Shown piece by piece: positions 1 through 29,228 of a stretch of DNA of 29,228 nucleotides. Both the position numbers and the translations under genes were made by a program. Within the stretch, counting starts at the first letter, position 1. Every line of letters starts with the position of its first letter. The notes below the pieces were generated by a model. That model made no database searches. It had not been told where the DNA came from and saw nothing but the letters and a program-made list of their open reading frames with translations. This stretch comes from a virus. The stretch lies in IMG/VR virus record IMGVR_UViG_3300010338_000991; one strand, written 5' to 3'.

Positions 1-127
1 CAGAGATACAATTTAGGATTTCAGACGCTCTTGATCTTTGGATCGATTTAGCCAAATCAACAAACTTTGATGTAAAGGCTGCGGAACAAAAAGTGATACA
101 TTTGCGACCATCAACCGGAGATTATAC
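1..127. repeat. Terminal overlap copy 1: identical to 29102-29228 (circular contig closure or short terminal redundancy)
   Basis: Direct comparison of the two window ends; 127 nt identical, and the reading frame of the tail gene is preserved across the junction. Confidence 0.85.
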
Positions 128-1184
128 CATAGCCAACTTTATTGAAGAATTGGCTGTTGGTTTCCCGGAAGAGATGCGCACAATTCTGCTTTATGACTAT
201 AGTCCATTTCGTGTTAATGATCTCAAAATAAATTTTGCCAAATACAATGATGATTGGCTTCGGTGGACCGGGCTTGCTCTGCCTATTGATGATCCAATTG
301 CTGCAGAATATTGGGATGTCGAAACAACCTATAACACATTGCTTGCTCAATTCCTGTTGTATGCCGCTGGCGGATGGTCGTGGGATACCGGTGATGGAAT
401 TTGGCGCATTACAAGATTTGTGGTATTTATAGACGATCCGAACGGGCTGTGGGATGAATTAGGCTTTTATGGACAAGTTAGATATTGGATGGCAGACATA
501 GACACAAACAATCAATTCCAAATCGTGTCCGAAATAACGGGAAACAGTAAACCGATTGTGTATAAACGCCAGTTGCCGAGAAAACTTATGAAACTAAAGC
601 TATACCCTGAATCAATGGAAAGTGAAGTCTATGCGGCTCATTATCCCATTATTCCACCTACTTCAATCGTAACAGAAAATTTCTCAATCGTTCAAAGAAA
701 TTGGGCTGAGTTTTATTACAGTGGAGATATTCAGCTCAATTCTATAGTGCTTAATGCCGGTTCATATAACTACGCTCGAGTAGTAAAAGCGGCACTAATA
801 GCCAATAGATTAACCATGTATCCAGGATCTTCTGCTATCGTGATTAGACAACACATAACAAGCCTTAATGATGAACATGAAGCCATCCCTCTTACGGATG
901 AAGATATGTCACATCTAATGATTAATGGCTCTTTGGGGCAAATTGATTTGTCAGATATGAATGAAGTCAACGCAGGATATTTAATTCCTGCTCTTGATAA
1001 AGCATACAGCGATTTATTGGGGTCGCTCAGGAAGCAACTACGATTTTCCCTAAAAACGCAAATAGCGAATACTGTCGGATTGCTTGATAAAATATCTATT
1101 GACGGGAAATCTTACTACATAACATCAATTGGACATCCTAACGATAACGGAACAACAGACATAATTGCAATAGGAGAGAGATAG
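1..1184 (+). CDS. Tail protein, 3' part of the junction-spanning gene (distal tail or baseplate-like by position)
   Basis: ORF-track frame 93-1184 is open back to base 3 and in phase with 28801-29228 through the 127-nt overlap; TAG stop at 1182-1184. Confidence 0.5.
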   Translation, partial: EIQFRISDALDLWIDLAKSTNFDVKAAEQKVIHLRPSTGDYTIANFIEELAVGFPEEMRTILLYDYSPFRVNDLKINFAKYNDDWLRWTGLALPIDDPIAAEYWDVETTYNTLLAQFLLYAAGGWSWDTGDGIWRITRFVVFIDDPNGLWDELGFYGQVRYWMADIDTNNQFQIVSEITGNSKPIVYKRQLPRKLMKLKLYPESMESEVYAAHYPIIPPTSIVTENFSIVQRNWAEFYYSGDIQLNSIVLNAGSYNYARVVKAALIANRLTMYPGSSAIVIRQHITSLNDEHEAIPLTDEDMSHLMINGSLGQIDLSDMNEVNAGYLIPALDKAYSDLLGSLRKQLRFSLKTQIANTVGLLDKISIDGKSYYITSIGHPNDNGTTDIIAIGER

Positions 1185-1709
1185 ATGAGAATGATCTGGG
1201 GCTTTGGCGGCGCTAAATTTTCGCAGCCGGATAACGAGCTATATACAAAAACATTCCCGAACGCAATCGGCACAATGTGGGTAGAAGAGGAGTCATCGTC
1301 ATGGATTACACGTAGCCGGAAAAGCGTCAAGGTCGTTCATGGCTATCGCGTATATATGCGCATCCGGTTATTCAATATCGATTTAGGCATGAATAATGCT
1401 AATCAAATTACCGGGCTGTTCAACATTCTATCAAATTGCCACGAAAGCGGGATTATGGTATATCCGCGATATAGCGAAGCGACGGGATCTACCCAAGGAT
1501 ATCTTTGCCATTTAAACGGCAACATCTCTCCGCAGGATATTGCCAATGTTCCGGTCGGGCAATGGATTGATCTCGAGTTTAAGAGCATTAATCTGGTGAA
1601 CCGCATACCAACCGCAAGCGATTATCCGGACTACTATAACTTGATAACCAGCAATGGTGACAACATAACTACAACAAACGGTAAAAACATTACGGTGAGG
1701 AAACACTAA
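1185..1709 (+). CDS. Hypothetical tail or baseplate protein (174 aa)
   Basis: ATG directly abuts the upstream stop; tightly packed in the tail gene block. Confidence 0.4.
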   Translation: MRMIWGFGGAKFSQPDNELYTKTFPNAIGTMWVEEESSSWITRSRKSVKVVHGYRVYMRIRLFNIDLGMNNANQITGLFNILSNCHESGIMVYPRYSEATGSTQGYLCHLNGNISPQDIANVPVGQWIDLEFKSINLVNRIPTASDYPDYYNLITSNGDNITTTNGKNITVRKH

Positions 1710-2473
1710 TGATAGACATAACAATTCAAGATCTTGATCTAATTACATCGCCATCGCTTTTGGCGAATGGTGATATTTTCCACTTTCAAGATGAAAGTGA
1801 TGCATACACCGACAAGGTAGCAGCTCTATCGGCAATAGCAGAATTTATTTTGCGGGAGAAAACCATCCCTTCTGTGGGAAGCGCAATTGTAACCGATACC
1901 GCCACACAAACCTTGACAAACAAAACGCTTACATCGCCTAAGATCAATAGTGCCACTTCGATCACCGCTAATGGCGCGGACATCAACAAACTCTCCGGCA
2001 TGACATCAACCACAGCCGAGCTAAATAAGCTCCATGGCGTGACCGCAAGCACGGCAGAAATCAACCACCTAACTGGCGTCACAAGCAACATTCAAACGCA
2101 AATAAACAATATCGCAAACCAATCTCAAGATGTCACAAGCAGAATATATCATTATTCACCCGGCGTTATTTCTGGAGTAACATCGCAAATCATTAACGAA
2201 GCAACCTTAAGAGCAGAACACGGAATTAACTCAAGTTATAGGGTTGACCCCGATTCAATCACTGTAAGCGTGTATAAGCTTGAAAACGAACGCTGGTATT
2301 TGCTCCCGCCAGCAGTACCTTCCGAAGGATCCGATGGAGTGGTCTTTTTCAACACCACCACAGCAGGAATAGCCAGTCAAACCGTATTAAATAGCATATA
2401 CGTATTGCTCTCAAGCTCAGAGTCTTATCGGATTGTAGTTAACTATAAAGTTTTAGCATTAGCAGGAGTATAA
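1709..2473 (+). CDS. Tail fibre protein with short tandem peptide repeats (Phage_fiber_2-like)
   Basis: Translation shows repeated units TSTTAELNKLHGVTAS / TAEINHLTGVTSN, resembling the phage tail-fibre repeat; start overlaps upstream stop (TAATG). Confidence 0.55.
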   Translation: MIDITIQDLDLITSPSLLANGDIFHFQDESDAYTDKVAALSAIAEFILREKTIPSVGSAIVTDTATQTLTNKTLTSPKINSATSITANGADINKLSGMTSTTAELNKLHGVTASTAEINHLTGVTSNIQTQINNIANQSQDVTSRIYHYSPGVISGVTSQIINEATLRAEHGINSSYRVDPDSITVSVYKLENERWYLLPPAVPSEGSDGVVFFNTTTAGIASQTVLNSIYVLLSSSESYRIVVNYKVLALAGV

Positions 2474-2474
2474 C

Positions 2475-2795
2475 ATGAAACATTTACAGCTCGACCCTAA
2501 TGGAAATCCTATGCCGGTATTTTTCCCCGGCACAAAAACCGCAAACGCAACAATCAAAGTGGATGGCACAGGTGCAAGCGCCGCAACCACAAGTGCAATT
2601 CACGCAACCGAAAACACGGTCGTTCGGCTTCTCGCAGATGCCGATTGCCATATCGCCATTGATACGGCTCCCACTGCCACAGTGGGCGACATCCCGTTGA
2701 CTGCAGGATTGCCAGAGTATTTCGTAATCAGTGCCGGAGCTAAAATCGCGGTTCTTGGCGCAAACCTTTATATTACAGCACACACAGGAGCATAA
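2475..2795 (+). CDS. Hypothetical protein (106 aa), tail region
   Basis: ORF with ATG 2 nt after the upstream stop; Ala/Thr-rich. Confidence 0.4.
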   Translation: MKHLQLDPNGNPMPVFFPGTKTANATIKVDGTGASAATTSAIHATENTVVRLLADADCHIAIDTAPTATVGDIPLTAGLPEYFVISAGAKIAVLGANLYITAHTGA

Positions 2796-2797
2796 CC

Positions 2798-3211
2798 ATG
2801 TTTGACGCAATACTTTCCAACATCGACAAAATGCAGGCTATAATTGTAGCCTTATCTGCGCTTATCGGCGCAATCGTGACATTGGTGATCACGAGTATCC
2901 GTGAATACAAGCGCATACGCAAGGAACTCGCAGCAGAAGAGTTCAAAGAAATTGCTGCACCATTCTGCAAGATAGCCGAGACTGAACCCATGAAGGTGCT
3001 GGCAAATTTGATTAAGCCTCCCGTTGACGATTCGCCAATGATAGCCAACAGCAATGAAGGCAAGGCGCTAATCGTTGGTCAAGCAGCTATCGAGAAAGCG
3101 CAGATAAAGAAGCCGAGCATACTTAAGAAGCTTGGCATCAATAGCGCCGCCGATGCCGTTCCGCTGGTATCGAGCTTGTATAAGCTCATCAAGCCGCTGG
3201 TGAAGAAATGA
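2798..3211 (+). CDS. Membrane-anchored hypothetical protein (137 aa)
   Basis: N-terminal hydrophobic helix (AIIVALSALIGAIVTLVITSI) then a Lys-rich soluble part; stop overlaps the next start (ATGA). Confidence 0.4.
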   Translation: MFDAILSNIDKMQAIIVALSALIGAIVTLVITSIREYKRIRKELAAEEFKEIAAPFCKIAETEPMKVLANLIKPPVDDSPMIANSNEGKALIVGQAAIEKAQIKKPSILKKLGINSAADAVPLVSSLYKLIKPLVKK

Positions 3212-4110
3212 GCTTAGGTCTCGGCTTAGGTCTCGGTCTCGGCTTGTCTCGTGCGCGTGGCGGGGGAGAAACATACACAGATATTGAACTCCCACTAATC
3301 GCAAACATCATTCGTGCATGGTCAACCCGCAGATTGATACCGGATTACAAAGATGGTGTCGCAATTATGGCTGACCGCACAGATCCGATTGGCGACATAC
3401 CTGATGATGGATTCCCGGTAAATTTCAGACCGGATGGAACGATATTGATTCCCGCCGGAGACGATGCTCGTGCTTATGAGCTTCACGAACAACATGGAAT
3501 AGCTGAATCGAAGCTCATCAACCCAGTGTTCGCTAATTGTCCGCAGGTGCTGGCGTCTAATGCCATGAAGAAGGGCTTGGATTGGTCATACAAAGAGACA
3601 GGTTCAGGCAATAATCTATATATGAATCCAGAAGATCCGGAGATTGAGGAGGTGTTTCTTGGCTCGTTTTCGCTAATTGTGTGGGCTTTTCTTGACCGCA
3701 ATAACCAGTCCGTGTTTTACCGAAGAAAGGAAGGAGGAAGTGGAAGATGGAGCATAAGAAGCAACTATGCCGCAGTGAATAGCTTAATATGCCATCTTTC
3801 AGGTGAATCAGACATCATTTTTACTCCAGACGCCGGAAACACATATAGAAACAAATGGGCATCATTTGGATTTGTCATCAATAGAGTTCCAGAAACTGCT
3901 GTTTACACTGTATATTTGAACGGCATCAGTATCGGCACAGGCAATCTTCCCACACCAGCGGCGGTAGGAAGCAACACTTTGCGAATTGGCTCTGGATATT
4001 CAGTCACAAATGCAATAGCCGTCAATGATTTGGCGATATGGGATACAGCCTTATCTGATGAACAGATGAAAGCTGCACACGATGCTATGGCTCCATATTA
4101 TGCAACATAG
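3208..4110 (+). CDS. LamG (concanavalin A-like lectin) domain tail fibre / receptor-binding candidate with N-terminal (LG)n repeat
   Basis: C-terminal motif NAIAVNDLAIWDTALSDEQMKAAHD matches the typical end of Laminin_G_3 domains; N-terminus MSLGLGLGLGLGL. Confidence 0.55.
   Translation: MSLGLGLGLGLGLSRARGGGETYTDIELPLIANIIRAWSTRRLIPDYKDGVAIMADRTDPIGDIPDDGFPVNFRPDGTILIPAGDDARAYELHEQHGIAESKLINPVFANCPQVLASNAMKKGLDWSYKETGSGNNLYMNPEDPEIEEVFLGSFSLIVWAFLDRNNQSVFYRRKEGGSGRWSIRSNYAAVNSLICHLSGESDIIFTPDAGNTYRNKWASFGFVINRVPETAVYTVYLNGISIGTGNLPTPAAVGSNTLRIGSGYSVTNAIAVNDLAIWDTALSDEQMKAAHDAMAPYYAT
3211..3246 (+). repeat. Coding tandem repeat (12-bp unit cttaggtctcgg x2 plus partial) encoding the (Leu-Gly)n tract
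   Basis: Sequence agcttaggtctcggcttaggtctcggtctcggcttg read directly. Confidence 0.6.
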
Positions 4111-4125
4111 GGAAAGGGGTAAATT

Positions 4126-4344
4126 ATGGATTACTTAATATTCGACACCGAGCAGGAAGCAATGGCATATAGCCATGCTGAAGCTGTAAGACATGGACAT
4201 GGTAAACTGAACTCCACTATACAGTATTGGTGGGCATGGCGAGAGACAGTAGATGGGAAATGGGCTGTGCAGTGTCCAGATGGCACGGAAGAAGAACCGA
4301 TTTGGAAACCACTGGAGGTGGAAGATGAAGATGAAATTGACTAA
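4126..4344 (+). CDS. Hypothetical small acidic protein (72 aa)
   Basis: ORF with acidic C-terminus (EVEDEDEID); no recognisable motif. Confidence 0.35.
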   Translation: MDYLIFDTEQEAMAYSHAEAVRHGHGKLNSTIQYWWAWRETVDGKWAVQCPDGTEEEPIWKPLEVEDEDEID

Positions 4345-4627
4345 TACATGGAAACACTTAGGCGTCATGCTATTGCTTGGTCTCGCAGCTTGGGCTTTCG
4401 CTTACTTCGGCAAGGCGCATGGCTTTGGCTGGTTCCCGAATGTGGCAGCGTTTATGGTCACCGTTTATGTTGAGTATCGTCAATGGTCTTTGAGCGGTAA
4501 GCCGTTCTGGACTCTGGTGCGTGAGCGGGGATTCGATACACTCATTGACATCGCTGCGGGAAACCTCGGCTTCTGGCTCGGATACAATCTGCTACTCAAA
4601 CTAACGGCTGGCGGATGGATAGTATAA
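4325..4627 (+). CDS. Holin-like small membrane protein (about 100 aa; ATG at 4325 or 4331)
   Basis: GGAGG shortly upstream of ATG 4325; two to three hydrophobic helices; immediately upstream of and overlapping the endolysin start. Confidence 0.45.
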   Translation: MKMKLTNTWKHLGVMLLLGLAAWAFAYFGKAHGFGWFPNVAAFMVTVYVEYRQWSLSGKPFWTLVRERGFDTLIDIAAGNLGFWLGYNLLLKLTAGGWIV

Positions 4628-4995
4628 TGGCACGGCTATCAAAGAACTTCACCACAGACGAGTTCGCTTGCAAGTGTGGCTGCGGATACGATACGCCTAA
4701 TCCAGAGCTTATCAGAATGCTTCAGGATGCACGTGACCTATATGGCAAGCCAATACGCATCACAAGCGGATGCAGATGCATAAAGCACAATCGCAATGTG
4801 GGCGGAACAGCGAACTCTGCGCACATCTCAGGGATGGCTGTTGACATCGCCACCCCCACCGGTGAATCTCGCTATCTGATAATCGAGTCACTCATGGCAG
4901 CTGGATTCAAGCGCATAGGGATAAACTTCAAACAACGATTCGTTCACGCAGACATAGACGATTCAAAGCCACACCCCACGATCTTTAGCTACTAA
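4615..4995 (+). CDS. Endolysin, peptidase M15 family (alternative ATG at 4627)
   Basis: Motifs FACKCGCGYD, ITSGCRCIKHN, GGTANSAHISGMAVD, FVHADID typical of Peptidase_M15_3 zinc peptidases; small single-domain enzyme. Confidence 0.8.
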   Translation: MDSIMARLSKNFTTDEFACKCGCGYDTPNPELIRMLQDARDLYGKPIRITSGCRCIKHNRNVGGTANSAHISGMAVDIATPTGESRYLIIESLMAAGFKRIGINFKQRFVHADIDDSKPHPTIFSY

Positions 4996-5021
4996 AACAG
5001 CCATTTATTAAGGAGTTTAAC

Positions 5022-5357
5022 ATGATTACCAATCTCAAAAAACACGCCCTCGTAGGCTTTGCCGTCGGGTTTATTTCAGCCATCCTGGTGAATTTCCTTC
5101 CCTGGATGGACAAGGTTCCAGGGCGTCCGGCCAACCCGCAGGTAAACAAGACCTGGATTATTGGGACAGTAGCCTGGATTGGCATTATCCTGGCGTGGGA
5201 ACTGCTGCAGCTCCTAACCAGTAAAAAGAAGAACCAGTACATCAGCAACAAGTGGTTGGACAGCCTGGCTGACATCGTGGTGGGCTGGGTGGCGTTCATG
5301 CTTCCCTGGTCAGTATTGGTGTTGGGCAGTTATGGCGGAAACCTCTTGAGACCGTAA
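5022..5357 (+). CDS. Membrane protein (111 aa, about three TM helices), lysis-associated or moron
   Basis: Hydrophobic segments in translation; lies in a visibly GC-richer patch just after the endolysin. Confidence 0.45.
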   Translation: MITNLKKHALVGFAVGFISAILVNFLPWMDKVPGRPANPQVNKTWIIGTVAWIGIILAWELLQLLTSKKKNQYISNKWLDSLADIVVGWVAFMLPWSVLVLGSYGGNLLRP

Positions 5358-5360
5358 CAG

Positions 5361-5552
5361 ATGTCAAAATTCACGCAGCGCCAACACAAGGCCCTGGCTG
5401 CTATTTCAGCCAGAACAGCGCACCTGCGCCCGTTCGCCGATTGCAGCCCGCAGGTGCGCGCCGAGCGTATTGAGCGCGCTACAGGTGACGGGTGGGGGGC
5501 GTTCTCATATTTTTGTGAAACGTATTTCCCACATATATTTAGCTTACCTTAA
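5361..5552 (+). CDS. Hypothetical protein (63 aa), GC-rich
   Basis: ORF only; weak ribosome-binding site; GC content clearly above the rest of the genome. Confidence 0.25.
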   Translation: MSKFTQRQHKALAAISARTAHLRPFADCSPQVRAERIERATGDGWGAFSYFCETYFPHIFSLP

Positions 5553-5562
5553 GGAAGAAACG

Positions 5563-5940
5563 ATGGACATTAACAGTATCGACACATTGAGGATGGATGG
5601 CATAGACTATGCTGTGTCCATAATCGAGCCAAACGAACTTGGGGCCGCTATCGATGGCGAAATAAACTATGGACAGCAAAAGATTATCATAAAAAACATG
5701 AAACCGTCTGCGTGGCTGCAAACGATATGGCACGAGATAATCCACCACATCGACACATATCGCCTGCGCAATACGTTATCTGAAAGCGATATTGACACCA
5801 TAGCTACCTCAATCAATGCGATCCTGCTTGATAATCCTGATCTCACTATGGAAATTTGGCAAGTGGCAGAATCAGGCAATTTCACAATAGAGGATGATAC
5901 GGATACTTCGAGCAGAAACCCGGTAAGCCTTCGGATATAG
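5563..5940 (+). CDS. Small HExxH-motif protein, putative zinc metallopeptidase-like (125 aa)
   Basis: AAGGAAG 6 nt upstream of ATG 5563; motif WHEIIHHID in the translation. Confidence 0.4.
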   Translation: MDINSIDTLRMDGIDYAVSIIEPNELGAAIDGEINYGQQKIIIKNMKPSAWLQTIWHEIIHHIDTYRLRNTLSESDIDTIATSINAILLDNPDLTMEIWQVAESGNFTIEDDTDTSSRNPVSLRI

Positions 5941-6030
5941 GGATGCTGAAATACACAATCAAAACCAAAATACGAGACAAATCAACCGCTATAACTTCGC
6001 TGGAAAAAATATACATCTAAGGACTGACAA

Positions 6031-6249
6031 ATGGGAATCACAATTGGGAACGTAATCACATTGGGACTCGCAGTGGTTTCATTCATTTTCGGATACGCTA
6101 CGCTCCATCAGAGAGTAAAGCAATTGGAAACGCAAATCGCCGAAATTGACACGCTTCGGAAAGACATCCGCAACATTAGCGACACACTACAAAACCTGAT
6201 GGGGAAATTGGATATTTTCATCAAAATTCAATGTGAAAAAAAAGAATAA
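6031..6249 (+). CDS. Small membrane-anchored coiled-coil protein (72 aa), last gene of the plus-strand unit
   Basis: N-terminal TM helix followed by a heptad-like segment; function not determinable. Confidence 0.4.
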   Translation: MGITIGNVITLGLAVVSFIFGYATLHQRVKQLETQIAEIDTLRKDIRNISDTLQNLMGKLDIFIKIQCEKKE

Positions 6250-6268
6250 TGCCCATCATCTACTCCTG

Positions 6269-6295
6269 ACCGCTCTGCAATACGGGCGGTTTTTT
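6269..6295 (+). terminator. Putative intrinsic terminator for the plus-strand unit
   Basis: accgctc..gggcggt stem (about 7 bp with one G-U pair) followed by TTTTT, 20 nt after the stop at 6249. Confidence 0.4.
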
Positions 6296-6310
6296 GTAGG
6301 CAAAGAAAAA

Positions 6311-6341
6311 CCCCCACCCGTTAGAGTGAGCCGGGCGGGGG
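6311..6341 (-). terminator. Putative intrinsic terminator for the minus-strand unit
   Basis: cccccacccg / cgggcggggg stem (10 bp, one mismatch); on the minus strand it is followed by TTTTTCTTT. Confidence 0.45.
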
Positions 6342-6468
6342 AGACCGAGTATCTAAACTGTGAGCAACTTATTTTAACGCGCGCTTCCTGTCAAGAGATT
6401 TGTTTTGCGCAATAAAAAAAGCCCCAGCGAAATAAACAACCGAGGCTTTGGAGATACCGAACCAGCTT

Positions 6469-6897
6469 TCATGATCGAATGTTATTTGTCCACTCTTTTC
6501 TTTCCCACACTCGCATAATGATTGCGTCATTGCATCCGTATCGCTTCCACGCATGAATGCACACAATTTGGCTGTCATCGTTCCAAATCACGCCGTTAAG
6601 CGCATCGAATACACCCTTACATAGATTATCTATGTCTGGTCGCGATGGCTTATATACGCTTCTTTCTCGCAGTTCTGCGATGCGCTTCTTCCCCCACGAT
6701 TTTGGATGTTTCCAAACGAACTCGACAGACACATACAGATCACCGGATAGCGATCGCATGTCTTGAGTGGTTTGCGCCAATGCCATTGCCGTTATCGCTT
6801 TTTGGTAATCGGTTACGGCTTTGCTCTGGTAGCTGTGCTTACCCATGCGAAAGCTTTGCTTTGCTTTCGGCGTGATGTCGAAATATAGGCTGATCAT
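6469..6897 (-). CDS. rusA: RusA-family Holliday junction resolvase (ORF track extends to 6909)
   Basis: Motifs KPSRPDIDNLCKGVFDALNGVIWNDDSQIV typical of RusA; GGAG 8 nt upstream of the ATG at 6897. Confidence 0.8.
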   Translation of the reverse strand: MISLYFDITPKAKQSFRMGKHSYQSKAVTDYQKAITAMALAQTTQDMRSLSGDLYVSVEFVWKHPKSWGKKRIAELRERSVYKPSRPDIDNLCKGVFDALNGVIWNDDSQIVCIHAWKRYGCNDAIIMRVWERKEWTNNIRS

Positions 6898-7060
6898 TTT
6901 CCGCTCCATAGAAAGATCAGGAAAAATATGATGCCTATGCCGGCAGCGATGTTCAGGTGTGGAATGTTCACCCGAAAAACATACGCAATCACCAGCGGAG
7001 CCTCTGCAAGTGTCGCTATCAGCAGACTTATATCTGCTATTTTATGTTTCAATTTCTTAC

Positions 7061-7288
7061 TCATGATTTTCTCCTTTGCATTGCCATGTCTTTATCCGCC
7101 AAAAGCGCGTCCGTAATCTCCTGGAAGTGCTTACCAATCCCATTGCGCTCGTATCCATTCGTTCCAGCTAGCCATGCGTAGAATTGCCGATCACTGATGT
7201 TATGTATCCGGCAAAATCCGGTGATCGAATATCCGCGATCCCGTATCGCCTTCTTTATTTCCATTCCTTGATCTTTTGTTATTCTCAT
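7061..7288 (-). CDS. Small putative HTH DNA-binding protein (75 aa)
   Basis: Start ATG overlaps the upstream stop (TAATG) with GAGG upstream; helix-turn-helix-like segment YSITGFCRIHNISDRQFYAWL. Confidence 0.4.
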   Translation of the reverse strand: MRITKDQGMEIKKAIRDRGYSITGFCRIHNISDRQFYAWLAGTNGYERNGIGKHFQEITDALLADKDMAMQRRKS

Positions 7289-7566
7289 TATCTTGCCTCG
7301 CAATTTTCGCACACGTAATAATTGCCATGATCAGCCACCTGCTTCCATGTATATAGTCTGCCGCATTTGCCACAGCGAGCTATGCTATGCGCTTTGATTT
7401 TTTCGTATTCCTTGCCTAAGTTTTTTAGCGATCTGCGCAAGGCAATTTCTGTCTCTGCGTGTTTCAAACTCGCTCTTATCCTGTGCTTATCAATTAGCTT
7501 TGCTCGGCGGGCAAAATAACCCGCCAGAGCAATTGCGATAATGGTTATGCATATCATTATGATCAT
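7288..7566 (-). CDS. Membrane-anchored zinc-ribbon protein (about 92 aa; ORF track extends to 7608)
   Basis: AAGGAG 8 nt upstream of ATG 7566, which overlaps the RecT stop (ATGA); N-terminal TM helix; C-terminal CGKCG..CENC. Confidence 0.4.
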   Translation of the reverse strand: MIIMICITIIAIALAGYFARRAKLIDKHRIRASLKHAETEIALRRSLKNLGKEYEKIKAHSIARCGKCGRLYTWKQVADHGNYYVCENCEAR

Positions 7567-8534
7567 TTTGAATCTCCTTCTAAACTTGTTTTGTTTTCGT
7601 TCAGCCATGTTTCTACTTCGTCAAGTGCGGCATGGCGTGTCGCGCTCTGGATTTTCGGCAACCACTCTTCTAATTCTTCTCCGGTAGCAAGTTTCGTCAT
7701 TCTTTCAATTAGCTCGACTTGCCGCTCTTTTATTGTTGGTTTTGCGTTCGCACCGCGCAATATCGCGGCGAGATGGTTATGGTATTCATATAGATCATGG
7801 AAGTTCGTGCATTCGGCAATCATGCTACACCCTAAATGTTTTTGGATGCTCGAATGCCTGCGAACCTCATTATCAAAGCCGTCAATTTTGTTATCCACAA
7901 GGTTTCGCATGACGCCCTGTGTCGCTTTCATGAGCAGATCAAACTCTGATTCGCCTGCCGGGGCAGGATCCGGAACCGACTCGAACTCCGCGTCAATCGC
8001 ATCGTGATGCGCGCTTGCTTCCGGCACTTCTTGCGCATCGTTACCAGAAGTAACAAGATCAACAGCCTCTTCATGAGACAGCATGCCAAACACGATATCC
8101 GGGAACAGATCATTGACCGCGTAGCTAATCGCTCGCGCCTTCAGCATGCGTTGCGGGTATTTGCGCCAATTGTCCTTTTTAGCAAGCTCGGCACGGATCG
8201 CGTCTTGCATTGTAAATGTGATCTCTACGGACTCAACTTGGCCATCCCTGCGCTTGCGGCTCATTTTCACGATGCATCGTTCTGCAGTGGCATCAATCTC
8301 ACAGCCATTGTATTCAGGGTGGTTCTTGGCCAGTGCCAACTTGAGATCGGCCTTTAAACTCGGCATGCCGTTGACATTGTAGATATTCATCAGTGCTGTC
8401 GCTGCGTTTAATCCGAGTGCCTGGCCAGCACTCAGAACGAATAGCACGTCAGCAGGGTTCCTGTGAGCATGGAGCCGGCTTTGCGCCAGCTCCTTCGAAA
8501 TCGATTGCAAGGCTACAAGATCGTTCATCATCAT
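7563..8534 (-). CDS. recT: RecT/Bet-like single-strand annealing protein
   Basis: Segment NWRKYPQRMLKARAISYAVNDLFPDIVFGMLSHEEA resembles the conserved core of lambda Bet and E. coli RecT; AAGGAG upstream of ATG 8534; acidic C-terminal extension. Confidence 0.65.
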   Translation of the reverse strand: MMMNDLVALQSISKELAQSRLHAHRNPADVLFVLSAGQALGLNAATALMNIYNVNGMPSLKADLKLALAKNHPEYNGCEIDATAERCIVKMSRKRRDGQVESVEITFTMQDAIRAELAKKDNWRKYPQRMLKARAISYAVNDLFPDIVFGMLSHEEAVDLVTSGNDAQEVPEASAHHDAIDAEFESVPDPAPAGESEFDLLMKATQGVMRNLVDNKIDGFDNEVRRHSSIQKHLGCSMIAECTNFHDLYEYHNHLAAILRGANAKPTIKERQVELIERMTKLATGEELEEWLPKIQSATRHAALDEVETWLNENKTSLEGDSK

Positions 8535-8548
8535 CTTAATTCTCCTTT

Positions 8549-8881
8549 TTATTTAGTTAATATTTGTTTTACCATTTGAACCATGTCTATCGGCGTAGAA
8601 AGCGCATCCTTCACGCGATCTACCATCTCATCATATGCGGCGGCTCTTGCGGCGCACTCAGGGCAAAGATCGTCTTCGTCAAGTTCGCCTTCAACAAACT
8701 CTTTCTCGCAATCATCGCAGAAATACGCCTCATAAACATCAGCCGATCCGCATACTGGGCATATGTTTATGTATTCATCTTTCTCCCAGTTTTCCGAGCC
8801 ATTGCCGATGCGTCCAGCACGATACAACACTGTATCCGGATCGTAAAACTGTGATTCGCAGTCACTGCATTTCCATGTCAT
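8549..8881 (-). CDS. Cys-rich zinc-ribbon protein (110 aa)
   Basis: CSDC..CPVC and CDDC..CPEC pairs; GGAGG upstream of the ATG. Confidence 0.45.
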   Translation of the reverse strand: MTWKCSDCESQFYDPDTVLYRAGRIGNGSENWEKDEYINICPVCGSADVYEAYFCDDCEKEFVEGELDEDDLCPECAARAAAYDEMVDRVKDALSTPIDMVQMVKQILTK

Positions 8882-9663
8882 CTTTTCCTCCCTGTTCTGG
8901 CTTTAATGTGGTATGCAATATCGAATTCATTGCAGAAACCAATAACTGTCTCAACTGCGTTATTATAGAAGCTCTGATAATCAGGATAGGTGGATACCAA
9001 CTTGTTATAATGCAACCTGCCAAAGATAATCCTATCAGTGAAGGAAACTTTATCAAGTAATGACACCAAGTCTTGCTTTACTATATTGGGCGTTGGATAT
9101 GGTTCTATACTCACCCACGTTCTACAACCCAGATCATGCAAATTCTTTATGCTTGCCAGGCGGGTAGGGTAATCTGCGGAAAATGGTTCATATTGCTTTC
9201 TGAAGCCTTCATCGAAAGATACCAGTGAAATGCCCCATTCATGCTTTCTATCAAACCTCGATAGTTCCGAAGGCAGTAATCCTTTGGTTAGCGCTGTGCA
9301 CTTGATGCCATAATGATCCAGTAGCTTGATGATCTCGAGGCTCATTTTCGTTACTTCAGGGTATCCACTCATGAATGGGTCTGTGGTAAAGCAAAGATGC
9401 ACGGACTTAATGCTTTTCTGCTTCCTTGGGATTTCTTTCTTCAGCAGATCAAGAGCGTTTTCAACCAGCCTTGGTTTCAGCCAATCGTCGTAGTCTTTTA
9501 TCCTGCCAAATCTGCGAGCCATCATGAAGGCGTAACAGGGATAAGTGCAACCATGAGAACAACCTAACACATGGTTTATTGTGAAGTCTCCGTATTCTAC
9601 ACCTGTTTTATAGAGAAGCTGTTTTCTTAAATTAGTCTTGCTGGTTGTTTCCTTGTCGCTCAT
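8878..9663 (-). CDS. Hypothetical protein with N-terminal Cys cluster (GCSHGCTYPCYA), possibly DUF5131 (phage Gp37/Gp68)-like
   Basis: N-terminus EYGDFTINHVLGCSHGCTYPCYA resembles, from memory, the conserved start of DUF5131 proteins; not a canonical radical-SAM CxxxCxxC. Confidence 0.4.
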   Translation of the reverse strand: MSDKETTSKTNLRKQLLYKTGVEYGDFTINHVLGCSHGCTYPCYAFMMARRFGRIKDYDDWLKPRLVENALDLLKKEIPRKQKSIKSVHLCFTTDPFMSGYPEVTKMSLEIIKLLDHYGIKCTALTKGLLPSELSRFDRKHEWGISLVSFDEGFRKQYEPFSADYPTRLASIKNLHDLGCRTWVSIEPYPTPNIVKQDLVSLLDKVSFTDRIIFGRLHYNKLVSTYPDYQSFYNNAVETVIGFCNEFDIAYHIKARTGRKR

Positions 9664-9869
9664 AGCTCTATCTCCAGTTGTTCAGGATTATTGAATAACT
9701 GGTTTTCATCATTAGAGTCAGGTATCCACAGTAGCTGTTTGCTATAAACACAGCCGTTGTCGCGGTGTATCCAAGAGTATCCGTAGATCGGGCTGTAGTC
9801 GCAGGGCGGCATTAAGGTGTGGCATACGGGACAAAAACGTATAGGTGGGCGTTCTCGTTTGTGTTCCAT
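9660..9869 (-). CDS. Small Cys-rich protein (69 aa)
   Basis: AAAGGAG 6 nt upstream of the ATG; CPVC..PPC motif. Confidence 0.4.
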   Translation of the reverse strand: MEHKRERPPIRFCPVCHTLMPPCDYSPIYGYSWIHRDNGCVYSKQLLWIPDSNDENQLFNNPEQLEIEL

Positions 9870-9875
9870 TGTTTT

Positions 9876-9906
9876 CTCCTTTATTTTATTGTGTTTATCA
9901 TTTCTG
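9876..9906. repeat. Copy 1 of a duplicated 30-bp element (minus-strand sense ATGATAAACACAATAAAATAAAGGAG)
   Basis: Near-identical to 11919-11955; both copies end in an SD sequence directly upstream of a minus-strand start codon. Confidence 0.6.
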
Positions 9907-10005
9907 TCAAGTCCTGAAATGGCGGACTGTTTTTTAGCTTTTGTTGTTTAGCCTAAGCCCCTACATATAATCCCGCTACCGAGCAGGGTTGGCAAAAAGT
10001 GAAAC

Positions 10006-10878
10006 TTACGCAGCATCATATAGTTGGGCAGGTATCTGGTAGTTAATGCCGGCATGCAGGCGACAGTGATTGTAATCGTGGATGGACAATTTGATCAACT
10101 CCCTGGCCAGGCGTTTGCTCTTCAGGACCTTATGGATCAGGTATTCATGCTTCAGGGTATTGAAGAAGCGCTCTATTTTGGCATTGTCATAGCAGTGGTT
10201 TTTCCCCGTGAAGCTTATAGTCAGGCCATGGGACTGGAGTTTTTTCAGATATCGATAGGAACAATACTAGCAGCCATGGTCTGAATGGTGGATGGCTCCT
10301 TTCAGTTCCGGCGTGCTTTTCAAAGCCTTATTAAGGCAATCCAGAGCCCCGTCAGTGCGCAGATTGTTGCTGATGTTGAAGCTGAGTATCTTACGGGAAT
10401 ACATGTCCATCAGAACCGACAGGTAGAGAATGCCTTCGGTGGTGTGGATATAGGTGATGTCGGCGCAGATCGCCTGGTTGGGACGGGTTATAGGTAGTCC
10501 CTTGATCAGGTTTTCAAAGCTGGAGTCATAAATACCGGGGATAGACGTGCGAACCTTCCTGTAACGCCGGGACAGGACCAAGCCGCGATCGCGCAGGATC
10601 CTGTGGAGTTTGTCACGGCCGATCCCAATCCCCAGGTTGGACAACTCATGCCACAGCTTGCGGATGCCGTAAGCAGGATGCGCCGCCCTGATCTTAAGTA
10701 CCTCGTCCACAATCATCTGCTCGTATTCCGCAACCTTCTGGGAGGATGCCAGGGTCTCATAATACCAGGACTTGCTCTTGTTGAGATTCTTGCAGATGGC
10801 GCTCATGGACGCTTTGACAGAAGCCGCTCCAGCGTTCTTCTTTGCTCGGGGGACAGCCTGGAAAGTGAAGTTTTTTTT
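10006..10878 (-). pseudogene. IS3 transposase OrfB (DDE catalytic domain) interrupted by one in-frame TAG at 10267-10269
   Basis: Translation reads ...AIHHSDHGC, then TAG, then a further 86 in-frame codons (YCSYRYLKK...GKNHCYDNAKIERFFNTLK...) up to TAA at 10006. Confidence 0.7.
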
Positions 10879-11218
10879 CAGCCTCGCTGATGTTCTCGTT
10901 GACCACCTCCACATAGCTCTGAAGGCAAATATTGTGCAGGGTGACAGAGGCCAGGGCGGACTCCAACTCCTTGATCCGGTCTTTTTGCTCTTGCAGTATC
11001 GATTTCTCGTCTTTCATCTCAATCCTCACGTATCTTCTTATTACTTGATCCTTTCCGTATTTGCGGAGCCACTTGTAGATCGTGGTTCTGCCATTGATTT
11101 CATAAAGACGGGTTGCCTCTGCTATTGTCAACCTTCCTTTATCAATCTCCTGAACAACTTTCAACTTGAACGCCTCACTGTAGCGAAGCGTTACCTGGGC
11201 GATGGACTGTTTGGCCAT
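10757..11218 (-). CDS. IS3 transposase OrfA (HTH and leucine-zipper part)
   Basis: AAGGAG upstream of ATG 11218; N-terminal HTH-like LTIAEATRLYEINGRTTIYKWLRKY; coiled-coil segment; overlaps OrfB in the -1 frame. Confidence 0.8.
   Translation of the reverse strand: MAKQSIAQVTLRYSEAFKLKVVQEIDKGRLTIAEATRLYEINGRTTIYKWLRKYGKDQVIRRYVRIEMKDEKSILQEQKDRIKELESALASVTLHNICLQSYVEVVNENISEAEKKLHFPGCPPSKEERWSGFCQSVHERHLQESQQEQVLVL
10871..10877 (-). other. Programmed -1 ribosomal frameshift site A_AAA_AAA for OrfAB fusion transposase
   Basis: Minus-strand codons GAA AAA AAA in the OrfA frame; OrfB frame is open in -1 from this point. Confidence 0.5.
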
Positions 11219-11258
11219 TTTTTACTCCTTATTTTAGTCCACCTTTTTCAGGACACCT

Positions 11259-11286
11259 CAGCCAGGCGGGAGATCCCGCCTGGCTG
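11259..11286. repeat. Perfect 12-bp-stem hairpin (CAGCCAGGCGGG agat CCCGCCTGGCTG) abutting the IS end
   Basis: Inverted repeat read directly; 10 nt downstream of the stop of gene 11297-11539; no U-tract on either strand. Confidence 0.5.
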
Positions 11287-11296
11287 GGTAAATGTT

Positions 11297-11539
11297 TCAG
11301 CATCCGCAGGGAGTTCCCCCGCGGTATATTCTACCGCAGGAGTACTCCTCTTCCTCCCACTGACACCCGCAATGGGTGCAGTGCACCACCCTTGTTCCGA
11401 GATAGTAGGTCCCGTTGGGACCCCTATCTTCATCGCAAACGAGGGGGTTCCGATACTCTGCGAGGAGGTATTTCTCCTCGATGAGCCTTGCGGCGAGAAG
11501 ATCGCCGCAAAGATTTGTTAGGGTCATTTGCTTTTTCAT
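11297..11539 (-). CDS. Small Cys-rich protein (80 aa)
   Basis: AAGGAG upstream of the ATG; CTHCGC..C..CGC cysteine pattern. Confidence 0.4.
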   Translation of the reverse strand: MKKQMTLTNLCGDLLAARLIEEKYLLAEYRNPLVCDEDRGPNGTYYLGTRVVHCTHCGCQWEEEEYSCGRIYRGGTPCGC

Positions 11540-11739
11540 GGTATCTCCTTTTTTAGGTGAGCCCTATATTTCCCTTTCGGGTGGCTCACTCTATATGTGT
11601 ACAAGATAATCAATGCCGGTATTCTGTCAAGAAGTTTTTTCACTTTTTTTGTCTTTTTTTTTAGCCCCATGCCGCAAGCCATTGTAGCGATAAGACTTAC
11701 GGCATAAAACTTTTTTGCTCACGCTATTTGTTCCAGTTT

Positions 11740-11910
11740 TTAACGATAATCTCGTCTGAGATCCCGGCCGCATGGATCACCTTTTTTACTGCCTCCGGTG
11801 GCAACGTCTCGAAAAGCGTAACCACCGCAACGCATGTGTCGGCAAGCTGGTGTTAATGGAACAGGCTCTTCCAGCATACGGAAAAGATTGTCATCGTGTT
11901 CTTCAAACAT
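11740..11910 (-). CDS. Small ORF (56 aa), not in the supplied track
   Basis: ATG at 11910 preceded by AAAGGAG at 8-nt spacing; translation MFEEHDDNLFRMLEEPVPLTPACRHMRCGGYAFRDVATGGSKKGDPCGRDLRRDYR. Confidence 0.3.
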   Translation of the reverse strand: MFEEHDDNLFRMLEEPVPLTPACRHMRCGGYAFRDVATGGSKKGDPCGRDLRRDYR

Positions 11911-11918
11911 TTGTCATT

Positions 11919-11955
11919 CTCCTTTATTTTGTTATTGTGTTTATCATTTTTTCTG
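11919..11955. repeat. Copy 2 of the duplicated element; overlaps the last codons of gene 11924-12307 and the SD of the small ORF
   Basis: Minus-strand sense CAGAAAAAATGATAAACACAATAACAAAATAAAGGAG; compare 9876-9906. Confidence 0.6.
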
Positions 11956-12307
11956 CCAGGTGCTTGCGATCTCGCATTGCGAAACCGTAGCGCAAAACGG
12001 CAATCAACACATCCATCTCGTCGGGAATTCCGCGAGCCTTGACAGCATCAATGTGGTCAAGCAGATTCGGATAGCGAATTTCGCCCTTGCGCACCGGTGG
12101 CTCAGGATAGCACTCGTGACAATAGACGCTACGAGTGCATGCTTGCCAAGCGAACGGATCAATCGAATCGTTCATAATCGCGTCATAGTGACCGTGCGCG
12201 CCTATGTAATCGTAATCAGGCACGCGGATCATGCCGGAACCGGAACACCAAGCGCAAGCCGGATTGTGAACGATCGTGCCGGTAGGCTCTTTCGCTTTGA
12301 AACTCAT
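11924..12307 (-). CDS. Hypothetical protein (127 aa)
   Basis: ORF whose start overlaps the upstream stop (ATGA); no motif recognised. Confidence 0.45.
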   Translation of the reverse strand: MSFKAKEPTGTIVHNPACAWCSGSGMIRVPDYDYIGAHGHYDAIMNDSIDPFAWQACTRSVYCHECYPEPPVRKGEIRYPNLLDHIDAVKARGIPDEMDVLIAVLRYGFAMRDRKHLAEKMINTITK

Positions 12308-12861
12308 ACTTTCACCACCTTGATTTGCTTTTTCCTGTAGCTTGCGGCACTAAACGGAATCAGAGTATAGAACTCCACCAAGCGGTCAATAATGCGCTCA
12401 CCGTATATTTCACCTATCAATTCGCAGGACAAATTCGTGGTGATAATACAGCGATTGAACTTGCCTTCACGATAGCGTTCGTATTGCATGGCGATCAGAT
12501 TCGCGAAATAAGCCCTTGCCGCAGGCGTGTCCATCTCAGTGCCAAGATCGTCAAGCACCACGAGATCATAACTCAAGTAGCGTTCCAGTTTAGCGATCTC
12601 GTCACTTCTTGCCTTGCCGTCAAGCGCGCTTGCTTTCAAGTATTGCGCATACATCGATTGTGCGCTGATGCCTATCGCGGAAAAATGCGGATCATTGTCA
12701 TGCTGTTCCGCGATGTGATTATACACCACCTCTGCCGCAGCAGTCTTGCCGCATCCAGGCCTTCCGATAAACAACCAAGCAAACGGGTCTCCACTCGCTA
12801 CGATTGGCTCGATATAAGCGTGTAACTTCTGCTGTGGAATATACCAATCAGGATGTTTCAC
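12304..12861 (-). CDS. DnaC/IstB-like AAA+ ATPase (helicase loader)
   Basis: Walker A GRPGCGKT and Walker B LVVLDDLG in the translation; sits directly downstream of the replisome-organiser gene. Confidence 0.75.
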   Translation of the reverse strand: MKHPDWYIPQQKLHAYIEPIVASGDPFAWLFIGRPGCGKTAAAEVVYNHIAEQHDNDPHFSAIGISAQSMYAQYLKASALDGKARSDEIAKLERYLSYDLVVLDDLGTEMDTPAARAYFANLIAMQYERYREGKFNRCIITTNLSCELIGEIYGERIIDRLVEFYTLIPFSAASYRKKQIKVVKV

Positions 12862-13637
12862 GTCATCTCCTTCCCGATAAAATCGGTAACATTGTTAATC
12901 TGCTCAATGCGGCTCATTTGTTTTGCCGCGCTTGCGTTCTTATCCTTGCGATATTTGCCGAGTATCTCGTCATGATCTCCGGCAAACACCGGAAAGCCGT
13001 TCTTTCTGCTCAGGAACTCGGCAAGTTTCCATTGATACGAGAAAAAGCAATCAGGATCATTGATAACGGCATGATAGTTTTCTATGCCTTGCTTTATCTC
13101 GGCTAACGTGTATTCTTTGCAGCGTTTTGCGACGGCTTTCTCAATGTCGCTTGTGAGCTTCTTGCACCTAAGGCTCTGCGCCTTAGCGTTCCAATGCTCA
13201 ATGATCTCGCTTGCGTAGCTTGGCTGCTTAGGCGATTGTTTGGGTGCTGGTGTTTCTGGCTCTGATTGAGCTTGTGCTTTAGCTTTGCCGCCGATAGCGC
13301 CTGCCACGCTCCTCACTTCCGAAATCCTCTTGCGCTTTTCCAGTGTTTCCTGAACGATATCGGCACTGTATTTGTTGTCACACAAGATAAACGCCTCAAT
13401 TGACACGCAATAAGAAAAGAAGCGCTCAAGCTCATCGCAGTCAACGCCATAATCATCTGCATAGATCTCGATATCATCATGCTCTATCCAGCCACCGGAG
13501 CGCATCATTATCTCAATGCTAATATAATACATAGCATATCCCTTAAGCTTGCCAAACCTCGCCTTAATTCTCCGCATCTGTGGCTCATTGTGCGAATCAA
13601 TAGAGTGTTTGAACCATTTTTCGGGATTATGATTCAT
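12858..13637 (-). CDS. Replication initiation / replisome organiser with DUF4373 (Lin1244-like) N-terminal domain
   Basis: N-terminus WFKHSIDSHNEPQMRRIKARFGKLKGYAMYYISIEIMMRSGG resembles the DUF4373 signature of phage DnaD-like organisers; Lys/Ala-rich linker. Confidence 0.6.
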   Translation of the reverse strand: MNHNPEKWFKHSIDSHNEPQMRRIKARFGKLKGYAMYYISIEIMMRSGGWIEHDDIEIYADDYGVDCDELERFFSYCVSIEAFILCDNKYSADIVQETLEKRKRISEVRSVAGAIGGKAKAQAQSEPETPAPKQSPKQPSYASEIIEHWNAKAQSLRCKKLTSDIEKAVAKRCKEYTLAEIKQGIENYHAVINDPDCFFSYQWKLAEFLSRKNGFPVFAGDHDEILGKYRKDKNASAAKQMSRIEQINNVTDFIGKEMT

Positions 13638-13816
13638 TATTTCCCCCGATGTTCTACCATGAACTTATCAAGGTCTTGAATGTCAAACATCATCTCCTTT
13701 CCGCCGGGACGGGAATACTGCACCTTGCCCTGCTTTGCGTATCTCCTGAGCATGTATTCAGTAATGCCCAAATACTTGGCTGCTTGTGACGTTTTAAGAT
13801 ATCTCTGGGCAATCAT
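13637..13816 (-). CDS. Small HTH DNA-binding protein (excisionase/MerR-like), first gene of the minus-strand unit (ORF track extends to 13987)
   Basis: GGGAGA upstream of ATG 13816; HTH segment LKTSQAAKYLGITEYMLRRYAKQGKV. Confidence 0.5.
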   Translation of the reverse strand: MIAQRYLKTSQAAKYLGITEYMLRRYAKQGKVQYSRPGGKEMMFDIQDLDKFMVEHRGK

Positions 13817-13970
13817 GTTTTTCTCCCGTTGATGTAATTGCTTTTGTGTTTGTGTGTCTGGCTCATAAGAACCTCCTTTTAATTTCTGAATCCACCAAAA
13901 TACAGCCGCAAATCCTGTAAAGCATTTTCTTTGATTTGTGTTGACTTGTATTAATGTGAATGCGTAAATC

Positions 13971-14096
13971 AAGCAAATGCTAAGCAAATGCTAAGCAAAT
14001 GCTAAGCAAAATCAAGCAAACCGAAGCAGATAAGATAAGATAAGATAAGATAAGAGTAGATGAGATTAGATGAGATTAGAGGAGATTAGAATAGAC
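13971..14096. repeat. Iteron-like tandem repeat array: AAGCA-containing units at 11/11/11/10/10-bp spacing, GATAA x5, and four 10-bp units (TAGATGAGAT x2, TAGAGGAGAT, TAGAATAGAC)
   Basis: Read directly from sequence; located in the divergent intergenic region upstream of the replication module. Confidence 0.7.
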
Positions 14097-14142
14097 TATC
14101 ACTTTGCTAACGCAAAGATGATATATACACCATGAAAACCGT

Positions 14143-14160
14143 TTTCGTGACGTCACGAAA
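14143..14160. promoter_or_regulatory. Perfect 18-bp palindrome TTTCGTGACGTCACGAAA (candidate operator)
   Basis: Exact two-fold symmetry; overlaps a second palindrome GAAAACCGTTTTC (14134-14146); lies about 45 bp upstream of the TTGACA box. Confidence 0.45.
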
Positions 14161-14203
14161 TTGGTTAAGGCGATGCTGCCGGATCACCAAAATCACATTT
14201 TTC

Positions 14204-14231
14204 TTGACAAATAATTAATGCTGATTATATT
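14204..14231 (+). promoter_or_regulatory. Sigma70-like promoter candidate (TTGACA, 16 bp, TATATT) for the plus-strand unit
   Basis: Hexamers read directly; a TATAAT also occurs at 14244-14249. Confidence 0.4.
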
Positions 14232-14262
14232 GTAATCATGAGCTATAATTTTGATCACGATT

Positions 14263-14306
14263 TTGACATTGACATTGACATCGACTCGATTAACATCGAC
14301 ATCGAT
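14263..14306. repeat. Hexamer array TTGACA x3 in tandem followed by TCGAC/ATCGAC/ATCGAT repeats
   Basis: Sequence ttgacattgacattgacatcgactcgattaacatcgacatcgat, ending 47 bp upstream of the ParB-like gene start. Confidence 0.4.
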
Positions 14307-14352
14307 GAAAAAGACGAGCGCAAACACAATGTGTCTCGCATGGAGGCGATGA

Positions 14353-14820
14353 GTGAAGACAAATAAGCTTAAATTCAATCCCAATAATCCTCGCAAATGT
14401 AGTAAAGACAAGCTTGAAAAACTTATGCGCTCAATCGAATCATTCCCTGAAATGATGAAGTTGCGCCCAATGGTTTACGATCCCGAAACCATGTATGTTT
14501 TAGGCGGGAATCAGCGCCTCGCAGCTATTAGAAAGCTCGGCATGAAAGACATCCCGGATGAGTGGACGATCGCCGCCACAGATCTCACCCCAGAACAGCA
14601 AAAGGAATTTGTTCTGCGAGATAATGTGCAGTTCGGCGATTGGGACTTTGAGATGCTGTCTGCTGAGTTTGGCGAATTTGATCTTGAAGAAATGGGCATG
14701 GATATGCCAGAGATAGAGGCAGAAGAGCCATATGTCCCAAGTGAAACTAAAGAAATTGACACAGATATAGCATTTGATCACAAGTGCCCAAAATGTGGAT
14801 TTGAGTTTAATGAATCTTAG
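14353..14820 (+). CDS. ParB-like nuclease (ParB/Srx) domain protein with C-terminal zinc ribbon
   Basis: GGAGG 5 nt upstream of a GTG start; N-terminal KLKFNPNNPRK...MYVLGGNQRLAAIRKLG resembles the ParBc domain; C-terminal CPKCG. Confidence 0.6.
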   Translation: MKTNKLKFNPNNPRKCSKDKLEKLMRSIESFPEMMKLRPMVYDPETMYVLGGNQRLAAIRKLGMKDIPDEWTIAATDLTPEQQKEFVLRDNVQFGDWDFEMLSAEFGEFDLEEMGMDMPEIEAEEPYVPSETKEIDTDIAFDHKCPKCGFEFNES

Positions 14821-15829
14821 ATATAACATTAAAGACATTGCAGATATAGAAAAGACGCATAAAGCATTTTCTACTTTTGCGTGTGGTGGGGGATCGTCAA
14901 TAGGCTACAAACTGGCAGGGATTGAAGTTATTGGAGCAAATGATATTGATCCTGAAATGAAGTGGCACTATACAAAAAACCTTAACCCATCGCTATATTA
15001 TTTATGCCCAATATCTGACATGATATCAATGGAATTGCCAAACGAGCTTTTTGCCCTTGACATATTAGATGGATCACCTCCATGCTCAACTTTTAGCACA
15101 TCTGGGAACAGAGAAAAGGATTGGGGCAAAAACAAATACTTTAGGGAAGGTCAAGCAAAGCAAGTTCTTTCTGACTTGTTTTTTGACTACATAGACCTTG
15201 TCAAAAGGCTACAGCCAAAAGTATCTATATCAGAAAATGTAACTGGAATTATCAAAGGAAATGCTAAATATTACGCCAAAACAATAGTGCAAAAACTTGA
15301 TGAAGCAGGATATGTTACTCAAGTTTTTCAGATAAACGCAGCAAATTGCGGTGTCCCTCAAATGAGAGAACGCGTGTTTTTTATAAGTAGGCGCAAAGAT
15401 ATAGACAAAAAACCACTTGTATTATCACCAAAAGAAAAAATACTTACTGTATGGGATGCTATACACGACATACAGGATTTGACAGATGATGAGATTAGGG
15501 ACACAGCCCCAAATAACACTGACTTGAAATATTGGAACAAAACCAAGCCAGGATGCAGCTATTCAAGCGTTCACGAAAAAGGCAGCTTTTTTTCTTATTA
15601 TAGGCTAAACAAAGACAAACCAAGCAACACTATCCAAGCAAACCATCAATGTTATACTCACCCATCAGAATGCAGAAACCTAACTTTTAGAGAAGTCAAA
15701 AGACTGTCGTCATTTCCAGATGATTACGAAGCAAAAACAGATAACATCGGGAAGTATATGTGCGGAATGAGTGTGCCTCCATTTATGATGTATCAAGTAG
15801 CAAAAGCAGTAAAAGAGCAGTGGCTATAA
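14810..15829 (+). CDS. DNA (cytosine-5)-methyltransferase (ORF track starts at a TTG at 14774)
   Basis: Motif I FACGGGSSIGYKLAG, catalytic PC motif GSPPCSTFS, ENV motif ISENVTG, QxRxR motif VPQMRERVFF. Confidence 0.85.
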   Translation: MNLRYNIKDIADIEKTHKAFSTFACGGGSSIGYKLAGIEVIGANDIDPEMKWHYTKNLNPSLYYLCPISDMISMELPNELFALDILDGSPPCSTFSTSGNREKDWGKNKYFREGQAKQVLSDLFFDYIDLVKRLQPKVSISENVTGIIKGNAKYYAKTIVQKLDEAGYVTQVFQINAANCGVPQMRERVFFISRRKDIDKKPLVLSPKEKILTVWDAIHDIQDLTDDEIRDTAPNNTDLKYWNKTKPGCSYSSVHEKGSFFSYYRLNKDKPSNTIQANHQCYTHPSECRNLTFREVKRLSSFPDDYEAKTDNIGKYMCGMSVPPFMMYQVAKAVKEQWL

Positions 15830-15865
15830 TGTGTGATGAGACAATATCCGGACAAGGAGTATCGA

Positions 15866-16813
15866 ATGATTAGAACCGCTGAATGTGTAACGCCGAAGCA
15901 TCCAGACAAGCTGTGCGACCGCATAGCTGATGCCATATTGACGGAGGCAATAAAGCAAGATCCAAACGCCAGAACGGCAATAGAAGTTTGTGCCGGTCAT
16001 GGCATTGTGACCGTTCTGGGCGAAATGACAACCACAGCCTTTGTTGATGTTGCTGACATAGCCCGCAGGATTACAGATGGTGAGTGCGGCGTGCAAGTCA
16101 ATATTGTGCGACAGTCACCCGACATAGCGATGGGAGTTGATGCCGGAGGCGCCGGAGATCAAGGCATTATGATCGGATATGCCTGCAACGAAAATGATAA
16201 TTTTATTCCTACGGAATTAAACCTCGCCAGAGATTTGTGCCAATTCATTTATATGCGACACGAAGTTGACGGCAAAACTCAAATCACAATGGACGGCAAT
16301 AAAATATCAACTATTGTCGCAAGCTTTCACAACACAAAGAGCGGAGATCTGAGATCCCTTGTGCACCAGTGGCTTGATGGCAGAAAATGCGAATCGATAA
16401 TGTGTAATCCTGCCGGCGATTGGAAAACCGGCGGGCTTAACGCTGATTCTGGCGTAACGGGAAGGAAACTTGCCATAGACAACTACGGAACCAGAACACC
16501 CATTGGCGGCGGCGCATTTAGCGGAAAAGACCCCACCAAAGTGGATCGCTCTGCCGCGTATATGGCAAGAAAAATTGCTGTCGATATCTTGCGCCAGAAA
16601 AATGCAAAAGAAGTTATCGTTTCGCTTGCTTATGCAATCGGCGTTCCTGATCCGGTAATGACGGAGTGTATTGCCGATGGAAATCATGTTGACATTTCAC
16701 ACTACAGCTTGACACCAAAAGCAATTATCGATGCGCTTGGGCTTCGTGATATTGATTATGAAAAAACAGCAGCGTGGGGGCACTTCGGCATCGGCATGCC
16801 GTGGGACAAATAA
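15866..16813 (+). CDS. metK: S-adenosylmethionine synthetase (MetK), compact form of about 315 aa
   Basis: AAGGAG 6 nt upstream of ATG 15866; motifs KHPDKLCDRIADAILTEA, GAGDQGIMIGYA, DGKTQIT, GGGAFSGKDPTKVDRSAAYMARKIA and C-terminal TAAWGHFG, aligning with bacterial MetK. Confidence 0.85.
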   Translation: MIRTAECVTPKHPDKLCDRIADAILTEAIKQDPNARTAIEVCAGHGIVTVLGEMTTTAFVDVADIARRITDGECGVQVNIVRQSPDIAMGVDAGGAGDQGIMIGYACNENDNFIPTELNLARDLCQFIYMRHEVDGKTQITMDGNKISTIVASFHNTKSGDLRSLVHQWLDGRKCESIMCNPAGDWKTGGLNADSGVTGRKLAIDNYGTRTPIGGGAFSGKDPTKVDRSAAYMARKIAVDILRQKNAKEVIVSLAYAIGVPDPVMTECIADGNHVDISHYSLTPKAIIDALGLRDIDYEKTAAWGHFGIGMPWDK

Positions 16814-16814
16814 A

Positions 16815-17213
16815 ATGGCAACGACCAAAAAAGCTTCCAATAAAGCGACTCCAGACTTCACACTTAAAAAAAGCCAAATGCTGGAGGCGCTTGAAAAGTC
16901 TCTTGGCGTGGTGACCACCGCCGCTCAGAAGGTAGGCATCAGCAGGCGGCAACATTACAACTGGCTCAAATCCGATCCTGCCTATTGCGAGGCCGTTGCC
17001 GAGATTAATAACATATCGCTTGACCTTGCTGAGTCCAAGCTATTCACGGCTGTTAATAATGGTGAGTTATCTGCTATCATTTTCTTTCTGAAATGCAAAG
17101 GCAAGAAGCGCGGATATATCGAGAGGCCGGCAGACGAGCCGGCGCCGCAAGACCACAACAAACCCGAAATATGCATGCGCCCAGCGCGGCTAGCGGAATC
17201 CGATGAAGATTAA
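16815..17213 (+). CDS. terS: Terminase small subunit candidate (132 aa)
   Basis: HTH-like segment LGVVTTAAQKVGISRRQHYNWL; directly upstream of and overlapping the large terminase. Confidence 0.5.
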   Translation: MATTKKASNKATPDFTLKKSQMLEALEKSLGVVTTAAQKVGISRRQHYNWLKSDPAYCEAVAEINNISLDLAESKLFTAVNNGELSAIIFFLKCKGKKRGYIERPADEPAPQDHNKPEICMRPARLAESDED

Positions 17214-18453
17214 CTTTTGTGAAGATCATTATTTGCCGCATCAATGGCAATTCCTTAATGATTGGAGCAGAACGCTTGGATTGATCGGCGGGCTCGGCTC
17301 CGGCAAAACTGCGGCGTTTCTTGCTAAGACATTCATCTGCCACATCAGCCGACCGGGCGCAACCGGAAAGAGCAATGTCGGCATTGGCTACCCGTCGTAT
17401 GGCGATGCGAAGGAATTGTTCTTCTACCCGTATTGCGATATGTTAGAGATGGCTGGAATCAAATACGTAGAAAACAAATCAGAGCTTACGATTAAAACTG
17501 AGCAGGGTCAAGTCAAGATCGTGTCTGCGTTCCATCCGGAGCGGATCAAGGGTTTTTCGTTCACCGATTTCGGTTTTGACGAGATCGACACGCTTGATTT
17601 GGCGAAAGGCAAAACCGCTATCCGCCGGGCAAGAGAACGCTTGCGTGGACGCAGAGACGCTCAATTGTTTCTGGTCTCGTCACCGGAAGGTTTTTCCACC
17701 TGTTACGAGGTGCTGAAGAAGAATCCGAATCCGGGCACATCCGTCATTCATGCCGATACGCGATCGAACACATATCTTCCCACCGAATACATTAATGATT
17801 TGCTCAATACTTATGATGAACAGATGGCTATGGCATATATTAGTGGTCAATTTGTTAACCTGAACAATATGCAAGCGCACTATGCCTTCCGCCGGGATGT
17901 TCACGTGCATAGCATTCCGATGCCTGAGCCGCACGATGTGATACTGGTGGGGATAGATTTTAATGTTAATCCAATGACGGCGGCTTTGTGCTATTCGCGC
18001 GAAATTGACGGGCGCACACATTACTTTTTCTTTGCAGAATACTATCTTTTGAACGCAAACACATATCTGTTGTCAGACTTGTTAGCGGAAGACTACCCGA
18101 ATCGCGTATTGCGCTGCTATCCTGATCCGACTGGAATTGCGCGCAAGACATCATCTGATGCAAGCGATATAGAAATACTGAAGCGCAAGGGCTTCGATGT
18201 CCGGTATCGACACGGTATAACGCAACGCAGATCGCTCAATATCGCCAATGGCGCATTTGCGCATAATGCTATCCACATCGATCCTTGTTGTGAAAACTTG
18301 ATTAACGATCTTGAGCAGGTGGTCACCGATGCGGCCGGCGCTATAATGAAACCAAACAACACAATGCTGACACATATTTCTGACGCAATGCGCAATATAA
18401 TCGTTGTTGACGCATTGGTAAAGCAAGAACAAACACCGTGGGATGTAGCATGA
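17203..18453 (+). CDS. terL: Terminase large subunit
   Basis: Walker A GGLGSGKT, Walker B-like FGFDEID, C-terminal nuclease-like region (VGIDFNVNP); 416 aa. Confidence 0.8.
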   Translation: MKINFCEDHYLPHQWQFLNDWSRTLGLIGGLGSGKTAAFLAKTFICHISRPGATGKSNVGIGYPSYGDAKELFFYPYCDMLEMAGIKYVENKSELTIKTEQGQVKIVSAFHPERIKGFSFTDFGFDEIDTLDLAKGKTAIRRARERLRGRRDAQLFLVSSPEGFSTCYEVLKKNPNPGTSVIHADTRSNTYLPTEYINDLLNTYDEQMAMAYISGQFVNLNNMQAHYAFRRDVHVHSIPMPEPHDVILVGIDFNVNPMTAALCYSREIDGRTHYFFFAEYYLLNANTYLLSDLLAEDYPNRVLRCYPDPTGIARKTSSDASDIEILKRKGFDVRYRHGITQRRSLNIANGAFAHNAIHIDPCCENLINDLEQVVTDAAGAIMKPNNTMLTHISDAMRNIIVVDALVKQEQTPWDVA

Positions 18454-19838
18454 ACTTAAATTTAATACGCAGAGCAAAAGCGGCGAGCATAATGCAAGAC
18501 GATTTACAGCGACGCGCAATTACGCGCATGGCGATCGACTTTTACAACTATAACCAAGAACCCTATACTATGGCGAAAATCAAAAGCCGATACCCGGACA
18601 CATATACCGATCTGCAACACTATATTGTGGCGACAGATTTATCTCGCGCACTAACCCGCCAGCTTGCCAAGATATTTCAGCAAGACCCGCTTATCACATT
18701 AGATGGAGCGTCAGATGATTTAGTTAAACATTTTACTGATTTGCTTGATGGAGCGAATTTATTCGGTTCTTTGCGCGTTATTGATCGTTACGCAGAGACT
18801 TGCAATCAGATCGGCATTGCGCCAATTTTTAATCCGCGAACAGGCAAAATAAAGCTGGACTTCATTACGCCTGACCGCTGCATAGTTTGGCAAGATGATA
18901 TTGACCCAACCGAGGCCGTAGCTGTAGCTTACACAATCCGCAACAAGTTCAATACTCCGATTGCAGATCGCTCTGACGTGTATGCACTCTGGACGGATGA
19001 CGCATATCGCGTAGTGACTCTAAAAACGGATGGAACGATTGACACAGACATTGAGCCGCCTCAGCCTAATCCATACGGTCGCATCCCAATTGCTTGGTTT
19101 CGCACTGATATGGCAATTGACTCTTTTTGGCTTGATCGTCAATTTCCTATGGTAGAGGCCAATCTGCGCGCCAATATTCAGCTGACCAATCTTGATGTTG
19201 CGCTGGACTATCAATCGTTCAGCACAATGTGGACGTCTGGCATGCCTGAAGGTGCGAAGCTTAATGTAGGCGTTCAGCGATACATCAACATCCCTCGCGA
19301 TCCTGTAACCGGCAATGTGAGCGGCTCTATTGGCTACGCTACGCCATCACCACAGCTTCAGACGGTCTGGGATATTATTAACGATAACATAGCGCTTGCG
19401 GCGGCTCTTATGGGCATTAGCGCGGAAGCAATCAAGCAAGGAAGCTCATTCAGTTCCGGTTATCAATTGCGCCTATCAAAATCCGATGTGATATCGTATA
19501 ATGTGGAAAAGCGATCTATATATCGAGAGCCATTGCGCGATCTCGTGCAGCTCATCATGGACTGCAAACGGCTTAATAGCAATATCAACATGCCGGAAGC
19601 TGCCGATATAAAGATTGACTTTGCCGATATCACGATTGAACAAAATCCGTTAGAAGAAGAGCAGGTTCGCTCGCTGAAGATTTCCAATGGCACAATGAGC
19701 CGCGTAGATGCCATCATGCTTGATAATCAAGACTTGAGCCGTGAAGATGCGGAAAAGGAAATTGAGCGAATAGACGCCGATAACAATCGCTTCCGCATTG
19801 GCGCGGCAAACATTGATCAGGGCTTGTTTGATGAATAA
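18450..19838 (+). CDS. Portal protein candidate (about 462 aa)
   Basis: Size and position immediately after the large terminase; ATG overlaps the terminase stop (ATGA). Confidence 0.55.
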   Translation: MNLNLIRRAKAASIMQDDLQRRAITRMAIDFYNYNQEPYTMAKIKSRYPDTYTDLQHYIVATDLSRALTRQLAKIFQQDPLITLDGASDDLVKHFTDLLDGANLFGSLRVIDRYAETCNQIGIAPIFNPRTGKIKLDFITPDRCIVWQDDIDPTEAVAVAYTIRNKFNTPIADRSDVYALWTDDAYRVVTLKTDGTIDTDIEPPQPNPYGRIPIAWFRTDMAIDSFWLDRQFPMVEANLRANIQLTNLDVALDYQSFSTMWTSGMPEGAKLNVGVQRYINIPRDPVTGNVSGSIGYATPSPQLQTVWDIINDNIALAAALMGISAEAIKQGSSFSSGYQLRLSKSDVISYNVEKRSIYREPLRDLVQLIMDCKRLNSNINMPEAADIKIDFADITIEQNPLEEEQVRSLKISNGTMSRVDAIMLDNQDLSREDAEKEIERIDADNNRFRIGAANIDQGLFDE

Positions 19839-20622
19839 AGCAGTTTCGACTAAAATTGATCAACAAACCGCGTGGTTTGAGCGCAACATGCAGAAGATTG
19901 CGAGACGATTGGATGAGCGCATTTCCTCATTAATCCGCGAGCTTGACTCCGGTGGCGGGCATGTGCTGAACACAGAAGAAAACATCCAGCTGTGGGCGCA
20001 AATCTATGGATCAATTTTAGAAGAACTTAGTGCATCCGGATACACTGAACTTGTATCTCGGTTAAACGAAAAAGAAAACGATTTACTGCGCACAATGAAA
20101 AAGTCAAGTGTCCCCGGAGCGGTTCCTTTGGCATTCACGCAGACAAGCCAATCGGCTATAGCTGCTTTCAATTCGCTTTGGAATGCGCGGATTGGCAATC
20201 TCGGCAATGATGTGGCGCGCCAGATTCATGCCATTATTGGCGACAGCATTTTTGGCGGAACGAACATTTCAGATCTGGTAAAATCGGTTAGAATAATACT
20301 TGACAAGCAGCTTGTGCGCTATGCTACCACCTATGTGAACACCAGCCGCGCAAAGTTTATCCAAATGATGCAATACGAAGCCGCTCGCAATTATGATGGC
20401 GAATTGTTTTGGATATACGAGGGTCCGGAAGATGATGTTACGCGTCCGGTATGTCGCGAAGGCACCGGTATGGATGTTAATGCGATGTTTCCTAATGCGC
20501 CATATTTTACCGAAGAAGAGCGCATCGAATTTGAATCTTATAGCGCACCGGAGCGGACGTATAACTGCCGCCATTCCTTTATGCAAATAACAAAAGAATA
20601 CTATTACGATCACGTGAGGTGA
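19831..20622 (+). CDS. Minor head / head morphogenesis protein (Mu F or SPP1 gp7-like)
   Basis: Position after portal; conserved C-terminal region with DDVTRPVCRE; ATG overlaps the portal stop. Confidence 0.5.
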   Translation: MNKAVSTKIDQQTAWFERNMQKIARRLDERISSLIRELDSGGGHVLNTEENIQLWAQIYGSILEELSASGYTELVSRLNEKENDLLRTMKKSSVPGAVPLAFTQTSQSAIAAFNSLWNARIGNLGNDVARQIHAIIGDSIFGGTNISDLVKSVRIILDKQLVRYATTYVNTSRAKFIQMMQYEAARNYDGELFWIYEGPEDDVTRPVCREGTGMDVNAMFPNAPYFTEEERIEFESYSAPERTYNCRHSFMQITKEYYYDHVR

Positions 20623-20624
20623 AT

Positions 20625-20864
20625 ATGGCATATCGTAAAATTGATGATAACGATACCATTCAGATTCGCAGAGCGCAAGGTGGCAACAAACCGGAAACGC
20701 GCACCGCTGCGGAGCTGAACGAGTGTTTCAGCAAAGAAGAACCGACTATAACCCCCGGCGCCGCTGGATCTTTGCGCTATTCCGATACTGCGCTTTATGT
20801 ATCGGTTGGCGCAAGCACAACTGCTGTATCAAATTGGAAATCAATAACATTTAACAACGAATGA
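20625..20864 (+). CDS. Hypothetical protein (80 aa)
   Basis: GAGGTGA upstream of the ATG; no motif. Confidence 0.35.
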   Translation: MAYRKIDDNDTIQIRRAQGGNKPETRTAAELNECFSKEEPTITPGAAGSLRYSDTALYVSVGASTTAVSNWKSITFNNE

Positions 20865-20871
20865 GGACAAC

Positions 20872-21462
20872 ATGGCACTAAAAGAAATCTTGGATAAGAT
20901 TATGAACTCACTTCCTGCTGATGCGGGAAACGACATTCTTTCTCTGCTGGCAGATGCCAAGCGAGAGGCGAACATCGTGCTTGCGGATCTGTCCGCAGCA
21001 AACAACGAATCAAAGGAACGCAGATTGAAGCTTGCCGAGATGTCAAGTCAGATTGATGCGCTTAACGCTAAACTGGCGGATGCCACGAAAGCGGATCCAG
21101 AACTTGATTCGATTAAAGAGAAGGCTGCCAAATATGACGAGCTTTTGCAAAGCAAGAAAACCGAAACCCTGAATCTATGGAAAGCCAAACATGAAGAATT
21201 GCAAAAGATTTTGTCAAGTGATACGGATAAGCGCAAAGACAAGGTCGCCGCGCTGATGCCTGACTTCTCAATCCCGGCAGACGGCGAAGAGCTTGATGCC
21301 GACACAGCCGCACAGAACCTGAAATTGTATTCTGTATTGGAAAAAGCGGGAGTATTTGCCGATCCTGCTGACACCAAAACGGATTTCCAGCGAAAGAGCA
21401 ATCCGGGTGGCGGCGAAAAAGAACCCTACACCTTCGGCAAAGCATTACAAAAAAAAGCATGA
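20872..21462 (+). CDS. Scaffolding protein candidate
   Basis: Ala/Lys/Glu-rich, predicted coiled coil; directly upstream of the putative major capsid gene. Confidence 0.5.
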   Translation: MALKEILDKIMNSLPADAGNDILSLLADAKREANIVLADLSAANNESKERRLKLAEMSSQIDALNAKLADATKADPELDSIKEKAAKYDELLQSKKTETLNLWKAKHEELQKILSSDTDKRKDKVAALMPDFSIPADGEELDADTAAQNLKLYSVLEKAGVFADPADTKTDFQRKSNPGGGEKEPYTFGKALQKKA

Positions 21463-21470
21463 GGTAAAAC

Positions 21471-22424
21471 ATGAATATCAGAGATTTTCTTATCTCGCTA
21501 CAAAGCGAACAAGCTCCCATCGTAACCGATTTGGTGAAGAGCTTGGGTATTTTAGAAACCGCGCAATTCGGATTCAGCAGCGATTATCTGCGCCATGAAT
21601 TTGAGGTCCAGACAGATGATGGCGATGCCGCCGTACGTGCAATCAATGGATCAATCGTAGCCACAATGTCAAATAGTATCCTTGGCAGCGTTCAGCTTCC
21701 GGCTATCGAGCGCCTCGTTGAAATCGACAAAGTGCTCGCTAAGAAGTGGGGCGGCATTCAGGGATTCTTGAACAACAAGAATCGCACAGTCGCATACATG
21801 CGCTCAATCCTACAGCTACTTGCAAAGGCTATGATTTATGGTGACGACCCTACTTTTGGCGTGCCGGGTGCATTCAAGGGACTGCATCAGATCGCTAAAG
21901 CCAACAGCAATGTTGTTGCTCAGCTTTCAGGTGCTACCGGAAGCAGAACATCAATCTTTGCCGTGCATTGGAGCGAAGGCGAGACCGAAATTGTAATGCC
22001 ACAGGAACAAACCGGCGACATCGTTCAAATCGAATTGGTCGGCGGAGGCACCTTGCAAGCACCAACCGCAGACACCACCACGAAAGCGCGTCAACTTGTT
22101 TACGGAGCTAACTTCTGGACTAATGCTGCTCTGTGCGCTCCGTCGAAGGCGTCTGTTGCCGCAATCACCCAAATCGATGGCACACACAAACCCACCGCCG
22201 CACAGATTGACTTACTGATTGACGCCGTCAAAGGTCTTGCTGATGGCAAAACGTTCCTGTATATGAATCGCGAGGGGCGCAGATACATAAAAGAGCTTAA
22301 AAACACTAAGCTCAGCATGGCTCCCGGCGATACCGGCTACAACACCGTAGTATCCGATTGGGATGGCATCCCGGTCGTTCTGGAAGAATCAATCCTCAGC
22401 ACAGAAACCACTGCGCTGGACTAA
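21471..22424 (+). CDS. Major capsid protein candidate (317 aa)
   Basis: Synteny (after scaffold), size, GAGG upstream of the ATG; no profile search done. Confidence 0.55.
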   Translation: MNIRDFLISLQSEQAPIVTDLVKSLGILETAQFGFSSDYLRHEFEVQTDDGDAAVRAINGSIVATMSNSILGSVQLPAIERLVEIDKVLAKKWGGIQGFLNNKNRTVAYMRSILQLLAKAMIYGDDPTFGVPGAFKGLHQIAKANSNVVAQLSGATGSRTSIFAVHWSEGETEIVMPQEQTGDIVQIELVGGGTLQAPTADTTTKARQLVYGANFWTNAALCAPSKASVAAITQIDGTHKPTAAQIDLLIDAVKGLADGKTFLYMNREGRRYIKELKNTKLSMAPGDTGYNTVVSDWDGIPVVLEESILSTETTALD

Positions 22425-22438
22425 AAAAGAGGTAAATA

Positions 22439-22855
22439 ATGGCTTATAAAAATCGTTCCTATGTCGTGGATCAAAAATTGATCCTTAGCTCCGCACAAGC
22501 CCTGCCGAACAAAACAAGCGCAGATTCCACCAATGTCGTTGACTTTGGCGGAAACTCTGGCGGACTTGCCAAAATTGTAGTCAAGGCAAACACCAACATC
22601 GCTGTTGCAAACACATATAAATTGACCATTGTAGCCAGCTATGGATCCACCAGCACACCGACTGATACGTTGGACAAGGTGCTCTTTACCAAAACAGCTC
22701 CGGCAGCTGGCTTTTCTTATGCCGCTGGAGACACCATCGTAGAAGAGATTATCCCGGATTCGCTCCCTGATAACTATCATTTCCTTAAACTAACCTATAC
22801 CACCACAGCCAATGAGTCAAATGAGAAAGTTGATGCCTATGTGGTGATGACCTAA
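22439..22855 (+). CDS. Hypothetical virion protein (138 aa; head decoration or Ig-like candidate)
   Basis: Thr/Ser-rich beta-like composition directly after the capsid gene. Confidence 0.35.
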   Translation: MAYKNRSYVVDQKLILSSAQALPNKTSADSTNVVDFGGNSGGLAKIVVKANTNIAVANTYKLTIVASYGSTSTPTDTLDKVLFTKTAPAAGFSYAAGDTIVEEIIPDSLPDNYHFLKLTYTTTANESNEKVDAYVVMT

Positions 22856-22868
22856 CACTCCCTCCCGA

Positions 22869-22897
22869 GCGGGGCGGTTTCCTCCTTGCCGCCCCGC
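22869..22897 (+). other. GC-rich hairpin (GCGGGGCGG, 11-nt loop, CCGCCCCGC) after the capsid block
   Basis: Perfect 9-bp stem read directly; no U-tract follows, so a terminator role is uncertain. Confidence 0.4.
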
Positions 22898-22911
22898 ACA
22901 TTTAAGGATGT

Positions 22912-23628
22912 ATGATGAAAACACTTGCAACGCTTGACACGATCTCTCGGTGGGAAAAAGAGGTCAATAACCTTGGCGGATATACAGAATCATGGGGCTT
23001 GATCTCTGTCTCTAATGAATCGCCGGCTACAATTTCGGTTTCTGATAATGTAGCAAAAGGGATATTTGCTCTTGCCGCGGGCGGTTTTTCTTCCGTTGTG
23101 GCAGAAGATAATCTTTTGAGCATCCCGCCGGTGCAGACCGTATCTGTCGCGCTTTACGATTCCGGGGATGCGCACATTGATACATTTGCGCTCAATGAAG
23201 GGCATGGCGTTTATCTCTTTGGCGCAAACGGCATTGAAACCGGAACGCTGTCAGACGCGTCTGCATGGGCTGTCTGCCAATCTGCGCGCACATGGCAAGA
23301 CAAAGTTGATATTGCGCATCTTGTTGTTGAGAATGATGTATTGACAGCGCTGTATAATCGCCTGAGCCAATACACTGATTCCGAAATTATCGATGCAATA
23401 ACCAACATTGACGCGCTTGCGATTGCTGTTGACATGAAAGCGCTGGAGCTTATCTATATGGATTTAGCGAATAGCGGATTCAATCAATTGTATCAAACCA
23501 AGGCAACAGAATACGCGCGCCGATATGCGGCTGAACTGCGCTCCGCGATTCAGCGGATTAACATCAATATCGATGGCAGCGCAAAAGATCCAAATCGCAT
23601 CGTAACGCAAGGGATGTTGTCAAGATGA
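22912..23628 (+). CDS. Hypothetical protein (238 aa), head-tail connector region
   Basis: ORF with AAGGA upstream; position between capsid and tail genes. Confidence 0.4.
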   Translation: MMKTLATLDTISRWEKEVNNLGGYTESWGLISVSNESPATISVSDNVAKGIFALAAGGFSSVVAEDNLLSIPPVQTVSVALYDSGDAHIDTFALNEGHGVYLFGANGIETGTLSDASAWAVCQSARTWQDKVDIAHLVVENDVLTALYNRLSQYTDSEIIDAITNIDALAIAVDMKALELIYMDLANSGFNQLYQTKATEYARRYAAELRSAIQRININIDGSAKDPNRIVTQGMLSR

Positions 23629-24059
23629 AGATTGATACTATCTCAGTACCGCGCACAAATTTGCGATTTTCGGTCAGCGCATCTGCCATGAAAAAAATCG
23701 GTGACGAAGCCGTACGCATGATGATAGACAGAACAAAGAAAGGCATAGATATTGATGGCATGCCATTCGCTCCATATTCGCCACAATACGTCAAATACAA
23801 GGGCGAAGCCGGGCGCGTTACTGATCCCGTTAATCTACAATTCAATGGTGAGATGCACCGCTCAATGGTGGTCGTGGCTACGAACAATAACGCCAATATC
23901 AGCTATGGCGATCGCCAGCGCGCATTGGTTGCGCTATATCATCAAACCGGGAACGGTCAACCGCAGCGCAAGCATTTTGGCCTTACATCGGAGCAAGCGC
24001 GGCGCATTATGGATATGCTAACGGCTGAAATTCGCAAGGCGGTGAAAAGTGGTAAATAA
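23625..24059 (+). CDS. Hypothetical protein (144 aa), head-tail joining region
   Basis: Start overlaps upstream stop (ATGA); position. Confidence 0.4.
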   Translation: MKIDTISVPRTNLRFSVSASAMKKIGDEAVRMMIDRTKKGIDIDGMPFAPYSPQYVKYKGEAGRVTDPVNLQFNGEMHRSMVVVATNNNANISYGDRQRALVALYHQTGNGQPQRKHFGLTSEQARRIMDMLTAEIRKAVKSGK

Positions 24060-24480
24060 AATAGAGCCGGTTAAAGAGGTTGTACGCACGCGTCTAATAG
24101 CAGCTGGCATCAAGCGCTGTTTGGACTATCCTGAACAAATTGACGCCATTGGCAATTTCCTGCCAATGGCATTCTTGCGCTCCGGTAACACGCCCGTAAC
24201 GCCAGTGCCCAGCGGATGTGTCATGCTGAACTATGCGCTCACAATATACATTATCTCACAGACGGGGATTGCCAAGACAAAGCACCACGAAGACTTGATC
24301 TTTGCGTGCGCAGATAGCTTGATGCAAGATCTCGACATGGGCGGGACTGCGTATTCGGTAAATCTGTCGGAGCTTTACTTCAACGACTCAATTCCGTATG
24401 TCACCGACGCGCAACCGCAAAACAGCATACAAACAAGTTCAATAACATTATCAATACAAATAAAGGACTCACGACTATGA
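24049..24480 (+). CDS. Hypothetical protein (143 aa), tail completion region
   Basis: ORF with GTG start overlapping the upstream gene; position. Confidence 0.35.
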   Translation: MVNKIEPVKEVVRTRLIAAGIKRCLDYPEQIDAIGNFLPMAFLRSGNTPVTPVPSGCVMLNYALTIYIISQTGIAKTKHHEDLIFACADSLMQDLDMGGTAYSVNLSELYFNDSIPYVTDAQPQNSIQTSSITLSIQIKDSRL

Positions 24481-24674
24481 AAATGAAATCAATCAATGAT
24501 AAGCCCATTTACGGCGTTTACGATGGCAAAGCGTATCTGCTGGACGGCGAGCCAAGAGACTATCCAGAAGCCGTCAAAATGGCATATGCCGATATCTTAA
24601 TTGACGCAGAACCTGCACCGGAAGCAGAGGAAGCAATCGAACCGGATGACAACGAATATGATGGAGGCTACTAA
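24477..24674 (+). CDS. Hypothetical small acidic protein (65 aa)
   Basis: Start overlaps upstream stop (ATGA). Confidence 0.35.
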   Translation: MKMKSINDKPIYGVYDGKAYLLDGEPRDYPEAVKMAYADILIDAEPAPEAEEAIEPDDNEYDGGY

Positions 24675-25666
24675 TGGCTAAAAGATTTGGAAATCAATAC
24701 AGAATCGCTATTGGCAAAGAGACAAGCTACGGTAGTGGCTTCACGAAGACAAGCACAAGCGGAACGCCTGTAGTCGGAAGCGTGGCATGGACTGATCTGC
24801 TTGTCCATTCCGGCGTTATCAATATGACGCCCACAATCAACACTGCTCAAACGACATACAAAAGCGGATTGACCGTAACGCATCCCTGTGAAGAAGTGCA
24901 GACTACCTCGATGGGAACCGTTACCGTTTCTGGCGACGCATCTCTTGCTATCCTCCAAAAATATATTGGCGGGGTGATGGTTGAACGCGCATTTCCACCG
25001 GCTATGGTGTTTCCTGCAGATACAGCAGATATTCCTTCTTTCGTGCTGTATCAGATTTGGGATGATGCCCCCTCTGAAGGGAAATTCAAAGTTAATCGCG
25101 TCAAGGGCGCAAAATTGCAACAGCTTGTCATTACCGGCTCACAGGGTGGACTTATCCAATTTGAGGCTACATTCGAGACGCAGACCGTAGAGCGCGAAGT
25201 TCAGCAAGAAATAACTGGCATTGATCCCGGCAGAATCTGCGGAACAGCGCTTCAGTTTGGTGAGGTAGATGCGAGTTTGGCGATGGGCAATGCGGCTACC
25301 GCATTAGACACATTCTCCATAACATTCACAAACGAGTTTACTGCTGATGCGTCCAAATTTGCCAATAATATGACGCTGTTCAATCCGCATATCATAAAAC
25401 AAGGCGGCGAGATTAGCTACACTTGTAATTACGACAGTGCTGGAGCGGAAATTAACTTAAGCATTATTAGCGACCCAGAGACGATTAATACCGACACGAT
25501 AACTATAATGTCTGGAGTAAATTACTTTCAGGCTATTATTCCCAGTATTGCAACATCGCTTGATGTGCCGGACGTTGAGCGCGATTACTTCAAGCTTAAC
25601 TACACAGGTCGCATTATAAGTGATGGCGTAAGCAATGTGCCAGAAGTTAATATCTCAAACGCATAG
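24674..25666 (+). CDS. Major tail (tube) protein candidate (330 aa)
   Basis: GGAGG upstream; position immediately before the chaperone pair and tape measure. Confidence 0.45.
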   Translation: MAKRFGNQYRIAIGKETSYGSGFTKTSTSGTPVVGSVAWTDLLVHSGVINMTPTINTAQTTYKSGLTVTHPCEEVQTTSMGTVTVSGDASLAILQKYIGGVMVERAFPPAMVFPADTADIPSFVLYQIWDDAPSEGKFKVNRVKGAKLQQLVITGSQGGLIQFEATFETQTVEREVQQEITGIDPGRICGTALQFGEVDASLAMGNAATALDTFSITFTNEFTADASKFANNMTLFNPHIIKQGGEISYTCNYDSAGAEINLSIISDPETINTDTITIMSGVNYFQAIIPSIATSLDVPDVERDYFKLNYTGRIISDGVSNVPEVNISNA

Positions 25667-25676
25667 GAGATAAACA

Positions 25677-26027
25677 ATGAGCAAATTCAAAAACTGTTTC
25701 GCTACGGCGAATGATATGCGCGACTATGATATCGTCATTGACGGTGAGATCGTAGCGAAGGCGCATACTCTGACGATTCAGGATAAAGCGGAAATAGAGC
25801 GCAAGAGCATCACAAAAACCTTAAACGCGAACGGCGTCAATACGGACATCAATTCTAATGCGCTCATGCTTTATACCGTATTGCGCGCTTTGGATTCATG
25901 GATCATTGACGCACCGCTAAACGAAGAGAACCTTGGCAAACATCCGATGCTGATGGACATGTTCAATGCCGTTACCCAACACGAAACAGATGTTGCCCAA
26001 ACCATGCGAGATAATGAAAAAAACTGA
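25677..26027 (+). CDS. Tail assembly chaperone (G-like)
   Basis: Small acidic protein directly upstream of the tape measure gene, ending in the slippery heptamer A_AAA_AAC just before its stop. Confidence 0.55.
   Translation: MSKFKNCFATANDMRDYDIVIDGEIVAKAHTLTIQDKAEIERKSITKTLNANGVNTDINSNALMLYTVLRALDSWIIDAPLNEENLGKHPMLMDMFNAVTQHETDVAQTMRDNEKN
26018..26024 (+). other. Programmed -1 frameshift site (A AAA AAC) giving a G-T fusion chaperone
   Basis: Heptamer is in X_XXY_YYZ phase with the 25677 frame; the -1 frame is open from here into ORF 26036-26350. Confidence 0.55.
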
Positions 26028-26035
26028 TACGATCG

Positions 26036-26350
26036 GTGGAGGTCTTATTCCGCACAGACCCCGCCGATCCATTCCGAGATAATAACATGAAAACGTCCAT
26101 GTGTCGCCACTGCGAGTTAGACCAAACCTGCGAAAAACTACAGGATTACCCTAAAATCAGCCATCTATCCGCGTGGCTGATTAAGTGGCATTATGAAATT
26201 GAGGCGGGATTTGTGATCTATCCGCGTGGTGGCTCGTGGGAAAACCAATGGCAATGGTTCATCGATGGTCTCGGCATCGTGCGGAACACTGTTGCGCAAG
26301 AAGAAATGCGAAAAGCTCAAGAAGGATCGAAAAAACATGGCAGATTATAG
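26036..26350 (+). CDS. Tail assembly chaperone T-extension (expressed as a -1 frameshift fusion with 25677-26027)
   Basis: ORF in the -1 frame relative to the G gene, overlapping the tape measure start. Confidence 0.5.
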   Translation: MEVLFRTDPADPFRDNNMKTSMCRHCELDQTCEKLQDYPKISHLSAWLIKWHYEIEAGFVIYPRGGSWENQWQWFIDGLGIVRNTVAQEEMRKAQEGSKKHGRL

Positions 26351-28811
26351 CGGAGACCTTAAATATCGCATCACCGTAGATGGCGCAGAGGCGTCACAAG
26401 CTAAGCTTTCCGGTCTCGGAGCTTCGTTCAAGAGTGTCGCTTCGACCGTCGCAGCAAGTGTTGCAGCGATGGTGTCCTTCCGAAAAGCAATCGAGTTTGC
26501 TGGCAATGCAATGGCAAACTACGAGAATGCGATCCGAGCGGTACGCCAGCTTGACGCGACCCTGGTGTCCACCGGCAGAGCAGCAGAATTCACCTCGCAA
26601 GAACTCAAGAATATGGCTTCAGAGCTGCAAAGGCTAAGCAATTTCGGTGATGAAGACATACTGCAGGGCGTAACGCTGCAGCTGCTTCGCTTTGATGCCA
26701 TCGGTAGGGATATCTTTCCACGCGCACAGCAGCTTGTAATTGACCTTGCCGAATCTATGGGCGGTGTAGAAAATGCTGCAAGAACTCTTGGCATCTCTTT
26801 GGCTGACCCGACTCTTGGTCTCACGCGCTTACGCAGAATAGGCGTGGCCTTTAATTCCACACAGGAAGCGCAAATTAAAAACTTTGTGGAGACAGGTAAA
26901 GTAGCTGAGGCACAAGCGGTTTTGATGTCTGCGTTAGAGGAGCGTTTTGGCGGATTGGCTTTGGCGTCTGTATCTGCGACCACACAAATGAAAAATGCTT
27001 GGGGCGATTACTTAGAAAGCGTTGGATCTTCGCTCTCCTTTTTCGATGGAGTCAAACGCGGCATTACTGCAATGTTGGTCAGTGTAGCGGGGGCGCACGA
27101 TGTTACATCGAAATCCGCTCAGCTTGCTGCGCTGGAAACACAAAAAGCTTGGGGTGAGGCAACAATAAACATTGGCAATATTATAGCCGATATATCTACC
27201 GGAGTTGTTGCTGTTATACATGGCGTGATCAAGGCGTTTGATTTTGCCGGGAAGGCGATCCCCACTGCGCTTGGGCTCGCTATGGAAGGAGCGCATTTAG
27301 TCGTTGCGTCTTCAATGAATTCCATCGTTGACCTAATTTTCTCACCAATAGAAGGCTTGTTTAATGATATTGATGCTGTTTATGCTAAAATAACTGGGAA
27401 ATCGCTTGGTATTACCAATGCCTTTGACGCTGTACGCATCGATGTTACTGGTGTAAGGGCAGACATTTCCAGCAGCGCAGACGATCTTTCTTTGTTATGG
27501 ATTGATGTTAAGGAGTTTTATCGCACGTGGGGAGATGTTGCCTCCGGTATCGCGACAGGAAAATTTAGCAACGCAGACGAACAAATTAAATTGCTGCGCG
27601 AAGGCATTGACGCACAGCGTAAGGCAATTGAAAACGGGCTTCTAAACATAGATTTGCCTGAATCAAAAGGCAGCAAGGAAGATCGCGGCGGCATGGGCGG
27701 CGATATTGCGCAAATTACAAACTATTATGATACCATAATGGCATTAAACAATAGCACATCGCAGCAGATCATGGATAAGTACAACAAAATGCGTGCTGCG
27801 CTTGACGAATATTTGCGCGCCAATACCAAAAGCCAAGAAGAGTATCAAAACAAGCTTAGACTTGGTCTAGCAGAAATCGCCAAAGCAGAAACAGCCGAAT
27901 TGGCTGCGGAAAAAGAACGCCAGCTGTCTATGGTAGAATCCTTTGTCAATTCTGTTATCAATCTTAATGCGTCTGAAAAAGATGCCATTGCCAAAAAGTA
28001 TGCGGATATGCGCACAACAGCAGAAGCATTTTATGCGGACGGCTTGATGTCTGAACAAGCGTTTAGCGATGCAATTACACAAATAAACCAAGCAGAACTT
28101 GATGCCATTACAAATTTGGAAGCTAAACGTCTTGATCTGCGCATACAAACGCTTGGTAGCATTCGCGGTTTTGAAGATGAGTTTTACCATGCCAGGATTA
28201 CACAGATTGACGCCGAAACCGAAAAGTTGCGCGAAGCAGGATTAGCAGAGATAGAAATTGAAGCATGGAAGCTGCAGCAGATAGCTGAACTTGAAACTGA
28301 AATTCACCAGCGCAGAATTGACCAAATGTCTGAATATGAGCGCTTTGTTCTGGGTTCCGATCAGCGGATAATGAACACGCTGGAAGGCTCTCTTGCCAAT
28401 TCACTCGCAAGCATGATTTCCGGGACCAAATCCGCATTAGATGTGTGGAGATCTCTTTGGGCGAATGTTGCGCAAGCCGTTATTGCAGAAATCAGCAAAA
28501 TTATCGTAAAGGCACTATTCGCCAACACATTGCTCAAGGGCTTGGGCATGATCGGCAATTTTTTCTTCCCCGCAGCTGGAATAATAACACCAGTTGTAGC
28601 GCAAGGCGCAAATTTGCTTAGCAACAATCCTATACACAACACGCCAACAATCCCAAGCAATAACAACAATGTCGTGCAATTGATGAGGAAAATAGATTCA
28701 TTAATTGAATCGATAGAAAATAACCCGCCACAAATATATACTCAATTAATAGAAGGCGTTCCGCTCAATAATGCAGTGCGCAGGGCTTCGGTGATGGCTA
28801 ATGAGTTATAA
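26337..28811 (+). CDS. Tail tape measure protein (about 824 aa; ORF track starts at 26226)
   Basis: Long Ala/Glu/Lys/Gln-rich protein after the chaperone pair; hydrophobic Gly-rich C-terminal segment. Confidence 0.75.
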   Translation: MADYSGDLKYRITVDGAEASQAKLSGLGASFKSVASTVAASVAAMVSFRKAIEFAGNAMANYENAIRAVRQLDATLVSTGRAAEFTSQELKNMASELQRLSNFGDEDILQGVTLQLLRFDAIGRDIFPRAQQLVIDLAESMGGVENAARTLGISLADPTLGLTRLRRIGVAFNSTQEAQIKNFVETGKVAEAQAVLMSALEERFGGLALASVSATTQMKNAWGDYLESVGSSLSFFDGVKRGITAMLVSVAGAHDVTSKSAQLAALETQKAWGEATINIGNIIADISTGVVAVIHGVIKAFDFAGKAIPTALGLAMEGAHLVVASSMNSIVDLIFSPIEGLFNDIDAVYAKITGKSLGITNAFDAVRIDVTGVRADISSSADDLSLLWIDVKEFYRTWGDVASGIATGKFSNADEQIKLLREGIDAQRKAIENGLLNIDLPESKGSKEDRGGMGGDIAQITNYYDTIMALNNSTSQQIMDKYNKMRAALDEYLRANTKSQEEYQNKLRLGLAEIAKAETAELAAEKERQLSMVESFVNSVINLNASEKDAIAKKYADMRTTAEAFYADGLMSEQAFSDAITQINQAELDAITNLEAKRLDLRIQTLGSIRGFEDEFYHARITQIDAETEKLREAGLAEIEIEAWKLQQIAELETEIHQRRIDQMSEYERFVLGSDQRIMNTLEGSLANSLASMISGTKSALDVWRSLWANVAQAVIAEISKIIVKALFANTLLKGLGMIGNFFFPAAGIITPVVAQGANLLSNNPIHNTPTIPSNNNNVVQLMRKIDSLIESIENNPPQIYTQLIEGVPLNNAVRRASVMANEL

Positions 28812-29228
28812 ACTTGTTTACATTGATCACAATGATTACGAGCACACTTTTTATAATGTGCTTAATTTTAGCATTGATCCTATACAAGCTAATACAGACA
28901 ACATTTTTACTTCATCCGGCAGAAAGCTAAGCATAACAATCCCCTATGATGCTTCCGCCATAAACGCATTCCACAATAACGATCAGCCGAATGAAATATA
29001 TCCGGAATATTTAGCAGGGCACTTTAGATTCTTTAAGGATAACGAAGTAATTTTTATTGGCATGGCAAAAGTTACATTTATCGACATTGATGAGCAGAAT
29101 GCAGAGATACAATTTAGGATTTCAGACGCTCTTGATCTTTGGATCGATTTAGCCAAATCAACAAACTTTGATGTAAAGGCTGCGGAACAAAAAGTGATAC
29201 ATTTGCGACCATCAACCGGAGATTATAC
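28801..29228 (+). CDS. Tail protein, 5' part (ATG at 28801 overlapping the tape-measure stop; runs off the window end and continues at 1-1184; full product about 494 aa)
   Basis: Open frame from ATG 28801 with no stop to the window end; the last 127 nt equal bases 1-127 and the frame matches ORF 93-1184; position immediately downstream of the tape measure gene. Confidence 0.5.
   Translation, partial: MSYKLVYIDHNDYEHTFYNVLNFSIDPIQANTDNIFTSSGRKLSITIPYDASAINAFHNNDQPNEIYPEYLAGHFRFFKDNEVIFIGMAKVTFIDIDEQNAEIQFRISDALDLWIDLAKSTNFDVKAAEQKVIHLRPSTGDY
29102..29228. repeat. Terminal overlap copy 2: identical to 1-127
   Basis: Same as above; unique genome length is therefore about 29101 bp. Confidence 0.85.

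Follow-up and report, generated by a model that had tools for sequence, protein, structure and literature searches.

Viral contigs whose two ends carry the same sequence, the "direct terminal repeat" (DTR) contigs of CheckV and IMG/VR, have an exact end repeat of the same length as the assembler's largest k and a break point that depends on the assembly; apart from this, the contig is a single complete viral genome, and the repeat is the standard signature by which such genomes are called. According to the legend of Extended Data Fig. 3 of the CheckV paper (PMC8116208), the lengths of these repeats cluster at assembler k-mer sizes and the break site is random. An exact repeat (approx. 100–300 bp) at both ends of the sequence record is likewise found in phages with T7-like short DTRs, where its position and length are fixed by the terminase and it lies outside genes. 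A different arrangement is that of the siphoviruses of the Jerseyvirus, Kagunavirus and Dhillonvirus type, with genomes of 40–45 kb, a circular genetic map and SPP1-type head modules in the order TerS, TerL, portal, MuF-like protein, scaffold and capsid; for these phages headful packaging is backed by PhageTerm and restriction data (PMC10783031) and by TerL trees (PMC5582158).

The window analysed here, i.e., the whole stretch of 29,228 nt, shows the features of the first of these systems. The longest exact prefix that is also a suffix measures 127 nt; the identity of 1–127 with 29102–29228 had been reported in the first-pass annotation, and the same match was obtained when recomputed. The chance of an exact match of this length is approximately 4^-127, that is, practically impossible, and no other repeat reaching 25 nt, direct or inverted, exists in the whole window. 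Once one copy is removed, 29,101 bp of unique sequence are left. Joining the ends produces one ORF of 494 aa that starts at the ATG at 28801, runs through the junction 29101|1 and reaches its stop at 1182–1184, in agreement with the earlier claim of a gene of about 494 aa that becomes complete only when the ends are joined; in the linear window this gene is split into a 5' piece cut off by the right end and a 3' piece read as a 363-aa ORF from a GTG (93–1184). The features at the two ends are the following:

1 to 127, no strand: left copy of the terminal overlap, inside the junction gene (residues 101–143)
29102 to 29228, no strand: right copy of the terminal overlap, redundant; trimming it gives the 29,101-bp circle
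28801 to 29101, plus strand: 5' part of the junction gene, codons 1–100 of the joined ORF; the identical protein P0001 is intact elsewhere
1 to 1184, plus strand: 3' part of the junction gene, codons 101–494 and stop; putative tail-tip protein whose family has no annotation

The same genome is present in other public assemblies. At least 11 other contigs of 29,129–29,231 bp, which are independent as assemblies but may partly share read sets (JGI re-assemblies, third-party ENA assemblies, Logan) and thus are not necessarily independent samples, are 100% identical to the window, have varied start points and are collinear over its junction, which they cross without mismatch or gap; the one variant among them is an 11-nt VNTR deletion. 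The circle is fully covered at 100% identity, and the join is correct because the 494-aa protein is intact on these contigs. P0001 (494 aa), identical to the joined protein at 100%, is called as an intact, internal gene on other public contigs. Contig starts fall at positions 1, 1226, 8509, 15242, 18180, 19569, 20660 and 26411 of the circle, among others, and no end position is shared among the approx. 29-kb assemblies compared. In five assemblies, the window included, the terminal overlap was measured directly from both contig ends:

window: overlap of 127 nt, circle position 1
JGI Ga0209204_1000946: overlap of 127 nt, circle position 1226
SPAdes NODE_1098_length_29156: overlap of 55 nt, circle position 20660
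JGI Ga0116165_1000643: overlap of 123 nt, circle position 19569
MEGAHIT k141_618996: overlap of 141 nt, circle position 8509

The contig sizes are those of the circle plus the overlap (29101 + 127 = 29228; with 55, 29156; with 123, 29224; and 29090 + 141 = 29231), the MEGAHIT circle being of 29090 because the 11-nt deletion removes one repeat unit; a Logan contig of 29,129 bp corresponds to the circle plus 28. The JGI metaSPAdes and the older MEGAHIT runs are taken to have had 127 and 123, respectively, as their largest k. The repeat is not biological, because the length and the position of the overlap follow the k-mer of the assembler.

These results bear directly on the possibility that the 127-nt repeat is a genuine virion DTR, which would make the genome a linear molecule of 29,228 bp whose defined ends fall in a tail gene. 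The sole point in favour of this explanation is that an exact terminal repeat exists. Nevertheless, other assemblies with the same sequence run through 29101|1 and have their overlaps, of 55, 123, 127 and 141 nt, at four sites elsewhere on the circle; the repeat length equals a standard assembler k, and the proposed ends would interrupt a single gene that is conserved and uninterrupted in all relatives. A DTR of exactly 127 bp, which the first-pass annotation had named as the finding that would overturn a circle, is therefore contradicted by overlaps whose length and position differ among assemblies and match each assembler's k, instead of staying fixed irrespective of the assembly; we regard it as extremely improbable. 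The overlap also departs from T7-like DTRs in that its position and length vary from assembler to assembler and that it falls within a conserved gene. The other way in which the circle could mislead is misassembly, through a false join mediated by a repeat, a chimera or a concatemer of a smaller unit. No point supporting it was found; internal repeats reaching 25 nt are absent from the window, the identical circle was obtained with three assemblers at k values from 55 to 141, the gene order over the junction is collinear with that of more distant relatives, and every module is present in a single copy, so that this explanation deserves hardly any credence.

The window is very probably one complete 29,101-bp tailed-phage genome followed by 127 redundant bases made by the assembler. 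In the de Bruijn graph the reads of an uncultivated siphovirus-like phage close into a cycle, which an assembler with a largest k of 127 opened at one node, leaving the k-length sequence of the node at both ends; the repeat is thus an assembly signature of a circular map and not a physical terminal repeat, and the apparently split gene is an ordinary single gene of 494 aa, the first after the tape measure. The exact and unique end identity, the k-dependent length and the arbitrary break that permuted assemblies read through are those of the CheckV-type contigs, from which nothing substantive differs, except that the break in the window may reflect a branch of the graph and not a purely random choice. 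The finding is ordinary and already known in kind. The earlier description, a phage genome of about 29.1 kb that is complete and circular or circularly permuted, is supported by the contigs that run seamlessly over the window ends, by the coverage of the whole circle at 100% identity in other assemblies and by the full set of tailed-phage modules. Its wording as a "closed circular genome" holds for the assembly graph and the genetic map, and does not extend to a demonstration for the DNA molecule in the virion.

The gene content agrees with a complete genome of Caudoviricetes: modules for terminase, portal, major capsid, tail, lysis and replication each occur once, recombination genes are present as well, and neither host genes nor host flanks were seen. 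The whole system had been expected to lie inside the window, and indeed all the modules expected in a tailed phage are there. The terminase, structural and lysis genes are the following:

16815 to 18453, plus strand: terminase small subunit (132-aa call, weak) and large subunit (17203–18453, 416 aa, Terminase_6N)
18450 to 22424, plus strand: head module with SPP1-type portal, MuF-like minor head protein, a small ORF, a protein in the scaffold position and major capsid protein
19831 to 20622, plus strand: MuF-like minor head protein, weak match
21471 to 22424, plus strand: major capsid protein
22439 to 26350, plus strand: connector/tail module with neck and tail-completion proteins, a 330-aa tail tube candidate and two small ORFs in the tail-chaperone position
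26337 to 28811, plus strand: tape-measure protein, 824 aa from the ATG (longest ORF from the GTG at 26226), with phrog_27166, phrog_26084 and phrog_1538 and gene calls on identical contigs
1185 to 4110, plus strand: five putative tail-tip genes of 174, 254, 106, 137 and 300 aa
4615 to 4995, plus strand: endolysin, Peptidase_M15_3 (phrog_894, E 9e-35; PF08291)

Precomputed Pfam matches in the head module are PF05133 (SPP1_portal) and PF20911 (GP7), and the connector/tail module matches phrog_26 (Neck1) and, weakly, Phage_tube_2 and Phage_tail_S. Among the putative tail-tip proteins, that of 254 aa shows weak tail-fibre and virion-protein matches, and the last one, of 300 aa, has a precomputed Laminin_G_3 domain (PF13385). 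With 25 kb of the window as megablast query, none of 50,697 GenBank phages matched; the phage has no close cultured relative, yet it is of a familiar kind.

Another part of the genome is formed by the early genes, the methylase genes and the region between them:

6469 to 13987, minus strand: early module with RusA resolvase, RecT-like annealing protein, zinc-ribbon proteins and a radical SAM protein; further genes are an IS3-family remnant, a DnaC/IstB-like loader, a replication initiator and an HTH_17/MerR-like DNA-binding protein
13971 to 14306, no strand: divergent intergenic region with a high density of short tandem repeats (TRF)
14353 to 16813, plus strand: ParB-like nuclease-domain protein, C5 cytosine DNA methyltransferase and MetK-like S-adenosylmethionine synthetase, directly 5' of the terminase genes

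The methyltransferase matches PF00145 (E 3e-47), and the synthetase carries the N, M and C domains of S-AdoMet_synt. Within the intergenic region TRF detected an 11-nt unit repeated 3.6 times, an AGATA/AGATAAGATT array and a GACATC array; the copy number of the 11-nt unit differs between assemblies, the MEGAHIT contigs being one unit shorter. The minimum of the cumulative GC skew lies at approx. 12–15 kb, and 13971–14306 is a candidate origin or regulatory region. No inverted repeats flanking the IS were found. An in-frame TAG in the transposase gene raised the idea of stop-codon recoding, which was rejected: it is a single case for which one CAG-to-TAG change suffices, TAG ends ordinary genes here, and all structural genes are of full length in the standard code.

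The junction gene is the first gene 3' of the tape-measure gene, to which it is translationally coupled, its start overlapping the stop of the tape-measure ORF (end at 28811) by 11 nt. Relatives always carry one ORF between the tape-measure gene and the 174-aa gene, a position conserved in eight relatives, and in addition to P0001, 27 more homologues of the junction protein were detected, nearly all as full-length matches. Neither the protein nor the family profiles A1 and A2 gave a PHROG, Pfam or PDB sequence match, and in these searches no known Dit or Tal family was matched; an exhaustive representative search with the family returned only 38 relatives, none of them annotated. The AlphaFold2 model, built from a 26-sequence alignment, has a mean pLDDT of 42, too poor for fold searching. 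The label "tail gene" given in the first-pass annotation is thus sustained by synteny, and finds no backing in a family with no detectable annotated relative and an unusable structure model; we consider the product a putative tail-tip protein.

With respect to lifestyle, the genome showed no sign of an integrase, a partition ATPase, a repressor, a tRNA or a host flank. An integrated prophage or a phage-plasmid finds no counterpart here, as the genome shows no integrase and no ParA, and none of the assemblies has host flanks; host flanks are likewise missing from the metagenome contig that carries P0015, an NCBI relative of the junction protein. A profile of the junction protein revealed no integrated copy or confirmed relative in 185,579 species genomes, a scan of low sensitivity that used one fast-diverging protein. 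The missing integrase, the lack of host flanks and of an integrated copy, as well as the phage's own replication initiator, DnaC-like loader and iteron-like repeat region, would fit a circular extrachromosomal replicon, i.e., a plasmid-like prophage of which the circle is the resident molecule. We judge this improbable: there is no ParA/ParB pair, the ParB-like protein being of the short nuclease-domain type and located beside the methylase; repressor, anti-repressor and toxin-antitoxin genes were not detected; a virulent phage would equally be expected to lack an integrase; and the scan for integrated copies relied on a single fast-diverging protein.

The form of the virion DNA is a separate matter that cannot be read from the sequence. 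Our best guess, which we hold to be somewhat probable, is headful (pac) packaging, with linear, circularly permuted and terminally redundant virion DNA; this would account for reads that bridge every position and for no assembly stopping at a fixed end. In Pfam, the TerL matches Terminase_6N only. Its nearest cultured relatives are the TerL proteins of the headful siphoviruses of the Kagunavirus, Jerseyvirus and Dhillonvirus type, at 26–31% identity over approx. 90% of TerL. The window phage shares with these siphoviruses the order of the genes from TerS to capsid, the SPP1-type portal and the circular genetic map, and a MuF-like protein whose match is under the Pfam cut-off; it differs from them in its size (29.1 kb), in having no nucleotide similarity to any cultured phage by megablast, in the low TerL identity, in tail-tip proteins that are unannotated orphans, and in a packaging mode that is predicted here.

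Phages with cos ends or short DTRs would also yield a circle in a cellular-fraction metagenome, from concatemers or circularised DNA. It could then be that the virion DNA has fixed physical ends, either cos or a short DTR somewhere on the circle, and that the circle derives from concatemers, circularised intracellular DNA or DTR collapse; this would concern the form of the virion DNA alone, and the 127-nt overlap would still be an artefact. According to the CheckV paper (PMC8116208), a circular assembly does not separate permuted from fixed-end genomes, and the TerL of this phage has diverged too far from reference terminases to be classified firmly. However, the map is circular with a fixed end in none of the assemblies compared, and the closest cultured TerL relatives are headful packagers. 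Pairwise TerL comparisons gave nothing significant with lambda, HK97 (cos) and T7 (DTR; gp19), and likewise nothing with SPP1 and P22; a PDB sequence search with TerL gave no match. In addition, a cos-type enzyme would be expected to belong to the GpA or Terminase_1 class, whereas Pfam gives Terminase_6N only and there is no significant similarity to lambda A or HK97 gp2. Fixed ends appear rather unlikely, and headful packaging is the reading that we tentatively prefer.

For practical purposes, the last 127 bases should be trimmed, the 29,101-bp circular map should be used, and the two end fragments should be annotated as a single 494-aa gene; the 127-nt repeat should neither be reported as a DTR nor used for inferring packaging. 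The interpretation of other findings in the window requires nothing from beyond it.

The junction gene is part of a cassette that diverges sharply and in which related contigs break too. Ends inside this gene are seen in the contig of the window, in five IMG/VR contigs related to it and, on both sides, in a relative of 31 kb. We tentatively propose, as a possibility slightly short of an even chance, that the break point is non-random, the 3' third of the tape-measure gene and the whole junction gene constituting a sharply bounded exchangeable cassette, probably related to host range, in a lineage otherwise conserved at more than 90%. Co-occurring variants of the cassette would branch the assembly graph just past the conserved N-terminal region of approx. 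100 residues, and this branching would explain the contig ends shared inside the junction gene. If this is true, the contig ends would point to a hot-spot of recombination or microdiversity within an uncharacterised family of tail-tip proteins.

Bases 1-127 of the window are identical to its last 127, the longest match between prefix and suffix, and scanning the full sequence for repeats of 25 nt or more, direct or inverted, turned up nothing else. An exact match over 127 nt within 29 kb cannot have arisen by chance; likewise, a concatemer or a repeat-mediated join is ruled out, since the window holds no second repeat of 25 nt or more. Without the overlap, 29,101 bp of unique sequence remain, with a G+C content of 46%. 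When the ends are joined, a single ORF of 494 aa (the junction gene) runs from an ATG at 28801 through the point where the ends meet (29101|1) to a stop at 1182-1184. Its start overlaps by 11 nt with the stop of an upstream ORF of 824/861 aa that shows similarity to tape-measure families, and the duplicated 127 nt code for residues 101-143 of the product. The first-pass annotation had noticed both the end identity and a tail gene of about 494 aa that is complete only after joining, and these observations are borne out by the prefix/suffix comparison and by the coordinates of the ORF.

A search among 5.8 billion proteins retrieved a public database protein (P0001) with 100% identity to the joined product over all 494 residues, together with 27 more homologues, nearly all of which cover the full length. 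The encoding loci of P0001 and of five other window proteins led to no fewer than 11 further contigs, 29,129-29,231 bp long, in JGI, ENA and Logan, and to a Logan fragment of 1.9 kb that stems from a different run. All the fetched stretches align without gaps and with 100% identity on the doubled circle, except for an 11-nt deletion in a MEGAHIT variant, present in both stretches that span the site, and three mismatches in the 1.9-kb fragment. Jointly they cover the entire circle, junction included; therefore, the split gene is one ordinary gene and the window is one complete sequence copy, in support of the complete circular or circularly permuted genome of about 29.1 kb initially proposed.

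The overlap was measured directly on the window and on four other contigs for which both ends were obtained.

Length, terminal overlap and position on the circle of the measured contigs
Window: 29,228 bp, overlap 127 nt, circle position 1
JGI Ga0209204_1000946: 29,228 bp, overlap 127 nt, circle position 1226
ENA NODE_1098_length_29156 (SPAdes naming): 29,156 bp, overlap 55 nt, circle position 20660
JGI Ga0116165_1000643: 29,224 bp, overlap 123 nt, circle position 19569
ENA k141_618996 (MEGAHIT, k = 141): 29,231 bp, overlap 141 nt, circle position 8509

The lengths correspond to the circle plus k, i.e., 29,101 + 127, 29,101 + 55 and 29,101 + 123, and to 29,090 + 141 in the MEGAHIT variant, whose circle is one copy of an 11-nt tandem repeat shorter. 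We take k to have reached at most 127 in the JGI metaSPAdes runs and 123 in older JGI MEGAHIT runs. Among further contigs with these lengths, starts fall at 15242, 18180 and 26411, and an end falls at 3187. Logan SRR4236668_8402, identical to the window over the 21.5 kb compared, measures 29,129 bp, i.e., the circle plus 28, which fits no obvious k. From the measured overlaps and the scattered starts and ends it follows that the length of the repeat is dictated by the k of the assembler and that its position differs in each assembly, so a genuine terminal repeat of 127 bp is effectively excluded. The same k-dependent length and shifting position characterize the DTR contigs described for CheckV, where, according to the legend of Extended Data Fig. 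3, DTR lengths pile up at k-mer sizes (55, 77 and 99 among them), a circular template being opened at random by assemblers with a k-length repeat left behind (PMC8116208). As an assembler artefact, the 127-nt repeat is the mark of a complete phage genome that assembles as a circle, a situation well known in kind.

A circular assembly shows only that reads bridge every position, and nothing more about the form of the DNA. Judging from sequence comparisons, headful packaging would be the somewhat more probable mode, because no two assemblies share an end site, and because the sole detectable cultured relatives of the large terminase subunit (TerL) are siphoviruses of the Kagunavirus, Jerseyvirus and Dhillonvirus type, including Kenya-K3 and Kenya-K50 (26-31% identity, E-values down to 1e-32). 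For this group, PhageTerm, restriction patterns and PFGE speak for headful pac packaging (PMC10783031), as do TerL trees (PMC5582158). Pairwise comparison with the TerL proteins of SPP1, P22, lambda, HK97 and T7 gave no significant match; the SPP1-type portal and the MuF-like protein are compatible with headful packaging but not exclusive to it. Fixed ends hidden by concatemers seem rather unlikely, and a plasmid-like circular state quite improbable. Searches of the window for an integrase, a partition ATPase, a CI-type repressor or a tRNA were negative, host sequence is absent from every assembly of the genome, a scan of genome contigs with the profile of the junction protein detected no integrated copy, and Megablast no cultured relative.

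Modules were assigned by profile searches and precomputed Pfam matches.

Gene modules of the genome
From about 14.3 kb, plus strand: ParB-like nuclease-domain protein, C5 cytosine methyltransferase, MetK-like S-adenosylmethionine (SAM) synthetase
Packaging and head, plus strand: small and large terminase (Terminase_6N), SPP1-type portal, MuF-like protein, scaffold-position protein, major capsid protein
Tail, first part, plus strand: neck and tail-completion proteins, 330-aa tube candidate, two chaperone-position ORFs, tape measure
Tail, after the tape measure, plus strand: junction gene, five further tail-tip ORFs (one with Laminin_G_3)
Lysis, plus strand: M15 endolysin
6.5-14 kb, minus strand: RusA, RecT-like protein, zinc-ribbon proteins, radical SAM protein
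6.5-14 kb, minus strand: IS3-family remnant, DnaC/IstB-like loader, replication initiator, HTH protein

This gene set is complete for a small siphovirus-like phage, in agreement with the early claim that the whole system lies within the window. The interval from the tube candidate to the tape measure (25677-26350) holds a pair of short ORFs (116 aa and 83/104 aa) in the position of the tail-assembly chaperone pair, which is usually joined by a programmed frameshift. Among the RecT and RusA recombination genes (7288-9663, minus strand) lie a radical SAM protein of 261 aa with weak similarity to DUF5131 and two small zinc-ribbon proteins. At 13971-14306, where the early (minus) and late (plus) blocks diverge, the intergenic region is rich in short tandem repeats, with arrays of AAGCAAATGCT (3.6 copies), AGATA/AGATAAGATT and GACATC; its 11-nt unit is polymorphic, MEGAHIT contigs having one unit less, and the minimum of the cumulative GC skew falls close by. 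The stretch is a candidate for an iteron-bearing origin or for a regulatory region. The early region also carries a transposase remnant.

Components of the IS3-family remnant
10006-11218, minus strand: whole remnant
Start at 11218, minus strand: orfA (HTH_28)
10878, minus strand: A7 slippery run
To 10006, minus strand: orfB (HTH_21 and rve)

An in-frame TAG at 10267-10269 breaks orfB at the codon for which the conserved HSDxGxQY motif calls for Q, and no terminal inverted repeats of the remnant were found. The sequence of the remnant is identical across all assemblies; the insertion is therefore fixed, and probably inactive.

The junction protein has no match in PHROG, Pfam or PDB, either as a single sequence or as a profile. 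Among 1.84 billion representatives, searched exhaustively with a profile, only 38 relatives were found, most of them of 480-570 aa, which match in two stretches, the N-terminal ~130 and the C-terminal ~150 residues; the AlphaFold2 model has a mean pLDDT of 42. Its gene lies directly 3' of the tape-measure gene and overlaps it in the window and in eight relatives, and from this conserved place it is a putative tail-tip protein. Across related IMG/VR contigs, identity to the proteins of the window is 86-98% for the endolysin and the portal, capsid, tube, 174-, 106- and 137-aa proteins, 62-78% for the tape measure and just 36-37% for the junction protein. Nucleotide identity to one of these contigs (L034) exceeds 90% over most of the length, drops to 13-59% from about 27,600 across the entire junction gene, and is back at 97% immediately past its stop at 1184. 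This delimits a sharply bounded divergent cassette (27600-29101 plus 1-1184) formed by the 3' third of the tape-measure gene and the entire junction gene. A second cassette, at 3247-4340, has 31-41% nucleotide identity to L034 within conserved surroundings; it spans the 300-aa Laminin_G_3 protein and small ORFs downstream, and is likely a receptor-binding or host-range module.

The window itself breaks at residue 100/101 of the junction protein. Five of the 13 related IMG/VR contigs terminate in the first third of the gene (around residues 96-176), and a 31.2-kb relative, IMGVR_UViG_2706794958_000001, has both ends within it; these do not overlap, and of the gene just the middle is absent. Because these contigs also end there, the break point may reflect graph branching at a variable cassette rather than being wholly random, but even so it is a product of assembly.

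Directly upstream of the terminase genes, the three-gene block at 14353-16813 combines the ParB-like protein and the C5 cytosine DNA methyltransferase with a full, three-domain MetK-like enzyme. As far as gene content can tell, a SAM synthetase beside a methylase suggests that the phage would supply its own methyl donor, possibly in the service of anti-restriction.

Follow-up and report, generated by a model that had tools for sequence, protein, structure and literature searches.

A constant Leu-Gly leader in front of exchangeable heads: a candidate specificity module with a lectin-type fold in an uncultured siphophage

The window, that is, the whole stretch of 29,228 nucleotides analyzed here, is the complete circular genome (about 29.1 kb) of an uncultured siphophage, for which GenBank phage searches using the window DNA and the LamG protein as queries found no relative. 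The LamG protein is encoded by ORF 3208-4110, within one late operon and downstream of TMP (26226-28811), of genes for 494-aa and 174-aa proteins and of the fibre gene; no internal promoter or terminator was found in this operon. In the window, a membrane-protein gene separates ORF 3208-4110 from the tail genes. The features of the region are the following:

1709-2473, + strand: tail-fibre-like gene, 254 aa, with an N-terminal part, a TQTLTNKTL motif, three 13-aa repeats and a variable C-terminal domain
1973-2089, + strand: three tandem 13-residue repeats (xTAELNKLxGVTS), fibre shaft
2475-2795, + strand: beta-rich 106-aa protein (p106), about 95% conserved in sister phages; its homologue in L007 lies directly upstream of the LamG gene
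2798-3211, + strand: TM137, single-pass membrane protein of 137 aa with a basic C-terminal tail (..LIKPLVKK), holin candidate
3208-3270, + strand: constant N-terminal leader MS(LG)5L-SRAR-GGG, aa 1-21
3212-3242, + strand: DNA of the Leu-Gly tract, GGTCTCGGN hexamer units (TRF: 12-bp period, 2.1 copies, perfect)
3243-4305, + strand: variable cassette of the head body and the larger part of the small partner gene, replaced by unrelated sequence in sister phages
3271-4107, + strand: predicted compact single beta-sandwich of ConA/LamG type, similar to the GH54 catalytic domain
4126-4344, + strand: acidic, Trp-rich 72-aa protein, immediately downstream of LamG-type heads
4331-4627, + strand: TM98, multi-pass membrane protein of 98 aa (MKLTNTWKH..), holin-like candidate
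4615-4995, + strand: endolysin, Peptidase_M15_3 (Pfam 84.4 bits; PHROG 894 endolysin)
5022-5357, + strand: multi-pass membrane protein of 111 aa, the last membrane-protein gene of the lysis cluster

The initial annotation had reported short tandem peptide repeats in the fibre gene, and these are real: the three 13-residue copies give a self-match score of 44, compared to 21.7 +/- 3.3 for shuffled sequences, and none of 500 shuffles scored as high. In PHROG, the fibre weakly matches families of virion structural and tail fibre proteins. It has more than 1000 homologues, and in the distant ones this repeat is joined to Collar (PF07484) or Mtd_N domains. A PDB sequence search with the fibre returned nothing useful, and a search of genome contigs returned only remote repeat matches and no host. 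The number of repeat copies is 4, 5, 6, 6 and 10 in close relatives and 3 in the window (range 3 to 10), and the sister phage L030 carries extra DNA copies of window positions 1983-2058. Entropy hot spots are found at aa 131-150, 171-180, 191-210 and 231-240. Judged from these comparisons of sequence, the fibre is a protein that varies by point and indel changes in its C-terminal loops and by the copy number of its shaft repeat. It is already a plausible RBP of the phage, which counts against the LamG protein as RBP.

The LamG-type signature described earlier for ORF 3208-4110 is equally genuine, since the match to Pfam Laminin_G_3 (PF13385) over residues 152-286 reaches 35.8 bits for a gathering score of 27.6; 29 of the 31 family members match this domain. 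The AF2 model used was obtained from the 31-sequence input (an input of 10 sequences gave a pLDDT of 56) and predicts that residues ~22-300 constitute one compact fold (pTM 0.87), a jelly-roll beta-sandwich of the Concanavalin A-like lectin/glucanase superfamily. A division into an N-terminal anchor domain and a C-terminal LamG domain was rejected from the model, in which the N-terminal ~100 residues belong to the GH54-like sandwich; a PDB sequence search with the profile of this N-terminal region gave nothing useful. The modeled head is a compact monomer without obvious trimerisation element. In fold, it comes closest to the GH54 catalytic domain and to a solved tailspike, gp15 of the cyanopodophage Pan3 (PDB 9vyh), with which the window protein shares 12% sequence identity. 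Compared to the GH54 alpha-L-arabinofuranosidase B (PDB 1wd3), it has neither an ArabFuran-catal match nor a CBM42 domain. None of the 31 family members matched Pfam ArabFuran-catal (PF09206) at E <= 1, such matches being confined to positions ~11-99 of the distant multi-repeat proteins P0032, P0038 and P0042. The family also lacks an invariant Glu, its only conserved acidic residues being D143 and D274. The head is probably a non-catalytic lectin and not an enzyme. In the relatives P0036 and P0030, the same unit is found behind Fn3/CHB_HEX domains, and their genes adjoin tail-spike-like or tail-fibre-like genes.

In front of this fold lies the leader, of ~20 residues and of pattern MS(LG)5..RxxGG, which is disordered in the AF2 model (pLDDT below 50 for residues 1-4 and 12-18, mean of 48-49 over residues 1-20). 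The Leu-Gly run and its 12-bp repeat had been correctly recognized, except that (LG)5L is encoded only in part by the repeat. Its placement as a linker between domains did not hold, as the AF2 model makes it an extreme N-terminal leader. The initial annotation had further proposed that the tract could expand or contract; a slippage-prone 12-bp tract would then tune linker length and host range between strains. The perfect 2.1-copy repeat and its use of the minority codons GGT-CTC speak for such a mechanism, but such periodicity is only a mild surprise (3.9%) in DNA that encodes this peptide, and the tract does not lie between domains. Moreover, all 15 loci, which represent at least six head types, have five Leu-Gly (hydrophobic-x) units, and 13 contigs of 20-50 kb encode an identical LamG protein. 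Because of these two results, a length change driven by slippage is unsupported, and we consider it highly improbable. The leader also keeps its length in distant members that use non-repetitive codons and other residues. In the wider family, ~3-5 units are found even with other residues (FGYGYGFG, GMGMGMG), the alternating hydrophobic/small pattern is retained over ~30 family clusters, and Gly-Gly follows the leader in most members. Copy number thus differs among close relatives for the 13-residue repeat of the fibre and is invariant across related genomes for the Leu-Gly tract. A literature search found no description of a Leu-Gly leader in phages.

The comparison with related loci explains what the tract delimits. 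By blastn, a DNA similarity of 85-92% to nine related loci ends at window position 3242 in eight of them and at 3268 in the ninth; the similarity to L009 ends at 3242 and that to L011 at 3243. It picks up again at about 4305-4388. The exchanged DNA therefore starts where the Leu-Gly tract ends. Its right limit is set by the final codons of the small gene, and these overlap the region in which the next gene begins. At least six unrelated bodies occupy this slot. Two of them are LRR-like, and every body is preceded by the same leader and followed by its own small gene. In sister phages, whose flanking genes are 89-100% identical, the slot is filled by unrelated ORFs with an identical leader, and tblastn detected there neither a LamG gene nor a 72-aa gene. 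The identical leader precedes unrelated bodies in L020, L023, L025, L026, L027, L030, L046, L048, L053, L062, L070 and L073, and hhalign between head types aligns the leader alone. The other head types and their small genes gave no match in Pfam, PHROG or PADLOC scans; the body of one of these types, head B, resembles the C-terminus of gp31 of Gordonia phage Murp, three genes past a 'minor tail protein'. Since sister phages put unrelated binding domains behind the same leader, the Leu-Gly run is, as far as sequence can tell, a constant adaptor and a recombination boundary at which a probable host-recognition module is exchanged, and not a length-variable linker. Modular exchange of a specificity domain among close relatives, as expected of an RBP or a tailspike, is what these loci display.

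The small gene travels with its head. The 72-aa gene follows the LamG-type head in 12 of 12 contexts and is 56-77% identical among them, being more conserved than the head itself. The 72-aa protein accounts for 29 clusters in 5.8 billion proteins, and scans of IMG/VR and JGI with it yielded few loci. The conserved right flank consists of the last ~7 codons of its gene (EVEDE..), in which a Shine-Dalgarno-like GGAGGTG lies ~10 nt upstream of the start of the next gene. The small partners of different head types show no homology to each other by hhalign, and the 72-aa protein has no Pfam, PHROG or PDB match to known fibre chaperones; its resemblance to Tfa-type chaperones lies only in its position and its co-exchange with the head.

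Several known systems are organized in a similar way. P2 H/G, Mu S/U, lambda Stf/Tfa and T4 gp37/gp38 are cassettes of a tail-fibre tip and its cognate assembly chaperone, in which a constant N-terminal part is followed by an exchangeable C-terminal specificity part and a small downstream gene is co-swapped, with sharp recombination boundaries and conserved flanks. The window cassette shares with them the constant/variable layout, the co-swapped gene and the sharp boundaries. It differs from them in that the constant part is only ~20 residues and not a long shaft, the folds of the heads are unrelated, the small genes have no match in any Tfa family, and the cassette lies among membrane and lysis genes. 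In the tailspike cassettes of SP6, K1-5 and K1E, the bodies are attached to an adaptor protein through a short conserved N-terminal segment and the flanking DNA is conserved. Here also, heads are exchangeable behind a short common N-terminal segment and between conserved flanks, but the segment is a Leu-Gly repeat leader found in several phage structural types, and the adaptor is only hypothetical.

Taking these data together, we favor, with about even confidence, the reading that ORF 3208-4110 is an exchangeable specificity module, a receptor-binding or adhesion head displayed on the virion with a cognate small partner. The lectin-type head would most likely bind a glycan of the host envelope without cleaving it. 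The leader, made up of fMet-Ser-(Leu-Gly)5, a basic patch and a flexible Gly-Gly hinge, would act as a fixed-length strand of alternating hydrophobic residues and Gly through which heads of any type attach to one constant partner in the phage; its DNA may serve in addition as the left homology arm in cassette exchange. The small gene product could be a head-specific folding or assembly partner, like tail-fibre chaperones, and the head might act on the virion alongside the repeat-bearing fibre. A virion role agrees with the position of the gene in the late operon behind the TMP and fibre genes, with the Fn3/CHB_HEX-bearing relatives, with the likeness of head B to Murp gp31 and with the Gram-negative hosts indicated by the endolysin and the terminase. 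The host-range role first proposed for the region is plausible in this respect and is now better supported, although indirectly, by the lectin fold (the structure prediction does give a carbohydrate-binding fold), the likeness to Pan3, the cassette exchange and the fibre loops; what was drawn from the Leu-Gly tract found no support.

The same layout of conserved N-terminus, variable body and small cognate downstream gene with sharp boundaries is found in polymorphic toxin/immunity loci. An effector/immunity logic or superinfection exclusion, in which a delivery leader with a Gly-Gly site would precede a variable effector and a downstream protective protein, would also account for the Gly-Gly present in most members. 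However, the folds of the bodies are those of binding proteins (lectin, LRR-like), and scans of the heads gave no Pfam toxin, enzyme, delivery or secretion domain and no PADLOC matches. The 29-kb genome contains no exporter, no C39 peptidase and no secretion apparatus, and the genes lie inside a late structural/lysis operon of the phage. We therefore regard this explanation as improbable.

A more serious competitor arises from the gene neighborhood. In every context, and in several gene orders, the head and its small gene lie inside the lysis cluster, and the only constant neighbors of the module are membrane proteins. In most contexts, a TM137 homologue precedes the head gene, and the head and small-gene pair is almost always followed by a member of the TM98 family. 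In L073 and L007, the head gene lies after the endolysin, with no recognisable tail genes adjoining. The 111-aa membrane protein is 100% conserved in L020, L021, L023 and L025 and absent from L027; a lipobox scan near the lysis genes gave no o-spanin candidate. The stop codon of TM137 overlaps the start of the LamG gene (ATGA). The overlap might also reflect a programmed frameshift that joins TM137 and the head, but GTGAAGAAATGA is no canonical slippery site, so that a termination-reinitiation overlap would be the simpler reading. The constant place of the module inside the lysis gene cluster counts against a virion location of the head. Moreover, the phages that carry the leader are unrelated in their structural modules (siphovirus, Mu-like head, P22-type portal and giant polyvalent-protein phages), and for this reason a conserved docking partner on the virion is not evident.

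The head could instead be an envelope-binding accessory of the lysis module, held through its leader on holin-like membrane proteins or in the membrane. Its possible roles are the targeting or timing of lysis, or the masking of receptors on lysed cells and debris, which would spare the progeny; its specificity would then track the variation of the host surface as that of an RBP does. Besides the constant location in the lysis cluster, this agrees with the joint inheritance of the module and the TM137 and TM98 families in phages of unrelated structural modules, with the translational coupling to TM137 suggested by the ATGA overlap, and with endolysins that are single-domain. A TM137 homologue directly adjoins the endolysin in L072/L073, and TM137 relatives have faint, sub-threshold Pfam hints of holins (Phage_holin_4_1, E 0.016; Holin_LLH, E 0.007). 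On the other hand, such an accessory has no family match, and we know of no precedent for a head of this kind. The endolysin type varies (M15_3, Amidase_2, glucosaminidase) as the leader stays constant, which makes docking of the leader on the enzyme unlikely. The relatives of the endolysin (the closest being in phages of Gram-negative hosts) and of the terminase point to Gram-negative hosts, in which one would not expect lysis to need a separate wall-binding subunit. A SAR or signal-anchor role for the leader was discarded, as it has only 11-12 apolar residues and lacks the N-terminal positive charge. The likeness to the Pan3 tailspike and the Fn3-fused relatives beside tail spikes favor a role on the virion. 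We consider a lysis accessory less likely than a head on the virion. Somewhat less likely still, the leader would be an undescribed universal plug peptide that mounts unrelated heads on a conserved membrane protein of the lysis cluster or inserts into the membrane. This would define a new class of phage proteins that belong to the lysis module, target the host envelope and spread across morphotypes by cassette exchange. A strand alternating L-residues and Gly could in principle even adopt a gramicidin-like beta-helix.

Given that the module stays with the lysis cluster throughout, one may ask whether some envelope-binding heads act at lysis and not at adsorption. The locus also corrects a tempting misreading, as a short in-frame repeat is here a functional element that is conserved and constrained in length, and marks a recombination boundary; it is not a hypermutable tract. 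Should the leader by itself suffice as a docking tag, it would be a natural plug-and-play interface in which ~20 residues mount lectin, LRR-like or other heads, and would explain how uncultured phages with different structural modules have specificity modules in common. In that case, the flanking DNA already acts as homology arms, and the system would be directly useful for host-range engineering.

Positions 3243 to about 4305 of the window very probably constitute an exchangeable cassette, made of the body of the LamG protein (the head) and its cognate small gene, with the Leu-Gly leader as the constant, length-constrained left boundary. The genes concerned are arranged as follows:

26226-28811: tape measure, 861 aa
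about 28803 to 1184, across the window ends: 494-aa tail gene
between the 494-aa gene and the fibre gene: 174-aa gene
1709-2473, + strand: fibre gene, after the 174-aa gene
between the fibre gene and TM137, + strand: 106-aa gene
2798-3211, + strand: TM137, 137-aa single-pass membrane protein
3208-4110, + strand: LamG gene
4126-4344, + strand: 72-aa gene
4331-4627, + strand: 98-aa multi-pass membrane protein
4615-4995, + strand: M15 endolysin
5022-5357, + strand: 111-aa membrane protein, last gene of the block

No promoter-like or terminator-like site was seen inside this + strand block, the first terminator lying at 6268-6291. Sister phages were retrieved via the fibre gene and their slots compared by tblastn, blastn and hhalign. 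Their flanking genes show 89-100% protein identity to those of the window, and both the LamG gene and the 72-aa gene are absent from them (tblastn). The slot is occupied instead by:

289-aa type: L020, L023, L025
383-aa LRR-like type: L026
280-338-aa LRR-like type: L027, L046, L048, L073
250-aa type: L030
272-aa type: L053

These ORFs are unrelated to the LamG gene. All start with MSG(LG)5(A/S/T)HRK(V)GG or an LSRAxGGG variant, and each has a small gene of its own (about 60-84 aa) after it. Using hhalign, only the leader could be aligned when the LamG family was compared with heads B, D and E (other body types), and small genes belonging to different head types showed no detectable relatedness. 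In eight of nine loci, about 2.1 kb of 85-92% blastn similarity stops at 3242; in the ninth, L026, which has the LSRA leader variant in common with the window, it stops at 3268. Two further loci (L009 and L011), whose LamG heads share only about 32% identity with that of the window, break at 3242 and 3243. On the right, blastn similarity returns at 4305-4388. The right flank consists of the small gene's final ~7 codons (..EVEDE..), which overlap the start of the next gene and contain GGAGGTG, read as the putative ribosome-binding site of that gene. That RBP heads can be exchanged along with a chaperone is already known in principle; what is new is that the 20-residue Leu-Gly leader is the sole constant part, that heads of unrelated folds stand behind one leader, and that the cassette resides obligately in the lysis cluster across phages of different kinds. 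No literature on a Leu-Gly leader in phages was found.

Within the LRR-like type, the ~21-residue VITGDITGMxLTYLxL repeats vary from about 4 in some loci to about 7 in L048 (L027 2540-3382, L046 6381-7232 and L073 3945-4823 compared with the oriented L048 copy, 5233-6249). Near a contig end, a leader-bearing head (L070 3381-4034) turns after ~95 residues into ATP-grasp-like-looking sequence (..LIEINPRFPAW..); the switch may reflect either a chimeric assembly or a junction left by recombination.

A homologue of the 72-aa protein lies immediately 3' of a LamG-type head in 12 contexts, with 56-77% identity, a conservation higher than that of the head; its family, with 29 clusters, and the head family are similarly rare, and no known family was matched. 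In its alignment Trp, Cys and His occupy invariant positions (YSH, QYWW, WAV.CP), and a short F(D/E)TE.EA motif recurs among partners that belong to other head types and are otherwise unrelated. The pair always lies within a cluster of membrane proteins and an endolysin, which differs by context (M15_3, Amidase_2, glucosaminidase or a ~200-aa type). Structural modules in these phages are unrelated: siphovirus in the window, Mu-like head in L007 and P22-type portal in L009, while other pair-bearing phages encode giant ART-PolyVal proteins and a PriCT primase. TM137-family proteins are usually directly upstream of the head, and in L072 (2992-3786) and L073 (2992-3785) an M15-type endolysin comes directly after one, no head gene intervening; in L073 the endolysin comes first, then the head. 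This adjacency is the best hint that 2798-3211 could encode a holin; holin profiles gave only sub-threshold matches to the family.

What the head does can be read in several ways. The leader may serve as a docking strand attached to a flexible hinge, the head may bind a glycan of the envelope, and the product of the small gene may be a head-specific partner. We give about even confidence to the proposal that the head is carried on the virion, where it would serve in receptor binding or adhesion. Two relatives lacking the leader carry the lectin unit behind Fn3/CHB_HEX domains and adjoin tail-spike-like or tail-fibre-like genes, and head B has a body similar to the C-terminus of gp31 of Gordonia phage Murp, encoded three genes downstream of an annotated minor tail protein. 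A role within the lysis module, favoured by the universal linkage to membrane and lysis genes and by the fact that no conserved virion partner is evident, seems to us rather unlikely. An effector/immunity-like logic for head and small gene is a good deal less probable still; defence-system models matched no component.

The LamG signature recognised by the initial annotation was borne out (Pfam Laminin_G_3, 35.8 bits against a gathering score of 27.6), as was the Leu-Gly N-terminus MSLGLGLGLGLGLSRARGGG, encoded partly by a perfect 12-bp × 2.1 tandem repeat at 3212-3236 (TRF). Since 3.9% of synonymous recodings of the same peptide are equally periodic, the periodicity of the DNA is for the most part a consequence of the repetitive peptide. 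Only 43 proteins among 1.84 billion representatives matched a profile built on the first ~125 residues, about 30 of them with 276-303 aa and identical architecture. In AlphaFold2 modelling the N-terminal half was unsuccessful with 10 homologues, and the final model, from 31 sequences (pLDDT 90.8, pTM 0.87), predicts one compact beta-sandwich past a leader of low confidence (mean pLDDT 48-49, residues 1-20). Across the family, hydrophobic and small residues alternate for ~3-5 units at the extreme N-terminus (LGLGLGLG, GMGMGMG, FGYGYGFG, LNLDLRLG, IGINLRVG), followed by a Gly-rich hinge, and leader codons vary among members. Judged from these sequences, selection acts on the peptide pattern and length of the leader, not on a DNA repeat.

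In Mu-like phage L007, also the context in which the TM137 homologue does not lie directly upstream, the leader (10001-10060) reads MLNQLNQLNRLNGLGAHRKVGG, a 9-bp repeat (CTGAACCAA) substituting for most Leu-Gly units at the same position. Giant proteins of 1600-2900 aa (P0031, P0033, P0035, P0043) each contain 6-10 stretches matching the profile of the head's N-terminal ~100 residues; Pfam scans of two of them found, in addition, a T9SS CHU_C domain in P0031 and Big_9/cadherin-like domains in P0033. In P0032, P0038 and P0042, Pfam ArabFuran-catal positions 11-99 match similar units.

It had been proposed that the in-frame Leu-Gly repeat could expand or contract between strains; the idea holds for the 13-residue repeat of the fibre (3 to 10 units), not for the Leu-Gly tract. 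Each of the 15 loci inspected has a leader of five hydrophobic-x units, and the LamG protein of the window is identical on 13 contigs; slippage of the tract is thus extremely improbable. The fibre repeats noted initially are three in-register units (residues 89-127), with a self-match score of 44 against 21.7 ± 3.3 for shuffles (0 of 500 reaching 44). The fibre family is large (more than 1000 matches; over 100 clusters at 70-92% identity), and three units are present in 97 of the 120 best matches, while close relatives whose ends are almost identical have 4, 5, 6, 6 and 10 (P0049, P0051, P0052, P0056 and P0075 among the proteins that show the variation); in sister phage L030 (6472-6692) the extra 39-nt copies are visible in the DNA. 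These counts suggest a shaft of variable length. Variability peaks in C-terminal segments (residues 131-150, 171-180, 191-210, 231-240), and distant relatives join the identical repeat to Collar or Mtd_N domains. Variation in both shaft length and tip is in keeping with a receptor-binding fibre.

The window has an exact 127-nt terminal direct repeat (1-127 = 29102-29228), and because these ends are identical the assembly closes into a circle and represents a complete phage genome of ~29.1 kb. This siphovirus genome encodes small and large terminase, portal, major head protein and tail completion protein; the closest relatives of endolysin and terminase are from phages of Gram-negative hosts. 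GenBank phages gave no DNA match to the window and no protein match to the LamG protein, and no integrase was seen among the window ORFs scanned. Other genes specify a DNA methyltransferase, a RusA resolvase and a RecT-like annealing protein (14774-15829 and, on the - strand, 6469-8534). Tandem repeats cluster at 13971-14306, in an AT-rich gap between leftward early genes and a rightward block from 14353, which looks like an origin/iteron region or a regulatory region:

13971-14010: 11-bp × 3.6 tandem repeat
14028-14090: AGATA / 10-bp × 6.3 tandem repeat
14263-14306: GACATC-type tandem repeat

Follow-up and report, generated by a model that had tools for sequence, protein, structure and literature searches.

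A phage radical-SAM-superfamily gene derived from a host restriction island and separated from its tcmP partner

The early region of a ~29-kb phage, whose host is probably a member of the Cloacimonadota, contains a gene for a 261-aa protein of the radical-SAM (rSAM) superfamily. This gene was taken from a host restriction island and trimmed exactly to its conserved core, while the partner gene tcmP was left behind. Taken as a whole, we tentatively read the product as a recently captured, still functional, DNA-directed putative radical-SAM enzyme used for counter-restriction, an explanation in which our confidence falls a little short of even.

Results

Organization of the early region

The window is the whole stretch of viral DNA analysed here, 29,228 nucleotides in length (IMG/VR record IMGVR_UViG_3300010338_000991). 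Its region 7061-9869 is the accessory slot, variable in content, of the early operon for replication/recombination; in it are small zinc-ribbon proteins specific to the lineage and one gene recently acquired from the host. The ORFs of the original prediction are real: all are found on the minus strand at the coordinates listed below, and independent gene callers also report them on at least five copies of the same 29.2-kb contig from anaerobic-digester metagenomes. The proposed interleaving with RecT and RusA genes is borne out by matches to PHROG 561 and Pfam PF05866. A megablast search of positions 6400-9950 against GenBank phages gave no match. The features of the locus are as follows.

6469-6909, minus strand: RusA Holliday-junction resolvase (Pfam PF05866, E 3e-25)
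6894-7064, minus strand: 56-aa membrane protein, kept in the related phages L160-L162 (20-member cluster)
7061-7288, minus strand: 75-aa HTH protein (83 aa from GTG 7312), with sub-threshold HTH_Tnp_1/HTH_28 matches and PHROG 925 (187-member cluster)
7288-7566, minus strand: zn92, with an N-terminal TM helix, a coiled region and a C-terminal CxxC-x17-CxxC zinc ribbon
7563-8534, minus strand: RecT-like single-strand annealing protein (PHROG 561, E 1.4e-21; 80% nucleotide identity to the sister phage L162)
8549-8881, minus strand: zn110, an acidic double zinc-ribbon protein with four CxxC (pI 4.05, net charge -16)
8878-9663, minus strand: 261-aa radical-SAM-superfamily protein, a solo 'three-Cys' partner of TcmP (PF04055; C35-x3-C39-x3-C43)
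8893-9627, minus strand: host-derived core of this gene (codons 13-257), 93.7% identical over 735 nt to the chromosomal contigs L163/L164
9660-9869, minus strand: p69, a small Cys/His protein (C13xxC16, C23, H35, C40)
9883-9910, minus strand: near-consensus sigma-70-like promoter TTGACA-16-TAAAAT upstream of p69 (consensus scan only, 11/12 positions)
10006-11218, minus strand: coding part of an IS3-family element (HTH_28 and rve Pfam matches) between p80 and p69
11297-11539, minus strand: p80, an 8-Cys orphan with a good Shine-Dalgarno sequence
14774-15829, plus strand: C5 cytosine DNA methyltransferase (PF00145, E 3e-47)
15833-16813, plus strand: phage-encoded SAM synthetase (MetK) with three S-AdoMet_synt domains

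The orfB of the IS3 element has an in-frame TAG at 10267-10269. In PADLOC the HTH protein hit DrmC (E ~1e-3), a match judged spurious.

The 261-aa protein belongs to the radical-SAM superfamily

The Pfam model Radical_SAM (PF04055) matches the 261-aa protein over residues 29-204 with 31.4 bits, above the cut-off of 29.5 (E 2.6e-7). The AF2 model (mean pLDDT 93) contains the partial (beta/alpha)6 TIM-barrel core that is a radical-SAM feature, and its fold is spore-photoproduct-lyase-like, with spore photoproduct lyase (SPL) as the top structural match. Profile match and modelled fold both support the earlier guess of an Fe-S or metal-binding protein. The cysteine cluster noted before, GCSHGCTYPCYA, is indeed present, but it occupies residues 34-45 and not the start of the protein. 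The protein is predicted to bind a [4Fe-4S] cluster, to cleave SAM and to act on DNA.

The cluster motif is Cx3Cx3C and not the canonical Cx3Cx2C, with an invariant Pro42 inserted. This spacing is common to 82 of 97 representative relatives and to 116 of the 120 closest ones; distant relatives have Cx3Cx2C. The homologue search returned more than 6,600 matches over many phyla, and all family-invariant residues are retained in the phage protein. The predicted cluster binding and SAM cleavage would involve a non-canonical spacing. In a literature search for this spacing the sole match was 'CX3CX3C' in a NifB review, which does not describe such a motif family.

The label 'DUF5131-like' proved weak: PF07505 (phage Gp37/Gp68) reaches 20.8 bits, below its cut-off of 28.9, and aligns only over profile positions 2-87 of 243, the N-terminal part around the Cys cluster. 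DUF5131 and the family of the 261-aa protein both partner with TcmP, and both are placed in RadicalSAM.org megacluster 5 together with SPL and MJ0683-like proteins (PMC9477430). The DUF5131-type models PDC-M30B and PDC-M41B likewise match weakly (E 2e-6 and 1e-5) and over the N-terminal ~85 residues only. The best NCBIfam matches are two 'DNA repair photolyase' radical-SAM families of COG1533, Rv2578c (42.3 bits, cut-off 430) and PA0069 (40.6, cut-off 360), and the rSAM mobile pair protein B, TIGR04470 (31.5, cut-off 410); these families share a similar motif context, GCxHGCxYC(Y)A, with the phage protein but, unlike it, have the canonical Cx3Cx2C. Membership in DUF5131, SPL, Rv2578c/PA0069 or mobile pair B was therefore rejected, all matches being sub-threshold. 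The 261-aa protein represents a TcmP-partner clade of its own, nearer to canonical radical SAM. Neither the rSAM protein nor TcmP had a match in sequence searches of the PDB.

Related genes are paired with tcmP

Orthologues of the 261-aa protein sit directly downstream of tcmP in the TcmP/three-Cys pairs (NCBIfam TIGR04474 partner system; PDC-M30, PDC-M41), whereas the phage gene has no adjacent tcmP. The order tcmP-rSAM is found in 137 of 145 related loci, with exceptions mostly at contig ends, and the pair usually adjoins restriction-modification genes (a type IIG REase-MTase with an HKD-Snf2 protein, or type III Mod/Res), neighbour counts that are inflated by related mobile elements. Complete pairs borne by phages lie beside MetK and orphan methyltransferases, just before the terminase. 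The TcmP model combines a methyltransferase fold nearest to RlmJ with a winged helix (wHTH), and the motifs DxFxGxG and DPFG are invariant. TcmP corresponds to the PADLOC defence candidate PDC-M30/M41; that of the donor locus (L163) matches PDC-M30A with E 1e-65. From fold and neighbourhood, the pair may have a DNA substrate and a role in defence or modification. A literature search on DUF5131, TcmP, PF07505/Gp37Gp68, PDC-M30/M41 and SPL-like defence returned annotation mentions only, and biochemical or genetic data on any member of the TcmP/three-Cys pair were not found.

As the pair is nearly obligate elsewhere, one half alone may be inactive. In a host that already supplies TcmP and rSAM, the gain from a further rSAM copy is not obvious.

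Capture from a host restriction island

The closest chromosomal copy (L163/L164, Cloacimonadota-like) lies inside a restriction island, with tcmP immediately upstream of the rSAM gene. Besides this pair, the L163-type island contains HKD-Snf2 and type IIG genes. Homology to this locus starts at codon 13 of the phage gene and stops exactly at the RBS of zn110, and similarity to the related phages L162 and L159 picks up again at 8893/8892. The breakpoints retain exactly the conserved core R13-T257, and translation of the captured gene begins at a new start codon and is coupled to that of both neighbours. No TcmP was found in the window by hmmsearch (E > 0.2). In L162 the rSAM gene is absent from the slot, which holds unrelated small ORFs instead. 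Destruction of an upstream tcmP by the IS3 insertion was considered and rejected: there is no TcmP remnant in any frame, host homology begins only at codon 13, and the sister-phage slot contains those unrelated ORFs.

The dN/dS of the captured gene is 0.14, and on the phage branch 12 changes are synonymous and 7 non-synonymous, with every invariant residue spared. The gene has thus been under purifying selection since the transfer, although part of the low short-term dN/dS may stem from selection in the host lineage. Apart from this gene, the only solo copy in a phage is that of L029, an unrelated phage, where a C5 methyltransferase follows 6 nt downstream and is itself followed by SSB and a MetK fragment; the association of solo rSAM genes with MetK and C5 methyltransferases comprises these two solo loci.

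Small Cys-rich proteins

Four genes had been described as encoding paired CxxC motifs. This is correct for zn92 (two, at residues 65 and 86) and zn110 (four, at residues 5, 41, 55 and 73), while p69 and p80 are Cys-rich with one CxxC each: p69 adds two lone Cys, and p80 has 8 Cys in all (CTHCGC ... CGC). The eight Cys of zn110 are nearly invariant across 19 homologues, and its 77 homologues all come from early regions of related phages. In L162, zn92 is ~87% identical (E 5e-51), and the p69 homologue (E 2e-11) keeps every Cys and His; p69 itself is a singleton at 90% clustering and had no match in a viral-contig scan. No relatives of p80 were found in the viral-contig scan, the clusters or the related phages. 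Zinc-ribbon matches of zn110 and zn92 in Pfam and NCBIfam are all sub-threshold (among them DZR_2 with 20.9 against 27, Zn_ribbon_recom with 17.9 against 25.3, and ECs_2282), and a PADLOC match of zn110 to HEC-08 (E ~1e-3) was judged spurious.

Conservation of zn110, zn92 and p69 is confined to relatives of this phage. The rSAM gene overlaps both neighbours by ATGA, its start with the p69 stop and its stop with the zn110 start. A role of p69 or zn110 as substitute partner was rejected, since each is present in related phages that lack the rSAM gene; the ATGA coupling therefore follows from the insertion site of the cassette. The small proteins are independent phage genes and not partners of the rSAM enzyme. 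They are conserved, lineage-restricted zinc ribbons, for which nothing further could be shown. The original statement that no function can be assigned thus holds for them and not for the 261-aa protein, for which family, TcmP partner and donor locus can be named. Likewise, the suggested anti-defence role finds indirect support for the 261-aa gene only, copied from a host restriction/defence island into an accessory slot, and not for the small zinc proteins. Homology to well-characterised housekeeping phage proteins, which would have spoken against the original proposal, was not found.

Discussion

Modification genes of host origin, and orphan DNA methyltransferases among them, serve phages in anti-restriction. 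Like these, the captured gene is of a putative modification type, comes from a host restriction locus and has early phage expression; unlike them, it encodes a putative radical-SAM enzyme and half of a two-protein unit. We propose that the phage keeps it to escape the very restriction island that donated it. The likeliest route would be that the enzyme installs or completes a host-type mark on phage DNA, with host TcmP or the phage's own C5 methyltransferase as partner and SAM from the phage MetK. The methyltransferase might act together with the rSAM enzyme, and MetK might provide the cofactor. Alternatively, the protein might undo or block the action of TcmP.

A more far-reaching version, which we rate as somewhat unlikely, is that the pair forms an unrecognised DNA-modification or writer-eraser system with a new Cx3Cx3C motif, and that the phage copy is the first radical-SAM counter-restriction enzyme, stolen from the host island and either installing a protective host mark or erasing one. 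When installing, it could act on 5-methylcytosine made by the Dcm-type enzyme of the phage, with MetK giving SAM; when erasing, the solo enzyme would remove a mark made by TcmP.

Writer-eraser toxin-antitoxin pairs such as DarT/DarG suggest, by analogy, that the phage stole only a protective half so as to neutralise the defence: the rSAM protein might reverse the product of a harmful or sensing writer, TcmP, or the phage copy might titrate TcmP into non-productive complexes. This would fit the capture of the rSAM half alone from a locus with tcmP immediately upstream, and the closest fold belongs to a lyase whose reaction undoes a DNA lesion directly. The rSAM protein is also far more conserved across phyla (~60% identity) than TcmP (36-45%), as expected if TcmP were the arms-race component, and natural TcmP-rSAM fusions of ~631 aa point to a physical complex with which a free subunit could interfere. 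In addition, anti-restriction-type genes (Lar-like and pentapeptide-repeat) occupy the same slot in related phages. However, toxicity of TcmP or toxin-antitoxin behaviour of the pair is assumed here, the placement of complete pairs in bona fide phages by MetK and orphan methyltransferases before the terminase resembles self-modification and not a suicide module, and an antitoxin that depends on Fe-S and SAM would carry a high cost and be unusual. We consider this explanation unlikely.

An accidental passenger, recently captured, devoid of a phage role, inactive without TcmP and not yet decaying, appears less probable still. The acquisition is recent (6.3% nucleotide divergence from the donor copy), the gene is near an IS element in a variable slot, and pairing with TcmP is almost obligate elsewhere. 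Against this stand the exact retention of the core together with a new start codon and coupling on both sides, the low dN/dS, phage branch included, an identical protein on 14 contigs from several digesters, and the independent solo copy in L029.

A DNA-repair accessory, in which an SPL-like enzyme would repair a radical- or UV-type lesion or process ends for RecT/RusA recombination in place of the missing exonuclease partner, is the weakest candidate and very unlikely. In its favour, the gene is found immediately upstream of zn110-RecT and shares an operon with RusA, Pfam and PHROG profiles detect no exonuclease there, the L029 copy adjoins a RecU-like resolvase, homologues are annotated at source as 'DNA repair photolyase' and SPL is the best structural match. 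Against it, L162 has the same RecT-RusA module without the rSAM gene, so that the module can do without this gene, the family goes with a methyltransferase-like partner and with restriction genes and not with repair genes, and the habitat is a dark anaerobic digester. Identity to SplB (PDB 4FHC) in the structural alignment is moreover 14%, the phage protein is 80 residues shorter than its 340 aa, motif (Cx3Cx2C in SplB), partner and genomic context differ, and no SPL model is among the Pfam and NCBIfam matches.

Counter-restriction by the captured gene thus remains our preferred, if tentative, reading. As for the small zinc-ribbon proteins, they are phage orphans of an ordinary kind and add little alone. 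The TcmP/three-Cys pair is widespread, yet its only listing is that of a candidate defence system, and the invariant Cx3Cx3C is a departure from the radical-SAM signature worth biochemical testing. The solo capture ties the rSAM enzyme to DNA-modification genes (C5 methyltransferase, MetK), and the phage gene provides a compact, testable construct. A phage that holds exactly one half of the pair represents a natural experiment on which component is of use by itself.

Results

Organisation of the early region

The window is a phage contig of ~29.2 kb, complete or nearly so, and at least five metagenomes of anaerobic digesters yielded contigs of near-equal length (29,156-29,231 bp). Its early genes form a minus-strand block running from ~13987 down to 6469.

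Genes of the early block, in order from its head, and the first plus-strand genes
Minus strand: HTH/excisionase-like protein, heading the block
Minus strand: Lin1244-type replication protein, then DnaC/IstB-like ATPase
11924-12307, minus strand: p127, 127 aa
11297-11539, minus strand: p80
10006-11218, minus strand: IS3-family element
9660-9869, minus strand: p69
8878-9663, minus strand: 261-aa radical-SAM (rSAM) protein
8549-8881, minus strand: zn110
7563-8534, minus strand: RecT
7288-7566, minus strand: zn92
Minus strand: 75-aa HTH protein
Minus strand: 56-aa membrane protein
6469-6909, minus strand: RusA, last gene of the block
14774-16813, plus strand: C5 cytosine DNA methyltransferase and SAM synthetase (MetK), opening the plus strand

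The C5 methyltransferase and then MetK lie directly upstream of the terminase/portal (packaging) genes. On the minus strand, ATGA overlaps couple p69, the rSAM gene and zn110, and a promoter-like near-consensus site (TTGACA-16-TAAAAT, 9883-9910, minus strand) is located between the IS and p69. A 13-bp perfect hairpin (11259-11286) directly follows the p80 stop at the IS boundary. In orfB of the IS3-family element an in-frame TAG (10267-10269) takes the exact place of the conserved Q in HSDxGxQY (HHSDHGC*YCS); the element also has an A8 slippery run near 10872-10880. As the gene calls are split alike in every metagenome copy, the element has probably been immobilised by a nonsense mutation. The p127 protein, which carries a DnaJ-type CxxCxGxG motif (CAWCSGSG) and a second CxxC, gave no match in the family search. 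An exonuclease partner for RecT of the RecE, YqaJ or lambda Exo type was not detected anywhere in the minus-strand operon.

Identity and cysteine motif of the 261-aa protein

The 261-aa protein (pI 9.1) scores above the Pfam Radical_SAM threshold and below that of DUF5131, and its top NCBIfam matches (Rv2578c, PA0069 and rSAM mobile pair B) are all far under their cut-offs. An AlphaFold2 model computed from an alignment of 81 homologues is confident (mean pLDDT 93.2, pTM 0.89). The top match in both structural searches is spore photoproduct lyase (SPL; Foldseek E 6e-7, TM 0.66), although the two proteins share only 14% sequence identity. Family membership and the predicted structure establish the protein as a radical-SAM-fold enzyme of the family partnered by TcmP.

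The cysteine triad, C35-x3-C39-x3-C43 (GCSHGCTYPCYA), is one residue (Pro42) longer than the Cx3Cx2C radical-SAM signature. This spacing is invariant among the 81 aligned homologues. Of the 120 closest database proteins 116 have it, no motif being found in the other four, as do 82 of 97 cluster representatives (those with a motif found); the canonical spacing is seen in more distant relatives (35-48% identity). The family is both large and unusually well conserved, with more than 6,600 matches in a word-indexed search, 133 clusters (50% identity) at E <= 1e-30, and ~60% identity across Bacillota, Cloacimonadota, Spirochaetota, Synergistota, Actinomycetota and Alphaproteobacteria.

The TcmP partnership

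A TcmP gene (TIGR04474, 'three-Cys-motif partner protein') lies immediately upstream on the same strand in 137 of 145 related loci drawn from viral and genome collections; five of the eight others are locus starts where upstream sequence is absent. Natural TcmP-rSAM fusions of ~631 aa also exist. The TcmP model (mean pLDDT 94) shows a class-I methyltransferase fold, closest to RlmJ/DUF519 (rRNA m6A methyltransferase), followed by a winged helix. Motif I (DxFxGxG) is invariant, as is a DPFG motif. In PADLOC, TcmP is subunit A of the candidate defence systems PDC-M30 and PDC-M41. Found repeatedly beside the pair are type III Mod/Res, a type IIG REase-MTase with an HKD-Snf2 protein, and serine recombinases, DUF2800 and further mobile-element genes. 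In two true phage genomes, L073 and L065, ParB-MTase and MetK are followed by the TcmP-rSAM pair and then directly by terminase. Literature searches turned up no experiments with the pair.

Some Cloacimonadota MAGs carry a fusion of the rSAM ORF with a ~360-aa protein of no known family (L080 7986-9854; L082 206-2071; L085 7998-9830). Elsewhere this protein is encoded by a separate gene after rSAM (L009 1881-2960), and the host system may thus have a third component.

Capture of the rSAM gene

TcmP was not found in any frame of the window (E > 0.2). Positions 9627-8893 (rSAM codons 13-257) share 93.7% nucleotide identity with two chromosomal contigs, 41 and 86 kb long (L163/L164), from the same kind of samples, where the rSAM gene is preceded by genes for TcmP (PDC-M30A, E 1e-65), a type IIG enzyme and an HKD-Snf2 protein, and the island is flanked by ordinary cellular genes. 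The host is inferred to belong to Cloacimonadota, because a MAG labelled Cloacimonetes has the same island architecture.

The first 12 rSAM codons and the last 4 are phage-specific, since host homology ends within 1-2 nt of the position at which the sequence again becomes homologous to the related phages L162 and L159; this junction is the zn110 ribosome-binding site. The captured segment begins at R13 and ends at T257, the family's first and last invariant residues. The sister phage L162 is 80-93% identical in nucleotide sequence over the RecT-to-RusA module and carries two unrelated small ORFs in the corresponding slot, with neither the rSAM gene, p80 nor the IS. Transfer ran from host to phage, as pairing is the ancestral condition across phyla and the closest relatives are Cloacimonadota chromosomal copies. 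These comparisons show that the gene was recently captured from a host restriction island and that its partner was not.

Phage and host copies differ by 30 synonymous and 16 non-synonymous changes (pN/pS 0.14). When three outgroups are used to polarise the changes, 12 synonymous and 7 non-synonymous ones fall on the phage branch, and no invariant position is affected. Judged by these substitution patterns, the phage has kept the gene under purifying selection.

A second partner-less copy is found in an unrelated low-GC phage contig (L029 6863-10903), flanked by a RecU-like resolvase and a 295-aa protein of no assigned family with a CxxxCxxC motif. A C5 DNA methylase begins there 6 nt downstream of the rSAM stop, and SSB and a MetK N-domain ORF are also present. 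MetK accompanies the pair in L065 and L073 and the solo gene in L029. Both solo-rSAM phages encode C5 methyltransferase and MetK, which occur in four and two, respectively, of the remaining 143 loci. Two solo loci are too few to make this association more than a lead.

Small cysteine-rich proteins

The original prediction of four short genes with paired CxxC motifs holds for zn92, which has a TM helix and a single CxxC...CxxC ribbon, and for zn110 with its four CxxC, but not for p69 (one CxxC, two single Cys and two His) or p80 (eight Cys, one CxxC). All Pfam, NCBIfam, PHROG and PADLOC matches of the four are sub-threshold. L162 has zn92 and p69 homologues retaining every Cys and His, while p80 has no homologue there or elsewhere in the relative searches. 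Only 77 zn110 family members are detectable, all at least 55% identical and with eight nearly invariant Cys. The four are real, lineage-restricted proteins with predicted zinc binding.

In related phages zn110 lies upstream of a RecT or AAA_24 recombinase gene and adjoins pentapeptide-repeat or Lar-like restriction-alleviation genes (L162 940-3177; L159 5393-6004; L160 5731-5970), without an rSAM gene. Because such genes are carried there, the early accessory slot beside zn110 seems to collect anti-restriction genes. Given its neighbours and strong acidity (pI 4.05, net charge -16), zn110 could conceivably be a DNA mimic or anti-restriction factor.

Discussion

The 261-aa protein would be expected to bind an Fe-S cluster and SAM. 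It probably acts on DNA, because it combines an SPL-like fold and a basic pI with restriction-modification neighbours and a partner resembling a base-flipping methyltransferase with a wHTH. The captured gene would help the phage to cope with the island of origin. We tentatively favour a modification-type counter-restriction role, a reading with somewhat less than an even chance of being right, because other phages carry the complete pair among orphan methyltransferases and MetK, and because both solo-copy phages also encode C5 methyltransferase and MetK.

That the protein serves as an antidote or dominant-negative against TcmP is unlikely. It is quite unlikely that the gene, with its pN/pS of 0.14, is a passenger, and a DNA-repair helper for RecT/RusA is improbable.

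As a cluster, the small zinc proteins are phage dark matter of an ordinary kind. What makes the region interesting is the solo radical-SAM gene, which bears the family-wide non-canonical cluster motif: its family is already known, though uncharacterised, and what is new is a partner-less, phage-borne, host-derived form.

Follow-up and report, generated by a model that had tools for sequence, protein, structure and literature searches.

An apparently defective IS3-family insertion sequence in the early region of a siphovirus-like phage with a probable Candidatus Cloacimonadota host

How does a block with the look of a bacterial insertion sequence (IS) come to lie among the early genes of a small phage, and could it still move? 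The question is raised by positions 9905–11260 of the 29,228-nucleotide stretch of viral DNA analysed here (IMG/VR record IMGVR_UViG_3300010338_000991; hereafter, the window), where the original prediction, drawn from the sequence alone, saw a canonical, perhaps recently active IS3-family element with approximate boundaries in a possibly prophage-derived genome. Such passengers are rare in the survey of Leclercq and Cordaux, in which 92% of phages are IS-free and the capsid limit is quoted as 105–106% of genome length (PMC3429520).

The window is a complete circular genome, with a 127-bp terminal direct repeat and 29,101 bp of unique sequence. The phage is siphovirus-like: PHROGs matches include large terminase, portal, head maturation protease/morphogenesis, major head and tape-measure proteins, and Pfam matches include a lysin (Peptidase_M15_3) and a tail protein (Laminin_G_3), with a weak tail-tube match that stays under the Pfam cutoff. 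The IS lies within, and is co-oriented with, an early module encoding an HTH_17 protein, a Lin1244_N replication protein, a DnaC/IstB-like ATPase, small ORFs, a radical SAM protein and RusA, together with a RecT-like match that is weak and scores under the Pfam cutoff. As had been proposed, the insertion site is intergenic and separates two small early genes, encoding proteins of 80 and 69 aa, whose spacer of 71 bp now also holds the element; the IS adds 1,356 bp to a genome of 27,745 bp, an increase in length of 4.9%. The features of the site are:

6469–13987, minus strand: early replication/recombination module
11297–11539, minus strand: upstream flanking gene, 80 aa, an ORFan, with its stop codon 36 nt from the IS end
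11259–11286, no strand assigned: perfect palindrome with a 13-bp stem, abutting the left terminal inverted repeat (inverted repeat scan)
9660–9869, minus strand: downstream flanking gene, 69 aa, Cys-rich, with its start codon 35 nt from the IS end

The 80-aa protein is without a homologue among 5.8 billion proteins, its sole match being itself, and neither flanking gene has relatives in IMG/VR viral contigs. The palindrome is located 3' of the stop codon of the 80-aa gene and is composite, with 11 bp of phage origin and 2 bp contributed by the terminal TG/CA of the IS; it lacks a T-tract, and a terminator scan made no call there. Integrases, serine or other recombinases and repressors went undetected in all ORFs of at least 100 aa, and the phage has never been seen embedded in a longer contig, all carrier contigs falling in the 20–50 kb class. 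With a closed circle of 29.1 kb, these results leave the suggested prophage derivation without support, and the phage appears to be non-temperate.

Identity, boundaries and source of the element

The region 9905–11260 is an IS3-family insertion sequence. The NCBIfam model NF033516 (transpos_IS3) matches OrfB at 238.9 bits (E = 9.7e-71; curated cutoff 160 bits) over model positions 98–368 of 369, the query carrying Q in place of an in-frame TAG that is discussed below, and OrfA covers positions 2–86 of the same model. Within OrfB, Pfam identifies rve (E = 2.5e-20, 73.1 bits), HTH_21 and rve_3, the latter at residues 218–283 of the conceptual protein, so that the predicted pairing of an HTH OrfA with an rve-type OrfB is confirmed. 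The length is also within the ~1.2–1.55 kb of the family, at 1,356 bp here and 1,357 bp in intact copies.

9905–11260, minus strand: entire IS3-family element of 1,356 bp, bounded by TG...CA, aligned end to end with a host copy, L001 (97.1% identity, one gap)
11236–11260, minus strand: left terminal inverted repeat (IRL), upstream of OrfA, TGAGGTGTCCTGAAAAAGGTGGACT, identical in all sampled copies
9905–9929, minus strand: right terminal inverted repeat (IRR), reverse complement TGTCAAGTCCTGAAATGGCGGACTG, with TTGACA as its final 6 nt on the IS strand

The edges, which had been regarded as approximate, are exact. A high-coverage Cloacimonadota contig of 1,357 bp (L001) consists of the element alone and nothing else, beginning and stopping at the bases that correspond to 9905 and 11260, and the same termini recur in more than ten further copies. 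The ends read TGAGGTG...CTTGACA and are conserved across all copies, and the inverted repeats are imperfect (TGAGGTGTCCTGAAAAAGGTGGACT versus TGTCAAGTCCTGAAAT-GGCGGACT, ~18 of 25 positions matching); the TG...CA ends and imperfect repeats of the original prediction are thereby supported both by the sequence and by the shared termini. Neither a second copy nor a solo inverted repeat was found elsewhere in the phage genome. The element had also been described as visibly GC-richer than its surroundings, and it is so on average (49.0% versus 45.8% in the rest of the genome), but the contrast is weak, since 8% of windows of this size elsewhere in the genome reach or exceed the GC content of the IS.

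A bacterial source had been proposed, and the relatives of the element bear this out: all 12 loci recovered by the genome_contigs scan are in Candidatus Cloacimonadota metagenome-assembled genomes (MAGs). Identity of the phage copy to these host copies is 97.1% (L001), 97.6% (L089) and 98.1% (L075), and reaches 99.1% over the first 582 bp in L011, while the host copies diverge from one another about as much as they do from the phage copy. Megablast with the IS as query matched none of 50,697 phage records and 72,556 plasmids, and no relative of its OrfB was found in IMG/VR. The element is of bacterial origin and native to Candidatus Cloacimonadota, and its 97–99% identity to copies in MAGs of this group points to Cloacimonadota as the host of the phage.

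Coding differences from L001 number 25 synonymous and 10 non-synonymous, and such synonymous-dominated divergence is the pattern expected from functional copies before insertion. Against five host copies, the phage copy has four private substitutions: two synonymous, one Val to Ile and one nonsense. With so few private changes, acquisition was evolutionarily recent, and inactivation of the element was one of the few events since then.

Coding capacity of the phage copy

The original prediction described overlapping OrfA and OrfB reading frames with an A_AAA_AAA slippery site and regarded the arrangement as canonical for IS3. Both reading frames are present, as listed here, but the junction between them differs from that of the intact element.

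10757–11218, minus strand: OrfA, 153 aa, HTH DNA-binding protein (Pfam HTH_28, E = 4.9e-9), ORF intact
10871–10878, minus strand: slippery A-run of 8 A (9 A in six host copies)
10267–10914, minus strand: 5' part of OrfB, with HTH_21 and the N-terminal rve catalytic core including D1 and D2, ending at an in-frame TAG
10006–10266, minus strand: 3' remnant of OrfB, with the catalytic Glu (IERFF...K motif) and rve_3, ending at a TAA stop (10006–10008)

Nine A are found at this run in six Cloacimonadota copies (L001, L002, L011, L075, L076 and L082), including an IS relative that is only 85% identical. Such 9-A copies have their OrfB in the -1 frame, with the heptamer gaA_AAA_AAA in phase for a -1 slip, whereas the OrfB of the window is displaced by +1 from the frame of OrfA (11218 - 10914 = 304; 304 mod 3 = 1). 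Contraction from 9 to 8 A accounts for both peculiarities of the phage copy, moving OrfB to the +1 frame and extending OrfA to 153 aa, the last 39 of which are read in another frame than in the OrfA of 9-A copies (138 aa in L001, 137–138 aa in relatives). A -1 slip at the run in the window would merely restore the 138-aa OrfA and cannot join the two reading frames. The familiar IS3 feature of an OrfB in the -1 frame, fused by slippage at an A-rich heptamer, is absent from this copy, which reflects a one-base deletion in a family member and not a different architecture. No structure 3' of the A-run that might stimulate frameshifting was more stable than shuffled controls (z = +1.1).

The shortened run is not private to the phage: L089, a 1,438-bp contig with chromosomal flanks, also has 8 A. 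As this copy keeps an intact OrfB, and as transcription of A-runs of at least 7 A slips either way in the IS3-family element IS1447 (PMC6211511), the 8-A state alone is no proof of inactivation, and we regard the contraction as a probable, not certain, defect.

The second lesion is more severe. An in-frame TAG (10267–10269; context HHSDHGC*YCS) cuts OrfB short at a codon for which four host copies (L001, L002, L075 and L089) have CAG, encoding the Gln of the DxGxQY motif. The translation reveals a DD(35)E triad, in which D1 (AICADITY) is separated by 59 residues from D2 (HHSDHGC(Q/*)Y), and D2 by 35 residues from the E of KIERFFNTLK, with K at +7, the IS3-family K/R position. The TAG falls four codons past D2, leaving the catalytic Glu and the rve_3 region encoded but not translated. 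Recoding of TAG to Gln was considered and rejected, as phage genes end in TAG and the standard code leaves the long late genes uninterrupted; the complete phage genome has no tRNA gene. From its position, the nonsense codon is predicted to be an unambiguous inactivating defect. Canonical IS3 architecture can accordingly not be ascribed to this copy, which combines the A-run contraction and a +1 OrfB with a stop before the third catalytic residue. Loss of the catalytic Glu through the CAG-to-TAG change, together with the frame displacement of OrfB, would leave it unable to make its own transposase. The proposed recent activity is contradicted in this respect, even though the acquisition itself is recent in evolutionary terms.

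Fixation, history and alternative readings

Protein look-ups with the two flanking proteins and the 153-aa OrfA returned 12–14 contigs each, 13 of which are 29.1–29.2 kb long with differing start points, from JGI (3300009712, 3300009654), ENA (ERZ795060, assembled with SPAdes; ERZ27257400, assembled with MEGAHIT) and Logan (SRR4236668). The 8-A OrfA and the 80-aa gene are each on 13 large contigs, while 12 carry the 69-aa gene and a further contig terminates within it. Six loci of this phage, representing independent assemblies of at least four samples, are 100% identical from 300 bp before the IS to 300 bp after it, with both the 8 A and the TAG present in each. None of the 13 contigs with the flanking gene is an IS-free assembly of the phage; the IS is fixed in the phage lineage.

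Our preferred reading, to which we assign a probability of about 0.85, is that the element is a defective, non-autonomous copy of a Cloacimonadota IS3-family element that was transposed into a spacer of the phage early operon and became fixed there. The intact element would encode a 138-aa HTH OrfA and an OrfAB DDE transposase of ~404 aa, the latter produced by slipping at the conserved A9, either through -1 ribosomal frameshifting on A_AAA_AAA or through insertion of one A by RNA polymerase. Polymerase slippage is at least as likely of the two, given that the run exceeds the length that frameshifting requires and persists in copies that have diverged by 15%, that no stable downstream structure is present, and that IS1447 sets a precedent: for this IS3-family element with A9, ~16% transcript slippage in each direction has been measured, and 7 A suffice (PMC6211511). 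By analogy with the family, the intact element would move by IS3 copy-out/paste-in and generate target duplications of 3–4 bp. One copy would have been transposed into the 71-bp spacer of a 27.7-kb siphovirus-like phage, landing between the hairpin and the ribosome-binding site of the next gene and co-oriented with the operon, a site and orientation that may have been tolerated through read-through, and the insertion would then have become fixed. The CAG-to-TAG nonsense mutation and the contraction to 8 A would together have deprived the copy of its own transposase. Mobilisation in trans by resident host copies is plausible, as the inverted repeats are the same as in the intact copies.

Simple insertion would not be the whole history, since a target-site duplication is absent. 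The flanks in IS orientation read CCTGGC before the element and GAAATG after it (GGC versus GAA, or TGGC versus GAAA), in agreement with the original prediction that no unambiguous duplication exists. A duplication of 3–4 bp was to be expected, as the 85% identical relative shows TCT/TCT (L076) and GACG/GACG (L084). In IS1447, direct repeats are likewise of 3–4 bp and 2 of 15 copies are without a duplication (PMC6211511). An adjacent deletion mediated by the IS, or recombination between two IS copies, is a possible cause; loss of adjacent DNA would, speculatively, also fit the palindrome without a T-tract beside IRL.

The empty site is not reconstructable, because IMG/VR searches with the radical SAM and flanking genes yielded no relative of the phage that lacks the IS. 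For the radical SAM neighbour, 51 relatives are present in IMG/VR, none more than 66% identical, and tblastn found no syntenic match of the flanking phage genes in any of them. A search for the empty-site pattern in metagenome_contigs, likewise without a match, is uninformative, as even a 30-mer from the phage itself is missing from that collection. IS-mediated capture of the radical SAM gene from the host, considered as a way to account for the absent duplication, was rejected, since the host-like stretch (93.7% nucleotide identity) covers only 8893–9627 and falls short of the IS boundary.

Among the alternatives, the one that fares best, although we consider it improbable, is that the element is a domesticated remnant kept for its usefulness, either as a promoter or with OrfA or the truncated OrfB serving as a regulator or an inhibitor of host IS copies. 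The promoter form of this proposal draws on a match that spans the IS end:

9883–9910, minus strand: hybrid sigma-70-like promoter match, TTGACA (IS end), 16 nt, TAAAAT (phage flank), 11/12, by consensus match only

This match is the best site in 9500–11700 and is aimed into the downstream 69-aa gene, and it could drive the 69-aa, radical SAM and RecT-like genes; its predicted transcription start, however, would lie within or beyond the Shine-Dalgarno sequence that serves the 69-aa gene, and promoters in an FCB-group host may not follow the sigma-70 consensus. An intact OrfA ORF with no non-synonymous changes relative to L001 in the shared part would also be in keeping with retained function, but the synonymous-dominated divergence is older than the insertion. 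Presence in 13 of 13 assemblies would equally be shown by a neutral hitchhiker fixed in a single sampled lineage, and no IS-free sister lineage is available for comparison of fitness or expression. That the inactivating mutation is among just four private mutations would fit retention as well. In a wider form of co-option, similarly improbable, a virulent-type phage of an uncultivated phylum keeps a disarmed IS, the nonsense codon having been selected to stop self-transposition and the phage acting as a vehicle for the IS. If this were true, the phage would carry a trans-mobilisable IS between Cloacimonadota strains.

Residual autonomy of the copy is less likely still and would be surprising: polymerase slippage from 8 to 7 A would have to fuse OrfA with OrfB, and the TAG would have to be read through or suppressed. 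The first step is conceivable, since by analogy with IS1447 the 8-A copy could still yield a fusion from a transcript that has lost one A, the measured slippage being ~16% each way with 7 A sufficient (PMC6211511), and transcriptional realignment is the only route by which +1 shifts are known in IS elements (review, PMC5009743); the 8-A copy in L089, with its intact OrfB, fits as well. The second is harder to accommodate, as the stop codon is followed by T (TAGT), the genome supplies no suppressor tRNA, TAG serves as an ordinary stop in this phage and the four host copies sampled at this codon have CAG; two low-efficiency events would be required in series.

An assembly artefact, through splicing of a multicopy host IS into the phage contig or joining of unrelated contigs via the repeat, has a negligible probability: the absent target-site duplication and the mismatched flanks often seen in short-read contigs of related IS (L077, L078, L082, L083 and L085) would fit, but the JGI, SPAdes, MEGAHIT and Logan assemblies of different samples agree exactly in the junctions and the IS, the private variants of the phage copy (the TAG and three others) are missing from host copies, and a chimeric join is excluded by a single IS that is flanked on either side by phage genes in a closed circle and is recovered by different assemblers. 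Comparison across the assemblies shows that both lesions and both junctions are real and are neither sequencing errors nor chimeras.

Relation to known elements and to phage-borne insertion sequences

As a defective copy of a Cloacimonadota element, the insertion shares with the IS3 family (IS911, IS3, IS150, and IS629 in Stx phages) its size of ~1.36 kb, TG...CA termini, imperfect inverted repeats, and an OrfA of the HTH type upstream of an rve-type OrfB with a DD(35)E triad, the two overlapping at an A-rich slippery site. Relatives generate target duplications of 3–4 bp, although none is found at the phage copy, which also departs from the family in its +1 OrfB and nonsense codon; the intact Cloacimonadota copies, for their part, use A9 and not A6G. 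Sequence similarity to annotated elements is low. Transposases of plasmid IS3 elements, which are named only generically as 'IS3 family transposase' and whose best matches are in Bacteroidota, are less than 40% identical in OrfB, and the IS629-type copies of Stx phages less than 34%.

The IS1447/IS120 subgroup of Clostridium thermocellum, by its description (PMC6211511), has in common an A9 at the end of OrfA and the need for slippage to achieve fusion. It is described as having TA termini and inverted repeats of 48–49 bp and as enriched in Firmicutes, in contrast to the TG termini, repeats of ~25 bp and Cloacimonadota distribution seen here, and it is reported to need a +1 shift, whereas the 9-A copies of the present element have OrfB in the -1 frame with the heptamer in phase (PMC6211511).

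A search of 50,697 phage records yielded IS3-like OrfB matches in 301, Stx-converting phages being the largest named group and, together with Escherichia records, accounting for a large share. With the phage-resident IS surveyed by Leclercq and Cordaux, the present insertion shares a non-coding, apparently non-deleterious site and closeness to the packaging limit, at +4.9% here compared with 105–106% (PMC3429520). Catalogued cases are mostly in temperate phages and prophages, whereas in this genome lysogeny genes went undetected and the copy is fixed and apparently defective.

The finding brings no new biology, and the passenger is ordinary but well documented. In practical terms, it is worth checking, in annotation pipelines and on a first reading alike, how the frames of OrfA and OrfB relate and whether OrfB is intact before an IS is called 'canonical' or 'active'. 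For the phage, a complete genome without a close relative in the IMG/VR scans run, the element provides a sequence-based host assignment to Candidatus Cloacimonadota, and the presence of a fixed, seemingly disarmed IS in a small, apparently non-temperate phage bears on how phages tolerate and shuttle insertion sequences.

Genome closure and the repeat arrays separating the early from the late operon

An exact 127-bp direct repeat occupies both ends of the window (1-127 and 29102-29228), showing it to be a complete genome whose assembly closed as a circle, with 29,101 unique bases. Two repeat arrays lie between the early and late operons, followed by a gene cluster directly upstream of the terminase:

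13971-14010, tandem array of the 11-bp unit AGCATTTGCTT, in the divergent intergenic region given as 13988-14352
14353-16813, + strand, clustered genes for a ParB-like nuclease-domain protein, a C5 DNA methyltransferase and a SAM synthetase

The AGCATTTGCTT repeats are adjoined by an array of ATCTT pentamers and vary in copy number among assemblies, the contig of the same phage in the ENA MEGAHIT assembly ERZ27257400 carrying one unit fewer than the window. Together the two arrays look like iterons, and the region is possibly an origin or a regulatory region. The SAM synthetase is MetK-like (PF00438, PF02772, PF02773), and the cluster has the appearance of a module that supplies its own SAM and serves self-methylation or anti-restriction.

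Many siphoviruses produce a pair of tail-assembly chaperones through -1 frameshifting; two small ORFs occupy the corresponding position here, ahead of the tape-measure gene, and are by their position a candidate pair:

25677-26350, + strand, two ORFs of 116 and 104 aa
26226-28811, tape-measure gene

Host copies of the insertion sequence and its relative

Upstream of the IS3-family element lies a gene whose product found only itself among 5.8 billion clustered proteins searched:

11297-11539, - strand, 80-aa Cys-rich protein

The A-run of the element is polymorphic in length among host copies, as a copy with a chromosomal flank and an intact OrfB (ENA ERZ27257488 k141_24355) has 8 A following GCC instead of GCT. 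The 85%-identical relative has many host copies that directly follow degenerate GTTAGACGTGAGACG-like repeat arrays (left flanks of loci L076, L079, L080, L081, L084 and L085), which may be a preferred insertion target or a repeat class of Cloacimonadota genomes. Several short-read contigs of this relative join one left flank to differing right flanks, a sign that repeats caused misjoins when these contigs were assembled.

A radical SAM gene with a close chromosomal counterpart

The phage carries a radical SAM gene with a chromosomal counterpart, the two sharing 93.7% nucleotide identity over 735 bp:

8878-9663, - strand, radical SAM ('DNA repair photolyase'-like) gene
L070/L071 6899-7633, chromosomal counterpart

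Cloacimonetes-labelled contigs hold a 79% identical homologue of the chromosomal gene (loci compared, L070-L074), and both adjoin genes for an SNF2/PLD helicase, an MmeI-type methyltransferase/endonuclease and a GMT-wHTH protein, surroundings that look like a defence island. The high identity, taken with this setting, suggests that the gene was recently exchanged between phage and host, an exchange possibly linked to defence or counter-defence.

Follow-up and report, generated by a model that had tools for sequence, protein, structure and literature searches.

A conserved gene end at the edge of a phage cargo slot and its second, probably imported, copy beside an IS3-family element

A sequence of about 30 nt occurs at two gene junctions of a viral DNA of 29,228 nt (IMG/VR record IMGVR_UViG_3300010338_000991), the whole of which is referred to here as the window, and one of the two copies abuts an insertion sequence (IS). 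The original prediction, made from the letters alone, regarded the repeat as a conserved junction or regulatory cassette, possibly a module-boundary recombination sequence or a binding site, and proposed that the insertion point of the IS was precisely the edge of copy 1. The locus thus raises the question of whether the repeat is an element in its own right and how one copy came to lie at the end of an IS. The analysis showed that the element comprises the 3' end of the coding sequence, the stop codon and the SD sequence of a conserved early gene of 127 aa and is not a free-standing motif. Copy 2 is the end of this gene and the edge of a variable slot, and copy 1 is probably an imported junction fragment that was cut by an IS-associated rearrangement. 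The features of the region are listed in Table 1.

Table 1. Features of the repeat region in window coordinates
Feature	Coordinates	Strand	Remarks
69-aa gene behind copy 1	9660..9869	-	ATG 9869
Copy 1 (J')	9874..9903	-	Probable detached relic of the junction; reads M-I-N-T-I-K-stop; AAGGAG serves the 69-aa gene
Hybrid promoter-like site	9883..9910	-	-35 TTGACA 9910-9905, 16-nt spacer, -10 TAAAAT 9888-9883; candidate by 11/12 consensus match only
IS3-family IS, 1,356 bp	9905..11260	-	TG…CA ends, imperfect inverted repeats, OrfA (HTH), OrfB (rve)
Hairpin CCAGGCGGGA-TCT-CCCGCCTGG	11261..11290	-	Directly left of the IS; -32.8 kcal/mol, z -6.5
Conserved non-coding block	11524..11741	-	Stem-loop, invariant TTGACA-N16-TATCTT, small hairpin, SD
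56-aa ORF behind copy 2	11740..11910	-	Deletion-fusion; L127 matches both ends
Copy 2 (J)	11917..11949	-	Last 8 codons of the 127-aa gene (…K-M-I-N-T-I-T-K), stop and SD; left anchor of the hypervariable slot
127-aa gene	11924..12307	-	Function unknown; 3' end is the element

Both predicted sequences were found on the minus strand at 9876-9906 and 11919-11955, and each did end in AAGGAG ahead of a start codon, with the hexamer at 9881-9876 and a 6-nt spacer before the ATG at 9869 in copy 1, and at 11924-11919 with an 8-nt spacer before the ATG at 11910 in copy 2. The limits of copy 1 were correct only in part, since the 'CA' at 9906-9905 belongs to the terminus of the IS, while the rest of the shared stretch is genuine. 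The first of the two indels originally described was consequently an artefact of the IS terminus. With this correction the shared stretch is AAATGATAAACACAAT[AAC]AAAATAAAGGAGAA, in which 30 of 33 nt are common to 9874-9903 and 11917-11949 and a single 3-nt indel remains. The gapped local score of the pair was 25, compared with 11.2 ± 1.2 (maximum 17) in 200 dinucleotide shuffles, so that the similarity is genuine and far above chance. The two copies lie about 2 kb from each other in the same orientation and their longest exact run is 19 nt, a length at which exchange between the two would be inefficient. Only two sites in the window matched a profile of the family junctions significantly (E values of 6e-13 and 2.5e-6; the next best was 9.3). 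The search for further copies in the genome and in related phages, which had been suggested as a check, gave one copy per locus in about 40 family loci and two only in this window.

Copy 2 encodes the MINTITK end of the 127-aa gene, as originally noted, and the TAA stop codon (11926-11924) overlaps the SD by one base. Every homologue of this gene that was found ended in the same sequence, and the C-terminus was shared even where the N-terminal halves were unrelated. The family is represented by about 40 related metagenomic phage contigs, most of them presumably from anaerobic digesters, and the host is probably a Cloacimonadota bacterium. A blastn search of GenBank phages with the region gave no match, and a 16-mer scan of viral contigs was discarded as too unspecific, having returned more than 100 mostly chance matches.

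The prediction of a module boundary was borne out for copy 2. Among 20 distinct relatives, the mean pairwise identity was 0.96-0.97 over the last 60 nt of the gene (11977-11918) and dropped downstream of the SD to 0.59, then to 0.43 and finally to 0.21, all within about 100 nt. The proposed alignment of related genomes thus placed the end of the similarity directly after the SD of copy 2. The junction hardly varies among about 40 relatives, and the DNA behind it falls into 11 unrelated sequence types; together with the DNA behind copy 1 of the window, the 39 junction instances have 12 unrelated downstream clusters. Copy 2 marks, on the left, the sharp limit of a cargo slot that is hypervariable in this phage family. 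Junction haplotypes and downstream genes were combined reticulately, with both GAA/AAC and AAA/AAT preceding MTNFKEHDG and the reverse also seen, and many family members shared identical runs of at least 29 nt at the junction.

Copy 1 differs from all of the family junctions by a 3-nt deletion and is the only detached second copy within one genome among the loci examined. Together with the first 65-95 nt or so of the 69-aa gene, it forms a patch of separate ancestry. From about position 9776 downstream, the 69-aa gene was 97-99% identical to contig L298, in which the DNA upstream was unrelated. The spacer following the SD was AAAACA in copy 1, as in L268, versus AATGACAA in copy 2. The exact copy 1 type of sequence had no match in metagenome contigs, in collections that apparently lack the window's own source contigs, and a search of viral contigs gave no relatives of the 69-aa gene. 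Similarly, no donor with the order 127-aa gene, copy 1-type junction and 69-aa gene was found, and the 51 loci with a radical-SAM-like neighbour were unrelated phages, uninformative on the junction. The idea that two in-frame indels marked a diverged coding allele was dropped, since only one 3-nt indel was left and none of the 127-aa gene homologues found ended in …EMINTIK.

Detached fragments of the same gene end occur elsewhere, with different 5' limits. In L268, the fragment extends 24 nt further in the 5' direction and forms an in-frame fusion with another gene, with a GATCG microhomology at the joint. A 68-nt patch lies in an unrelated AT-rich phage, L276, where an ORF runs through the core in another frame.

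The membership of the IS in the IS3 family is not in doubt. It has an OrfA with a helix-turn-helix (HTH), an OrfB with a DDE transposase domain (rve), an A-run for -1 frameshifting and imperfect terminal inverted repeats ending in 5'-TG…CA-3'; the reading frames are intact in the genomic copies L180 and L299. Its limits were set by L180, a contig consisting of the IS only, and by L181. The window copy is decayed, with a CAG to TAG nonsense mutation in OrfB (10269-10267) and a 1-nt deletion (A) in the frameshift site (10878-10871). Recoding of the in-frame TAG was ruled out, as the genomic copies have CAG and TAG is an ordinary stop in long ORFs. No target-site duplication was present at the flanks of the window IS (…TGGC and GAAA…), unlike the related copies L300, L305 and L307, which have duplications of 3-4 bp (TCT, GACG and CGG). 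The flanks also failed to match in 7 of 10 related IS contigs, most likely as a result of chimeric metagenome assembly, so that an absent duplication is weaker evidence in metagenomic data than it would be in isolate genomes. The position given in the original prediction, exactly at the edge of copy 1, was right, but simple insertion, which in this IS family leaves a duplication of 3-5 bp, fails for this copy and, lacking the duplication, 'inserted' is probably not the whole story.

The DNA on the two sides of the IS has different ancestries. On the left, the hairpin falls within a 33-nt block shared with the relative L121, which then continues with different DNA; on the right, the flank differs from L298. 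The CCTGGC left of the IS had been considered as a repeat continuing across the IS and was rejected, being part of the block common to L121. The right end of the IS had no match in viral contigs, and no IS-free version of this genome was found, so that the state before the IS had to be inferred. The arrangement is no assembly artefact, as identical junctions were present in at least 12 independent contigs of about 29.1-29.2 kb (Logan, JGI and ENA) from different pipelines and samples.

These results suggest a course of events. Nearly identical across members of the family, the junction could anchor homologous pairing between co-infecting relatives at one end of the slot, and a gene landing behind it would inherit a ready translation-initiation region because the stop codon overlaps the SD. 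The window encodes an annealase (7563-8534 matches RecT-like PHROGs, E 1e-21), and the conserved anchor of about 60 nt is longer than the published minimal pairing segments of RecT-like annealases, about 23-27 bp (PMC3945230). A sharp boundary at the gene start would equally be left by selection on random illegitimate recombinants; consequently, homologous exchange through the anchor, to which only the reticulation of junction haplotypes against downstream genes points, and that indirectly, keeps the status of an inference. Copy 1 would be a displaced junction fragment of another family member, brought in with the 5' end of the 69-aa gene. The upstream remainder of the 127-aa gene may have been lost in an IS-linked rearrangement, in which either two IS copies at different sites recombined or DNA next to the IS was deleted. 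A loss of this kind would explain why the end of the similarity coincides exactly with that of the IS. The best reading of copy 1 is that of a relic of a second 127-aa gene end, carried in with cargo, truncated by the IS rearrangement and still the ribosome binding site of the 69-aa gene. This may now be its only role, apart from possibly providing the -10 half of a hybrid promoter borne by the IS.

Several other explanations of the repeat were considered. The core of about 30 nt could be a discrete portable cassette that travels with genes and works at both positions, for instance as a module for translation initiation or coupling or as the binding site of a regulator. Each copy has a strong SD directly before a start codon, the A-rich core is predicted to be unstructured, like good initiation regions, and TAAAGGAG is confined to these two sites, although AAGGAG itself is the general SD. 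Moreover, the patch in L276 has almost the same 5' limit as copy 1, which a discrete unit of about 30 nt would also explain. However, that phage reads the core in another frame, the 5' limits of the detached copies vary, as in L268, and the limit of copy 1 was set by the IS. The relatives have one copy per genome, the window has no weaker copies beyond its two, and the core encodes, in frame, part of a conserved protein C-terminus; it has no dyad symmetry and is unpaired in the minimum-free-energy fold in both contexts. The cassette is thus unlikely, and the regulatory or binding-site part of the original prediction was not upheld. The lack of structure also led to the rejection of an integron attC-like or other structured recombination site. 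That copy 1 arose locally from copy 2, by unequal or illegitimate exchange between sister genomes rather than by import, would be in keeping with the direct orientation at a distance of about 2 kb and with 30 nt identical to both copy 2 and the family consensus except for one 3-nt deletion. The different spacers after the SD speak against it, as does the joining of copy 1 to a 5' segment of the 69-aa gene of separate ancestry, although such differences are few and hence weak evidence. It had been stated beforehand that the proposal would fall if the similarity were restricted to these two sites and due to a local tandem duplication of coding sequence; by this measure it largely falls, as within the window the restriction was indeed observed and copy 1 is explained as a displaced piece of the 3' coding end, but import from a related genome is probably the source and local duplication has a rather low probability.

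The IS itself could have landed by ordinary insertion beside a pre-existing junction copy (joint …CCCGCCTGGC-GAAATGATAAAC…), with nothing truncated and the edges coinciding by chance. The hexamer CCTGGC left of the IS also precedes the element in the 127-aa gene and could represent a microhomology joint older than the IS. Yet this motif belongs to the hairpin block shared with L121, the 3-4-bp duplication seen at related copies is missing and the edges would have to coincide to the base, all of which makes such a landing very unlikely. Least probable is that the two copies resemble each other by chance or that the arrangement is an assembly chimera spanning a repeated IS. Mixed combinations of flanks are common for related IS in metagenome contigs, but none of the 200 shuffles reached the observed score and the same structure recurred in all of the independent assemblies mentioned above. 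The window IS also differs at 39 positions from L180, its nearest complete genomic copy, and at 32 from the end-truncated L299, so that the assembly path through it is largely unambiguous.

The reading of copy 1 as an imported and truncated gene end can be extended to a more ambitious one, in which the junction is a 'landing pad' whose nucleotides, beyond the protein C-terminus itself, are kept nearly invariant for RecT-mediated capture and swapping of cargo, the hybrid promoter of IS and relic has been co-opted, and the 3-nt deletion was selected. The -35 hexamer of this candidate promoter is the last 6 nt of the IS and the -10 hexamer lies inside copy 1, where the deletion changed CAAAAT to TAAAAT and shortened the spacer from 19 to 16 nt; no promoter-like site was found within copy 2 on the gene strand. 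The predicted start, at about 9878-9874, is inside or just after the SD and would remove most of it. This extended reading as a whole is unlikely. If true, the promoter would allow transcription to resume past the strong hairpin, into the 69-aa, radical-SAM and RecT genes.

In lambdoid phages and mycobacteriophages, according to the model of Hendrix and Hatfull, mosaicism reportedly results from illegitimate recombination, with random joints filtered by selection. The 5-6-nt microhomology joint in L268, the deletion-fusion that gave the 56-aa ORF and other fusions located just past the first few codons of the gene usually found downstream agree with this model, whereas the many independent joints within about 30 nt of one conserved sequence do not. 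The joints are more clustered than random joining alone predicts, and a mixed model fits. Mosaic junctions of temperate phages have been ascribed to relaxed homologous recombination by Rad52-like or RecT annealases, which leaves 'homologous-recombination traces' (PMC3945230). The present junction resembles these in that a short conserved stretch flanks swapped DNA, the boundary lies at a gene border and a RecT-like annealase is encoded; it differs in the detached second copy within one genome, an extra scar, and here the left anchor alone is seen in detail, in an uncultivated family with a deduced host. The IS is comparable to IS3-family elements and IS-derived hybrid promoters (PMC9330008) in its A-run between OrfA and OrfB, its TG…CA ends, an outward TTGACA and, judged from sequence, a putative -10-like hexamer in the flank at 16 nt, within the 16-18 nt expected of a hybrid promoter, but it is decayed and without a target duplication.

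The PeSLs of T4-type phages, units of promoter and stem-loop present many times per genome (PMC2839356, PMC4122927), are likewise short conserved sequences that border hyperplastic regions, where relatives differ by insertions, deletions and replacements. In contrast, the present element has neither promoter nor stem-loop terminator, consists of coding sequence and SD and occurs once per genome. A PeSL contains a strong sigma-70-like promoter; the promoter-like site at copy 1 is complete only with the -35 hexamer supplied by the IS. The conserved non-coding block, with its stem-loop and TTGACA-N16-TATCTT, is closer to a PeSL, yet it is single-copy.

The repeat reflects phage mosaicism of the ordinary sort; it reveals no new regulatory element and no new kind of element. 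Its value lies in providing a clean and well-sampled case, in about 40 contigs, of accessory-gene exchange in phages of an uncultivated phylum. One conserved gene end stays in place at the border of a slot, in which the family carries at least 11 different cargoes, and the detached junction fragment, the fusion ORFs and the decayed IS devoid of a target duplication are scars that record rearrangements. In practice, the gene end can be used as an anchor to mine cargo genes in this phage family. A note of caution is that short repeats at gene junctions can be relics of coding sequence.

The conserved non-coding block separates two variable slots in the family. A comparison with Rfam gave no match at or above the gathering score, and the one sub-threshold hit, HTH-XRE at 11480-11536, was on the opposite strand with 22.7 versus 49.8 bits. 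The 56-aa ORF was found to begin like the usual downstream gene (MFEEHD…) and to end like the gene that lies ahead of this block in relatives.

Both minus-strand sequences of the original prediction were present where it had placed them and, as it had proposed, each ended in AAGGAG shortly before a start codon, with the ATG 6 nt beyond in copy 1 and 8 nt beyond (the ATG of the 56-aa ORF) in copy 2. The closing codons of gene 11924-12307 (...A-E-K-M-I-N-T-I-T-K) also lay in copy 2, confirming the MINTITK reading. Although both sites were real, the limits required correction: the 'CA' assigned to the start of copy 1 was the terminus of the insertion sequence (IS), since the IS spans 9905-11260, and was not part of the repeat. 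The corrected common stretch was AAATGATAAACACAAT[AAC]AAAATAAAGGAGAA, with one 3-nt indel. The element consisted of coding sequence, a stop codon and a Shine-Dalgarno (SD) sequence, the last two overlapping by one base, and was predicted to be unstructured.

The copies were far more similar than chance would allow, with a gapped local score of 25 compared with 11.2 ± 1.2 (maximum 17) for 200 dinucleotide-preserving shuffles. The 16-nt core occurred exactly twice in the window, and the extended TAAAGGAG only at the two copy sites, AAGGAG alone being the general SD. A search of the window with the family-junction profile gave two significant sites (E 6e-13 and 2.5e-6) and no other site better than E 9.

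Coordinates and order of the features discussed
Feature	Position	Strand	Description
Copy 2	11917-11949	minus	end codons of the 127-aa gene, stop TAA (11926-11924), AAGGAG (11924-11919)
Copy 1	9874-9903	minus	AAGGAG (9881-9876), 6 nt upstream of the ATG (9869) of the 69-aa ORF
IS	9905-11260	minus	reads TGAGGTGTCC...GGACTTGACA; limits from L180 and L181
56-aa ORF	11740-11910	minus	deletion-fusion
Conserved non-coding block	11524-11741	minus	~200 nt; 85-89% conserved in about 15 relatives
80-aa Cys-rich ORF	11297-11539	minus	flanked by the promoter-like conserved block and the hairpin
Promoter-like hybrid site	9883-9910	minus	TTGACA (last 6 nt of the IS), 16 nt, TAAAAT (inside copy 1)
Gene block, start		minus	replisome organiser, then DnaC-like loader
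Gene block, next		minus	127-aa protein (no family match), 56-aa ORF, conserved non-coding block
Gene block, next		minus	80-aa ORF, very stable hairpin, IS
Gene block, end		minus	69-aa ORF, radical-SAM protein, Zn-ribbon protein, RecT-like annealase

Copy 2 marks a module boundary, as had been suggested. About 40 related contigs were found by protein- and pattern-based searches. All were near-identical over the final ~60 nt of the 127-aa gene and the SD, and the DNA that followed differed. Among 20 distinct sequences, the equivalent of 11977-11918 had a mean pairwise identity of 0.96-0.97, making it the best-conserved part of the gene, and beyond the SD identity dropped, in consecutive 20-nt bins, to 0.59, 0.43, 0.37, 0.30 and 0.21. 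The DNA behind the junction (39 instances) fell into 12 unrelated clusters, 11 from family junctions and one from copy 1 of the window. Some joints lay a few codons inside the usual downstream gene (MFEEHD...); MIKFEEH was joined to a PAPS-reductase-like protein in three relatives (L041, L047, L279), and in L283 MIK was joined to an internal portion of this downstream gene. The first ~63 nt of the 56-aa ORF matched the 5' end of that gene, and its last ~60 nt matched the 3' end of a gene in relative L127, upstream of the conserved non-coding block. One downstream gene occurred with several junction haplotypes and one haplotype with several downstream genes, a reticulate pattern. Homologues of the 127-aa protein kept the C-terminus ...RDRKHLAE(K/E)MINTITK, including those with unrelated N-terminal halves (P0006, P0008), so this end of the gene has repeatedly taken part in recombination on both sides.

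Within the non-coding block were a stem-loop (ATGCCGTAAG...CTTACGGCAT), an invariant TTGACA-N16-TATCTT, a small CCC-GAAA-GGG hairpin and an SD-ATG; the gene that came next varied among relatives. The block is a second anchor, dividing the variable region into two slots. The 80-aa ORF, for which neither the relatives nor the family libraries yielded a homologue, is a moron-like cargo gene.

The notion of a recurring regulatory cassette was not borne out. Every family locus had one junction and only this genome had two; copy 1, with no 127-aa gene in front of it, is a relic of coding sequence whose present role is to provide the 69-aa gene with a ribosome-binding site. Two further detached fragments had unlike 5' limits. 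In a chimeric 47-aa ORF at 410-553 of contig L268, the N-terminal part of an HTH protein, homologous to the product of the 83-aa gene at 7061-7312 of the window, ran in frame into the final 13 codons of the 127-aa gene, the two meeting at a GATCG microhomology; the contig has low coverage, and either a tandem duplication or a large deletion may have created this joint. L276 is an AT-rich phage of no relation; on its reverse strand, at about 1755-1886, a 43-aa ORF enclosed a 68-nt patch, read in another frame, that was identical to the element plus the first ~10 codons of the usual downstream gene.

The only homologue of the 69-aa gene was in contig L298. Downstream of about 9776, to the end of the radical-SAM gene, L298 and the window were 97-99% identical; they diverged strongly over the first ~65-95 nt of the 69-aa gene, and the upstream DNA was unrelated. 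Copy 1 and the 5' end of the 69-aa gene are therefore a small patch of separate ancestry. This patch might have been duplicated locally or imported from another family member. The spacer after the SD of copy 1 was AAAACA, as in L268, and not the AATGACAA of copy 2, which weakly favours import over local duplication.

The original prediction also held that the IS had inserted exactly at the edge of copy 1. The position did adjoin, but the arrangement was not that of a simple insertion, as the flanks (...CCCGCCTGGC|IS|GAAATGATAAAC...) showed no target duplication. The IS limits were set by L180, an IS-only contig from a Cloacimonadota MAG that was 97% identical, and L181, a further MAG copy whose flank differed. 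This IS is a genuine member of the IS3 family; the window copy departs only from simple insertion. Full-length relatives, 85% identical overall with identical termini, had 3-4-bp target duplications where the flanks belong together: TCT (L300), GACG (L305) and CGG (L307). The left flank of the window IS was a 33-nt hairpin block (-32.8 kcal/mol, z -6.5) common to relative L121, where other DNA follows, and the right flank was the copy 1 relic; thus, the two flanks differ in history. An assembly chimera was ruled out by identical junctions in at least 12 contigs of ~29.1-29.2 kb (Logan, JGI, ENA; different samples). Flanks did not match in 7 of 10 related-IS contigs, which are probably assembly chimeras, so a missing duplication carries less weight in metagenomic data than it would in isolate genomes. 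The window copy was also decayed. It differed from L180 at 39 positions and had an in-frame CAG→TAG change at 10269-10267 (HSDHGC-Q-Y of OrfB; CAG in the genomic L180 and L181), and the A-run frameshift site at 10871-10878 (minus strand) was short of one A, so that OrfA enters the wrong frame.

Two side observations concern these flanks. In L300-L309, contigs of the related IS (85% identical), one left flank was joined to four different right flanks, evidence that short-read assemblies are often chimeric across this related IS. Downstream of the hairpin in L121 (3030-3450) was a highly repetitive pentapeptide-repeat-like protein with tandem GCTGACCTGCGATGG-type units, which is cargo in the second variable slot.

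In the simplest account, the IS would once have disrupted a 127-aa gene at its 3' end, and the present joint would then have been formed either by recombination of that copy with another IS copy situated after the hairpin or, alternatively, by an IS-adjacent deletion. Either route would delete the rest of the 127-aa gene, so that the similarity stops at the IS by construction. At the family junctions, the near-invariant ~60-nt stretch may act as a homology anchor; it is longer than the minimal pairing segment of Redβ-type annealases, ~23-27 bp (PMC3945230), and the phage encodes a RecT. Cargo arriving behind the junction would gain a working initiation region, which could account for the clustering of surviving joints at the start codon or immediately beyond it. 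Illegitimate joints, formed at random and then sifted by selection, probably also contribute, given L268 and the fusion ORFs.

Among known systems, the element came closest to the ordinary mosaic junctions of temperate phages, also called homologous-recombination traces (PMC3945230). The nearest named junction cassettes are the PeSLs (promoter plus stem-loop) of T4-type phages (PMC2839356). The element lacked a promoter, a stem-loop and multi-copy dispersal, and should not be filed as a PeSL because three of the four defining features fail; the non-coding block resembles PeSLs more closely but differs in being single-copy. An Rfam search gave no match at threshold. The region is a well-documented case of known processes at work in a phage family that is itself new.

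IS3-family right ends carry an outward -35 that can make hybrid promoters with flanking -10 boxes (PMC9330008). TTGACA-16-TAAAAT at the IS/copy 1 joint matched the sigma-70 consensus at 11 of 12 positions, by sequence match alone. The 3-nt deletion, found only in copy 1 among the 39 junctions, changed CAAAAT to TAAAAT and the spacing from 19 to 16 nt, and the invariant hexamers of the non-coding block suggest that such motifs plausibly matter in this host. A transcript from the predicted start, at about 9878-9874, would lack most of the SD, which counts against a promoter. The putative promoter is an unlikely reading, a side observation that could matter.

An exact 127-nt terminal direct repeat (1-127 and 29102-29228) indicated that the genome, of about 29.1 kb, had been assembled as a circle. 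Also encoded nearby were a RusA-like resolvase, a DNA methylase and a peptidase_M15. The closest IS copies were in Cloacimonadota MAGs, and we infer that the phage host belongs to the Cloacimonadota; most phage relatives presumably come from anaerobic-digester-type metagenomes. At 13971-14010, in an AT-rich region between divergent gene blocks, three overlapping copies of an 18-nt unit with 11-nt spacing (AAGCAAATGCT repeats) could be an operator or an origin-like iteron array.

Follow-up and report, generated by a model that had tools for sequence, protein, structure and literature searches.

The window, a stretch of 29,228 nucleotides from a virus (IMG/VR record IMGVR_UViG_3300010338_000991), carries on its minus strand a complete insertion sequence (IS) of the IS3 family, whose transposase gene orfB is interrupted by an in-frame TAG codon (Table 1). 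Both ends of the IS were placed exactly by alignment (BLAST, MAFFT) with 18 other copies. The ends, TGAGGTGTCCTGAAA... and ...TTTCAGGACTTGACA, are imperfect TG...CA inverted repeats that share the part GTCCTGAAA..GG.GGACT, and with the overall length they fit the IS3 family (~1.2–1.55 kb). Pfam places an HTH_28 domain in the upstream ORF, OrfA (E-value 4.9e-9), and HTH_21, rve (2.6e-20) and rve_3 (3.6e-12) in the orfB frame. A conceptual OrfAB, made by joining the frames at the A-run as a frameshift would and reading TAG as Gln, matches the NCBIfam model for IS3 family transposases (NF033516) over profile positions 2–368 of 369, with a score of 279 bits where the cutoff is 160. The family model and the rve match identify an IS3-family transposase with an RNase H-like DDE catalytic domain.

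The overall plan is that of canonical IS3, IS911 and IS150: an orfA with a helix–turn–helix domain, an orfB with an rve DDE domain, an A-rich slippery motif at the junction between them (here eight A), TG...CA ends and a length of ~1.36 kb. Two further canonical traits are present in other copies only, namely an orfB in the -1 frame (copies with nine A) and target duplications of 3–4 bp (some copies). Unlike canonical IS3, IS911 and IS150, the window copy is interrupted by a nonsense codon that parts the second catalytic Asp from the Glu; its run has eight A (A8), with orfB at +1, and it lacks a target duplication.

The termini of the window (1–127 and 29102–29228) form an exact direct overlap of 127 nt; the window is therefore a circularly closed, complete genome of ~29,101 bp. 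The same genome is permuted differently in other assemblies. Annotation with PHROGs and Pfam describes a compact siphovirus-like phage, with RusA, RecT, a radical SAM protein, a DnaC-like loader, a replication initiator and an HTH protein encoded on the minus strand, and a methyltransferase, SAM synthetase, large terminase, portal, protease, major head protein and tape measure on the plus strand. At 14774–16813, a DNA methyltransferase is followed at once, in the same frame, by a full three-domain homologue of S-adenosylmethionine synthetase (MetK); the phage family of this homologue is listed in PHROGs as of unknown function. The radical SAM protein (8878–9663) has weak similarity to DUF5131 and adjoins RecT in the replication/recombination module; relatives at 54–66% identity are widespread in IMG/VR, where 51 loci were found.

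Table 1. Features of the IS copy and its left border, in window coordinates
Feature	Position	Strand	Basis or remark
Hairpin downstream of the ORFan gene 11297–11539; 13-bp stem, 100% complementary	11259..11286	-	-31.4 kcal/mol, z = -6.8
Complete IS3-family insertion sequence, 1356 bp	9905..11260	-	BLAST and MAFFT against 18 other copies; ends 5'-TGAGG...TTGACA-3'
Left terminal inverted repeat, TGAGGTGTCCTGAAAAAGGTGGACT	11236..11260	-	Start point common to all copies
orfA N-terminal part with HTH_28 DNA-binding domain, from ATG at 11218 to the A-run	10879..11218	-	Pfam; gapless alignment with orfA of relatives
Slippery A-run, A8	10871..10878	-	Alignment of copies
Native orfA C-terminal coding stretch, TSLSRLSPEQRRTLERLLSKRP	10803..10870	-	Alignment and three-frame translation; out of frame with the orfA N-terminus here
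orfB 5' part, 179 codons, with HTH_21 and the first two catalytic Asp	10270..10806	-	Pfam HTH_21 and rve; alignment
Premature TAG in place of CAG (Gln180, HSDxGxQY motif)	10267..10269	-	Minus-strand reading; alignments
orfB stranded 3' part, 86 codons and TAA, with E212, K219 and the rve_3 region	10006..10266	-	Translation
Right terminal inverted repeat, ...ACAGTCCGCCATTTCAGGACTTGACA	9905..9930	-	End point common to all copies; flanks diverge right after ...TTGACA

A premature TAG in orfB

Read on the minus strand, orfB runs ...CAC CAT TCA GAC CAT GGC TGC TAG TAT TGT... (HHSDHGC*YC), with the TAG at 10269..10267; the frame then stays open for 86 sense codons (10266..10009; YCSYRYLKKLQSHGLTISFTGKNHCYDNAKIERFFNTLKHEY...QLYDAA) and closes with TAA at 10008..10006. 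A reading made from the sequence alone had described just this arrangement, and translation of the minus strand bears it out. That sequence-only reading had taken the interval up to 10878: the frame is indeed open that far, but orfB starts with the ATG at 10806..10804, and what lies above it is an upstream extension that reaches the A-run at 10871–10878. The alleles it named for the plus strand at 10269, T and C, hold for the coding sense; the plus-strand base is A and its alternative G.

An open stretch of 86 codons has a chance expectation of ~(61/64)^86 = 0.016. Much stronger evidence that the stretch is genuine coding sequence is that its 86 residues match, residue for residue, the C-termini of intact relatives of 266 aa (e.g. 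P0001, P0126 and P0129). The catalytic residues are encoded at 10461..10459 (D116), 10281..10279 (D176) and 10173..10171 (E212), and together with K219, seven residues after the Glu, they are invariant among 15 aligned homologues. The TAG at codon 180 lies four residues past D176 and 32 before E212, so that the D, D, E and the following Lys are divided by a stop rather than joined in one polypeptide. Because the stop falls between the second catalytic Asp and the Glu, the 179-aa product would have an incomplete catalytic triad, and truncated OrfB is not expected to be an active transposase.

A protein search gave more than 1300 homologues of OrfB. They include P0001, which is intact (266 aa), 98% identical and the representative of a 112-member cluster, and P0002, which is 84% identical. 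Gln occupies the position of the TAG in 15 of 15 aligned homologues, down to 37% identity, and in all 14 intact members of the 90% cluster, or 29 proteins altogether. At the DNA level, the codon is CAG in every one of the 18 other copies (L001–L017 and L069), which are 85–99.6% identical to the window copy in nucleotide sequence. Eleven of these (L001–L011) were reached through an exact-protein index and one (L069) came from a genome collection; L012–L017 were obtained by a pattern scan of metagenome contigs in which either C or T was permitted at the site. The ancestral codon is therefore CAG. Among the cluster members listed (cluster n = 112), the sole truncated one is the 179-aa product of the phage.

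Five substitutions are private to the window copy relative to all relatives. Four of them (11156, 10543, 10492 and 10330) are synonymous and the fifth is the nonsense change. Over its 3' 520 nt the window IS is 99.6% identical to L013 in nucleotide sequence. With four synonymous changes as the only other private ones, and with none of the 86 residues after the stop differing from intact relatives, the nonsense mutation is very recent, and the alignments reveal no visible decay after the stop arose. The earlier proposal that the Gln codon of the HSDxGxQY motif went from CAG to TAG, in a very recent inactivation, is upheld by these comparisons. The case that would have told against it, namely homologues without Gln at this position combined with other disabling lesions, does not arise, as the homologues do have Gln.

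The sequence-only reading had also raised the case of a T that is a sequencing error. The two small phage genes that flank the IS occur on 12–13 contigs of ~29 kb each (exact-protein index), from sources that include JGI 3300009712, JGI 3300009654, ENA ERZ27257400 and Logan SRR4236668. Five fetched loci (L093–L097) are 100% identical to the window over 5.4–8.2 kb, including the T, the A8 run and a second run of six A upstream of orfA. At least four sources have thus assembled the same phage genome, some of them possibly from related samples, and the truncated product of 179 aa has an entry of its own, P0135, seen on six contigs. Because an identical genome with the T was assembled by at least four sources, the T is not a sequencing error at the level of assemblies; a minority C allele may be present in the population.

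An artefact that conceals a true CAG would be in keeping with the nature of the window, a metagenome-style assembly with a 127-nt terminal overlap, and with the proneness of a multi-copy IS to consensus errors and chimeric joins, as the shared or mismatched flanks of IS copies illustrate. It is nevertheless exceedingly improbable: contigs from four different sources and assemblers agree to 100% across the IS and its flanks, T included, the truncated product recurs on the six contigs, and a consensus collapsed from several copies would favour C and not T, given the C of the other copies in these metagenomes.

Decoding of TAG in the phage

TAG is a terminator in this phage lineage. Several phage genes end in TAG, including those at 93–1184 and 24674–25666, and the homologues of these two genes in related IMG/VR phages end at the same place in TAG, TAA (L071, L084) or TGA (L089). 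At these gene ends the TAG doubles as part of the Shine–Dalgarno sequence of the next gene. There is no in-frame TAG interruption in the structural genes, and no gene other than orfB is interrupted. The coding density is 92.9% under code 11 and 90.3% when TAG is taken as sense, and it does not rise with TGA or TAA as sense. ARAGORN found no tRNA gene in the complete circular genome, and none was found in 13 related loci.

These results bear on the proposal that TAG is read as Gln, through genetic code 15 or a suppressor tRNA, and that a full-length transposase is made. The TAG falls exactly on a Gln codon, as reassignment predicts, and such recoding is documented in other phages (bioRxiv 10.1101/2021.08.26.457843; PMC9523058). 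The resemblance to TAG-to-Gln phages (code 15, crAss-like and others) is limited to this in-frame TAG where homologues have Gln. Unlike code 15 phages, which would show many TAG-interrupted genes, a phage tRNA with anticodon CUA and TAG unused as a terminator, the present phage has just one such TAG, which lies in a passenger gene derived from a cellular genome; it encodes no suppressor tRNA and ends structural genes with TAG. With no tRNA gene in the genome or the related loci, no second interrupted gene, a density that falls when TAG is sense, exchange of TAG with TAA and TGA at the same gene ends and no TAG at this codon in any of the 18 other IS copies, reading of the codon as Gln by reassignment is highly unlikely. 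The sequence-only reading had likewise judged genome-wide recoding of TAG unlikely; the survey of suppressor tRNA genes and in-frame TAG codons that it had suggested agrees with it on both counts, as do the coding density and the swapping of stops at homologous gene ends.

Programmed readthrough, for which a conserved stop would be expected, fares no better, since a stop at orfB codon 180 occurs in 0/18 other DNA copies and 0/29 aligned intact proteins. The alternative of readthrough or suppression, which had been left open, is thereby removed: the stop is kept in no relative and the complete phage genome has no suppressor tRNA. Recoding and programmed readthrough are both rejected, and only basal near-cognate leakage is conceivable.

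Two other candidates were considered and set aside. The in-frame TAG-ATG junction at 1182–1187 was examined as a second readthrough site and ruled out, as a relative has TAA there and a Shine–Dalgarno sequence, GGAGAGAG, precedes the ATG. Pyrrolysine at the TAG was dismissed because the homologues have CAG and no TAG is conserved; a literature search on pyrrolysine returned nothing relevant.

Basal leakage would take the form of rare decoding of the UAG by a near-cognate tRNA-Gln, giving a very low level of wild-type protein. The IS would then be attenuated and not dead, and the attenuation could explain its tolerance by the phage. Near-cognate readthrough of UAG can insert Gln in bacteria as it does in yeast, and bacterial basal readthrough is normally well below 1%. 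Low-level decoding by tRNA-Gln would restore the wild-type residue here and, with the downstream 86 residues unchanged, would recreate the exact wild-type protein. In yeast, Gln is one of several residues that near-cognate tRNAs insert at UAG (PMC4150775). Against a leaky stop stand the lack of any sign of a readthrough signal in the sequence, the absence of the stop from every other copy and the non-canonical A8 run, which would further lower the output of OrfAB; we consider it very unlikely that the element is attenuated in this way rather than dead.

The A-run and the insertion site

Of the 16 other copies that cover the whole run at the orfA/orfB junction, 13 have nine A (A9) there; the window, L012 and L017 have eight, a difference that the sequence-only reading had missed. 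In the A9 copies orfA encodes 137–138 aa and overlaps orfB by 4 nt, with its TGA across the orfB ATG, and orfB follows in the -1 frame, as in canonical IS3 elements (gene calls L001–L011). The window retains the overlap, with the native orfA stretch ending in TGA at 10805..10803 across the ATG of orfB (ATGA). As its run is A8 instead of A9, however, orfA and orfB are not in the canonical -1 relation: relative to the orfA N-terminus, orfB lies at +1 and the native OrfA C-terminus at -1. The orfA N-terminus consequently enters the third frame, and an off-frame ORF of 153 aa is called at 10757–11218.

A8 is no lesion peculiar to the window copy, since it is also found in L012 and L017; it is a recurring or inherited variant. 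L012 is 97.9% identical to the window IS, has CAG at the orfB codon and A8 at the junction, and lies at a different insertion site. A second run, between the orfA Shine–Dalgarno sequence and the ATG (11218–11223), also varies in length, with six A (A6) in the window, L012 and L069 but seven (A7) in the other copies. The occurrence of the A8/A6 haplotype at two insertion sites suggests that elements with it may have kept their mobility, with transcriptional slippage of the IS1447 kind as one possible route.

IS1447, of the IS1447/IS120 subgroup of the IS3 family in Clostridium thermocellum, has an A9 run where orfA ends; its RNA occurs in versions with 8, 9 and 10 A, and slippage needs no more than seven (PMC6211511). 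It is thus a precedent for an A8/A9 element that is expressed by transcriptional slippage, and because of it A8 need not by itself disable the phage IS. The two differ in other respects: IS1447 has TA ends, repeats of 48–49 bp and an enrichment in Firmicutes, whereas the phage IS has TG...CA ends, repeats of ~26 bp and relatives labelled as Cloacimonadota. Unlike the classical A6G/A7 heptamer, the run of this IS family is as long as A9, and no frameshift-stimulating RNA structure above the shuffled background was found beside it.

The two leaks could in principle act together, with rare decoding of UAG by tRNA-Gln and slippage at A8 yielding traces of wild-type OrfAB from an attenuated phage IS. 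We regard this combination as very unlikely. If it were true, such strong damping of transposase expression could explain how an IS survives in a compact phage genome and travels with it from one Cloacimonadota host to another.

The IS lies between the ORFan gene 11297–11539 and a gene of 69 aa (9660–9869), and all three point the same way. The hairpin that follows the ORFan gene has its 3' foot where the IS begins, with the first two bases of the IS completing the stem. On the left, the flank CTGGC also occurs at the unrelated insertion site of L012. The flanks of the window copy (GGC and GAA; 11261–11263 and 9902–9904) do not form the 3–4-bp duplication of the target expected of IS3 elements, which is present in other copies such as L002 (TCT/TCT) and L010 (GACG/GACG). 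The missing target-site duplication counts against a simple textbook insertion at this site; for IS1447, 2 of 15 copies are without direct repeats (PMC6211511). Co-transfer of host flanking sequence with the IS was considered and ruled out, as the sequence shared with L013 and L012 does not extend past the ends of the IS.

A phage free of the IS was sought through the neighbouring genes. The radical SAM protein led only to relatives of ≤66% identity without synteny, the DnaC-like, 80-aa and 69-aa proteins had no match in IMG/VR, and the 80-aa protein (product of the ORFan gene 11297–11539) had no relative in 5.8 billion proteins. No IS-free relative was found by this route.

Origin of the element and implications

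The IS is 97–99.6% identical to copies annotated in Candidatus Cloacimonadota. Its only match in a species-representative genome collection (L069) is a 1357-bp contig with 271x coverage in a Candidatus Cloacimonadota MAG, and most of the named proteins in the 90% cluster belong to Candidatus Cloacimonadota, one to Bacteroidales. No match to the IS DNA was found among INPHARED phages or PLSDB plasmids, and a pattern scan of IMG/VR for the IS also gave none. Because copies lie in Cloacimonadota sequences and on a 35-kb cellular contig (L013), the IS was acquired from a cellular genome; the source was most likely the host of the phage.

On that contig the IS copy adjoins a type III-A CRISPR-Cas locus with a CRISPR-associated primase-polymerase (L013, 1591–13190). 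A CRISPR array was sought near the IS copy for anti-phage spacers; the 1-kb gap holds only REP-like hairpin repeats. The copies of 85% identity on cellular contigs (L002–L011, L014 and L015) are often flanked by a GTTAGACGTGAC(A/T)GATGGG-like motif, and several of these contigs have one flank in common and the other not. Such flanks suggest that the IS entered a dispersed repeat, that contigs were joined chimerically across it, or both.

The interpretation that we hold to be very probable is that this is a defective IS3 copy of the Cloacimonadota type in a ~29.1-kb phage, with orfB killed by a recent C-to-T nonsense mutation and the element carried as a passenger; it would be a case of ordinary pseudogenisation and not of unusual decoding. 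The sequence comparisons themselves show what the element is, that its codon was CAG, that the T is real, that the phage uses TAG as a stop and that no further decay has followed. An IS3-family element of this type would have transposed between two genes in the early/replication module of the phage. After the insertion, or just before it, a single C-to-T transition changed the CAG of Gln180 in orfB to TAG. Translation would stop 32 residues before the catalytic Glu and leave a copy unable to transpose on its own, a loss of activity that is suggested by the position of the stop relative to the invariant D, D and E. That the 86 downstream codons are still intact would be due only to the short time since the mutation. 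The defective IS would then have become fixed in a clonal phage lineage, probably by hitchhiking, and be carried along as a passenger.

For the biology of decoding the finding is of little import, being a textbook nonsense mutation in the gene of a mobile element, and it closes off a possible false lead, that of a recoded stop codon in the phage. Phages reportedly tolerate IS insertions poorly (PMC3429520), and for this reason an IS documented as fixed in a complete, repeatedly assembled phage genome is uncommon, if not new. The identity of the IS to copies in Candidatus Cloacimonadota provides a host link for a phage that is otherwise unassigned.

Follow-up and report, generated by a model that had tools for sequence, protein, structure and literature searches.

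What role does a perfect 18-bp palindrome play in the only divergent control region of a phage genome, and what kind of factor might read it? The window (the whole stretch of DNA analysed, 29,228 nucleotides; IMG/VR record IMGVR_UViG_3300010338_000991) carries a 127-bp terminal direct repeat (positions 1-127 and 29102-29228) and is therefore a complete circular assembly of a phage genome of ~29.1 kb; the same contig is present in the public run SRR4236668. Neither megablast nor tblastn with the initiator protein identified a close relative among cultured phages, and the TerL of the window is only ~30% identical to those of known phages. The intergenic region 13817-14237, the sole divergent one of the genome, holds the palindrome. 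The leftward genes, from 13816, encode an HTH_17 protein, a Lin1244-type initiator-like protein, a DnaC-like loader and an IS3-type insertion, with a radical SAM protein, a RecT-like protein and RusA further on. The rightward genes, from 14238, encode a 42-aa ORF, a ParB_N-like protein, a C5 methyltransferase, a SAM synthetase, TerS and TerL, with the major capsid protein beyond TerL; the remaining ORFs have no Pfam match. The IS3-type insertion (10267-11218, minus strand) lies within the leftward early module and comprises an HTH orfA (10757-11218) and an rve integrase core (10267-10914). The genes for the ParB_N-like protein, the C5 cytosine methyltransferase and the SAM synthetase are clustered at 14353-16813, just upstream of the terminase genes. 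Four palindromic tetranucleotides, CTAG, GTAC, GGCC and ACGT, are strongly under-represented in the whole window (observed/expected ratios of 0.09, 0.24, 0.25 and 0.54, respectively), a depletion that looks like restriction-site avoidance.

Within the divergent region, iterons, an A-rich array, an inverted repeat, an AT-rich 15-mer and a 30-bp dyad follow one another in this order. The elements around the dyad and the genes flanking the region are:

12858-13637, minus strand: replication-initiator-like protein (Lin1244_N; PHROG replication initiation)
13637-13816, minus strand: HTH_17 / excisionase-family DNA-binding protein, 59 aa, first gene of the leftward replication module
13971-14010: 11-bp iterons, AAGCAAATGCT x 3.6, type 1 of the three types in the clade
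14028-14090: A-rich 5/10-bp tandem array, AGATAAGATT x 6.3, differing in unit and copy number among relatives
14097-14123: second inverted repeat, ATCACTTTGC-TAAC-GCAAAGATGAT, kept in all relatives
14117-14131: AT-rich spacer GATGATATATACACC between the two inverted repeats, invariant in the clade
14204-14231, plus strand: promoter-like TTGACA-N16-TATATT, 11/12 match, kept in relatives
14353-14820, plus strand: ParB_N-like protein with a C-terminal zinc ribbon, in the rightward operon after the 42-aa ORF

An ATG at 14238 sits 6 nt past the -10 box, with no Shine-Dalgarno sequence (14226-14240); the first rightward gene may be leaderless, because this spacing is conserved even though the ORF that follows differs among relatives. 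In the window, the ORF in question (14238-14366) is highly acidic (DIDIDID...) and lies on TTGACA/GACATC hexamer tandem repeats (14263-14306); it may be a gene or simply an array of repeats past the promoter.

The first-pass annotation, made from the letters of the window, had placed two overlapping palindromes here, of 18 and 13 bp, and their sequences and coordinates proved exact. The distance of about 45 bp that it gave to the TTGACA box is close to the measured gap of 43 bp (14160 to 14204). The symmetric elements are:

14143-14160: TTTCGTGACGTCACGAAA, perfect 18-bp palindrome, core of the dyad, reading FRDVTK in dinD genes
14134-14146: GAAAACCGTTTTC, 13-bp odd palindrome, the left arm of which is a weak third half-site
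14137-14166: AACCGTTTTCGTGAC/GTCACGAAATTGGTT, non-coding copy of the dinD palindrome, an imperfect 30-bp dyad with 13 of 15 pairs
14183-14208: ATCACCAAAAT and TTTTTCTTGAC, weak half-site-like sequences with two mismatches each to ATTTTCGTGAC, the second overlapping the -35 box

The 18-mer is the longest perfect palindrome of the window. A perfect palindrome of at least 18 bp was obtained in 36 of 300 mononucleotide shuffles of the window (12%), and, by a binomial estimate, ~0.03 30-mers per window would reach 13 or more of 15 pairs. These within-window statistics are modest, and the meaningfulness of the palindrome therefore rests on comparative data. Further copies, which the first-pass annotation had considered worth seeking, were absent: with up to three mismatches allowed, the 18-mer is single in the window. 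Its sequence, TTT CGT GAC GTC ACG AAA, conforms to a family pattern, TTT-NNN-GACGTC-N'N'N'-AAA, in which the inner triplets are complementary; CGT/ACG is the commonest variant in dinD genes. The dyad flanks read AACCGT ... TTGGTT in the window (13/15 pairs) and AACCAT ... TTGGTT in its relatives (14/15), the family flank pattern being (G/A)A(C/T)CAT ... ATG(G/A)T(C/T).

The centre of the dyad falls at about -87 from the predicted start of the rightward transcript, and the dyad overlaps neither the -35 nor the -10 box; because of this distance, it is not in the classical position of a repressor site. The pair ATCACCAAAAT/TTTTTCTTGAC is centred 44 bp from the dyad centre, and the region containing it (14183-14208) is kept throughout the clade, with the exception of contig L109. 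Two such weak half-site-like sequences would fit cooperative binding, a thin indication. The DNA fold of positions 14095-14175 has two hairpins (-15.5 kcal/mol, z = -4.8). An intrinsic terminator was considered and rejected: there is no T-run, the sequence past the stem being TTGGTTAAGG, and a scan of 13400-14600 revealed no terminator-like site. Likewise, Rfam covariance models gave no match at E <= 1 across 13700-14500, and neither the window nor its relatives contain a dinD gene or a dinD-like flank.

Relatives were sought in public viral and metagenome contigs by means of flanking DNA patterns, rather than the palindrome itself; a search seeded with the initiator protein gave no match. The dyad was kept in all 14 related contigs found via the flanks. 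It belongs to a near-invariant block of ~140 bp (~14097-14240), extending from the first inverted repeat to the ATG past the promoter, whereas the first leftward gene, the iterons and the first rightward gene all vary. Two relatives have a G-to-A change near the dyad centre, and two asymmetric arm positions swap sides among relatives, the 30-mer of L453 being the exact reverse complement of that of the window within identical flanks. In L109, the divergence from the other relatives starts precisely at the right edge of the palindrome and extends as far as the -35 box. The 13-bp palindrome is unique to this genome, its relatives carrying GGAAACCATTTTC or CGAAAACCATTTTC, and is probably incidental; the half-site-like third arm upstream is partly conserved (CACGAAAA in L451, L453 and L455; CATGAAAA in the window).

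The relatives also bear on the proposal that the palindrome is an operator of the phage's small HTH protein (13637-13816), made in the first-pass annotation with a host factor as the alternative. All clade members with sufficient flank have an HTH_17 gene, which is the first of the leftward operon here, and dyad symmetry would suit a dimeric HTH protein. However, when the window was compared with L009, L045, L047, L055, L080, L109, L449, L451 and L453, three sequence types of HTH_17 matched three types of iteron in 10 of 10 loci, and the dyad was alike in all. This covariation suggests that the HTH_17 and initiator genes form, together with the iterons, one origin-specificity module, from which the dyad is separate. 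Moreover, among the neighbours of ~60 non-coding copies of the palindrome described below, HTH_17 accounted for only 2 of 149 ORFs, including that of the window itself. The HTH_17 protein is therefore an improbable binder. What stands of the operator proposal is a conserved cis element upstream of a rightward sigma-70-like promoter, and a host factor fits better than HTH_17, with the reservation that the dyad lies off the -35 and -10 boxes.

The setting also resembles an iteron-type origin. Iterons, the A-tract array, a hairpin, the AT-rich 15-mer and the dyad adjoin genes for initiator-like, DnaC-like and HTH_17 proteins, and the cumulative GC-skew minimum falls in the divergent region; this is a likeness of layout only, and the origin is putative. 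The AT-rich spacer may serve as an unwinding element. The dyad itself could then be a structural part of the origin, extruding or folding with the neighbouring hairpin beside the AT-rich stretch and aiding unwinding or helicase loading. In Porphyromonas phages, too, the palindrome immediately precedes a 190-aa ORF and the primase, and the inversion of the arms between relatives, as between the window and L453, is what hairpin-templated strand switching would give. Against this reading, the same sequence occurs at loci that are not origins, within dinD genes and next to housekeeping genes in ordinary intergenic DNA of chromosomes; the GC-skew switch is equally well explained by a switch in the transcribed strand; and nothing links an origin function to this precise sequence rather than to palindromes in general. 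We consider a structural role at the origin unlikely.

The distribution of the palindrome extends far beyond this clade. The exact 18-mer was found at at least 120 loci in IMG/VR, in 29 unrelated contexts among the matches listed, and at at least 120 loci in GTDB species-representative genomes (one genome per species), where chance would give ~9 in 596 Gb. The carriers listed include Burkholderiales, Bacteroidales, Planctomycetota, candidate-phyla bacteria, Methanimicrococcus, Methanolapillus and Woesearchaeota. In contexts with no other similarity, the flanks prolong the symmetry to GACCAT...ATGGTC or GATCAT...ATGATC, and in 48 of the 72 distinct non-dinD contexts listed the perfect palindrome is 24 bp or longer, up to 46 bp. 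In a plasmid collection, the only further matches were dinD genes and one non-coding copy that was already known. A repetitive extragenic palindrome or MITE was rejected, the element being single in the window (up to three mismatches allowed) and present in one to four copies per locus elsewhere.

Of the 128 genome occurrences listed, 66 lie at a fixed position in intact dinD genes and 57 are non-coding, as are those in ~28 viral contexts among the matches listed. In dinD, a gene of the Bro-N family found in Bacteria and Archaea, the element is a dyad of ~30 bp (consensus GACCATTTTCGTGAC/GTCACGAAAATGGTC) at about codons 63-72, where the 30-mer reads DHFRDVTKMV on either strand. The genes carrying the 18-mer match the NCBIfam DinD equivalog NF008573 (345-377 bits) and have an N-terminal Pfam Bro-N domain; the gene is annotated dinD (DNA-damage-inducible protein D) in E. 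coli and in a Streptococcus phage. The family is large, with at least 8000 sequence clusters at E <= 1e-10, archaeal members included. The window 30-mer matches the dinD motif of a phage (L258) at 28 of 30 positions and the form common in the clade matches it at 29 of 30: the window dyad is a non-coding copy of the dinD element. No paper mentioning this sequence, or a palindrome within dinD, was found in a literature search. The tisAB-dinD antisense region of the literature is located at the 3' end of dinD and is unrelated.

Selection on the dinD palindrome was assessed with genes gathered from viral contigs by means of degenerate peptide patterns, so the codon choice in the sample is unbiased. 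The motif peptides vary (FRDVTK, FADVGK, FVDVNK, FADVSK, FADVRK, FPHVGK, FLDITK), and the codons change in pairs that keep the DNA palindromic (CGT/ACG, GCC/GGC, GTT/AAC, GCT/AGC, GCG/CGC, CCC/GGG, CAC/GTG, GAT/ATC). The 44 unique motifs had a mean of 12.98 of 15 pairs, versus 8.86 +/- 0.21 for synonymous-codon shuffles (maximum mean of 9.55 in 2000), and 33 of them had at least 13 pairs, versus 0.43 expected. The Arg codon of the motif was CGT in 17 of 17 cases and the Thr codon ACG in 18 of 18, whereas CGT and ACG make up 23% of Arg and 17% of Thr codons, respectively, in the rest of these genes. In-frame 30-nt windows outside the motif had a mean of 3.7 pairs and never more than 10. Mismatches in the motif cluster in the central six bases, with no clear G-U bias (small sample, judged by eye). 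The palindrome in dinD is thus selected as a nucleic acid, and not only as the protein segment that it encodes. The E. coli dinD is only 11/15 palindromic, which makes this species a poor model for the element.

The non-coding copies follow the same rule. A scan with degenerate inner triplets yielded at least 120 viral loci, and 109 of the 120 listed were outside dinD; the triplets were complementary in 74 of these 109, versus ~1/64 by chance. The complementary variants outside dinD include GTT/AAC, ACT/AGT, GCT/AGC and GCC/GGC, and most lie in stop-riddled sequence. One phage family, represented by L329, has four different palindromes within 125 bp just past its lysis cassette, each best matching a different dinD subfamily (27, 27, 26 and 24 of 30 positions). 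An alternative reading of this array (L329:1352-1591) is a small ORF that has a strong ribosome-binding site and encodes four tandem HFxDVxKM-like peptides; members of the family are L339, L341, L357, L374, L409, L414, L420, L424, L436 and L439.

Copies also occur beside dinD itself, upstream at 32, 138 and 202 nt (L194, L133 and L192, respectively) and downstream at 35-913 nt (L206, L231 and L216). Some (L194, L133) are truncated N-terminal fragments of dinD ending at the palindrome, and external copies may differ in their inner triplet from the adjacent dinD. A Methanimicrococcus MAG has four exact 18-mers in 1.2 kb (L133:3424-4647): one in an intact dinD, one upstream and two in N-terminal fragments fused upstream of a ribosomal protein S24e gene. 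In Niastella, a second GACGTC-centred palindrome, CCTTCCTGACGTCGGGAAGG, lies ~20 nt from a CGT/ACG copy (L140:~7390-7444), and a similar but degenerate sequence is found at L192:~1585-1637; in L192, both palindromes are upstream of dinD, and the second one resembles the CCT/AGG palindrome inside the neighbouring dinD. More generally, the neighbours of non-coding copies are mixed (dinD, RhuM, Fic, hsdS, integrases, toxin-antitoxin and housekeeping genes), and no single gene family accompanies the ~60 copies examined.

These comparisons largely refute the reading of the window palindrome as a chance occurrence or a functionless relic. The frequency of 18-bp perfect palindromes in shuffled sequences would allow it, but the dyad is conserved in 14 relatives amid mosaic surroundings, hundreds of extended copies exist elsewhere and a relic of dinD would be at odds with the absence of dinD-like flanks from the window. 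We regard it as the least probable of the readings considered.

The sharing of discrete variants between phage copies and dinD genes, and the match of each site of the L329 array to another dinD subfamily, could be accounted for at the RNA level, by a transcript complementary to the palindrome of the dinD mRNA that silences dinD or by a hairpin for RNA processing. The contexts of non-coding copies are mostly tandem (26, versus 6 divergent and 5 convergent), and co-directional copies are probably transcribed. By contrast, the window dyad is probably not transcribed, because it lies between predicted divergent promoters; the lack of both a clear G-U bias among the mismatches and an Rfam match also weighs against such an element, which seems improbable here.

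A further possibility is that the palindrome is a recombination joint, a short sequence shared at module boundaries at which phage modules and halves of Bro-N genes are exchanged and hairpin-templated copying takes place, with no regulatory role. At least four independent groups have mosaic junctions that coincide with the palindrome (L004/L082/L106/L031; the window clade versus L109; L062/L058; L340/L381), the truncated dinD fragments end exactly at it, and perfect symmetry reaches into its flanks, up to the 46 bp noted above. In L053 and L030, the palindrome is 39-76 nt from the start of an integrase gene; genes for RecT-like and RusA proteins are present in the phage, and the Bro network is known for domain swapping (PMC10111431). 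Exchange of this kind leaves unexplained both the compensatory-codon symmetry within dinD and the invariance of the dyad in 14 relatives; the phage has no integrase, and no C-terminal dinD fragment starting at the palindrome was seen among the occurrences listed. A joint devoid of regulatory function is accordingly rather improbable. An attP site was rejected on related grounds: the ORFs of the window include only the IS3-type transposase and no tyrosine integrase, an integrase is nearby in only 3 of ~60 contexts and adjacent only in L053 and L030, and C-terminal junction fragments of dinD are lacking.

In ~8 independent contexts, a TerL of one clade lies 0.5-7 kb downstream of the palindrome and reads away from it, versus one context with the opposite orientation, which would be compatible with a packaging signal (a cos/pac recognition site) of one terminase lineage. 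The L329 array follows a lysis cassette, a frequent location of cos, and an HNH endonuclease is nearby in L339. Nevertheless, only a minority of the phage contexts have a TerL of this clade, the copies in dinD, chromosomes and plasmids are left unexplained, and three unrelated genes separate the dyad from terS in the window, making a packaging function very unlikely.

Because the window dyad lies between predicted divergent promoters, is not a terminator and has no Rfam match, a DNA-level role in the phage is most likely and, since the phage also has no dinD of its own, we favour a DNA site read in trans. From its distribution, the palindrome probably serves a widely shared factor rather than the phage's own small DNA-binding protein. 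Our preferred, still tentative, account is that a dimeric factor supplied in trans, possibly a DinD/Bro-N protein, docks on the dyad and acts on the rightward promoter, the adjacent origin or both. The dyad would act as DNA between the type-specific iteron/replication module and the promoter of the ParB-methylase-SAM synthetase-terminase-structural operon. The best candidate for the docking factor is a Bro-N protein of the DinD type, encoded by the host or by a co-resident element; the promoter, the origin or both would respond to it once docked, or the site would titrate it. In favour of such a protein, the element is linked to dinD loci, and published work regards Bro-N as a superfamily that binds DNA (PMC8096241, PMC10111431). 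A sequence-based search for a solved structure among DinD relatives found none, and the structure model of DinD has low confidence overall (pLDDT of 61.7). The half-site CACGAAA (14152-14158) has the same sequence as the yeast SCB element, the target of the APSES (KilA-N-like) domain of Swi4, a tentative lead; a fold search with the DinD model gave no APSES match.

Recognition by one protein is not easily reconciled with inner triplets that vary and yet remain complementary, or with the four adjacent variants of one phage. A base-paired hairpin fits this pattern better than a single protein reading the bases, and hairpin-templated mutation could also yield complementary triplets in the absence of selection. 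A further reading, which we consider quite unlikely, sees the dinD palindrome as a focus of host-phage conflict. The dinD genes would keep a functional dyad of ~30 bp at the cost of constraining their protein, and mobile elements would hold non-coding copies, sometimes in arrays spanning several dinD subfamilies, as decoy sites or antisense mimics that capture or silence DinD. The copy in the window, at the block of origin and late promoter, might then sense or neutralise DinD.

Cis elements with dyad symmetry are ordinary features of phage control regions. The operators of dimeric HTH proteins, such as CI/Cro sites and LexA boxes, share with the window dyad their symmetry, the divergent control region and possibly a weak site over the -35 box; here, however, the only strong site stands off the promoter, 43 bp before the -35 box, no gene for a cognate regulator adjoins it, and the same sequence recurs across phyla and in both prokaryotic domains, unlike species-specific operators. 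The lambda origin has iterons, an AT-rich region and a 28-bp palindrome, and lies inside the initiator gene. Lambda and other viral origins resemble the window in having iterons, an AT-rich stretch and a palindrome of ~30 bp beside initiator genes, but the lambda palindrome differs in sequence, whereas the palindrome described here is found, identical, in places that are not origins. The presence of one copy within dinD and another near its start is reminiscent of looping operator pairs, lac O2 and gal OI being internal or auxiliary operators inside coding regions; maintenance of the internal site by co-varying amino acids, as in dinD, is not described for them.

Integron attC sites and REP elements are palindromes conserved in structure. 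Like them, the element has conserved outer arms, variable but complementary inner positions and copies at gene boundaries; unlike them, it is present in one or a few copies per genome, not in arrays or by the hundred, has neither an integron integrase nor a RAYT transposase nearby, measures ~30 bp and is embedded in a protein-coding gene. With parS (TGTTNCACGTGAAACA), the window palindrome shares AT-rich flanks, conservation across phyla and a ParB_N-like gene just downstream, and genes for ParB-methylase fusions lie near the palindrome in L002, L009 and L021. A parS/ParB system was rejected: the sequence differs by inspection from the 16-bp parS consensus, the ParB_N match is weak (E of 0.0039, below the cut-off) with no HTH domain detected, and the methylase-ParB gene is sometimes upstream and sometimes downstream.

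What looks new is the identity of a phage element with a gene-internal palindrome held by co-varying codons, its spread in both domains and its recurrence in unrelated phages. For annotation, six-frame or peptide searches with HFRDVTK-type motifs will catch non-coding palindromes. The dinD gene is a clear case of a coding segment in which amino acids co-vary to preserve a DNA or RNA palindrome. If the proposed reading is correct, one short element would link the very widespread but little-understood DinD family, the control regions of many unrelated phages and the exchange of gene modules, and the function of DinD would become directly testable via the 30-mer.

Follow-up and report, generated by a model that had tools for sequence, protein, structure and literature searches.

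The 29,228-nucleotide stretch analysed here (hereafter the window; IMG/VR record IMGVR_UViG_3300010338_000991) holds the genome of a small phage, 29.1 kb and judged complete, whose rightward packaging operon opens with three closely packed plus-strand genes encoding a ParB-fold protein (ORF1), a homologue of C5 cytosine methyltransferases (ORF2) and a short-form S-adenosylmethionine (SAM) synthetase, MetK (ORF3). Together, these genes probably constitute a post-replicative DNA-modification module that is expressed with the packaging genes, partnered by ParB, supplied by MetK and housed in an exchangeable slot. The gene types themselves are already common in phages; what is added here is the enzyme clade, the covariation of the ParB tail and the cassette slot.

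Operon layout and gene identities

The sequence-only reading had placed three adjacent plus-strand genes at the head of a rightward unit, and the open reading frames are confirmed there. The relevant features of the genome are as follows.

8878..9663, minus strand: 261-aa radical SAM protein of the early operon, which runs leftward (PF04055, 31.4 bits against a cut-off of 29.5; weak DUF5131 match)
14204..14231, plus strand: promoter-like site at the head of the rightward operon (TTGACA, 16 nt spacer, TATATT)
14238..14366, plus strand: 42-aa remnant ORF, in-frame deletion derivative of a 211-213-aa gene of relatives
14353..14820, plus strand: predicted ParB-CTPase-fold protein, 155 aa (GTG start; GGAGG 6 nt upstream)
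14810..15829, plus strand: homologue of C5 cytosine methyltransferases, 339 aa (SPPCS / GMSVPP clade)
15866..16813, plus strand: short-form MetK, 315 aa (three MetK Pfam domains)
16815..17213, plus strand: small terminase subunit, terS (PHROG terminase small subunit, E 6e-6; Pfam HTH_8)
17203..18453, plus strand: large terminase subunit, terL, overlapping terS (phrog_2, E 4e-25; Terminase_6N)

The methyltransferase and MetK frames are listed from TTG 14774 and GTG 15833, but ATG 14810 and ATG 15866 are the likelier starts, the latter preceded by AAGGAG at 6 nt and equivalent to the Met at which cellular homologues begin; it bears out the MetK length of 315 aa proposed earlier. Coupling within the operon is expressed in starts and stops that overlap or abut (11 nt of overlap between the ORF1 stop and the methyltransferase start, terS beginning 2 nt past the MetK stop), in strong Shine-Dalgarno sites and in one promoter-like site upstream, and a sequence scan of the plus strand from ORF1 to terL found no terminator-like site. 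The promoter-like site agrees with the consensus at 11 of 12 positions and, as a consensus match only, is the best within 13600-18600; it falls in the intergenic region between the divergent operons. The first rightward ORF, which begins 7 nt downstream, is the 42-aa remnant (MSYNFDHDFDIDIDID...VSR/MEAMSEDK); its N and C termini flank some 170 extra residues in relatives L008 (452-1087) and L004 (848-1489), and blastn places the deletion joint at window position 14340. The ParB leader and ribosome-binding site lie within the final codons of this remnant. All three module genes are under purifying selection against close relatives (dN/dS 0.06-0.25 overall, with 0.06-0.25 for the ParB N-domain, 0.13 for ORF2 and 0.08-0.09 for ORF3). 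TerL, 93-98% identical in relatives, served as the anchor defining the phage lineage, while a terS segment (16834-17141) is mosaic among those relatives by blastn.

ORF1 had been read as a ParB-like nuclease domain, of which the ParB-fold family membership holds; it bears no nuclease signature, the word being merely an old Pfam name. In profile searches, the C-5 methylase and three MetK domains scored above their cut-offs, but Pfam ParB_N on ORF1 reached 17.6 bits, under its gathering score of 26.3. Several close ORF1 homologues have a precomputed PF02195 match, and ORF1 itself matches PHROG ParB-like families at E 5e-25 to 2e-20. Structure prediction recovered the ParB/Srx fold: the AlphaFold (AF2) model has a pLDDT of ~88 over residues 1-92, with a low-confidence linker and tail over residues 93-155, and each of its best 24 Foldseek PDB matches is a ParB, Noc, PadC or sulfiredoxin structure (the top 21 with probability 0.96-1.0; best match E 7e-4, probability 1.0). 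By this three-dimensional test on a predicted model, ORF1 is assigned the ParB-CTPase (ParB/Srx) fold. The Box II-like GGNQRLAA, which includes the arginine of the P-motif GxxRxxA (R55), and the Box III-like RDNVQ are nearly invariant among 33 homologues. A role as a canonical ParABS ParB was rejected: the 155-aa protein has neither an HTH DNA-binding domain nor a C-terminal dimerisation domain, and a whole-genome Pfam scan found no ParA-type family.

Two parts can be distinguished in ORF1, namely an N-domain (aa 1-~124; nt 14353-14724) and an acidic linker with a TKEID...H-x-CPKCGFEF tail (nt 14725-14820). In unrelated phages, a TKEIDxD..(H/C)xCPKCGFEF tail ends 7 of 10 partners upstream of GM-clade methyltransferases, with N-domains that resemble the window's ParB weakly, and within one lineage the tail class switches with the downstream enzyme. 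Across distant phages, the H-x-CPKCGFEF tail co-varies with the SPPCS/GMSVPP clade. Positional evidence runs in parallel: an ORF of 165-202 aa lies directly before, and overlaps, the methyltransferase in all five sampled database loci, in Bacillus phage BMBtp14 and in 5 of the 11 loci from IMG/VR, and terminase genes usually adjoin such pairs. The covariation may reflect a physical interaction between ParB and enzyme.

For ORF2, the methyltransferase motifs reported previously (FACGGG, PPCSTFS, ENV, QMRERV) are all present, and its identification as a C5 cytosine methyltransferase stands at the family level (PF00145, E 3e-47, 162 bits against a cut-off of 22; TIGR00675, 130.1 bits against 100.65). 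Alignment to M.HaeIII and SpCmoX locates FACGGG (motif I), PPC with the catalytic C92 (IV), SENV (VI) and QMRER (VIII). The enzyme is not canonical, however: PPC-S replaces PCQ and G-M-SVPP replaces the GN of motif X, such that M.HhaI Gln82 and Asn304, positions lining the transferable group, become Ser and Met. Its best PDB match is 8YF3 (SpCmoX; E 1e-42, 32.5% identity), with M.HaeIII at E 1e-25 and M.HhaI at E 9e-10, and its DGSPPCSTFS contains the SPPC motif of CmoX (S95-C98 of SpCmoX). With both SPPCS and GMSVPP found in 119 of its 120 closest database homologues, ORF2 is assigned by sequence to a large uncharacterised clade, sister to the carboxymethyltransferase CmoX. It is an orphan methyltransferase, a restriction partner being absent.

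Methylation by M.HhaI drops 16-fold in the Q82A mutant, and the N304A mutant prefers larger groups. With Ser and Met at the equivalent positions, methyl transfer by ORF2 is therefore not assured, and 5-methylcytosine as its product is only an assumption because of this pocket and because CmoX is the nearest characterised relative. A CmoX-like reaction, in which another group would be transferred from a SAM-derived cofactor with MetK feeding the synthesis of that cofactor, is nevertheless very unlikely. Alteration of both size-gating positions, invariance of the Ser/Met pair in 119/120 homologues, the shared SPPC motif and the exclusive use of Cx-SAM by SpCmoX, the closest solved relative, all fit such a reaction; against it, Arg350 of CmoX, which binds the Cx-SAM carboxylate, is Met in ORF2 (CGMSVPP vs VGRMVPP) and in 119/120 homologues, a side chain that fits a plain methyl donor. 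Moreover, tblastn with SpCmoA and SpCmoY (E 1e-3; phage sequences only, host CmoA aside) found no homologue in the complete phage genome or in any GM-clade locus examined, a genome scan returned no CmoA/CmoY-type Pfam family, no other cofactor-tailoring enzyme was seen adjoining the gene in the genome scan or the GM-clade loci, and the methionine-pocket residues of MetK (I102 and I302 equivalents) are unchanged.

ORF3 carries the MetK signatures noted earlier (GAGDQG and GGGAFSGKDPTKVDRSAAY) and matches the three MetK Pfam domains (N 74.1, central 46.5 and C 126.8 bits, against gathering scores of 33.1, 29 and 25), with the N and M profiles just partly covered; it also matches E. coli MetK structures (E 8e-51) and phrog_1569 (E 1e-92). 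The expectation that catalytic residues would be retained was borne out by a phmmer alignment to 1FUG/7LL3, in which ORF3 retains the E. coli MetK residues H14, D16, K17, E42, E55, Q98 together with the gating loop, D118, D163, K165, D238, R244, K245, K265, K269 and D271; the substitutions are F230 to W and H257 to I. ORF3 is 97-99% identical in 13 relatives and 58-61% identical to chromosomal MetK of Cloacimonadota. It is hardly credible that this MetK lacks catalytic activity, or that it inhibits host MetK or serves as a decoy for it. The protein is 69 residues shorter than E. coli MetK, carries Ile for His257 and scores 246.3 bits on the NCBIfam equivalog TIGR01034, under the cut-off of 309.4, and host MetK is known to be inactivated by one phage protein, the T3 SAMase (PMC8406200). 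Yet what is missing consists of loops, part of a helix and the C-terminal tail, and deletion of ~60 residues of these accounts for the TIGR01034 shortfall; the catalytic and metal/ligand residues are all conserved; dN/dS is 0.08; and the short form is the chromosomal MetK, in housekeeping contexts, of hundreds of Saccharibacteria and Cloacimonadota genomes. Judging from conserved residues, purifying selection and this chromosomal occurrence, ORF3 would synthesise SAM.

The exchangeable cassette slot

The module sits in an exchangeable cassette slot flanked by the ParB N-domain and the metK 5' end, with blastn breakpoints at 14724/14725 and 15812-15828. The segment between them (14725-15811, tail plus methyltransferase) is missing from 13 relatives that are otherwise 92-96% identical and present in L174 at 95% identity. 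The ParB N-domain is 81-94% identical to copies heading other cassettes in relatives; at the nucleotide level, it is 94% identical to that of L008, which carries a different cassette, compared with 84% to that of L174, whose tail and methyltransferase are the same (95%). Second ParB copies are preceded by a metK 5' stub fused to the ParB leader. The contents of the slot vary widely: the close relative L003 has a window-type ParB N-domain fused to an N6/N4 methyltransferase, and cassettes that use no SAM also occur (IbrA-like PAPS reductase, TET-associated glycosyltransferase, ABC-ATPase/GNAT). Losses also occur: in L181 the cassette went together with two thirds of metK, block deletions in L177 and L182 took out both cassette and metK but left terS and terL in place, and L187 keeps a ParB::N6/N4 methyltransferase fusion with metK absent.

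An alternative to anti-restriction is a packaging or gene-regulatory role for the ParB-transferase pair, for instance the marking of pac-proximal or other sites by which terminase or regulators would tell replicated phage DNA apart, with MetK in support. In the window, L164, L166, L169, L254, L255 and BMBtp14, terS and terL follow the pair immediately, and ParB alone stands directly before terS in L190, L191 and L194. ParB proteins have been suggested to steer the modification apparatus onto DNA during packaging, as quoted in PMC8256090, and targeted, epigenetic-like roles are favoured for a related system (O'Toole et al. 2026, PMC13229309). In addition, GGCC, GTAC and CTAG are already strongly avoided across the genome, so site avoidance is also part of the anti-restriction strategy of the phage. 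Against a packaging role, the cassette is dispensable in close relatives L177 and L182, which have the same terS and terL, and elsewhere modification enzymes of unrelated chemistry take its place, a pattern that suits diversifying selection exerted by host defences better than a fixed packaging function. We regard the packaging or regulatory alternative as quite unlikely.

A bolder conjecture, unlikely as it stands, holds that SPPCS/GMSVPP enzymes install a non-methyl group on cytosine C5, or methylate solely when loaded by the zinc-knuckle tail of ParB, and that the ParB N-domain and metK form the constant borders of a plug-and-play slot. Homologous recombination would then exchange chemically different cassettes between them (C5 transferase, N6/N4 methyltransferase, Trm1-like plus radical SAM, IbrA-like, glycosyltransferase), MetK being kept whenever the cassette consumes SAM.

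MetK and SAM use within and beyond the lineage

Within the TerL-defined lineage, intact metK occurs in 8 of 9 architectures with a SAM-using cassette and in 0 of 6 without one (Fisher p = 0.0014), these architectures not being phylogenetically independent. The proposal that the phage makes its own SAM for its own modification fits this association, the intact MetK and the operon coupling; the association is, however, confounded by physical linkage and shared ancestry. The genome encodes only one further predicted SAM-using enzyme, the radical SAM protein, which shares 28% identity (E 6e-20) with the radical SAM protein found in cassettes of relatives. It is probably not the main client of MetK, because only 2 of its 51 viral homologues have MetK within 9 kb, and in both of these loci an N6/N4 methyltransferase adjoins MetK.

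Beyond the lineage, the picture is more varied. MetK was found near 0 of 16 other GM-clade methyltransferase loci. In a set of 39 non-redundant, more distant viral MetK loci, the genes most often found nearby encode thymidylate synthase (11), cytidylyltransferase-like proteins (11) and peptide deformylase (10), also chaperonins, and DNA methyltransferase domains appear just 9 times (at no more than 9 loci) within three ORFs either side of MetK; most of these loci are set among nucleotide-metabolism or chaperone genes, not methyltransferases. For the suggestion that the module buffers depletion of host SAM, these loci and the rest of the analysis gave no evidence.

An uncoupled MetK, which as a general metabolic auxiliary would boost SAM for host or phage metabolism at large (RNA/protein methylation, polyamines, AI-2 or lysogenic-conversion effects) and would merely occupy an accessory hot spot by terS, agrees with these distant neighbourhoods, with the position of MetK among replication genes in Faecalibacterium phage FP_Brigit and with the altered aggregation and biofilm of S. 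agalactiae after prophage metK deletion (PMC8223999), as well as with the acceptance of non-SAM cassettes by the slot and the metK-less methyltransferase of L187. We consider it somewhat unlikely, given that intact metK is confined to architectures with SAM-using cassettes (8/9 vs 0/6), that metK is translationally packed between transferase and terS, that an N6/N4 methyltransferase stands beside MetK in both MetK-bearing loci of the radical SAM survey, and that Streptococcus prophages repeat the MetK-methyltransferase-terS layout.

The earlier impression of an uncharacterised arrangement was overstated. MetK is encoded in 161 deposited phage records; in ~100 deposited Streptococcus prophages it adjoins methyltransferases (adenine and cytosine) upstream of terS; and in Ca. 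Heliusvirales genomes dcm is present in 67% and metK in 59%. In gut viromes, the same two genes rank first and second among viral auxiliary genes, making up 22.8% and 8.6% of those in gut vOTUs, and metK is the top viral auxiliary gene in pig and chicken manure digesters. These Heliusvirales, gut and digester surveys report co-occurrence of dcm and metK in one phage genome, as in the window, but at census level, with adjacency, ParB partner, enzyme clade and cassette structure outside their scope.

Known systems and the proposed mechanism

Several characterised or annotated systems share parts of the module. In CmoA-CmoX-CmoY of Synechococcus phage S-B43 (Yang et al. 2025, PMC12783734; PDB 8YF3), an enzyme of the C5-methyltransferase fold with an SPPC motif, like ORF2, adjoins a phage gene for a cofactor-supplying enzyme, as in the window, and ParBc proteins often neighbour CmoX homologues (PMC12783734). 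The systems differ in that S-B43 has CmoA (Cx-SAM synthase) and the CmoY ligase, both lacking from the window genome, whose cofactor gene is metK and yields SAM itself, and in that the Cx-SAM-binding Arg350 is Met in the window enzyme. Streptococcus prophages (Javan phages, phi-SsuNJ5, 12/111phiA) likewise carry a shortened MetK, 43% identical, in one operon with DNA methyltransferases before terS and terL, but this MetK is of another clade (345 aa) and lies upstream rather than downstream of the methyltransferases, which belong to other families and have no annotated ParB-like partner.

For the ParB component, the nearest parallels are ParB-dependent enzymes and fusions: ParB activates a phage thymine dioxygenase on dsDNA (O'Toole et al. 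2026, PMC13229309), and ParB-methyltransferase fusions are enriched in phages (Kaljevic et al. 2025, PMC12704722). There, as in the window, an orphan ParB-CTPase-fold protein without HTH stands beside a post-replicative DNA-modifying enzyme in cognate-specific pairing. The window pair shows the conserved adjacency and the cognate covariation of ParB with enzyme that define the 5mYOX-ParB type; unlike those ParBs, its ParB has a ~30-aa Cys/His tail in place of the C-terminal dimerisation domain, and its partner is a C5 transferase where that of O'Toole et al. is a dioxygenase. The two-gene unit itself recurs in isolated phages (Bacillus phage vB_BtS_BMBtp14) and in many metagenomic phages, in which an overlapping ParB and SPPCS/GMSVPP enzyme occur with the same tail (..DHTCPKCGFHFN) and terS nearby; MetK is absent there, and the annotation of the pair goes no further than 'chromosome segregation protein' and 'DNA-cytosine methyltransferase'. 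The SAM lyase (SAMase) of T3 offers a further analogy, as a phage manipulation of the SAM pool around DNA methylation and restriction, but in the opposite direction: T3 stays unmethylated by destroying SAM and inactivating MetK (PMC8406200), and the window phage is predicted to make SAM instead.

Taken in sequence, the module would operate as follows: the ParB-fold protein would act as the DNA-loading or activating partner of the following cytosine-C5 transferase, with its small Cys/His tail docking to that enzyme; the transferase would modify phage DNA at cytosine C5, most probably with a methyl group from SAM; and the short-form MetK would produce SAM on site from methionine and ATP, such that a genome-wide burst of modification would not be limited by the host pool. 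Alternative DNA-modification cassettes would be swapped between the homology arms of the slot, formed by the ParB N-domain with its leader at the left edge and by the 5' end of metK at the right edge. By modifying DNA before or during packaging, the phage may thereby allow its progeny genomes to reach the next host pre-protected from restriction.

Genome closure and the rightward block

The same 127 nt stand at positions 1-127 and 29102-29228 of the window, and this exact terminal overlap shows a circularly closed assembly of a complete phage genome, with a unique length of 29,101 bp. Its genes fall into a leftward early block and a rightward block headed by the three genes under study:

14204-14231, plus strand: promoter-like site (TTGACA-16-TATATT) at the start of the rightward block
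14353-14820, plus strand: ORF1, ParB-fold protein, 155 aa
14810-15829, plus strand: ORF2, C5 cytosine transferase, 339 aa, best start ATG 14810
15866-16813, plus strand: ORF3, short-form MetK, 315 aa
after ORF3, plus strand: terS, terL, portal, capsid, tail and lysis genes
leftward early block: HTH/excisionase-like protein, replication initiator, DnaC-like loader, RecT, RusA, IS3-like transposase pair and radical SAM protein (Pfam/PHROG)

ORF1 and the transferase gene overlap by 11 nt, the gap from the transferase stop to the MetK start is just 36 nt, and terS starts 2 nt past the MetK stop. No terminator-like site was found on the plus strand from ORF1 to terL, the sole plus-strand match lying inside terL, and a search for a SAM riboswitch or another RNA control of metK was negative, with no Rfam match in the window at gathering thresholds. 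Pfam (25 families matched by 43 ORFs) and PHROG scans detected no integrase, ParA, restriction enzyme or partner, or second methyltransferase. Contigs identical to the phage occur in bins labelled uncultured bacterium or Methanolobus, one ParB homologue comes from a Bacteroidales MAG, and the nearest cellular MetK comes from Cloacimonadales.

Several other features of the genome were recorded. The divergent intergenic region 13966-14166 is rich in repeats, with three copies of AAGCAAATGCTAAGCAAA at 11-nt spacing, a series of 10-nt GATAA/AGATGAGATT repeats and a palindrome of 15+15 nt (AACCGTTTTCGTGAC/GTCACGAAATTGGTT), and may serve as an origin or operator. Two overlapping transposase ORFs at 10267-11218 on the minus strand (PHROG transposase; Pfam rve, HTH_21, HTH_28 and HTH_Tnp_1) resemble an IS3-family element that has entered the early region. 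The 42-aa ORF at 14238-14366 is an in-frame deletion remnant of a gene of 211-213 aa in relatives (L008 452-1087, L004 848-1489), whose product carries an HxK...GSGN (PLD/HKD-like) motif and at most a weak Thy1 match in Pfam; a similar protein adjoins terminase genes in locus L170. The middle of terS (16834-17141) is mosaic, most relatives being merely 38-43% identical there, against 92-96% in metK upstream and in the terS 3' end and terL downstream, and two terS alleles circulate in the lineage.

Across the whole window, CTAG, GTAC and GGCC are strongly avoided (O/E 0.09, 0.24 and 0.25) and GGNCC occurs only 10 times, with no avoidance of GCGC (O/E 1.02) or CCGG (1.27). Palindrome statistics do not yield the target site of the transferase, since the avoided CTAG, GTAC and GGCC are uninformative on the enzyme's site.

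A non-canonical transferase and its proposed ParB-fold partner

The three-gene module described in the sequence-only reading is real, with profile searches matching ParB (PHROG), PF00145/TIGR00675 and three MetK domains; the identity of the first two members requires qualification. ORF2 matches PF00145 (E 3e-47) and exceeds the TIGR00675 cut-off, and its dN/dS against relatives is 0.13. Its best match among solved structures is 8YF3 (E 1e-42), followed by M.HaeIII (1e-25) and M.HhaI (9e-10). The 8YF3 structure is SpCmoX of Synechococcus phage S-B43, a cytosine C5-carboxymethyltransferase for which carboxy-SAM, supplied by phage CmoA, is the sole accepted cofactor (PMC12783734). CmoX enzymes are defined by an SPPC motif together with Arg350, a residue that stands in for Asn304 in M.HhaI and contacts the carboxylate of the cofactor (PMC12783734).

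ORF2 has SPPCS, with Met where CmoX has Arg and M.HhaI has Asn (CGMSVPP). This SPPCS and Met pair recurs in all eleven IMG/VR relatives in which the motifs are covered, in the phages BMBtp14 (Bacillus) and FpV9 (Flavobacterium), and in 119 of the 120 nearest proteins in the database (the best 120 of at least 8,000 candidates). Neither the window nor the loci examined for these "GM" enzymes (SPPCS and GMSVPP in place of PCQ and GN) hold CmoA or CmoY homologues. A CmoX assignment, to which the SPPC motif and the nearest structure would point, is thus ruled out by the replacement of Arg350 with Met and the absence of both CmoA and CmoY. Gln82 and Asn304 border the transferable group in M.HhaI: the Q82A mutant methylates 16-fold less, and N304A admits larger groups. 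Given the altered pocket residues and the missing Arg350, CmoA and CmoY, ORF2 is placed in a separate GM clade of C5-MTase-fold enzymes. Its chemistry is most likely methyl transfer from SAM. A very large and conserved clade of "Dcm" annotations, in which both cofactor-pocket residues are changed, is the closest relative of the recently discovered carboxymethyltransferase. Because of the changed pocket and this kinship, the GM-clade product should be checked and 5mC should not be presumed.

ORF1 matches PHROG ParB families (E 5e-25), with Pfam ParB_N below threshold. Since a PDB sequence search with the protein returned zero matches, a fold comparison was needed: the N-domain model is confident, and each of its top 24 PDB fold matches belongs to ParB, Noc, PadC or sulfiredoxin. 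ORF1 is a ParB-CTPase-fold protein. The earlier label of ParB-like nuclease domain therefore survives in its first half, supported by the PHROG and fold matches, and loses its second, "nuclease" being merely a former Pfam name. A Box II-like GGNQRLAA and a Box III-like RDNVQ are almost invariant across homologues, N-domain dN/dS against relatives is 0.06-0.25, and residues 93-155 form an acidic linker followed by the tail ETKEIDTDIAFDHKCPKCGFEFNES.

In BMBtp14, in all five loci sampled from the database and in 5 of 11 from IMG/VR, an ORF of 165-202 aa overlaps the start of the GM-clade transferase. These loci usually have terminase genes next to them and lack MetK. Seven of ten partner proteins end in (T/Q)(K/Q)E(I/L)(D/N)xD..(H/C)xCPKC(G/K/Q)F(E/H/Q)F, on N-domains that resemble that of ORF1 weakly. 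Among the phage's own relatives, tail class varies with the downstream enzyme, the ParB N-domain being unchanged. This covariation of tail and enzyme argues for ParB and the GM-clade transferase being direct partners through the tail. In published work, a phage ParB activates a thymine dioxygenase on dsDNA in a cognate-specific manner (PMC13229309), ParB-methyltransferase fusions are enriched in phages and prophages (PMC12704722), and ParBc proteins have been noted beside CmoX homologues, their function there being described as unknown (PMC12783734).

An exchangeable cassette between ParB and metK

Thirteen IMG/VR and three MAG contigs share MetK at 97-99% and TerL at 93-98% identity (L015 is the exception, with TerL at 59%), and none of them contains the window's transferase. 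Shared blocks in blastn comprise 14340-14724 (leader and ParB residues 1-124) and 15812/15828-16833 (metK); the intervening 14725-15811 (ParB tail and transferase) is found in the window only among the relatives compared. Between the shared blocks, relatives hold one or more of the following:

Slot contents among relatives
ParB N-domain fused to an N6/N4 methyltransferase
ParB-175, 190-aa Trm1-like protein and 257-aa radical SAM enzyme (L008 1564-2906; L004, L006, L007, L009, L013)
ParB-169 and ABC-ATPase/GNAT protein
ParB-170, 93-aa protein, GNAT and IbrA-like PAPS reductase/DUF3440 (L175 3279-6195; L174)
ParB-252 and TET-associated glycosyltransferase (PF20691, E 4e-34; L193 314-1931; L176)
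ParB-139 alone
23-codon ParB stub only

The Trm1-like/radical SAM pair, headed by its own ParB variant, is the commonest cassette among relatives. Its 190-aa protein has Trm1-like SAM-binding motifs (VLDAYAGKG, DLDAYGCP) and zero Pfam or NCBIfam matches, and its 257-aa enzyme carries CDHGCxYCY; together they may be an uncharacterised DNA modification system. No TET/JBP gene is in view near the ParB-252 glycosyltransferase cassette in L193 or L176.

Several genomes carry two ParB-headed cassettes in tandem, in which the second ParB lies behind the RBS and eight initial codons of metK, joined to the ParB leader; this marks the metK 5' end and the ParB leader as recombination joints. A further breakpoint lies inside the ParB gene: the window's N-domain DNA is 94% identical to L008, which carries a different cassette, and 84% to L174, but it is L174 that has a tail and transferase of the window's type, at 95% identity.

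MetK and its association with SAM use

ORF3 starts at ATG 15866, preceded by AAGGAG, and exceeds the cut-offs of all three MetK domains. It is about 69 residues shorter than E. coli MetK, lacking loops, part of a helix and the C-terminal tail, which explains its position below the NCBI equivalog cut-off (246 vs 309 bits). Inactivity of this short form is rejected on a dN/dS of 0.08-0.09 against relatives and on the retention of the full set of E. coli MetK catalytic and ligand residues, the loss of which the sequence-only reading had named as evidence against itself. The short form is neither a phage-specific invention nor of viral origin: among 555 genome loci with MetK relatives, the best matches other than phage copies are encoded on the chromosomes of Ca. 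Cloacimonadales (58-61% identity, among housekeeping genes) and Ca. Saccharibacteria, and the 315-320-aa form is chromosomal in Cloacimonadota and Saccharibacteria. Ca. Saccharibacteria, Nanosyncoccus and Ca. Cloacimonadota appear to have this form (loci L086-L162) as their usual chromosomal MetK.

When the count is restricted to architectures with a complete region, intact metK accompanies a SAM-using cassette in eight cases (the window, L003, L004, L006, L007, L008, L009 and L013) and is absent or truncated in all six without a SAM-using enzyme (L175, L193, L177, L182, L190/191/194 and L181); one methyltransferase-bearing contig, L187, is without metK. The association (Fisher p = 0.0014) is no more than suggestive: the contigs are relatives of one another, and metK adjoins the cassettes, so that single deletions take both. 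L181 (27-635) and protein P0100 are in-frame ParB-MetK fusions at a shared GDW (Gly-Asp-Trp), joining the ParB N-domain to the C-terminal third of MetK, with the cassette and two thirds of metK deleted.

The window's second SAM enzyme, the radical SAM protein at 8878-9663 (minus strand), is unlikely to be the main client of MetK: only 2 of its 51 viral homologues (54-66% identity) have MetK within 9 kb, both with an N6/N4 methyltransferase beside MetK. This protein has an unusual CSHGCTYPC cluster motif, a PF04055 score slightly above cut-off and a weak DUF5131 match; it is a 28%-identical paralogue of the relatives' cassette radical SAM enzyme and has no high-identity homologue among the window's close relatives.

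The arrangement is not very unusual, as pairing of MetK with a methyltransferase is already widespread. MetK homologues occur in 161 deposited phage records, most annotated SAM synthetase, and form PHROGs family phrog_1569; in Streptococcus prophages, MetK lies with adenine and cytosine methyltransferases immediately upstream of terS, and experimental deletion of one such metK affected aggregation and biofilm (PMC8223999). In virome surveys, dcm and metK top the list of auxiliary genes by frequency (22.8% and 8.6% of those in gut vOTUs) and occur in 67% and 58.9% of Ca. Heliusvirales genomes; in digesters of pig and chicken manure, metK is the auxiliary gene of highest abundance. In a non-redundant set of 39 more distant viral loci, the genes around MetK mostly encode thymidylate synthase, cytidylyltransferase-like proteins, peptide deformylase and chaperonins, with DNA methyltransferase domains appearing nine times and ParB three times. 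A second family of MetK-like proteins, far more divergent (about 30% identity, about 255-265 aa) and annotated as hypothetical, is present in phages that include the Heliusvirales "NatCom" group (PV036412, PV036423, PV036426, PV036416, PV036431, PP197246, MK448839), and abuts a DNA methyltransferase in Terrisporobacter phage TPDSL_ph1. A literature search found no experimental study of viral MetK supporting, or limiting, phage DNA methylation.

Altogether, a phage that would make its own SAM beside its own DNA-modifying transferase is a reasonable interpretation, to which the present analysis adds a non-canonical enzyme clade, a covarying ParB tail and a cassette slot with the ParB N-domain and metK at its edges. 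The pairing of phage methyltransferase and SAM synthetase is common, yet a functional test is still worthwhile, and phage DNA modification shapes host range, restriction resistance and ease of use in therapy or sequencing. The short Cys/His tail, which tracks the enzyme clade across unrelated phages, offers a handle on how orphan ParB proteins help DNA-modifying enzymes, and the presence of at least seven alternative slot contents in one species-level phage lineage provides a natural experiment in the reshuffling of DNA-modification chemistry.

Follow-up and report, generated by a model that had tools for sequence, protein, structure and literature searches.

The window (the whole stretch of viral DNA analysed here, 29,228 nt, IMG/VR record IMGVR_UViG_3300010338_000991) carries phage genes for RecT-like, RusA, DnaC/IstB-like and replication initiator proteins, and then a plus-strand block in which a ParB_N gene is succeeded by those for a Dcm-type methyltransferase, MetK (methionine adenosyltransferase, MAT), a small-terminase-like protein, TerL, portal, MuF and the major capsid protein (Table 1). 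With replication genes on one side of it and packaging and head genes on the other, MetK lies within the phage genome. Spacing in the block, of which ParB_N is the first gene, is tight: the Dcm stop is 36 nt ahead of the MetK start, and the ATG of the small-terminase-like gene is 1 nt past the MetK stop. An IS3 element separates the replication genes from a radical-SAM gene.

Table 1. Features of the window that bear on the phage MetK gene, with the evidence for each (residue numbers are those of the encoded protein unless E. coli is named)
Feature	Coordinates	Strand	Evidence and remarks
Radical-SAM protein	8878..9663	-	PF04055 E 2.6e-7, PHROG 13321, weak DUF5131; second SAM consumer
IS3 element	10267-11218	-	OrfA with HTH domains, OrfB with rve integrase core
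ParB-N-domain protein	14353..14820	+	PHROG 620 E 5e-25, PHROG 498 (ParB-MTase) E 6e-24, weak Pfam ParB_N
C5-cytosine DNA methyltransferase (Dcm type)	14774..15829	+	PF00145 E 3.1e-47, TIGR00675 above cut-off, PHROG 116
Shine-Dalgarno AAGGAG	15853..15858	+	7 nt 5' of MetK ATG, read from the sequence
Short-form MetK CDS	15866..16813	+	315 aa and TAA stop; Pfam, PHROG 1569, PDB, AF2
HPDK motif	15899..15910	+	residues 12-15; H12, D14, K15 = E. coli H15, D17, K18; triphosphate/Mg binding
Gating-loop region QSPDIAMGVDAG	16112..16147	+	residues 83-94, from E. coli alignment
GAGDQG signature	16148..16165	+	D98 = E. coli D119, methionine binding
GGGAFSGKD signature	16505..16531	+	residues 214-222; K221 = E. 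coli K266
Small-terminase-like gene	16815..17213	+	PHROG 4044/309 terminase small subunit
TerL	17203-18453	+	PF03237, PHROG 2

The open reading frame that contains MetK runs on the plus strand from a GTG at 15833 to the TAA at 16811-16813. ATG 15866 is taken as the correct start because of the spacing of the AAGGAG, the alignment of homologue N-termini with the residue it encodes (MIRTAEC / MYKTAEC) and the onset of the nucleotide conservation shared with sister phages, which begins at 15812-15828. Two other candidate starts, GTG 15833 and ATG 15836, were rejected in view of the Shine-Dalgarno site and of where homologues begin.

That the product belongs with the MetK proteins is evident from several directions. 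The initial annotation had seen the three MetK domain signatures in order, and so they are: the N-terminal (PF00438, residues 2-69, E 2e-20, 73.6 bits against a cut-off of 33.1), central (PF02772, residues 95-159, E 4.6e-12, 46.6 bits against 29) and C-terminal (PF02773, residues 189-315, E 6.7e-37, 126.9 bits against 25) Pfam domains follow one another canonically, each above its curated gathering score. A PDB sequence search yielded 45 matches to solved MATs (best E 3.4e-53), and the profile of PHROG 1569, the phage MetK family, which is annotated there as of unknown function, is matched end to end (positions 1-345 of 346, E 1.1e-92). With TIGR01034, the NCBIfam metK equivalog, the score is 246.3 bits and so under the 309.4-bit cut-off, which explains the cautious name ‘methionine adenosyltransferase domain-containing protein’ that NCBI gives to relatives. 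By fold and motifs the protein is a MetK; it fails only that strict equivalog score. The GAGDQGxxxGY signature is present as GAGDQGIMIGY at residues 95-105, K225 and D227 stand just downstream of GGGAFSGKD, and the HPDK motif, invariant among 84 family members, is at residues 12-15 versus 15-18 in E. coli, only 3 residues closer to the N-terminus.

The compactness to which attention had been drawn (about 315 versus about 385 aa) is real. At 315 aa the protein has 69 residues fewer than E. coli MetK (384 aa), with 41% of the 315 aligned positions identical; the E. coli sequence used as reference is consistent with the alignment to 1FUG in the PDB search. The pairwise alignment to E. coli MetK that had been proposed as a check allows the deleted segments to be mapped, and they are spread over 12 small gaps, given here in E. 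coli numbering counting Met1. They comprise 3 residues at the N-terminus (1-3); 13 at the end of helix 2 and in the loop after it (74-86); 5 (DPLEQ, 111-115) in the hinge that joins the gating loop to GAGDQG; 8 at the end of helix 3 and in its loop (152-156 and 161-163); 5 at the tip of the beta-6/beta-7 hairpin (173-174 and 178-180); 8 amounting to two turns of helix 4 (196-203); 3 in a loop (218-220); 9 in a helix of the C-terminal domain (326-334); a single one in a loop (363); and 14 in the C-terminal tail (371-384). The secondary-structure elements named are those of the E. coli structure, and the placement of the gaps on them was checked against the DSSP string of the model described next.

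A confident AlphaFold2 model of the single chain, made from an input alignment of 84 sequences, has a pLDDT of 89.6 and a pTM of 0.89. In it the beta-alpha-beta-beta-alpha-beta repeat occurs three times, each time with a short second helix, and Foldseek superimposes the model on more than 40 solved MAT chains with TMq of 0.88-0.92 and E of about 5e-35. It is these repeats, together with the overlay on solved MATs, that identify the outer helical layer and the loops as what has been trimmed. The earlier suggestion that surface or loop segments were shortened is thereby borne out and can be made specific: in the model the beta-sheet face that bears the active site is untouched, the trimming having fallen on the ends of the outer (second) helices, connecting loops, one beta-hairpin, the gating hinge and the C-tail. 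At the gating loop pLDDT drops to 62-71, as expected for a mobile loop. The core of that loop, QSPDIxxGVD, is present, and the hinge leading from it to GAGDQG has 5 residues fewer than that of E. coli.

Does so trimmed a protein still work as an enzyme? The residues aligned with E. coli H15, D17, K18, E43, E56, Q99, D119, D164 and K166 are identical to them, as are those aligned with D239, R245, K246, K266, K270 and D272. The adenine-stacking F231 of E. coli is replaced by W, and all the ligand and catalytic positions checked, this W included, are invariant in 84 family members. The one change close to the active site is the shortening of the gating-loop hinge, which is family-wide and could alter kinetics; apart from it, the loss of active-site or gating-loop residues that would have pointed to a pseudo-enzyme is not seen. 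Selection speaks in the same sense: among 11 close phage copies, which differ at about 12-20% of synonymous sites, dN/dS over 54 pairs has a median of 0.074 (about 0.08), and such purifying selection indicates that this MetK copy is neither decaying nor a decoy. It is nonetheless fair to ask whether the protein might be a catalytically dead MetK-like one whose targets would be host MetK or SAM-dependent defence proteins, given the score under the TIGR01034 cut-off, the shortened hinge and the precedent of phage T3, which targets host MetK via another protein (PDB 8bb1; bioRxiv 10.1101/2023.02.27.530186). That possibility is extremely improbable. The identity of catalytic and ligand residues to those of E. 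coli, invariant family-wide, and the dN/dS value are the grounds for rejecting it, and on Patescibacteria contigs the short form sits amid housekeeping genes. Judged by its residues and their conservation, the gene is an intact-looking and apparently active SAM synthetase.

Is the compact design a viral invention? Homologues of the window MetK number at least 8000 in a word-indexed search, and the best 120 of these are each 313-335 aa long, with 57-97% identity. Across 50%-identity cluster representatives, an exhaustive HMMER search finds MetK lengths forming a continuum from about 311 to 400 aa. The short-form clade is very large, with members in cellular genomes. On a 148 kb Patescibacteria MAG contig a 319-aa MetK lies between a peptidase/RuvX/RecO/GroES-EL block and tRNA-guanine transglycosylase (TGT), with ArgRS also among its neighbours, and on a 40-kb metagenome contig a short MetK lies between ClpP/SecDF/FtsA-FtsZ and surface proteins. 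In a species-level genome scan dozens of Saccharibacteria genomes carry the short form (52-58% identity), and two Candidatus Cloacimonadales assemblies of 2.9-3.1 Mb, one of them a complete chromosome, carry it at 61%. Neighbours were annotated at one Cloacimonadales locus (L008), where they are an Mnh antiporter, a TetR regulator and T9SS-sorted proteins, none of them phage-like, and it is from such non-phage neighbours alone that ‘housekeeping’ status in this phylum is judged. Comparison of that locus with the other three (L009-L011) found nothing that matches beyond MetK itself. Across L008-L010 the MetK proteins are 77-91% identical and their 8-kb flanks have no detectable similarity, so that the gene does not keep a fixed chromosomal place in this phylum.

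A short-form MetK is also encoded on more than 100 other viral contigs. On one phage-like contig (L003, 14958-16403), which has a 323-aa short MetK, a DAM-like-phage / GNAT-phage-like fusion and a DpnD-PcfM protein are encoded a few kb downstream. In a six-way alignment the MetKs of the window, Cloacimonadales, Saccharibacteria and unrelated viruses have an identical gap pattern. A neighbour-joining tree, a distance tree rooted on E. coli MetK without support values and so indicative only, puts 161 short forms of 315-350 aa in one clade; within it 48 viral sequences group by themselves, Saccharibacteria form a group, and another group mixes Cloacimonadota, Patescibacteria and viral members. 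The window lineage is a separate deep branch in that tree, together with 13 near-identical viral contigs. Recent capture from a host, with the window MetK nested in Cloacimonadota, was considered and rejected on this deep branch of its own and on the identity of about 61%.

From this distribution the compact form appears to have been inherited and not made by this phage; Patescibacteria and Cloacimonadota also carry it on the chromosome. The initial annotation spoke of a minimised viral SAM synthetase. Compact, intact-looking and virus-encoded it is, but compaction as viral minimisation is not supported, given the finding of the same gaps in Patescibacteria, Saccharibacteria and Cloacimonadales and of 313-335 aa lengths throughout the best 120 matches; since cellular chromosomes share the design and phages commonly carry the short form, a short MetK is ordinary and no virus-specific minimisation.

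A stronger version of the same idea holds that MetK was minimised by or for the virus, the deletions removing the tetramer interface or regulation to leave a deregulated, dimer-only enzyme. MATs are obligate dimers whose active sites lie where the two subunits meet. There are features that might lead one to the viral version. The interdimer interface of E. coli MAT involves salt bridges of K98 with D64 and E67 (PMC9202080); the 74-86 gap directly follows the helix with D64 and E67, the 13 missing residues beginning seven residues past the E67 equivalent, and the gating-loop region, with its hinge 5 residues shorter, carries K98. Further, there is no solved MAT as short as this one. However, the equivalents of D64, E67 and K98 in the window MetK are D61, D64 and R82, with the charges kept, and a dimer-only enzyme would not be special, as several bacterial MATs of full length exist in solution as dimers (PMC9202080). 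An identical architecture on cellular chromosomes, housekeeping contexts included, in any case precludes a viral invention. Altogether minimisation for the virus's sake is unlikely, while a changed quaternary structure of the window MetK, judged from these alignments, is possible.

The phage itself has close relatives in metagenomes. MetK proteins 97-99% identical to that of the window are encoded by 13 IMG/VR contigs and three MAG contigs, and in the longer of these the gene occupies the same place, the packaging and head genes beside it being collinear with those of the window and 91-96% identical in nucleotides. A megablast search of window positions 8000-29228 against GenBank phages gave zero matches, so there is no named relative. 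One of the MAG contigs, L007 (JAVEPM010000154.1), 4.9 kb long and binned as Methanolobus, matches the viral contig L095 in length and in the coordinates of its MetK match; because it aligns to the window just as that viral contig does, its assignment is doubted, and a binning error is probably at issue and not an archaeal MetK.

A pointer to the host comes from the IS3 element. OrfB of this element has 97% identity to a protein cluster, built at 90% identity, in which the named sequences derive from Candidatus Cloacimonadota MAGs, on contigs of up to 2.3 Mb, with one member from a Bacteroidales MAG. The OrfB ORF, 214 aa as listed versus 266 aa in relatives, may be disrupted. On the strength of this one IS element Cloacimonadota is the likely host phylum. 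Two points temper this assignment: the GC content of the window is 46%, versus 32-36% in the four Cloacimonadales loci, and synteny around MetK is lacking among those genomes.

Expression of MetK together with its neighbours is suggested by the layout of the block. No terminator-like site was found on the plus strand from 14353 to 17400, within a promoter and terminator scan whose counts equalled the expectation from shuffled sequence, and this absence together with the Dcm-MetK and MetK-TerS spacing fits a single transcription unit. MetK would then probably be co-transcribed with the C5 DNA methyltransferase gene upstream, and it is likely translationally coupled to the small-terminase-like gene, and so to the terminase genes, downstream.

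What stands directly 5' of MetK in the lineage of the window is always SAM-using: Dcm here, and a radical-SAM gene in sister phages of 92-96% nucleotide identity. In three of the latter (L088, L086 and L090) a gene for a 190-aa protein and one for a 257-aa radical-SAM protein are directly upstream of MetK, and a fusion of ParB_N with an N6/N4 methyltransferase is farther upstream. The radical-SAM protein of the window is 27% identical to the sister-phage one beside MetK; it has weak NCBIfam matches to the Rv2578c, PA0069 and ‘mobile pair’ rSAM families. The segment from ParB_N to MetK is a swappable cassette (14340-15830 in the window, 4270-7971 in L088 and 1057-5180 in L086), and the sister-phage cassette includes a duplicated ParB_N module. 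In the window the ParB_N and Dcm ORFs overlap at 14774-14820 in different frames where relatives have a ParB_N-methyltransferase fusion, and the pair may derive from a ParB-MTase by splitting or recombination.

The short-form methionine adenosyltransferase would catalyse the conversion of ATP and methionine to SAM, PPi and Pi and, as an auxiliary metabolic gene of the phage, would likely keep SAM available to phage consumers during DNA synthesis and packaging. The consumers in question would be DNA methylation, shielding phage DNA from restriction, and the radical-SAM enzyme. Going by gene order, such supply is the most likely role. In anaerobic digesters MetK (K00789) and Dcm (K00558) are among the most abundant phage auxiliary metabolic genes (PMC13644194), and in the Streptococcus prophage Javan29 MetK is followed by three DNA methyltransferase genes. 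The reading in which an active, inherited short-form MetK supplies SAM to the SAM-dependent enzymes of the phage is given a probability of about 0.72.

A broader role can also be envisaged. As a general host-takeover gene MetK would sustain the SAM pool of the cell with no special tie to phage DNA methylation, the SAM being used for polyamines, tRNA and rRNA methylation and nucleotide metabolism during infection. In 64 distant viral loci the immediate neighbours of MetK include thymidylate synthase (20), cytidylyltransferase-like proteins (19) and DNA methyltransferases (11); of the 124 neighbours counted in these loci (L098-L164), Dam-type methyltransferases account for 7 and Hsp20 for 7. Thymidylate synthase and cytidylyltransferase-like genes being commoner than methyltransferases there, the methyltransferase link is lineage-specific and not general. 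With dUTPase and dCTP deaminase also among the commonest, the neighbourhood at these distant loci is one that a host-takeover gene might keep, and deletion of metK in a Streptococcus prophage altered chain length, aggregation and biofilm of the host (PMC8223999). As an observation in itself, these neighbours suggest a recurring nucleotide-metabolism module. However, the constant presence of a SAM-using enzyme directly upstream in the lineage of the window counts against a general role as the explanation here, a role which in any case overlaps with SAM supply more than it excludes it; taken as an alternative, host takeover is distinctly unlikely.

Comparison with better-known systems helps to place the enzyme. 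With E. coli MetK and bacterial MATs (PDB 1FUG, 1P7L, 7LL3) it has in common the three-domain fold (TMq about 0.9), GAGDQG, GGGAFSGKD and all the catalytic, Mg2+/K+ and substrate residues checked; it differs in its 69 fewer residues, the W in place of F231 and a score under the TIGR01034 cut-off. The short form of Patescibacteria (Saccharibacteria, Dojkabacteria) and Cloacimonadota is of the same 315-325 aa class, with the same gaps and 55-63% identity, but these copies are chromosomal, among housekeeping or non-phage genes, whereas that of the window is in a phage. The best structural matches to the model (TMq 0.91-0.92) are to the MAT of Ureaplasma urealyticum (PDB 6RJS/6RK7/6RKC), an organism with a reduced genome whose enzyme has a weak interdimer interface (PMC9202080); that MAT is, however, longer, at 377-382 aa, and 34-35% identical in the structural alignment.

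Phage MetKs as such are already annotated, in 161 GenBank phage records and in PHROG 1569, and genetic work on phage metK has been done in a Streptococcus prophage (PMC8223999). The Streptococcus prophage proteins (Javan phages, 12/111phiA) belong to the same PHROG 1569, are likewise phage-encoded with DNA methyltransferase genes nearby, and lack the same 5 hinge residues, the C-tail and most of residues 74-86. At 345 aa and 42-45% identity to the window MetK they nevertheless retain the hairpin, alpha-4 helix and C-domain helix segments that are absent from it. The SAM lyase (SAMase) of phage T3 likewise manipulates the SAM pool, in a context of restriction-modification and BREX, but to opposite effect: it destroys SAM and inhibits host MetK, and is unrelated to the window MetK in fold and sequence. 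No paper describing a short-form MetK in phages or Patescibacteria was found by a literature search with most subscription journals outside its coverage, and metK goes unmentioned in the Patescibacteria genetics paper. Nor was a solved structure of the short form found, every MAT sequence in the PDB search being at least 377 aa long, and in the BFVD viral structure library viral MetK is represented by a 138-aa fragment and by no full-length model.

Current understanding is not overturned by a short phage MetK. Its position right beside SAM-consuming enzymes in this phage provides a testable reason for its being carried, and a MAT of 315 aa could find use as a compact biocatalyst in making SAM or its analogues. 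With the short form, nature may also offer a way to probe how much a MAT owes to its outer helices, gating hinge and tetramer interface. Rather doubtful is the combined notion that the short clade represents a minimal, dimer-only MAT with weaker product inhibition that has been repeatedly exchanged between streamlined bacteria and phages. Were it true, the trimmed outer helices and shorter gating hinge would remove tetramerisation and weaken product inhibition, and exchange between Patescibacteria or Cloacimonadota and phages would be favoured by a small, self-sufficient (e.g. chaperonin-independent) MetK.
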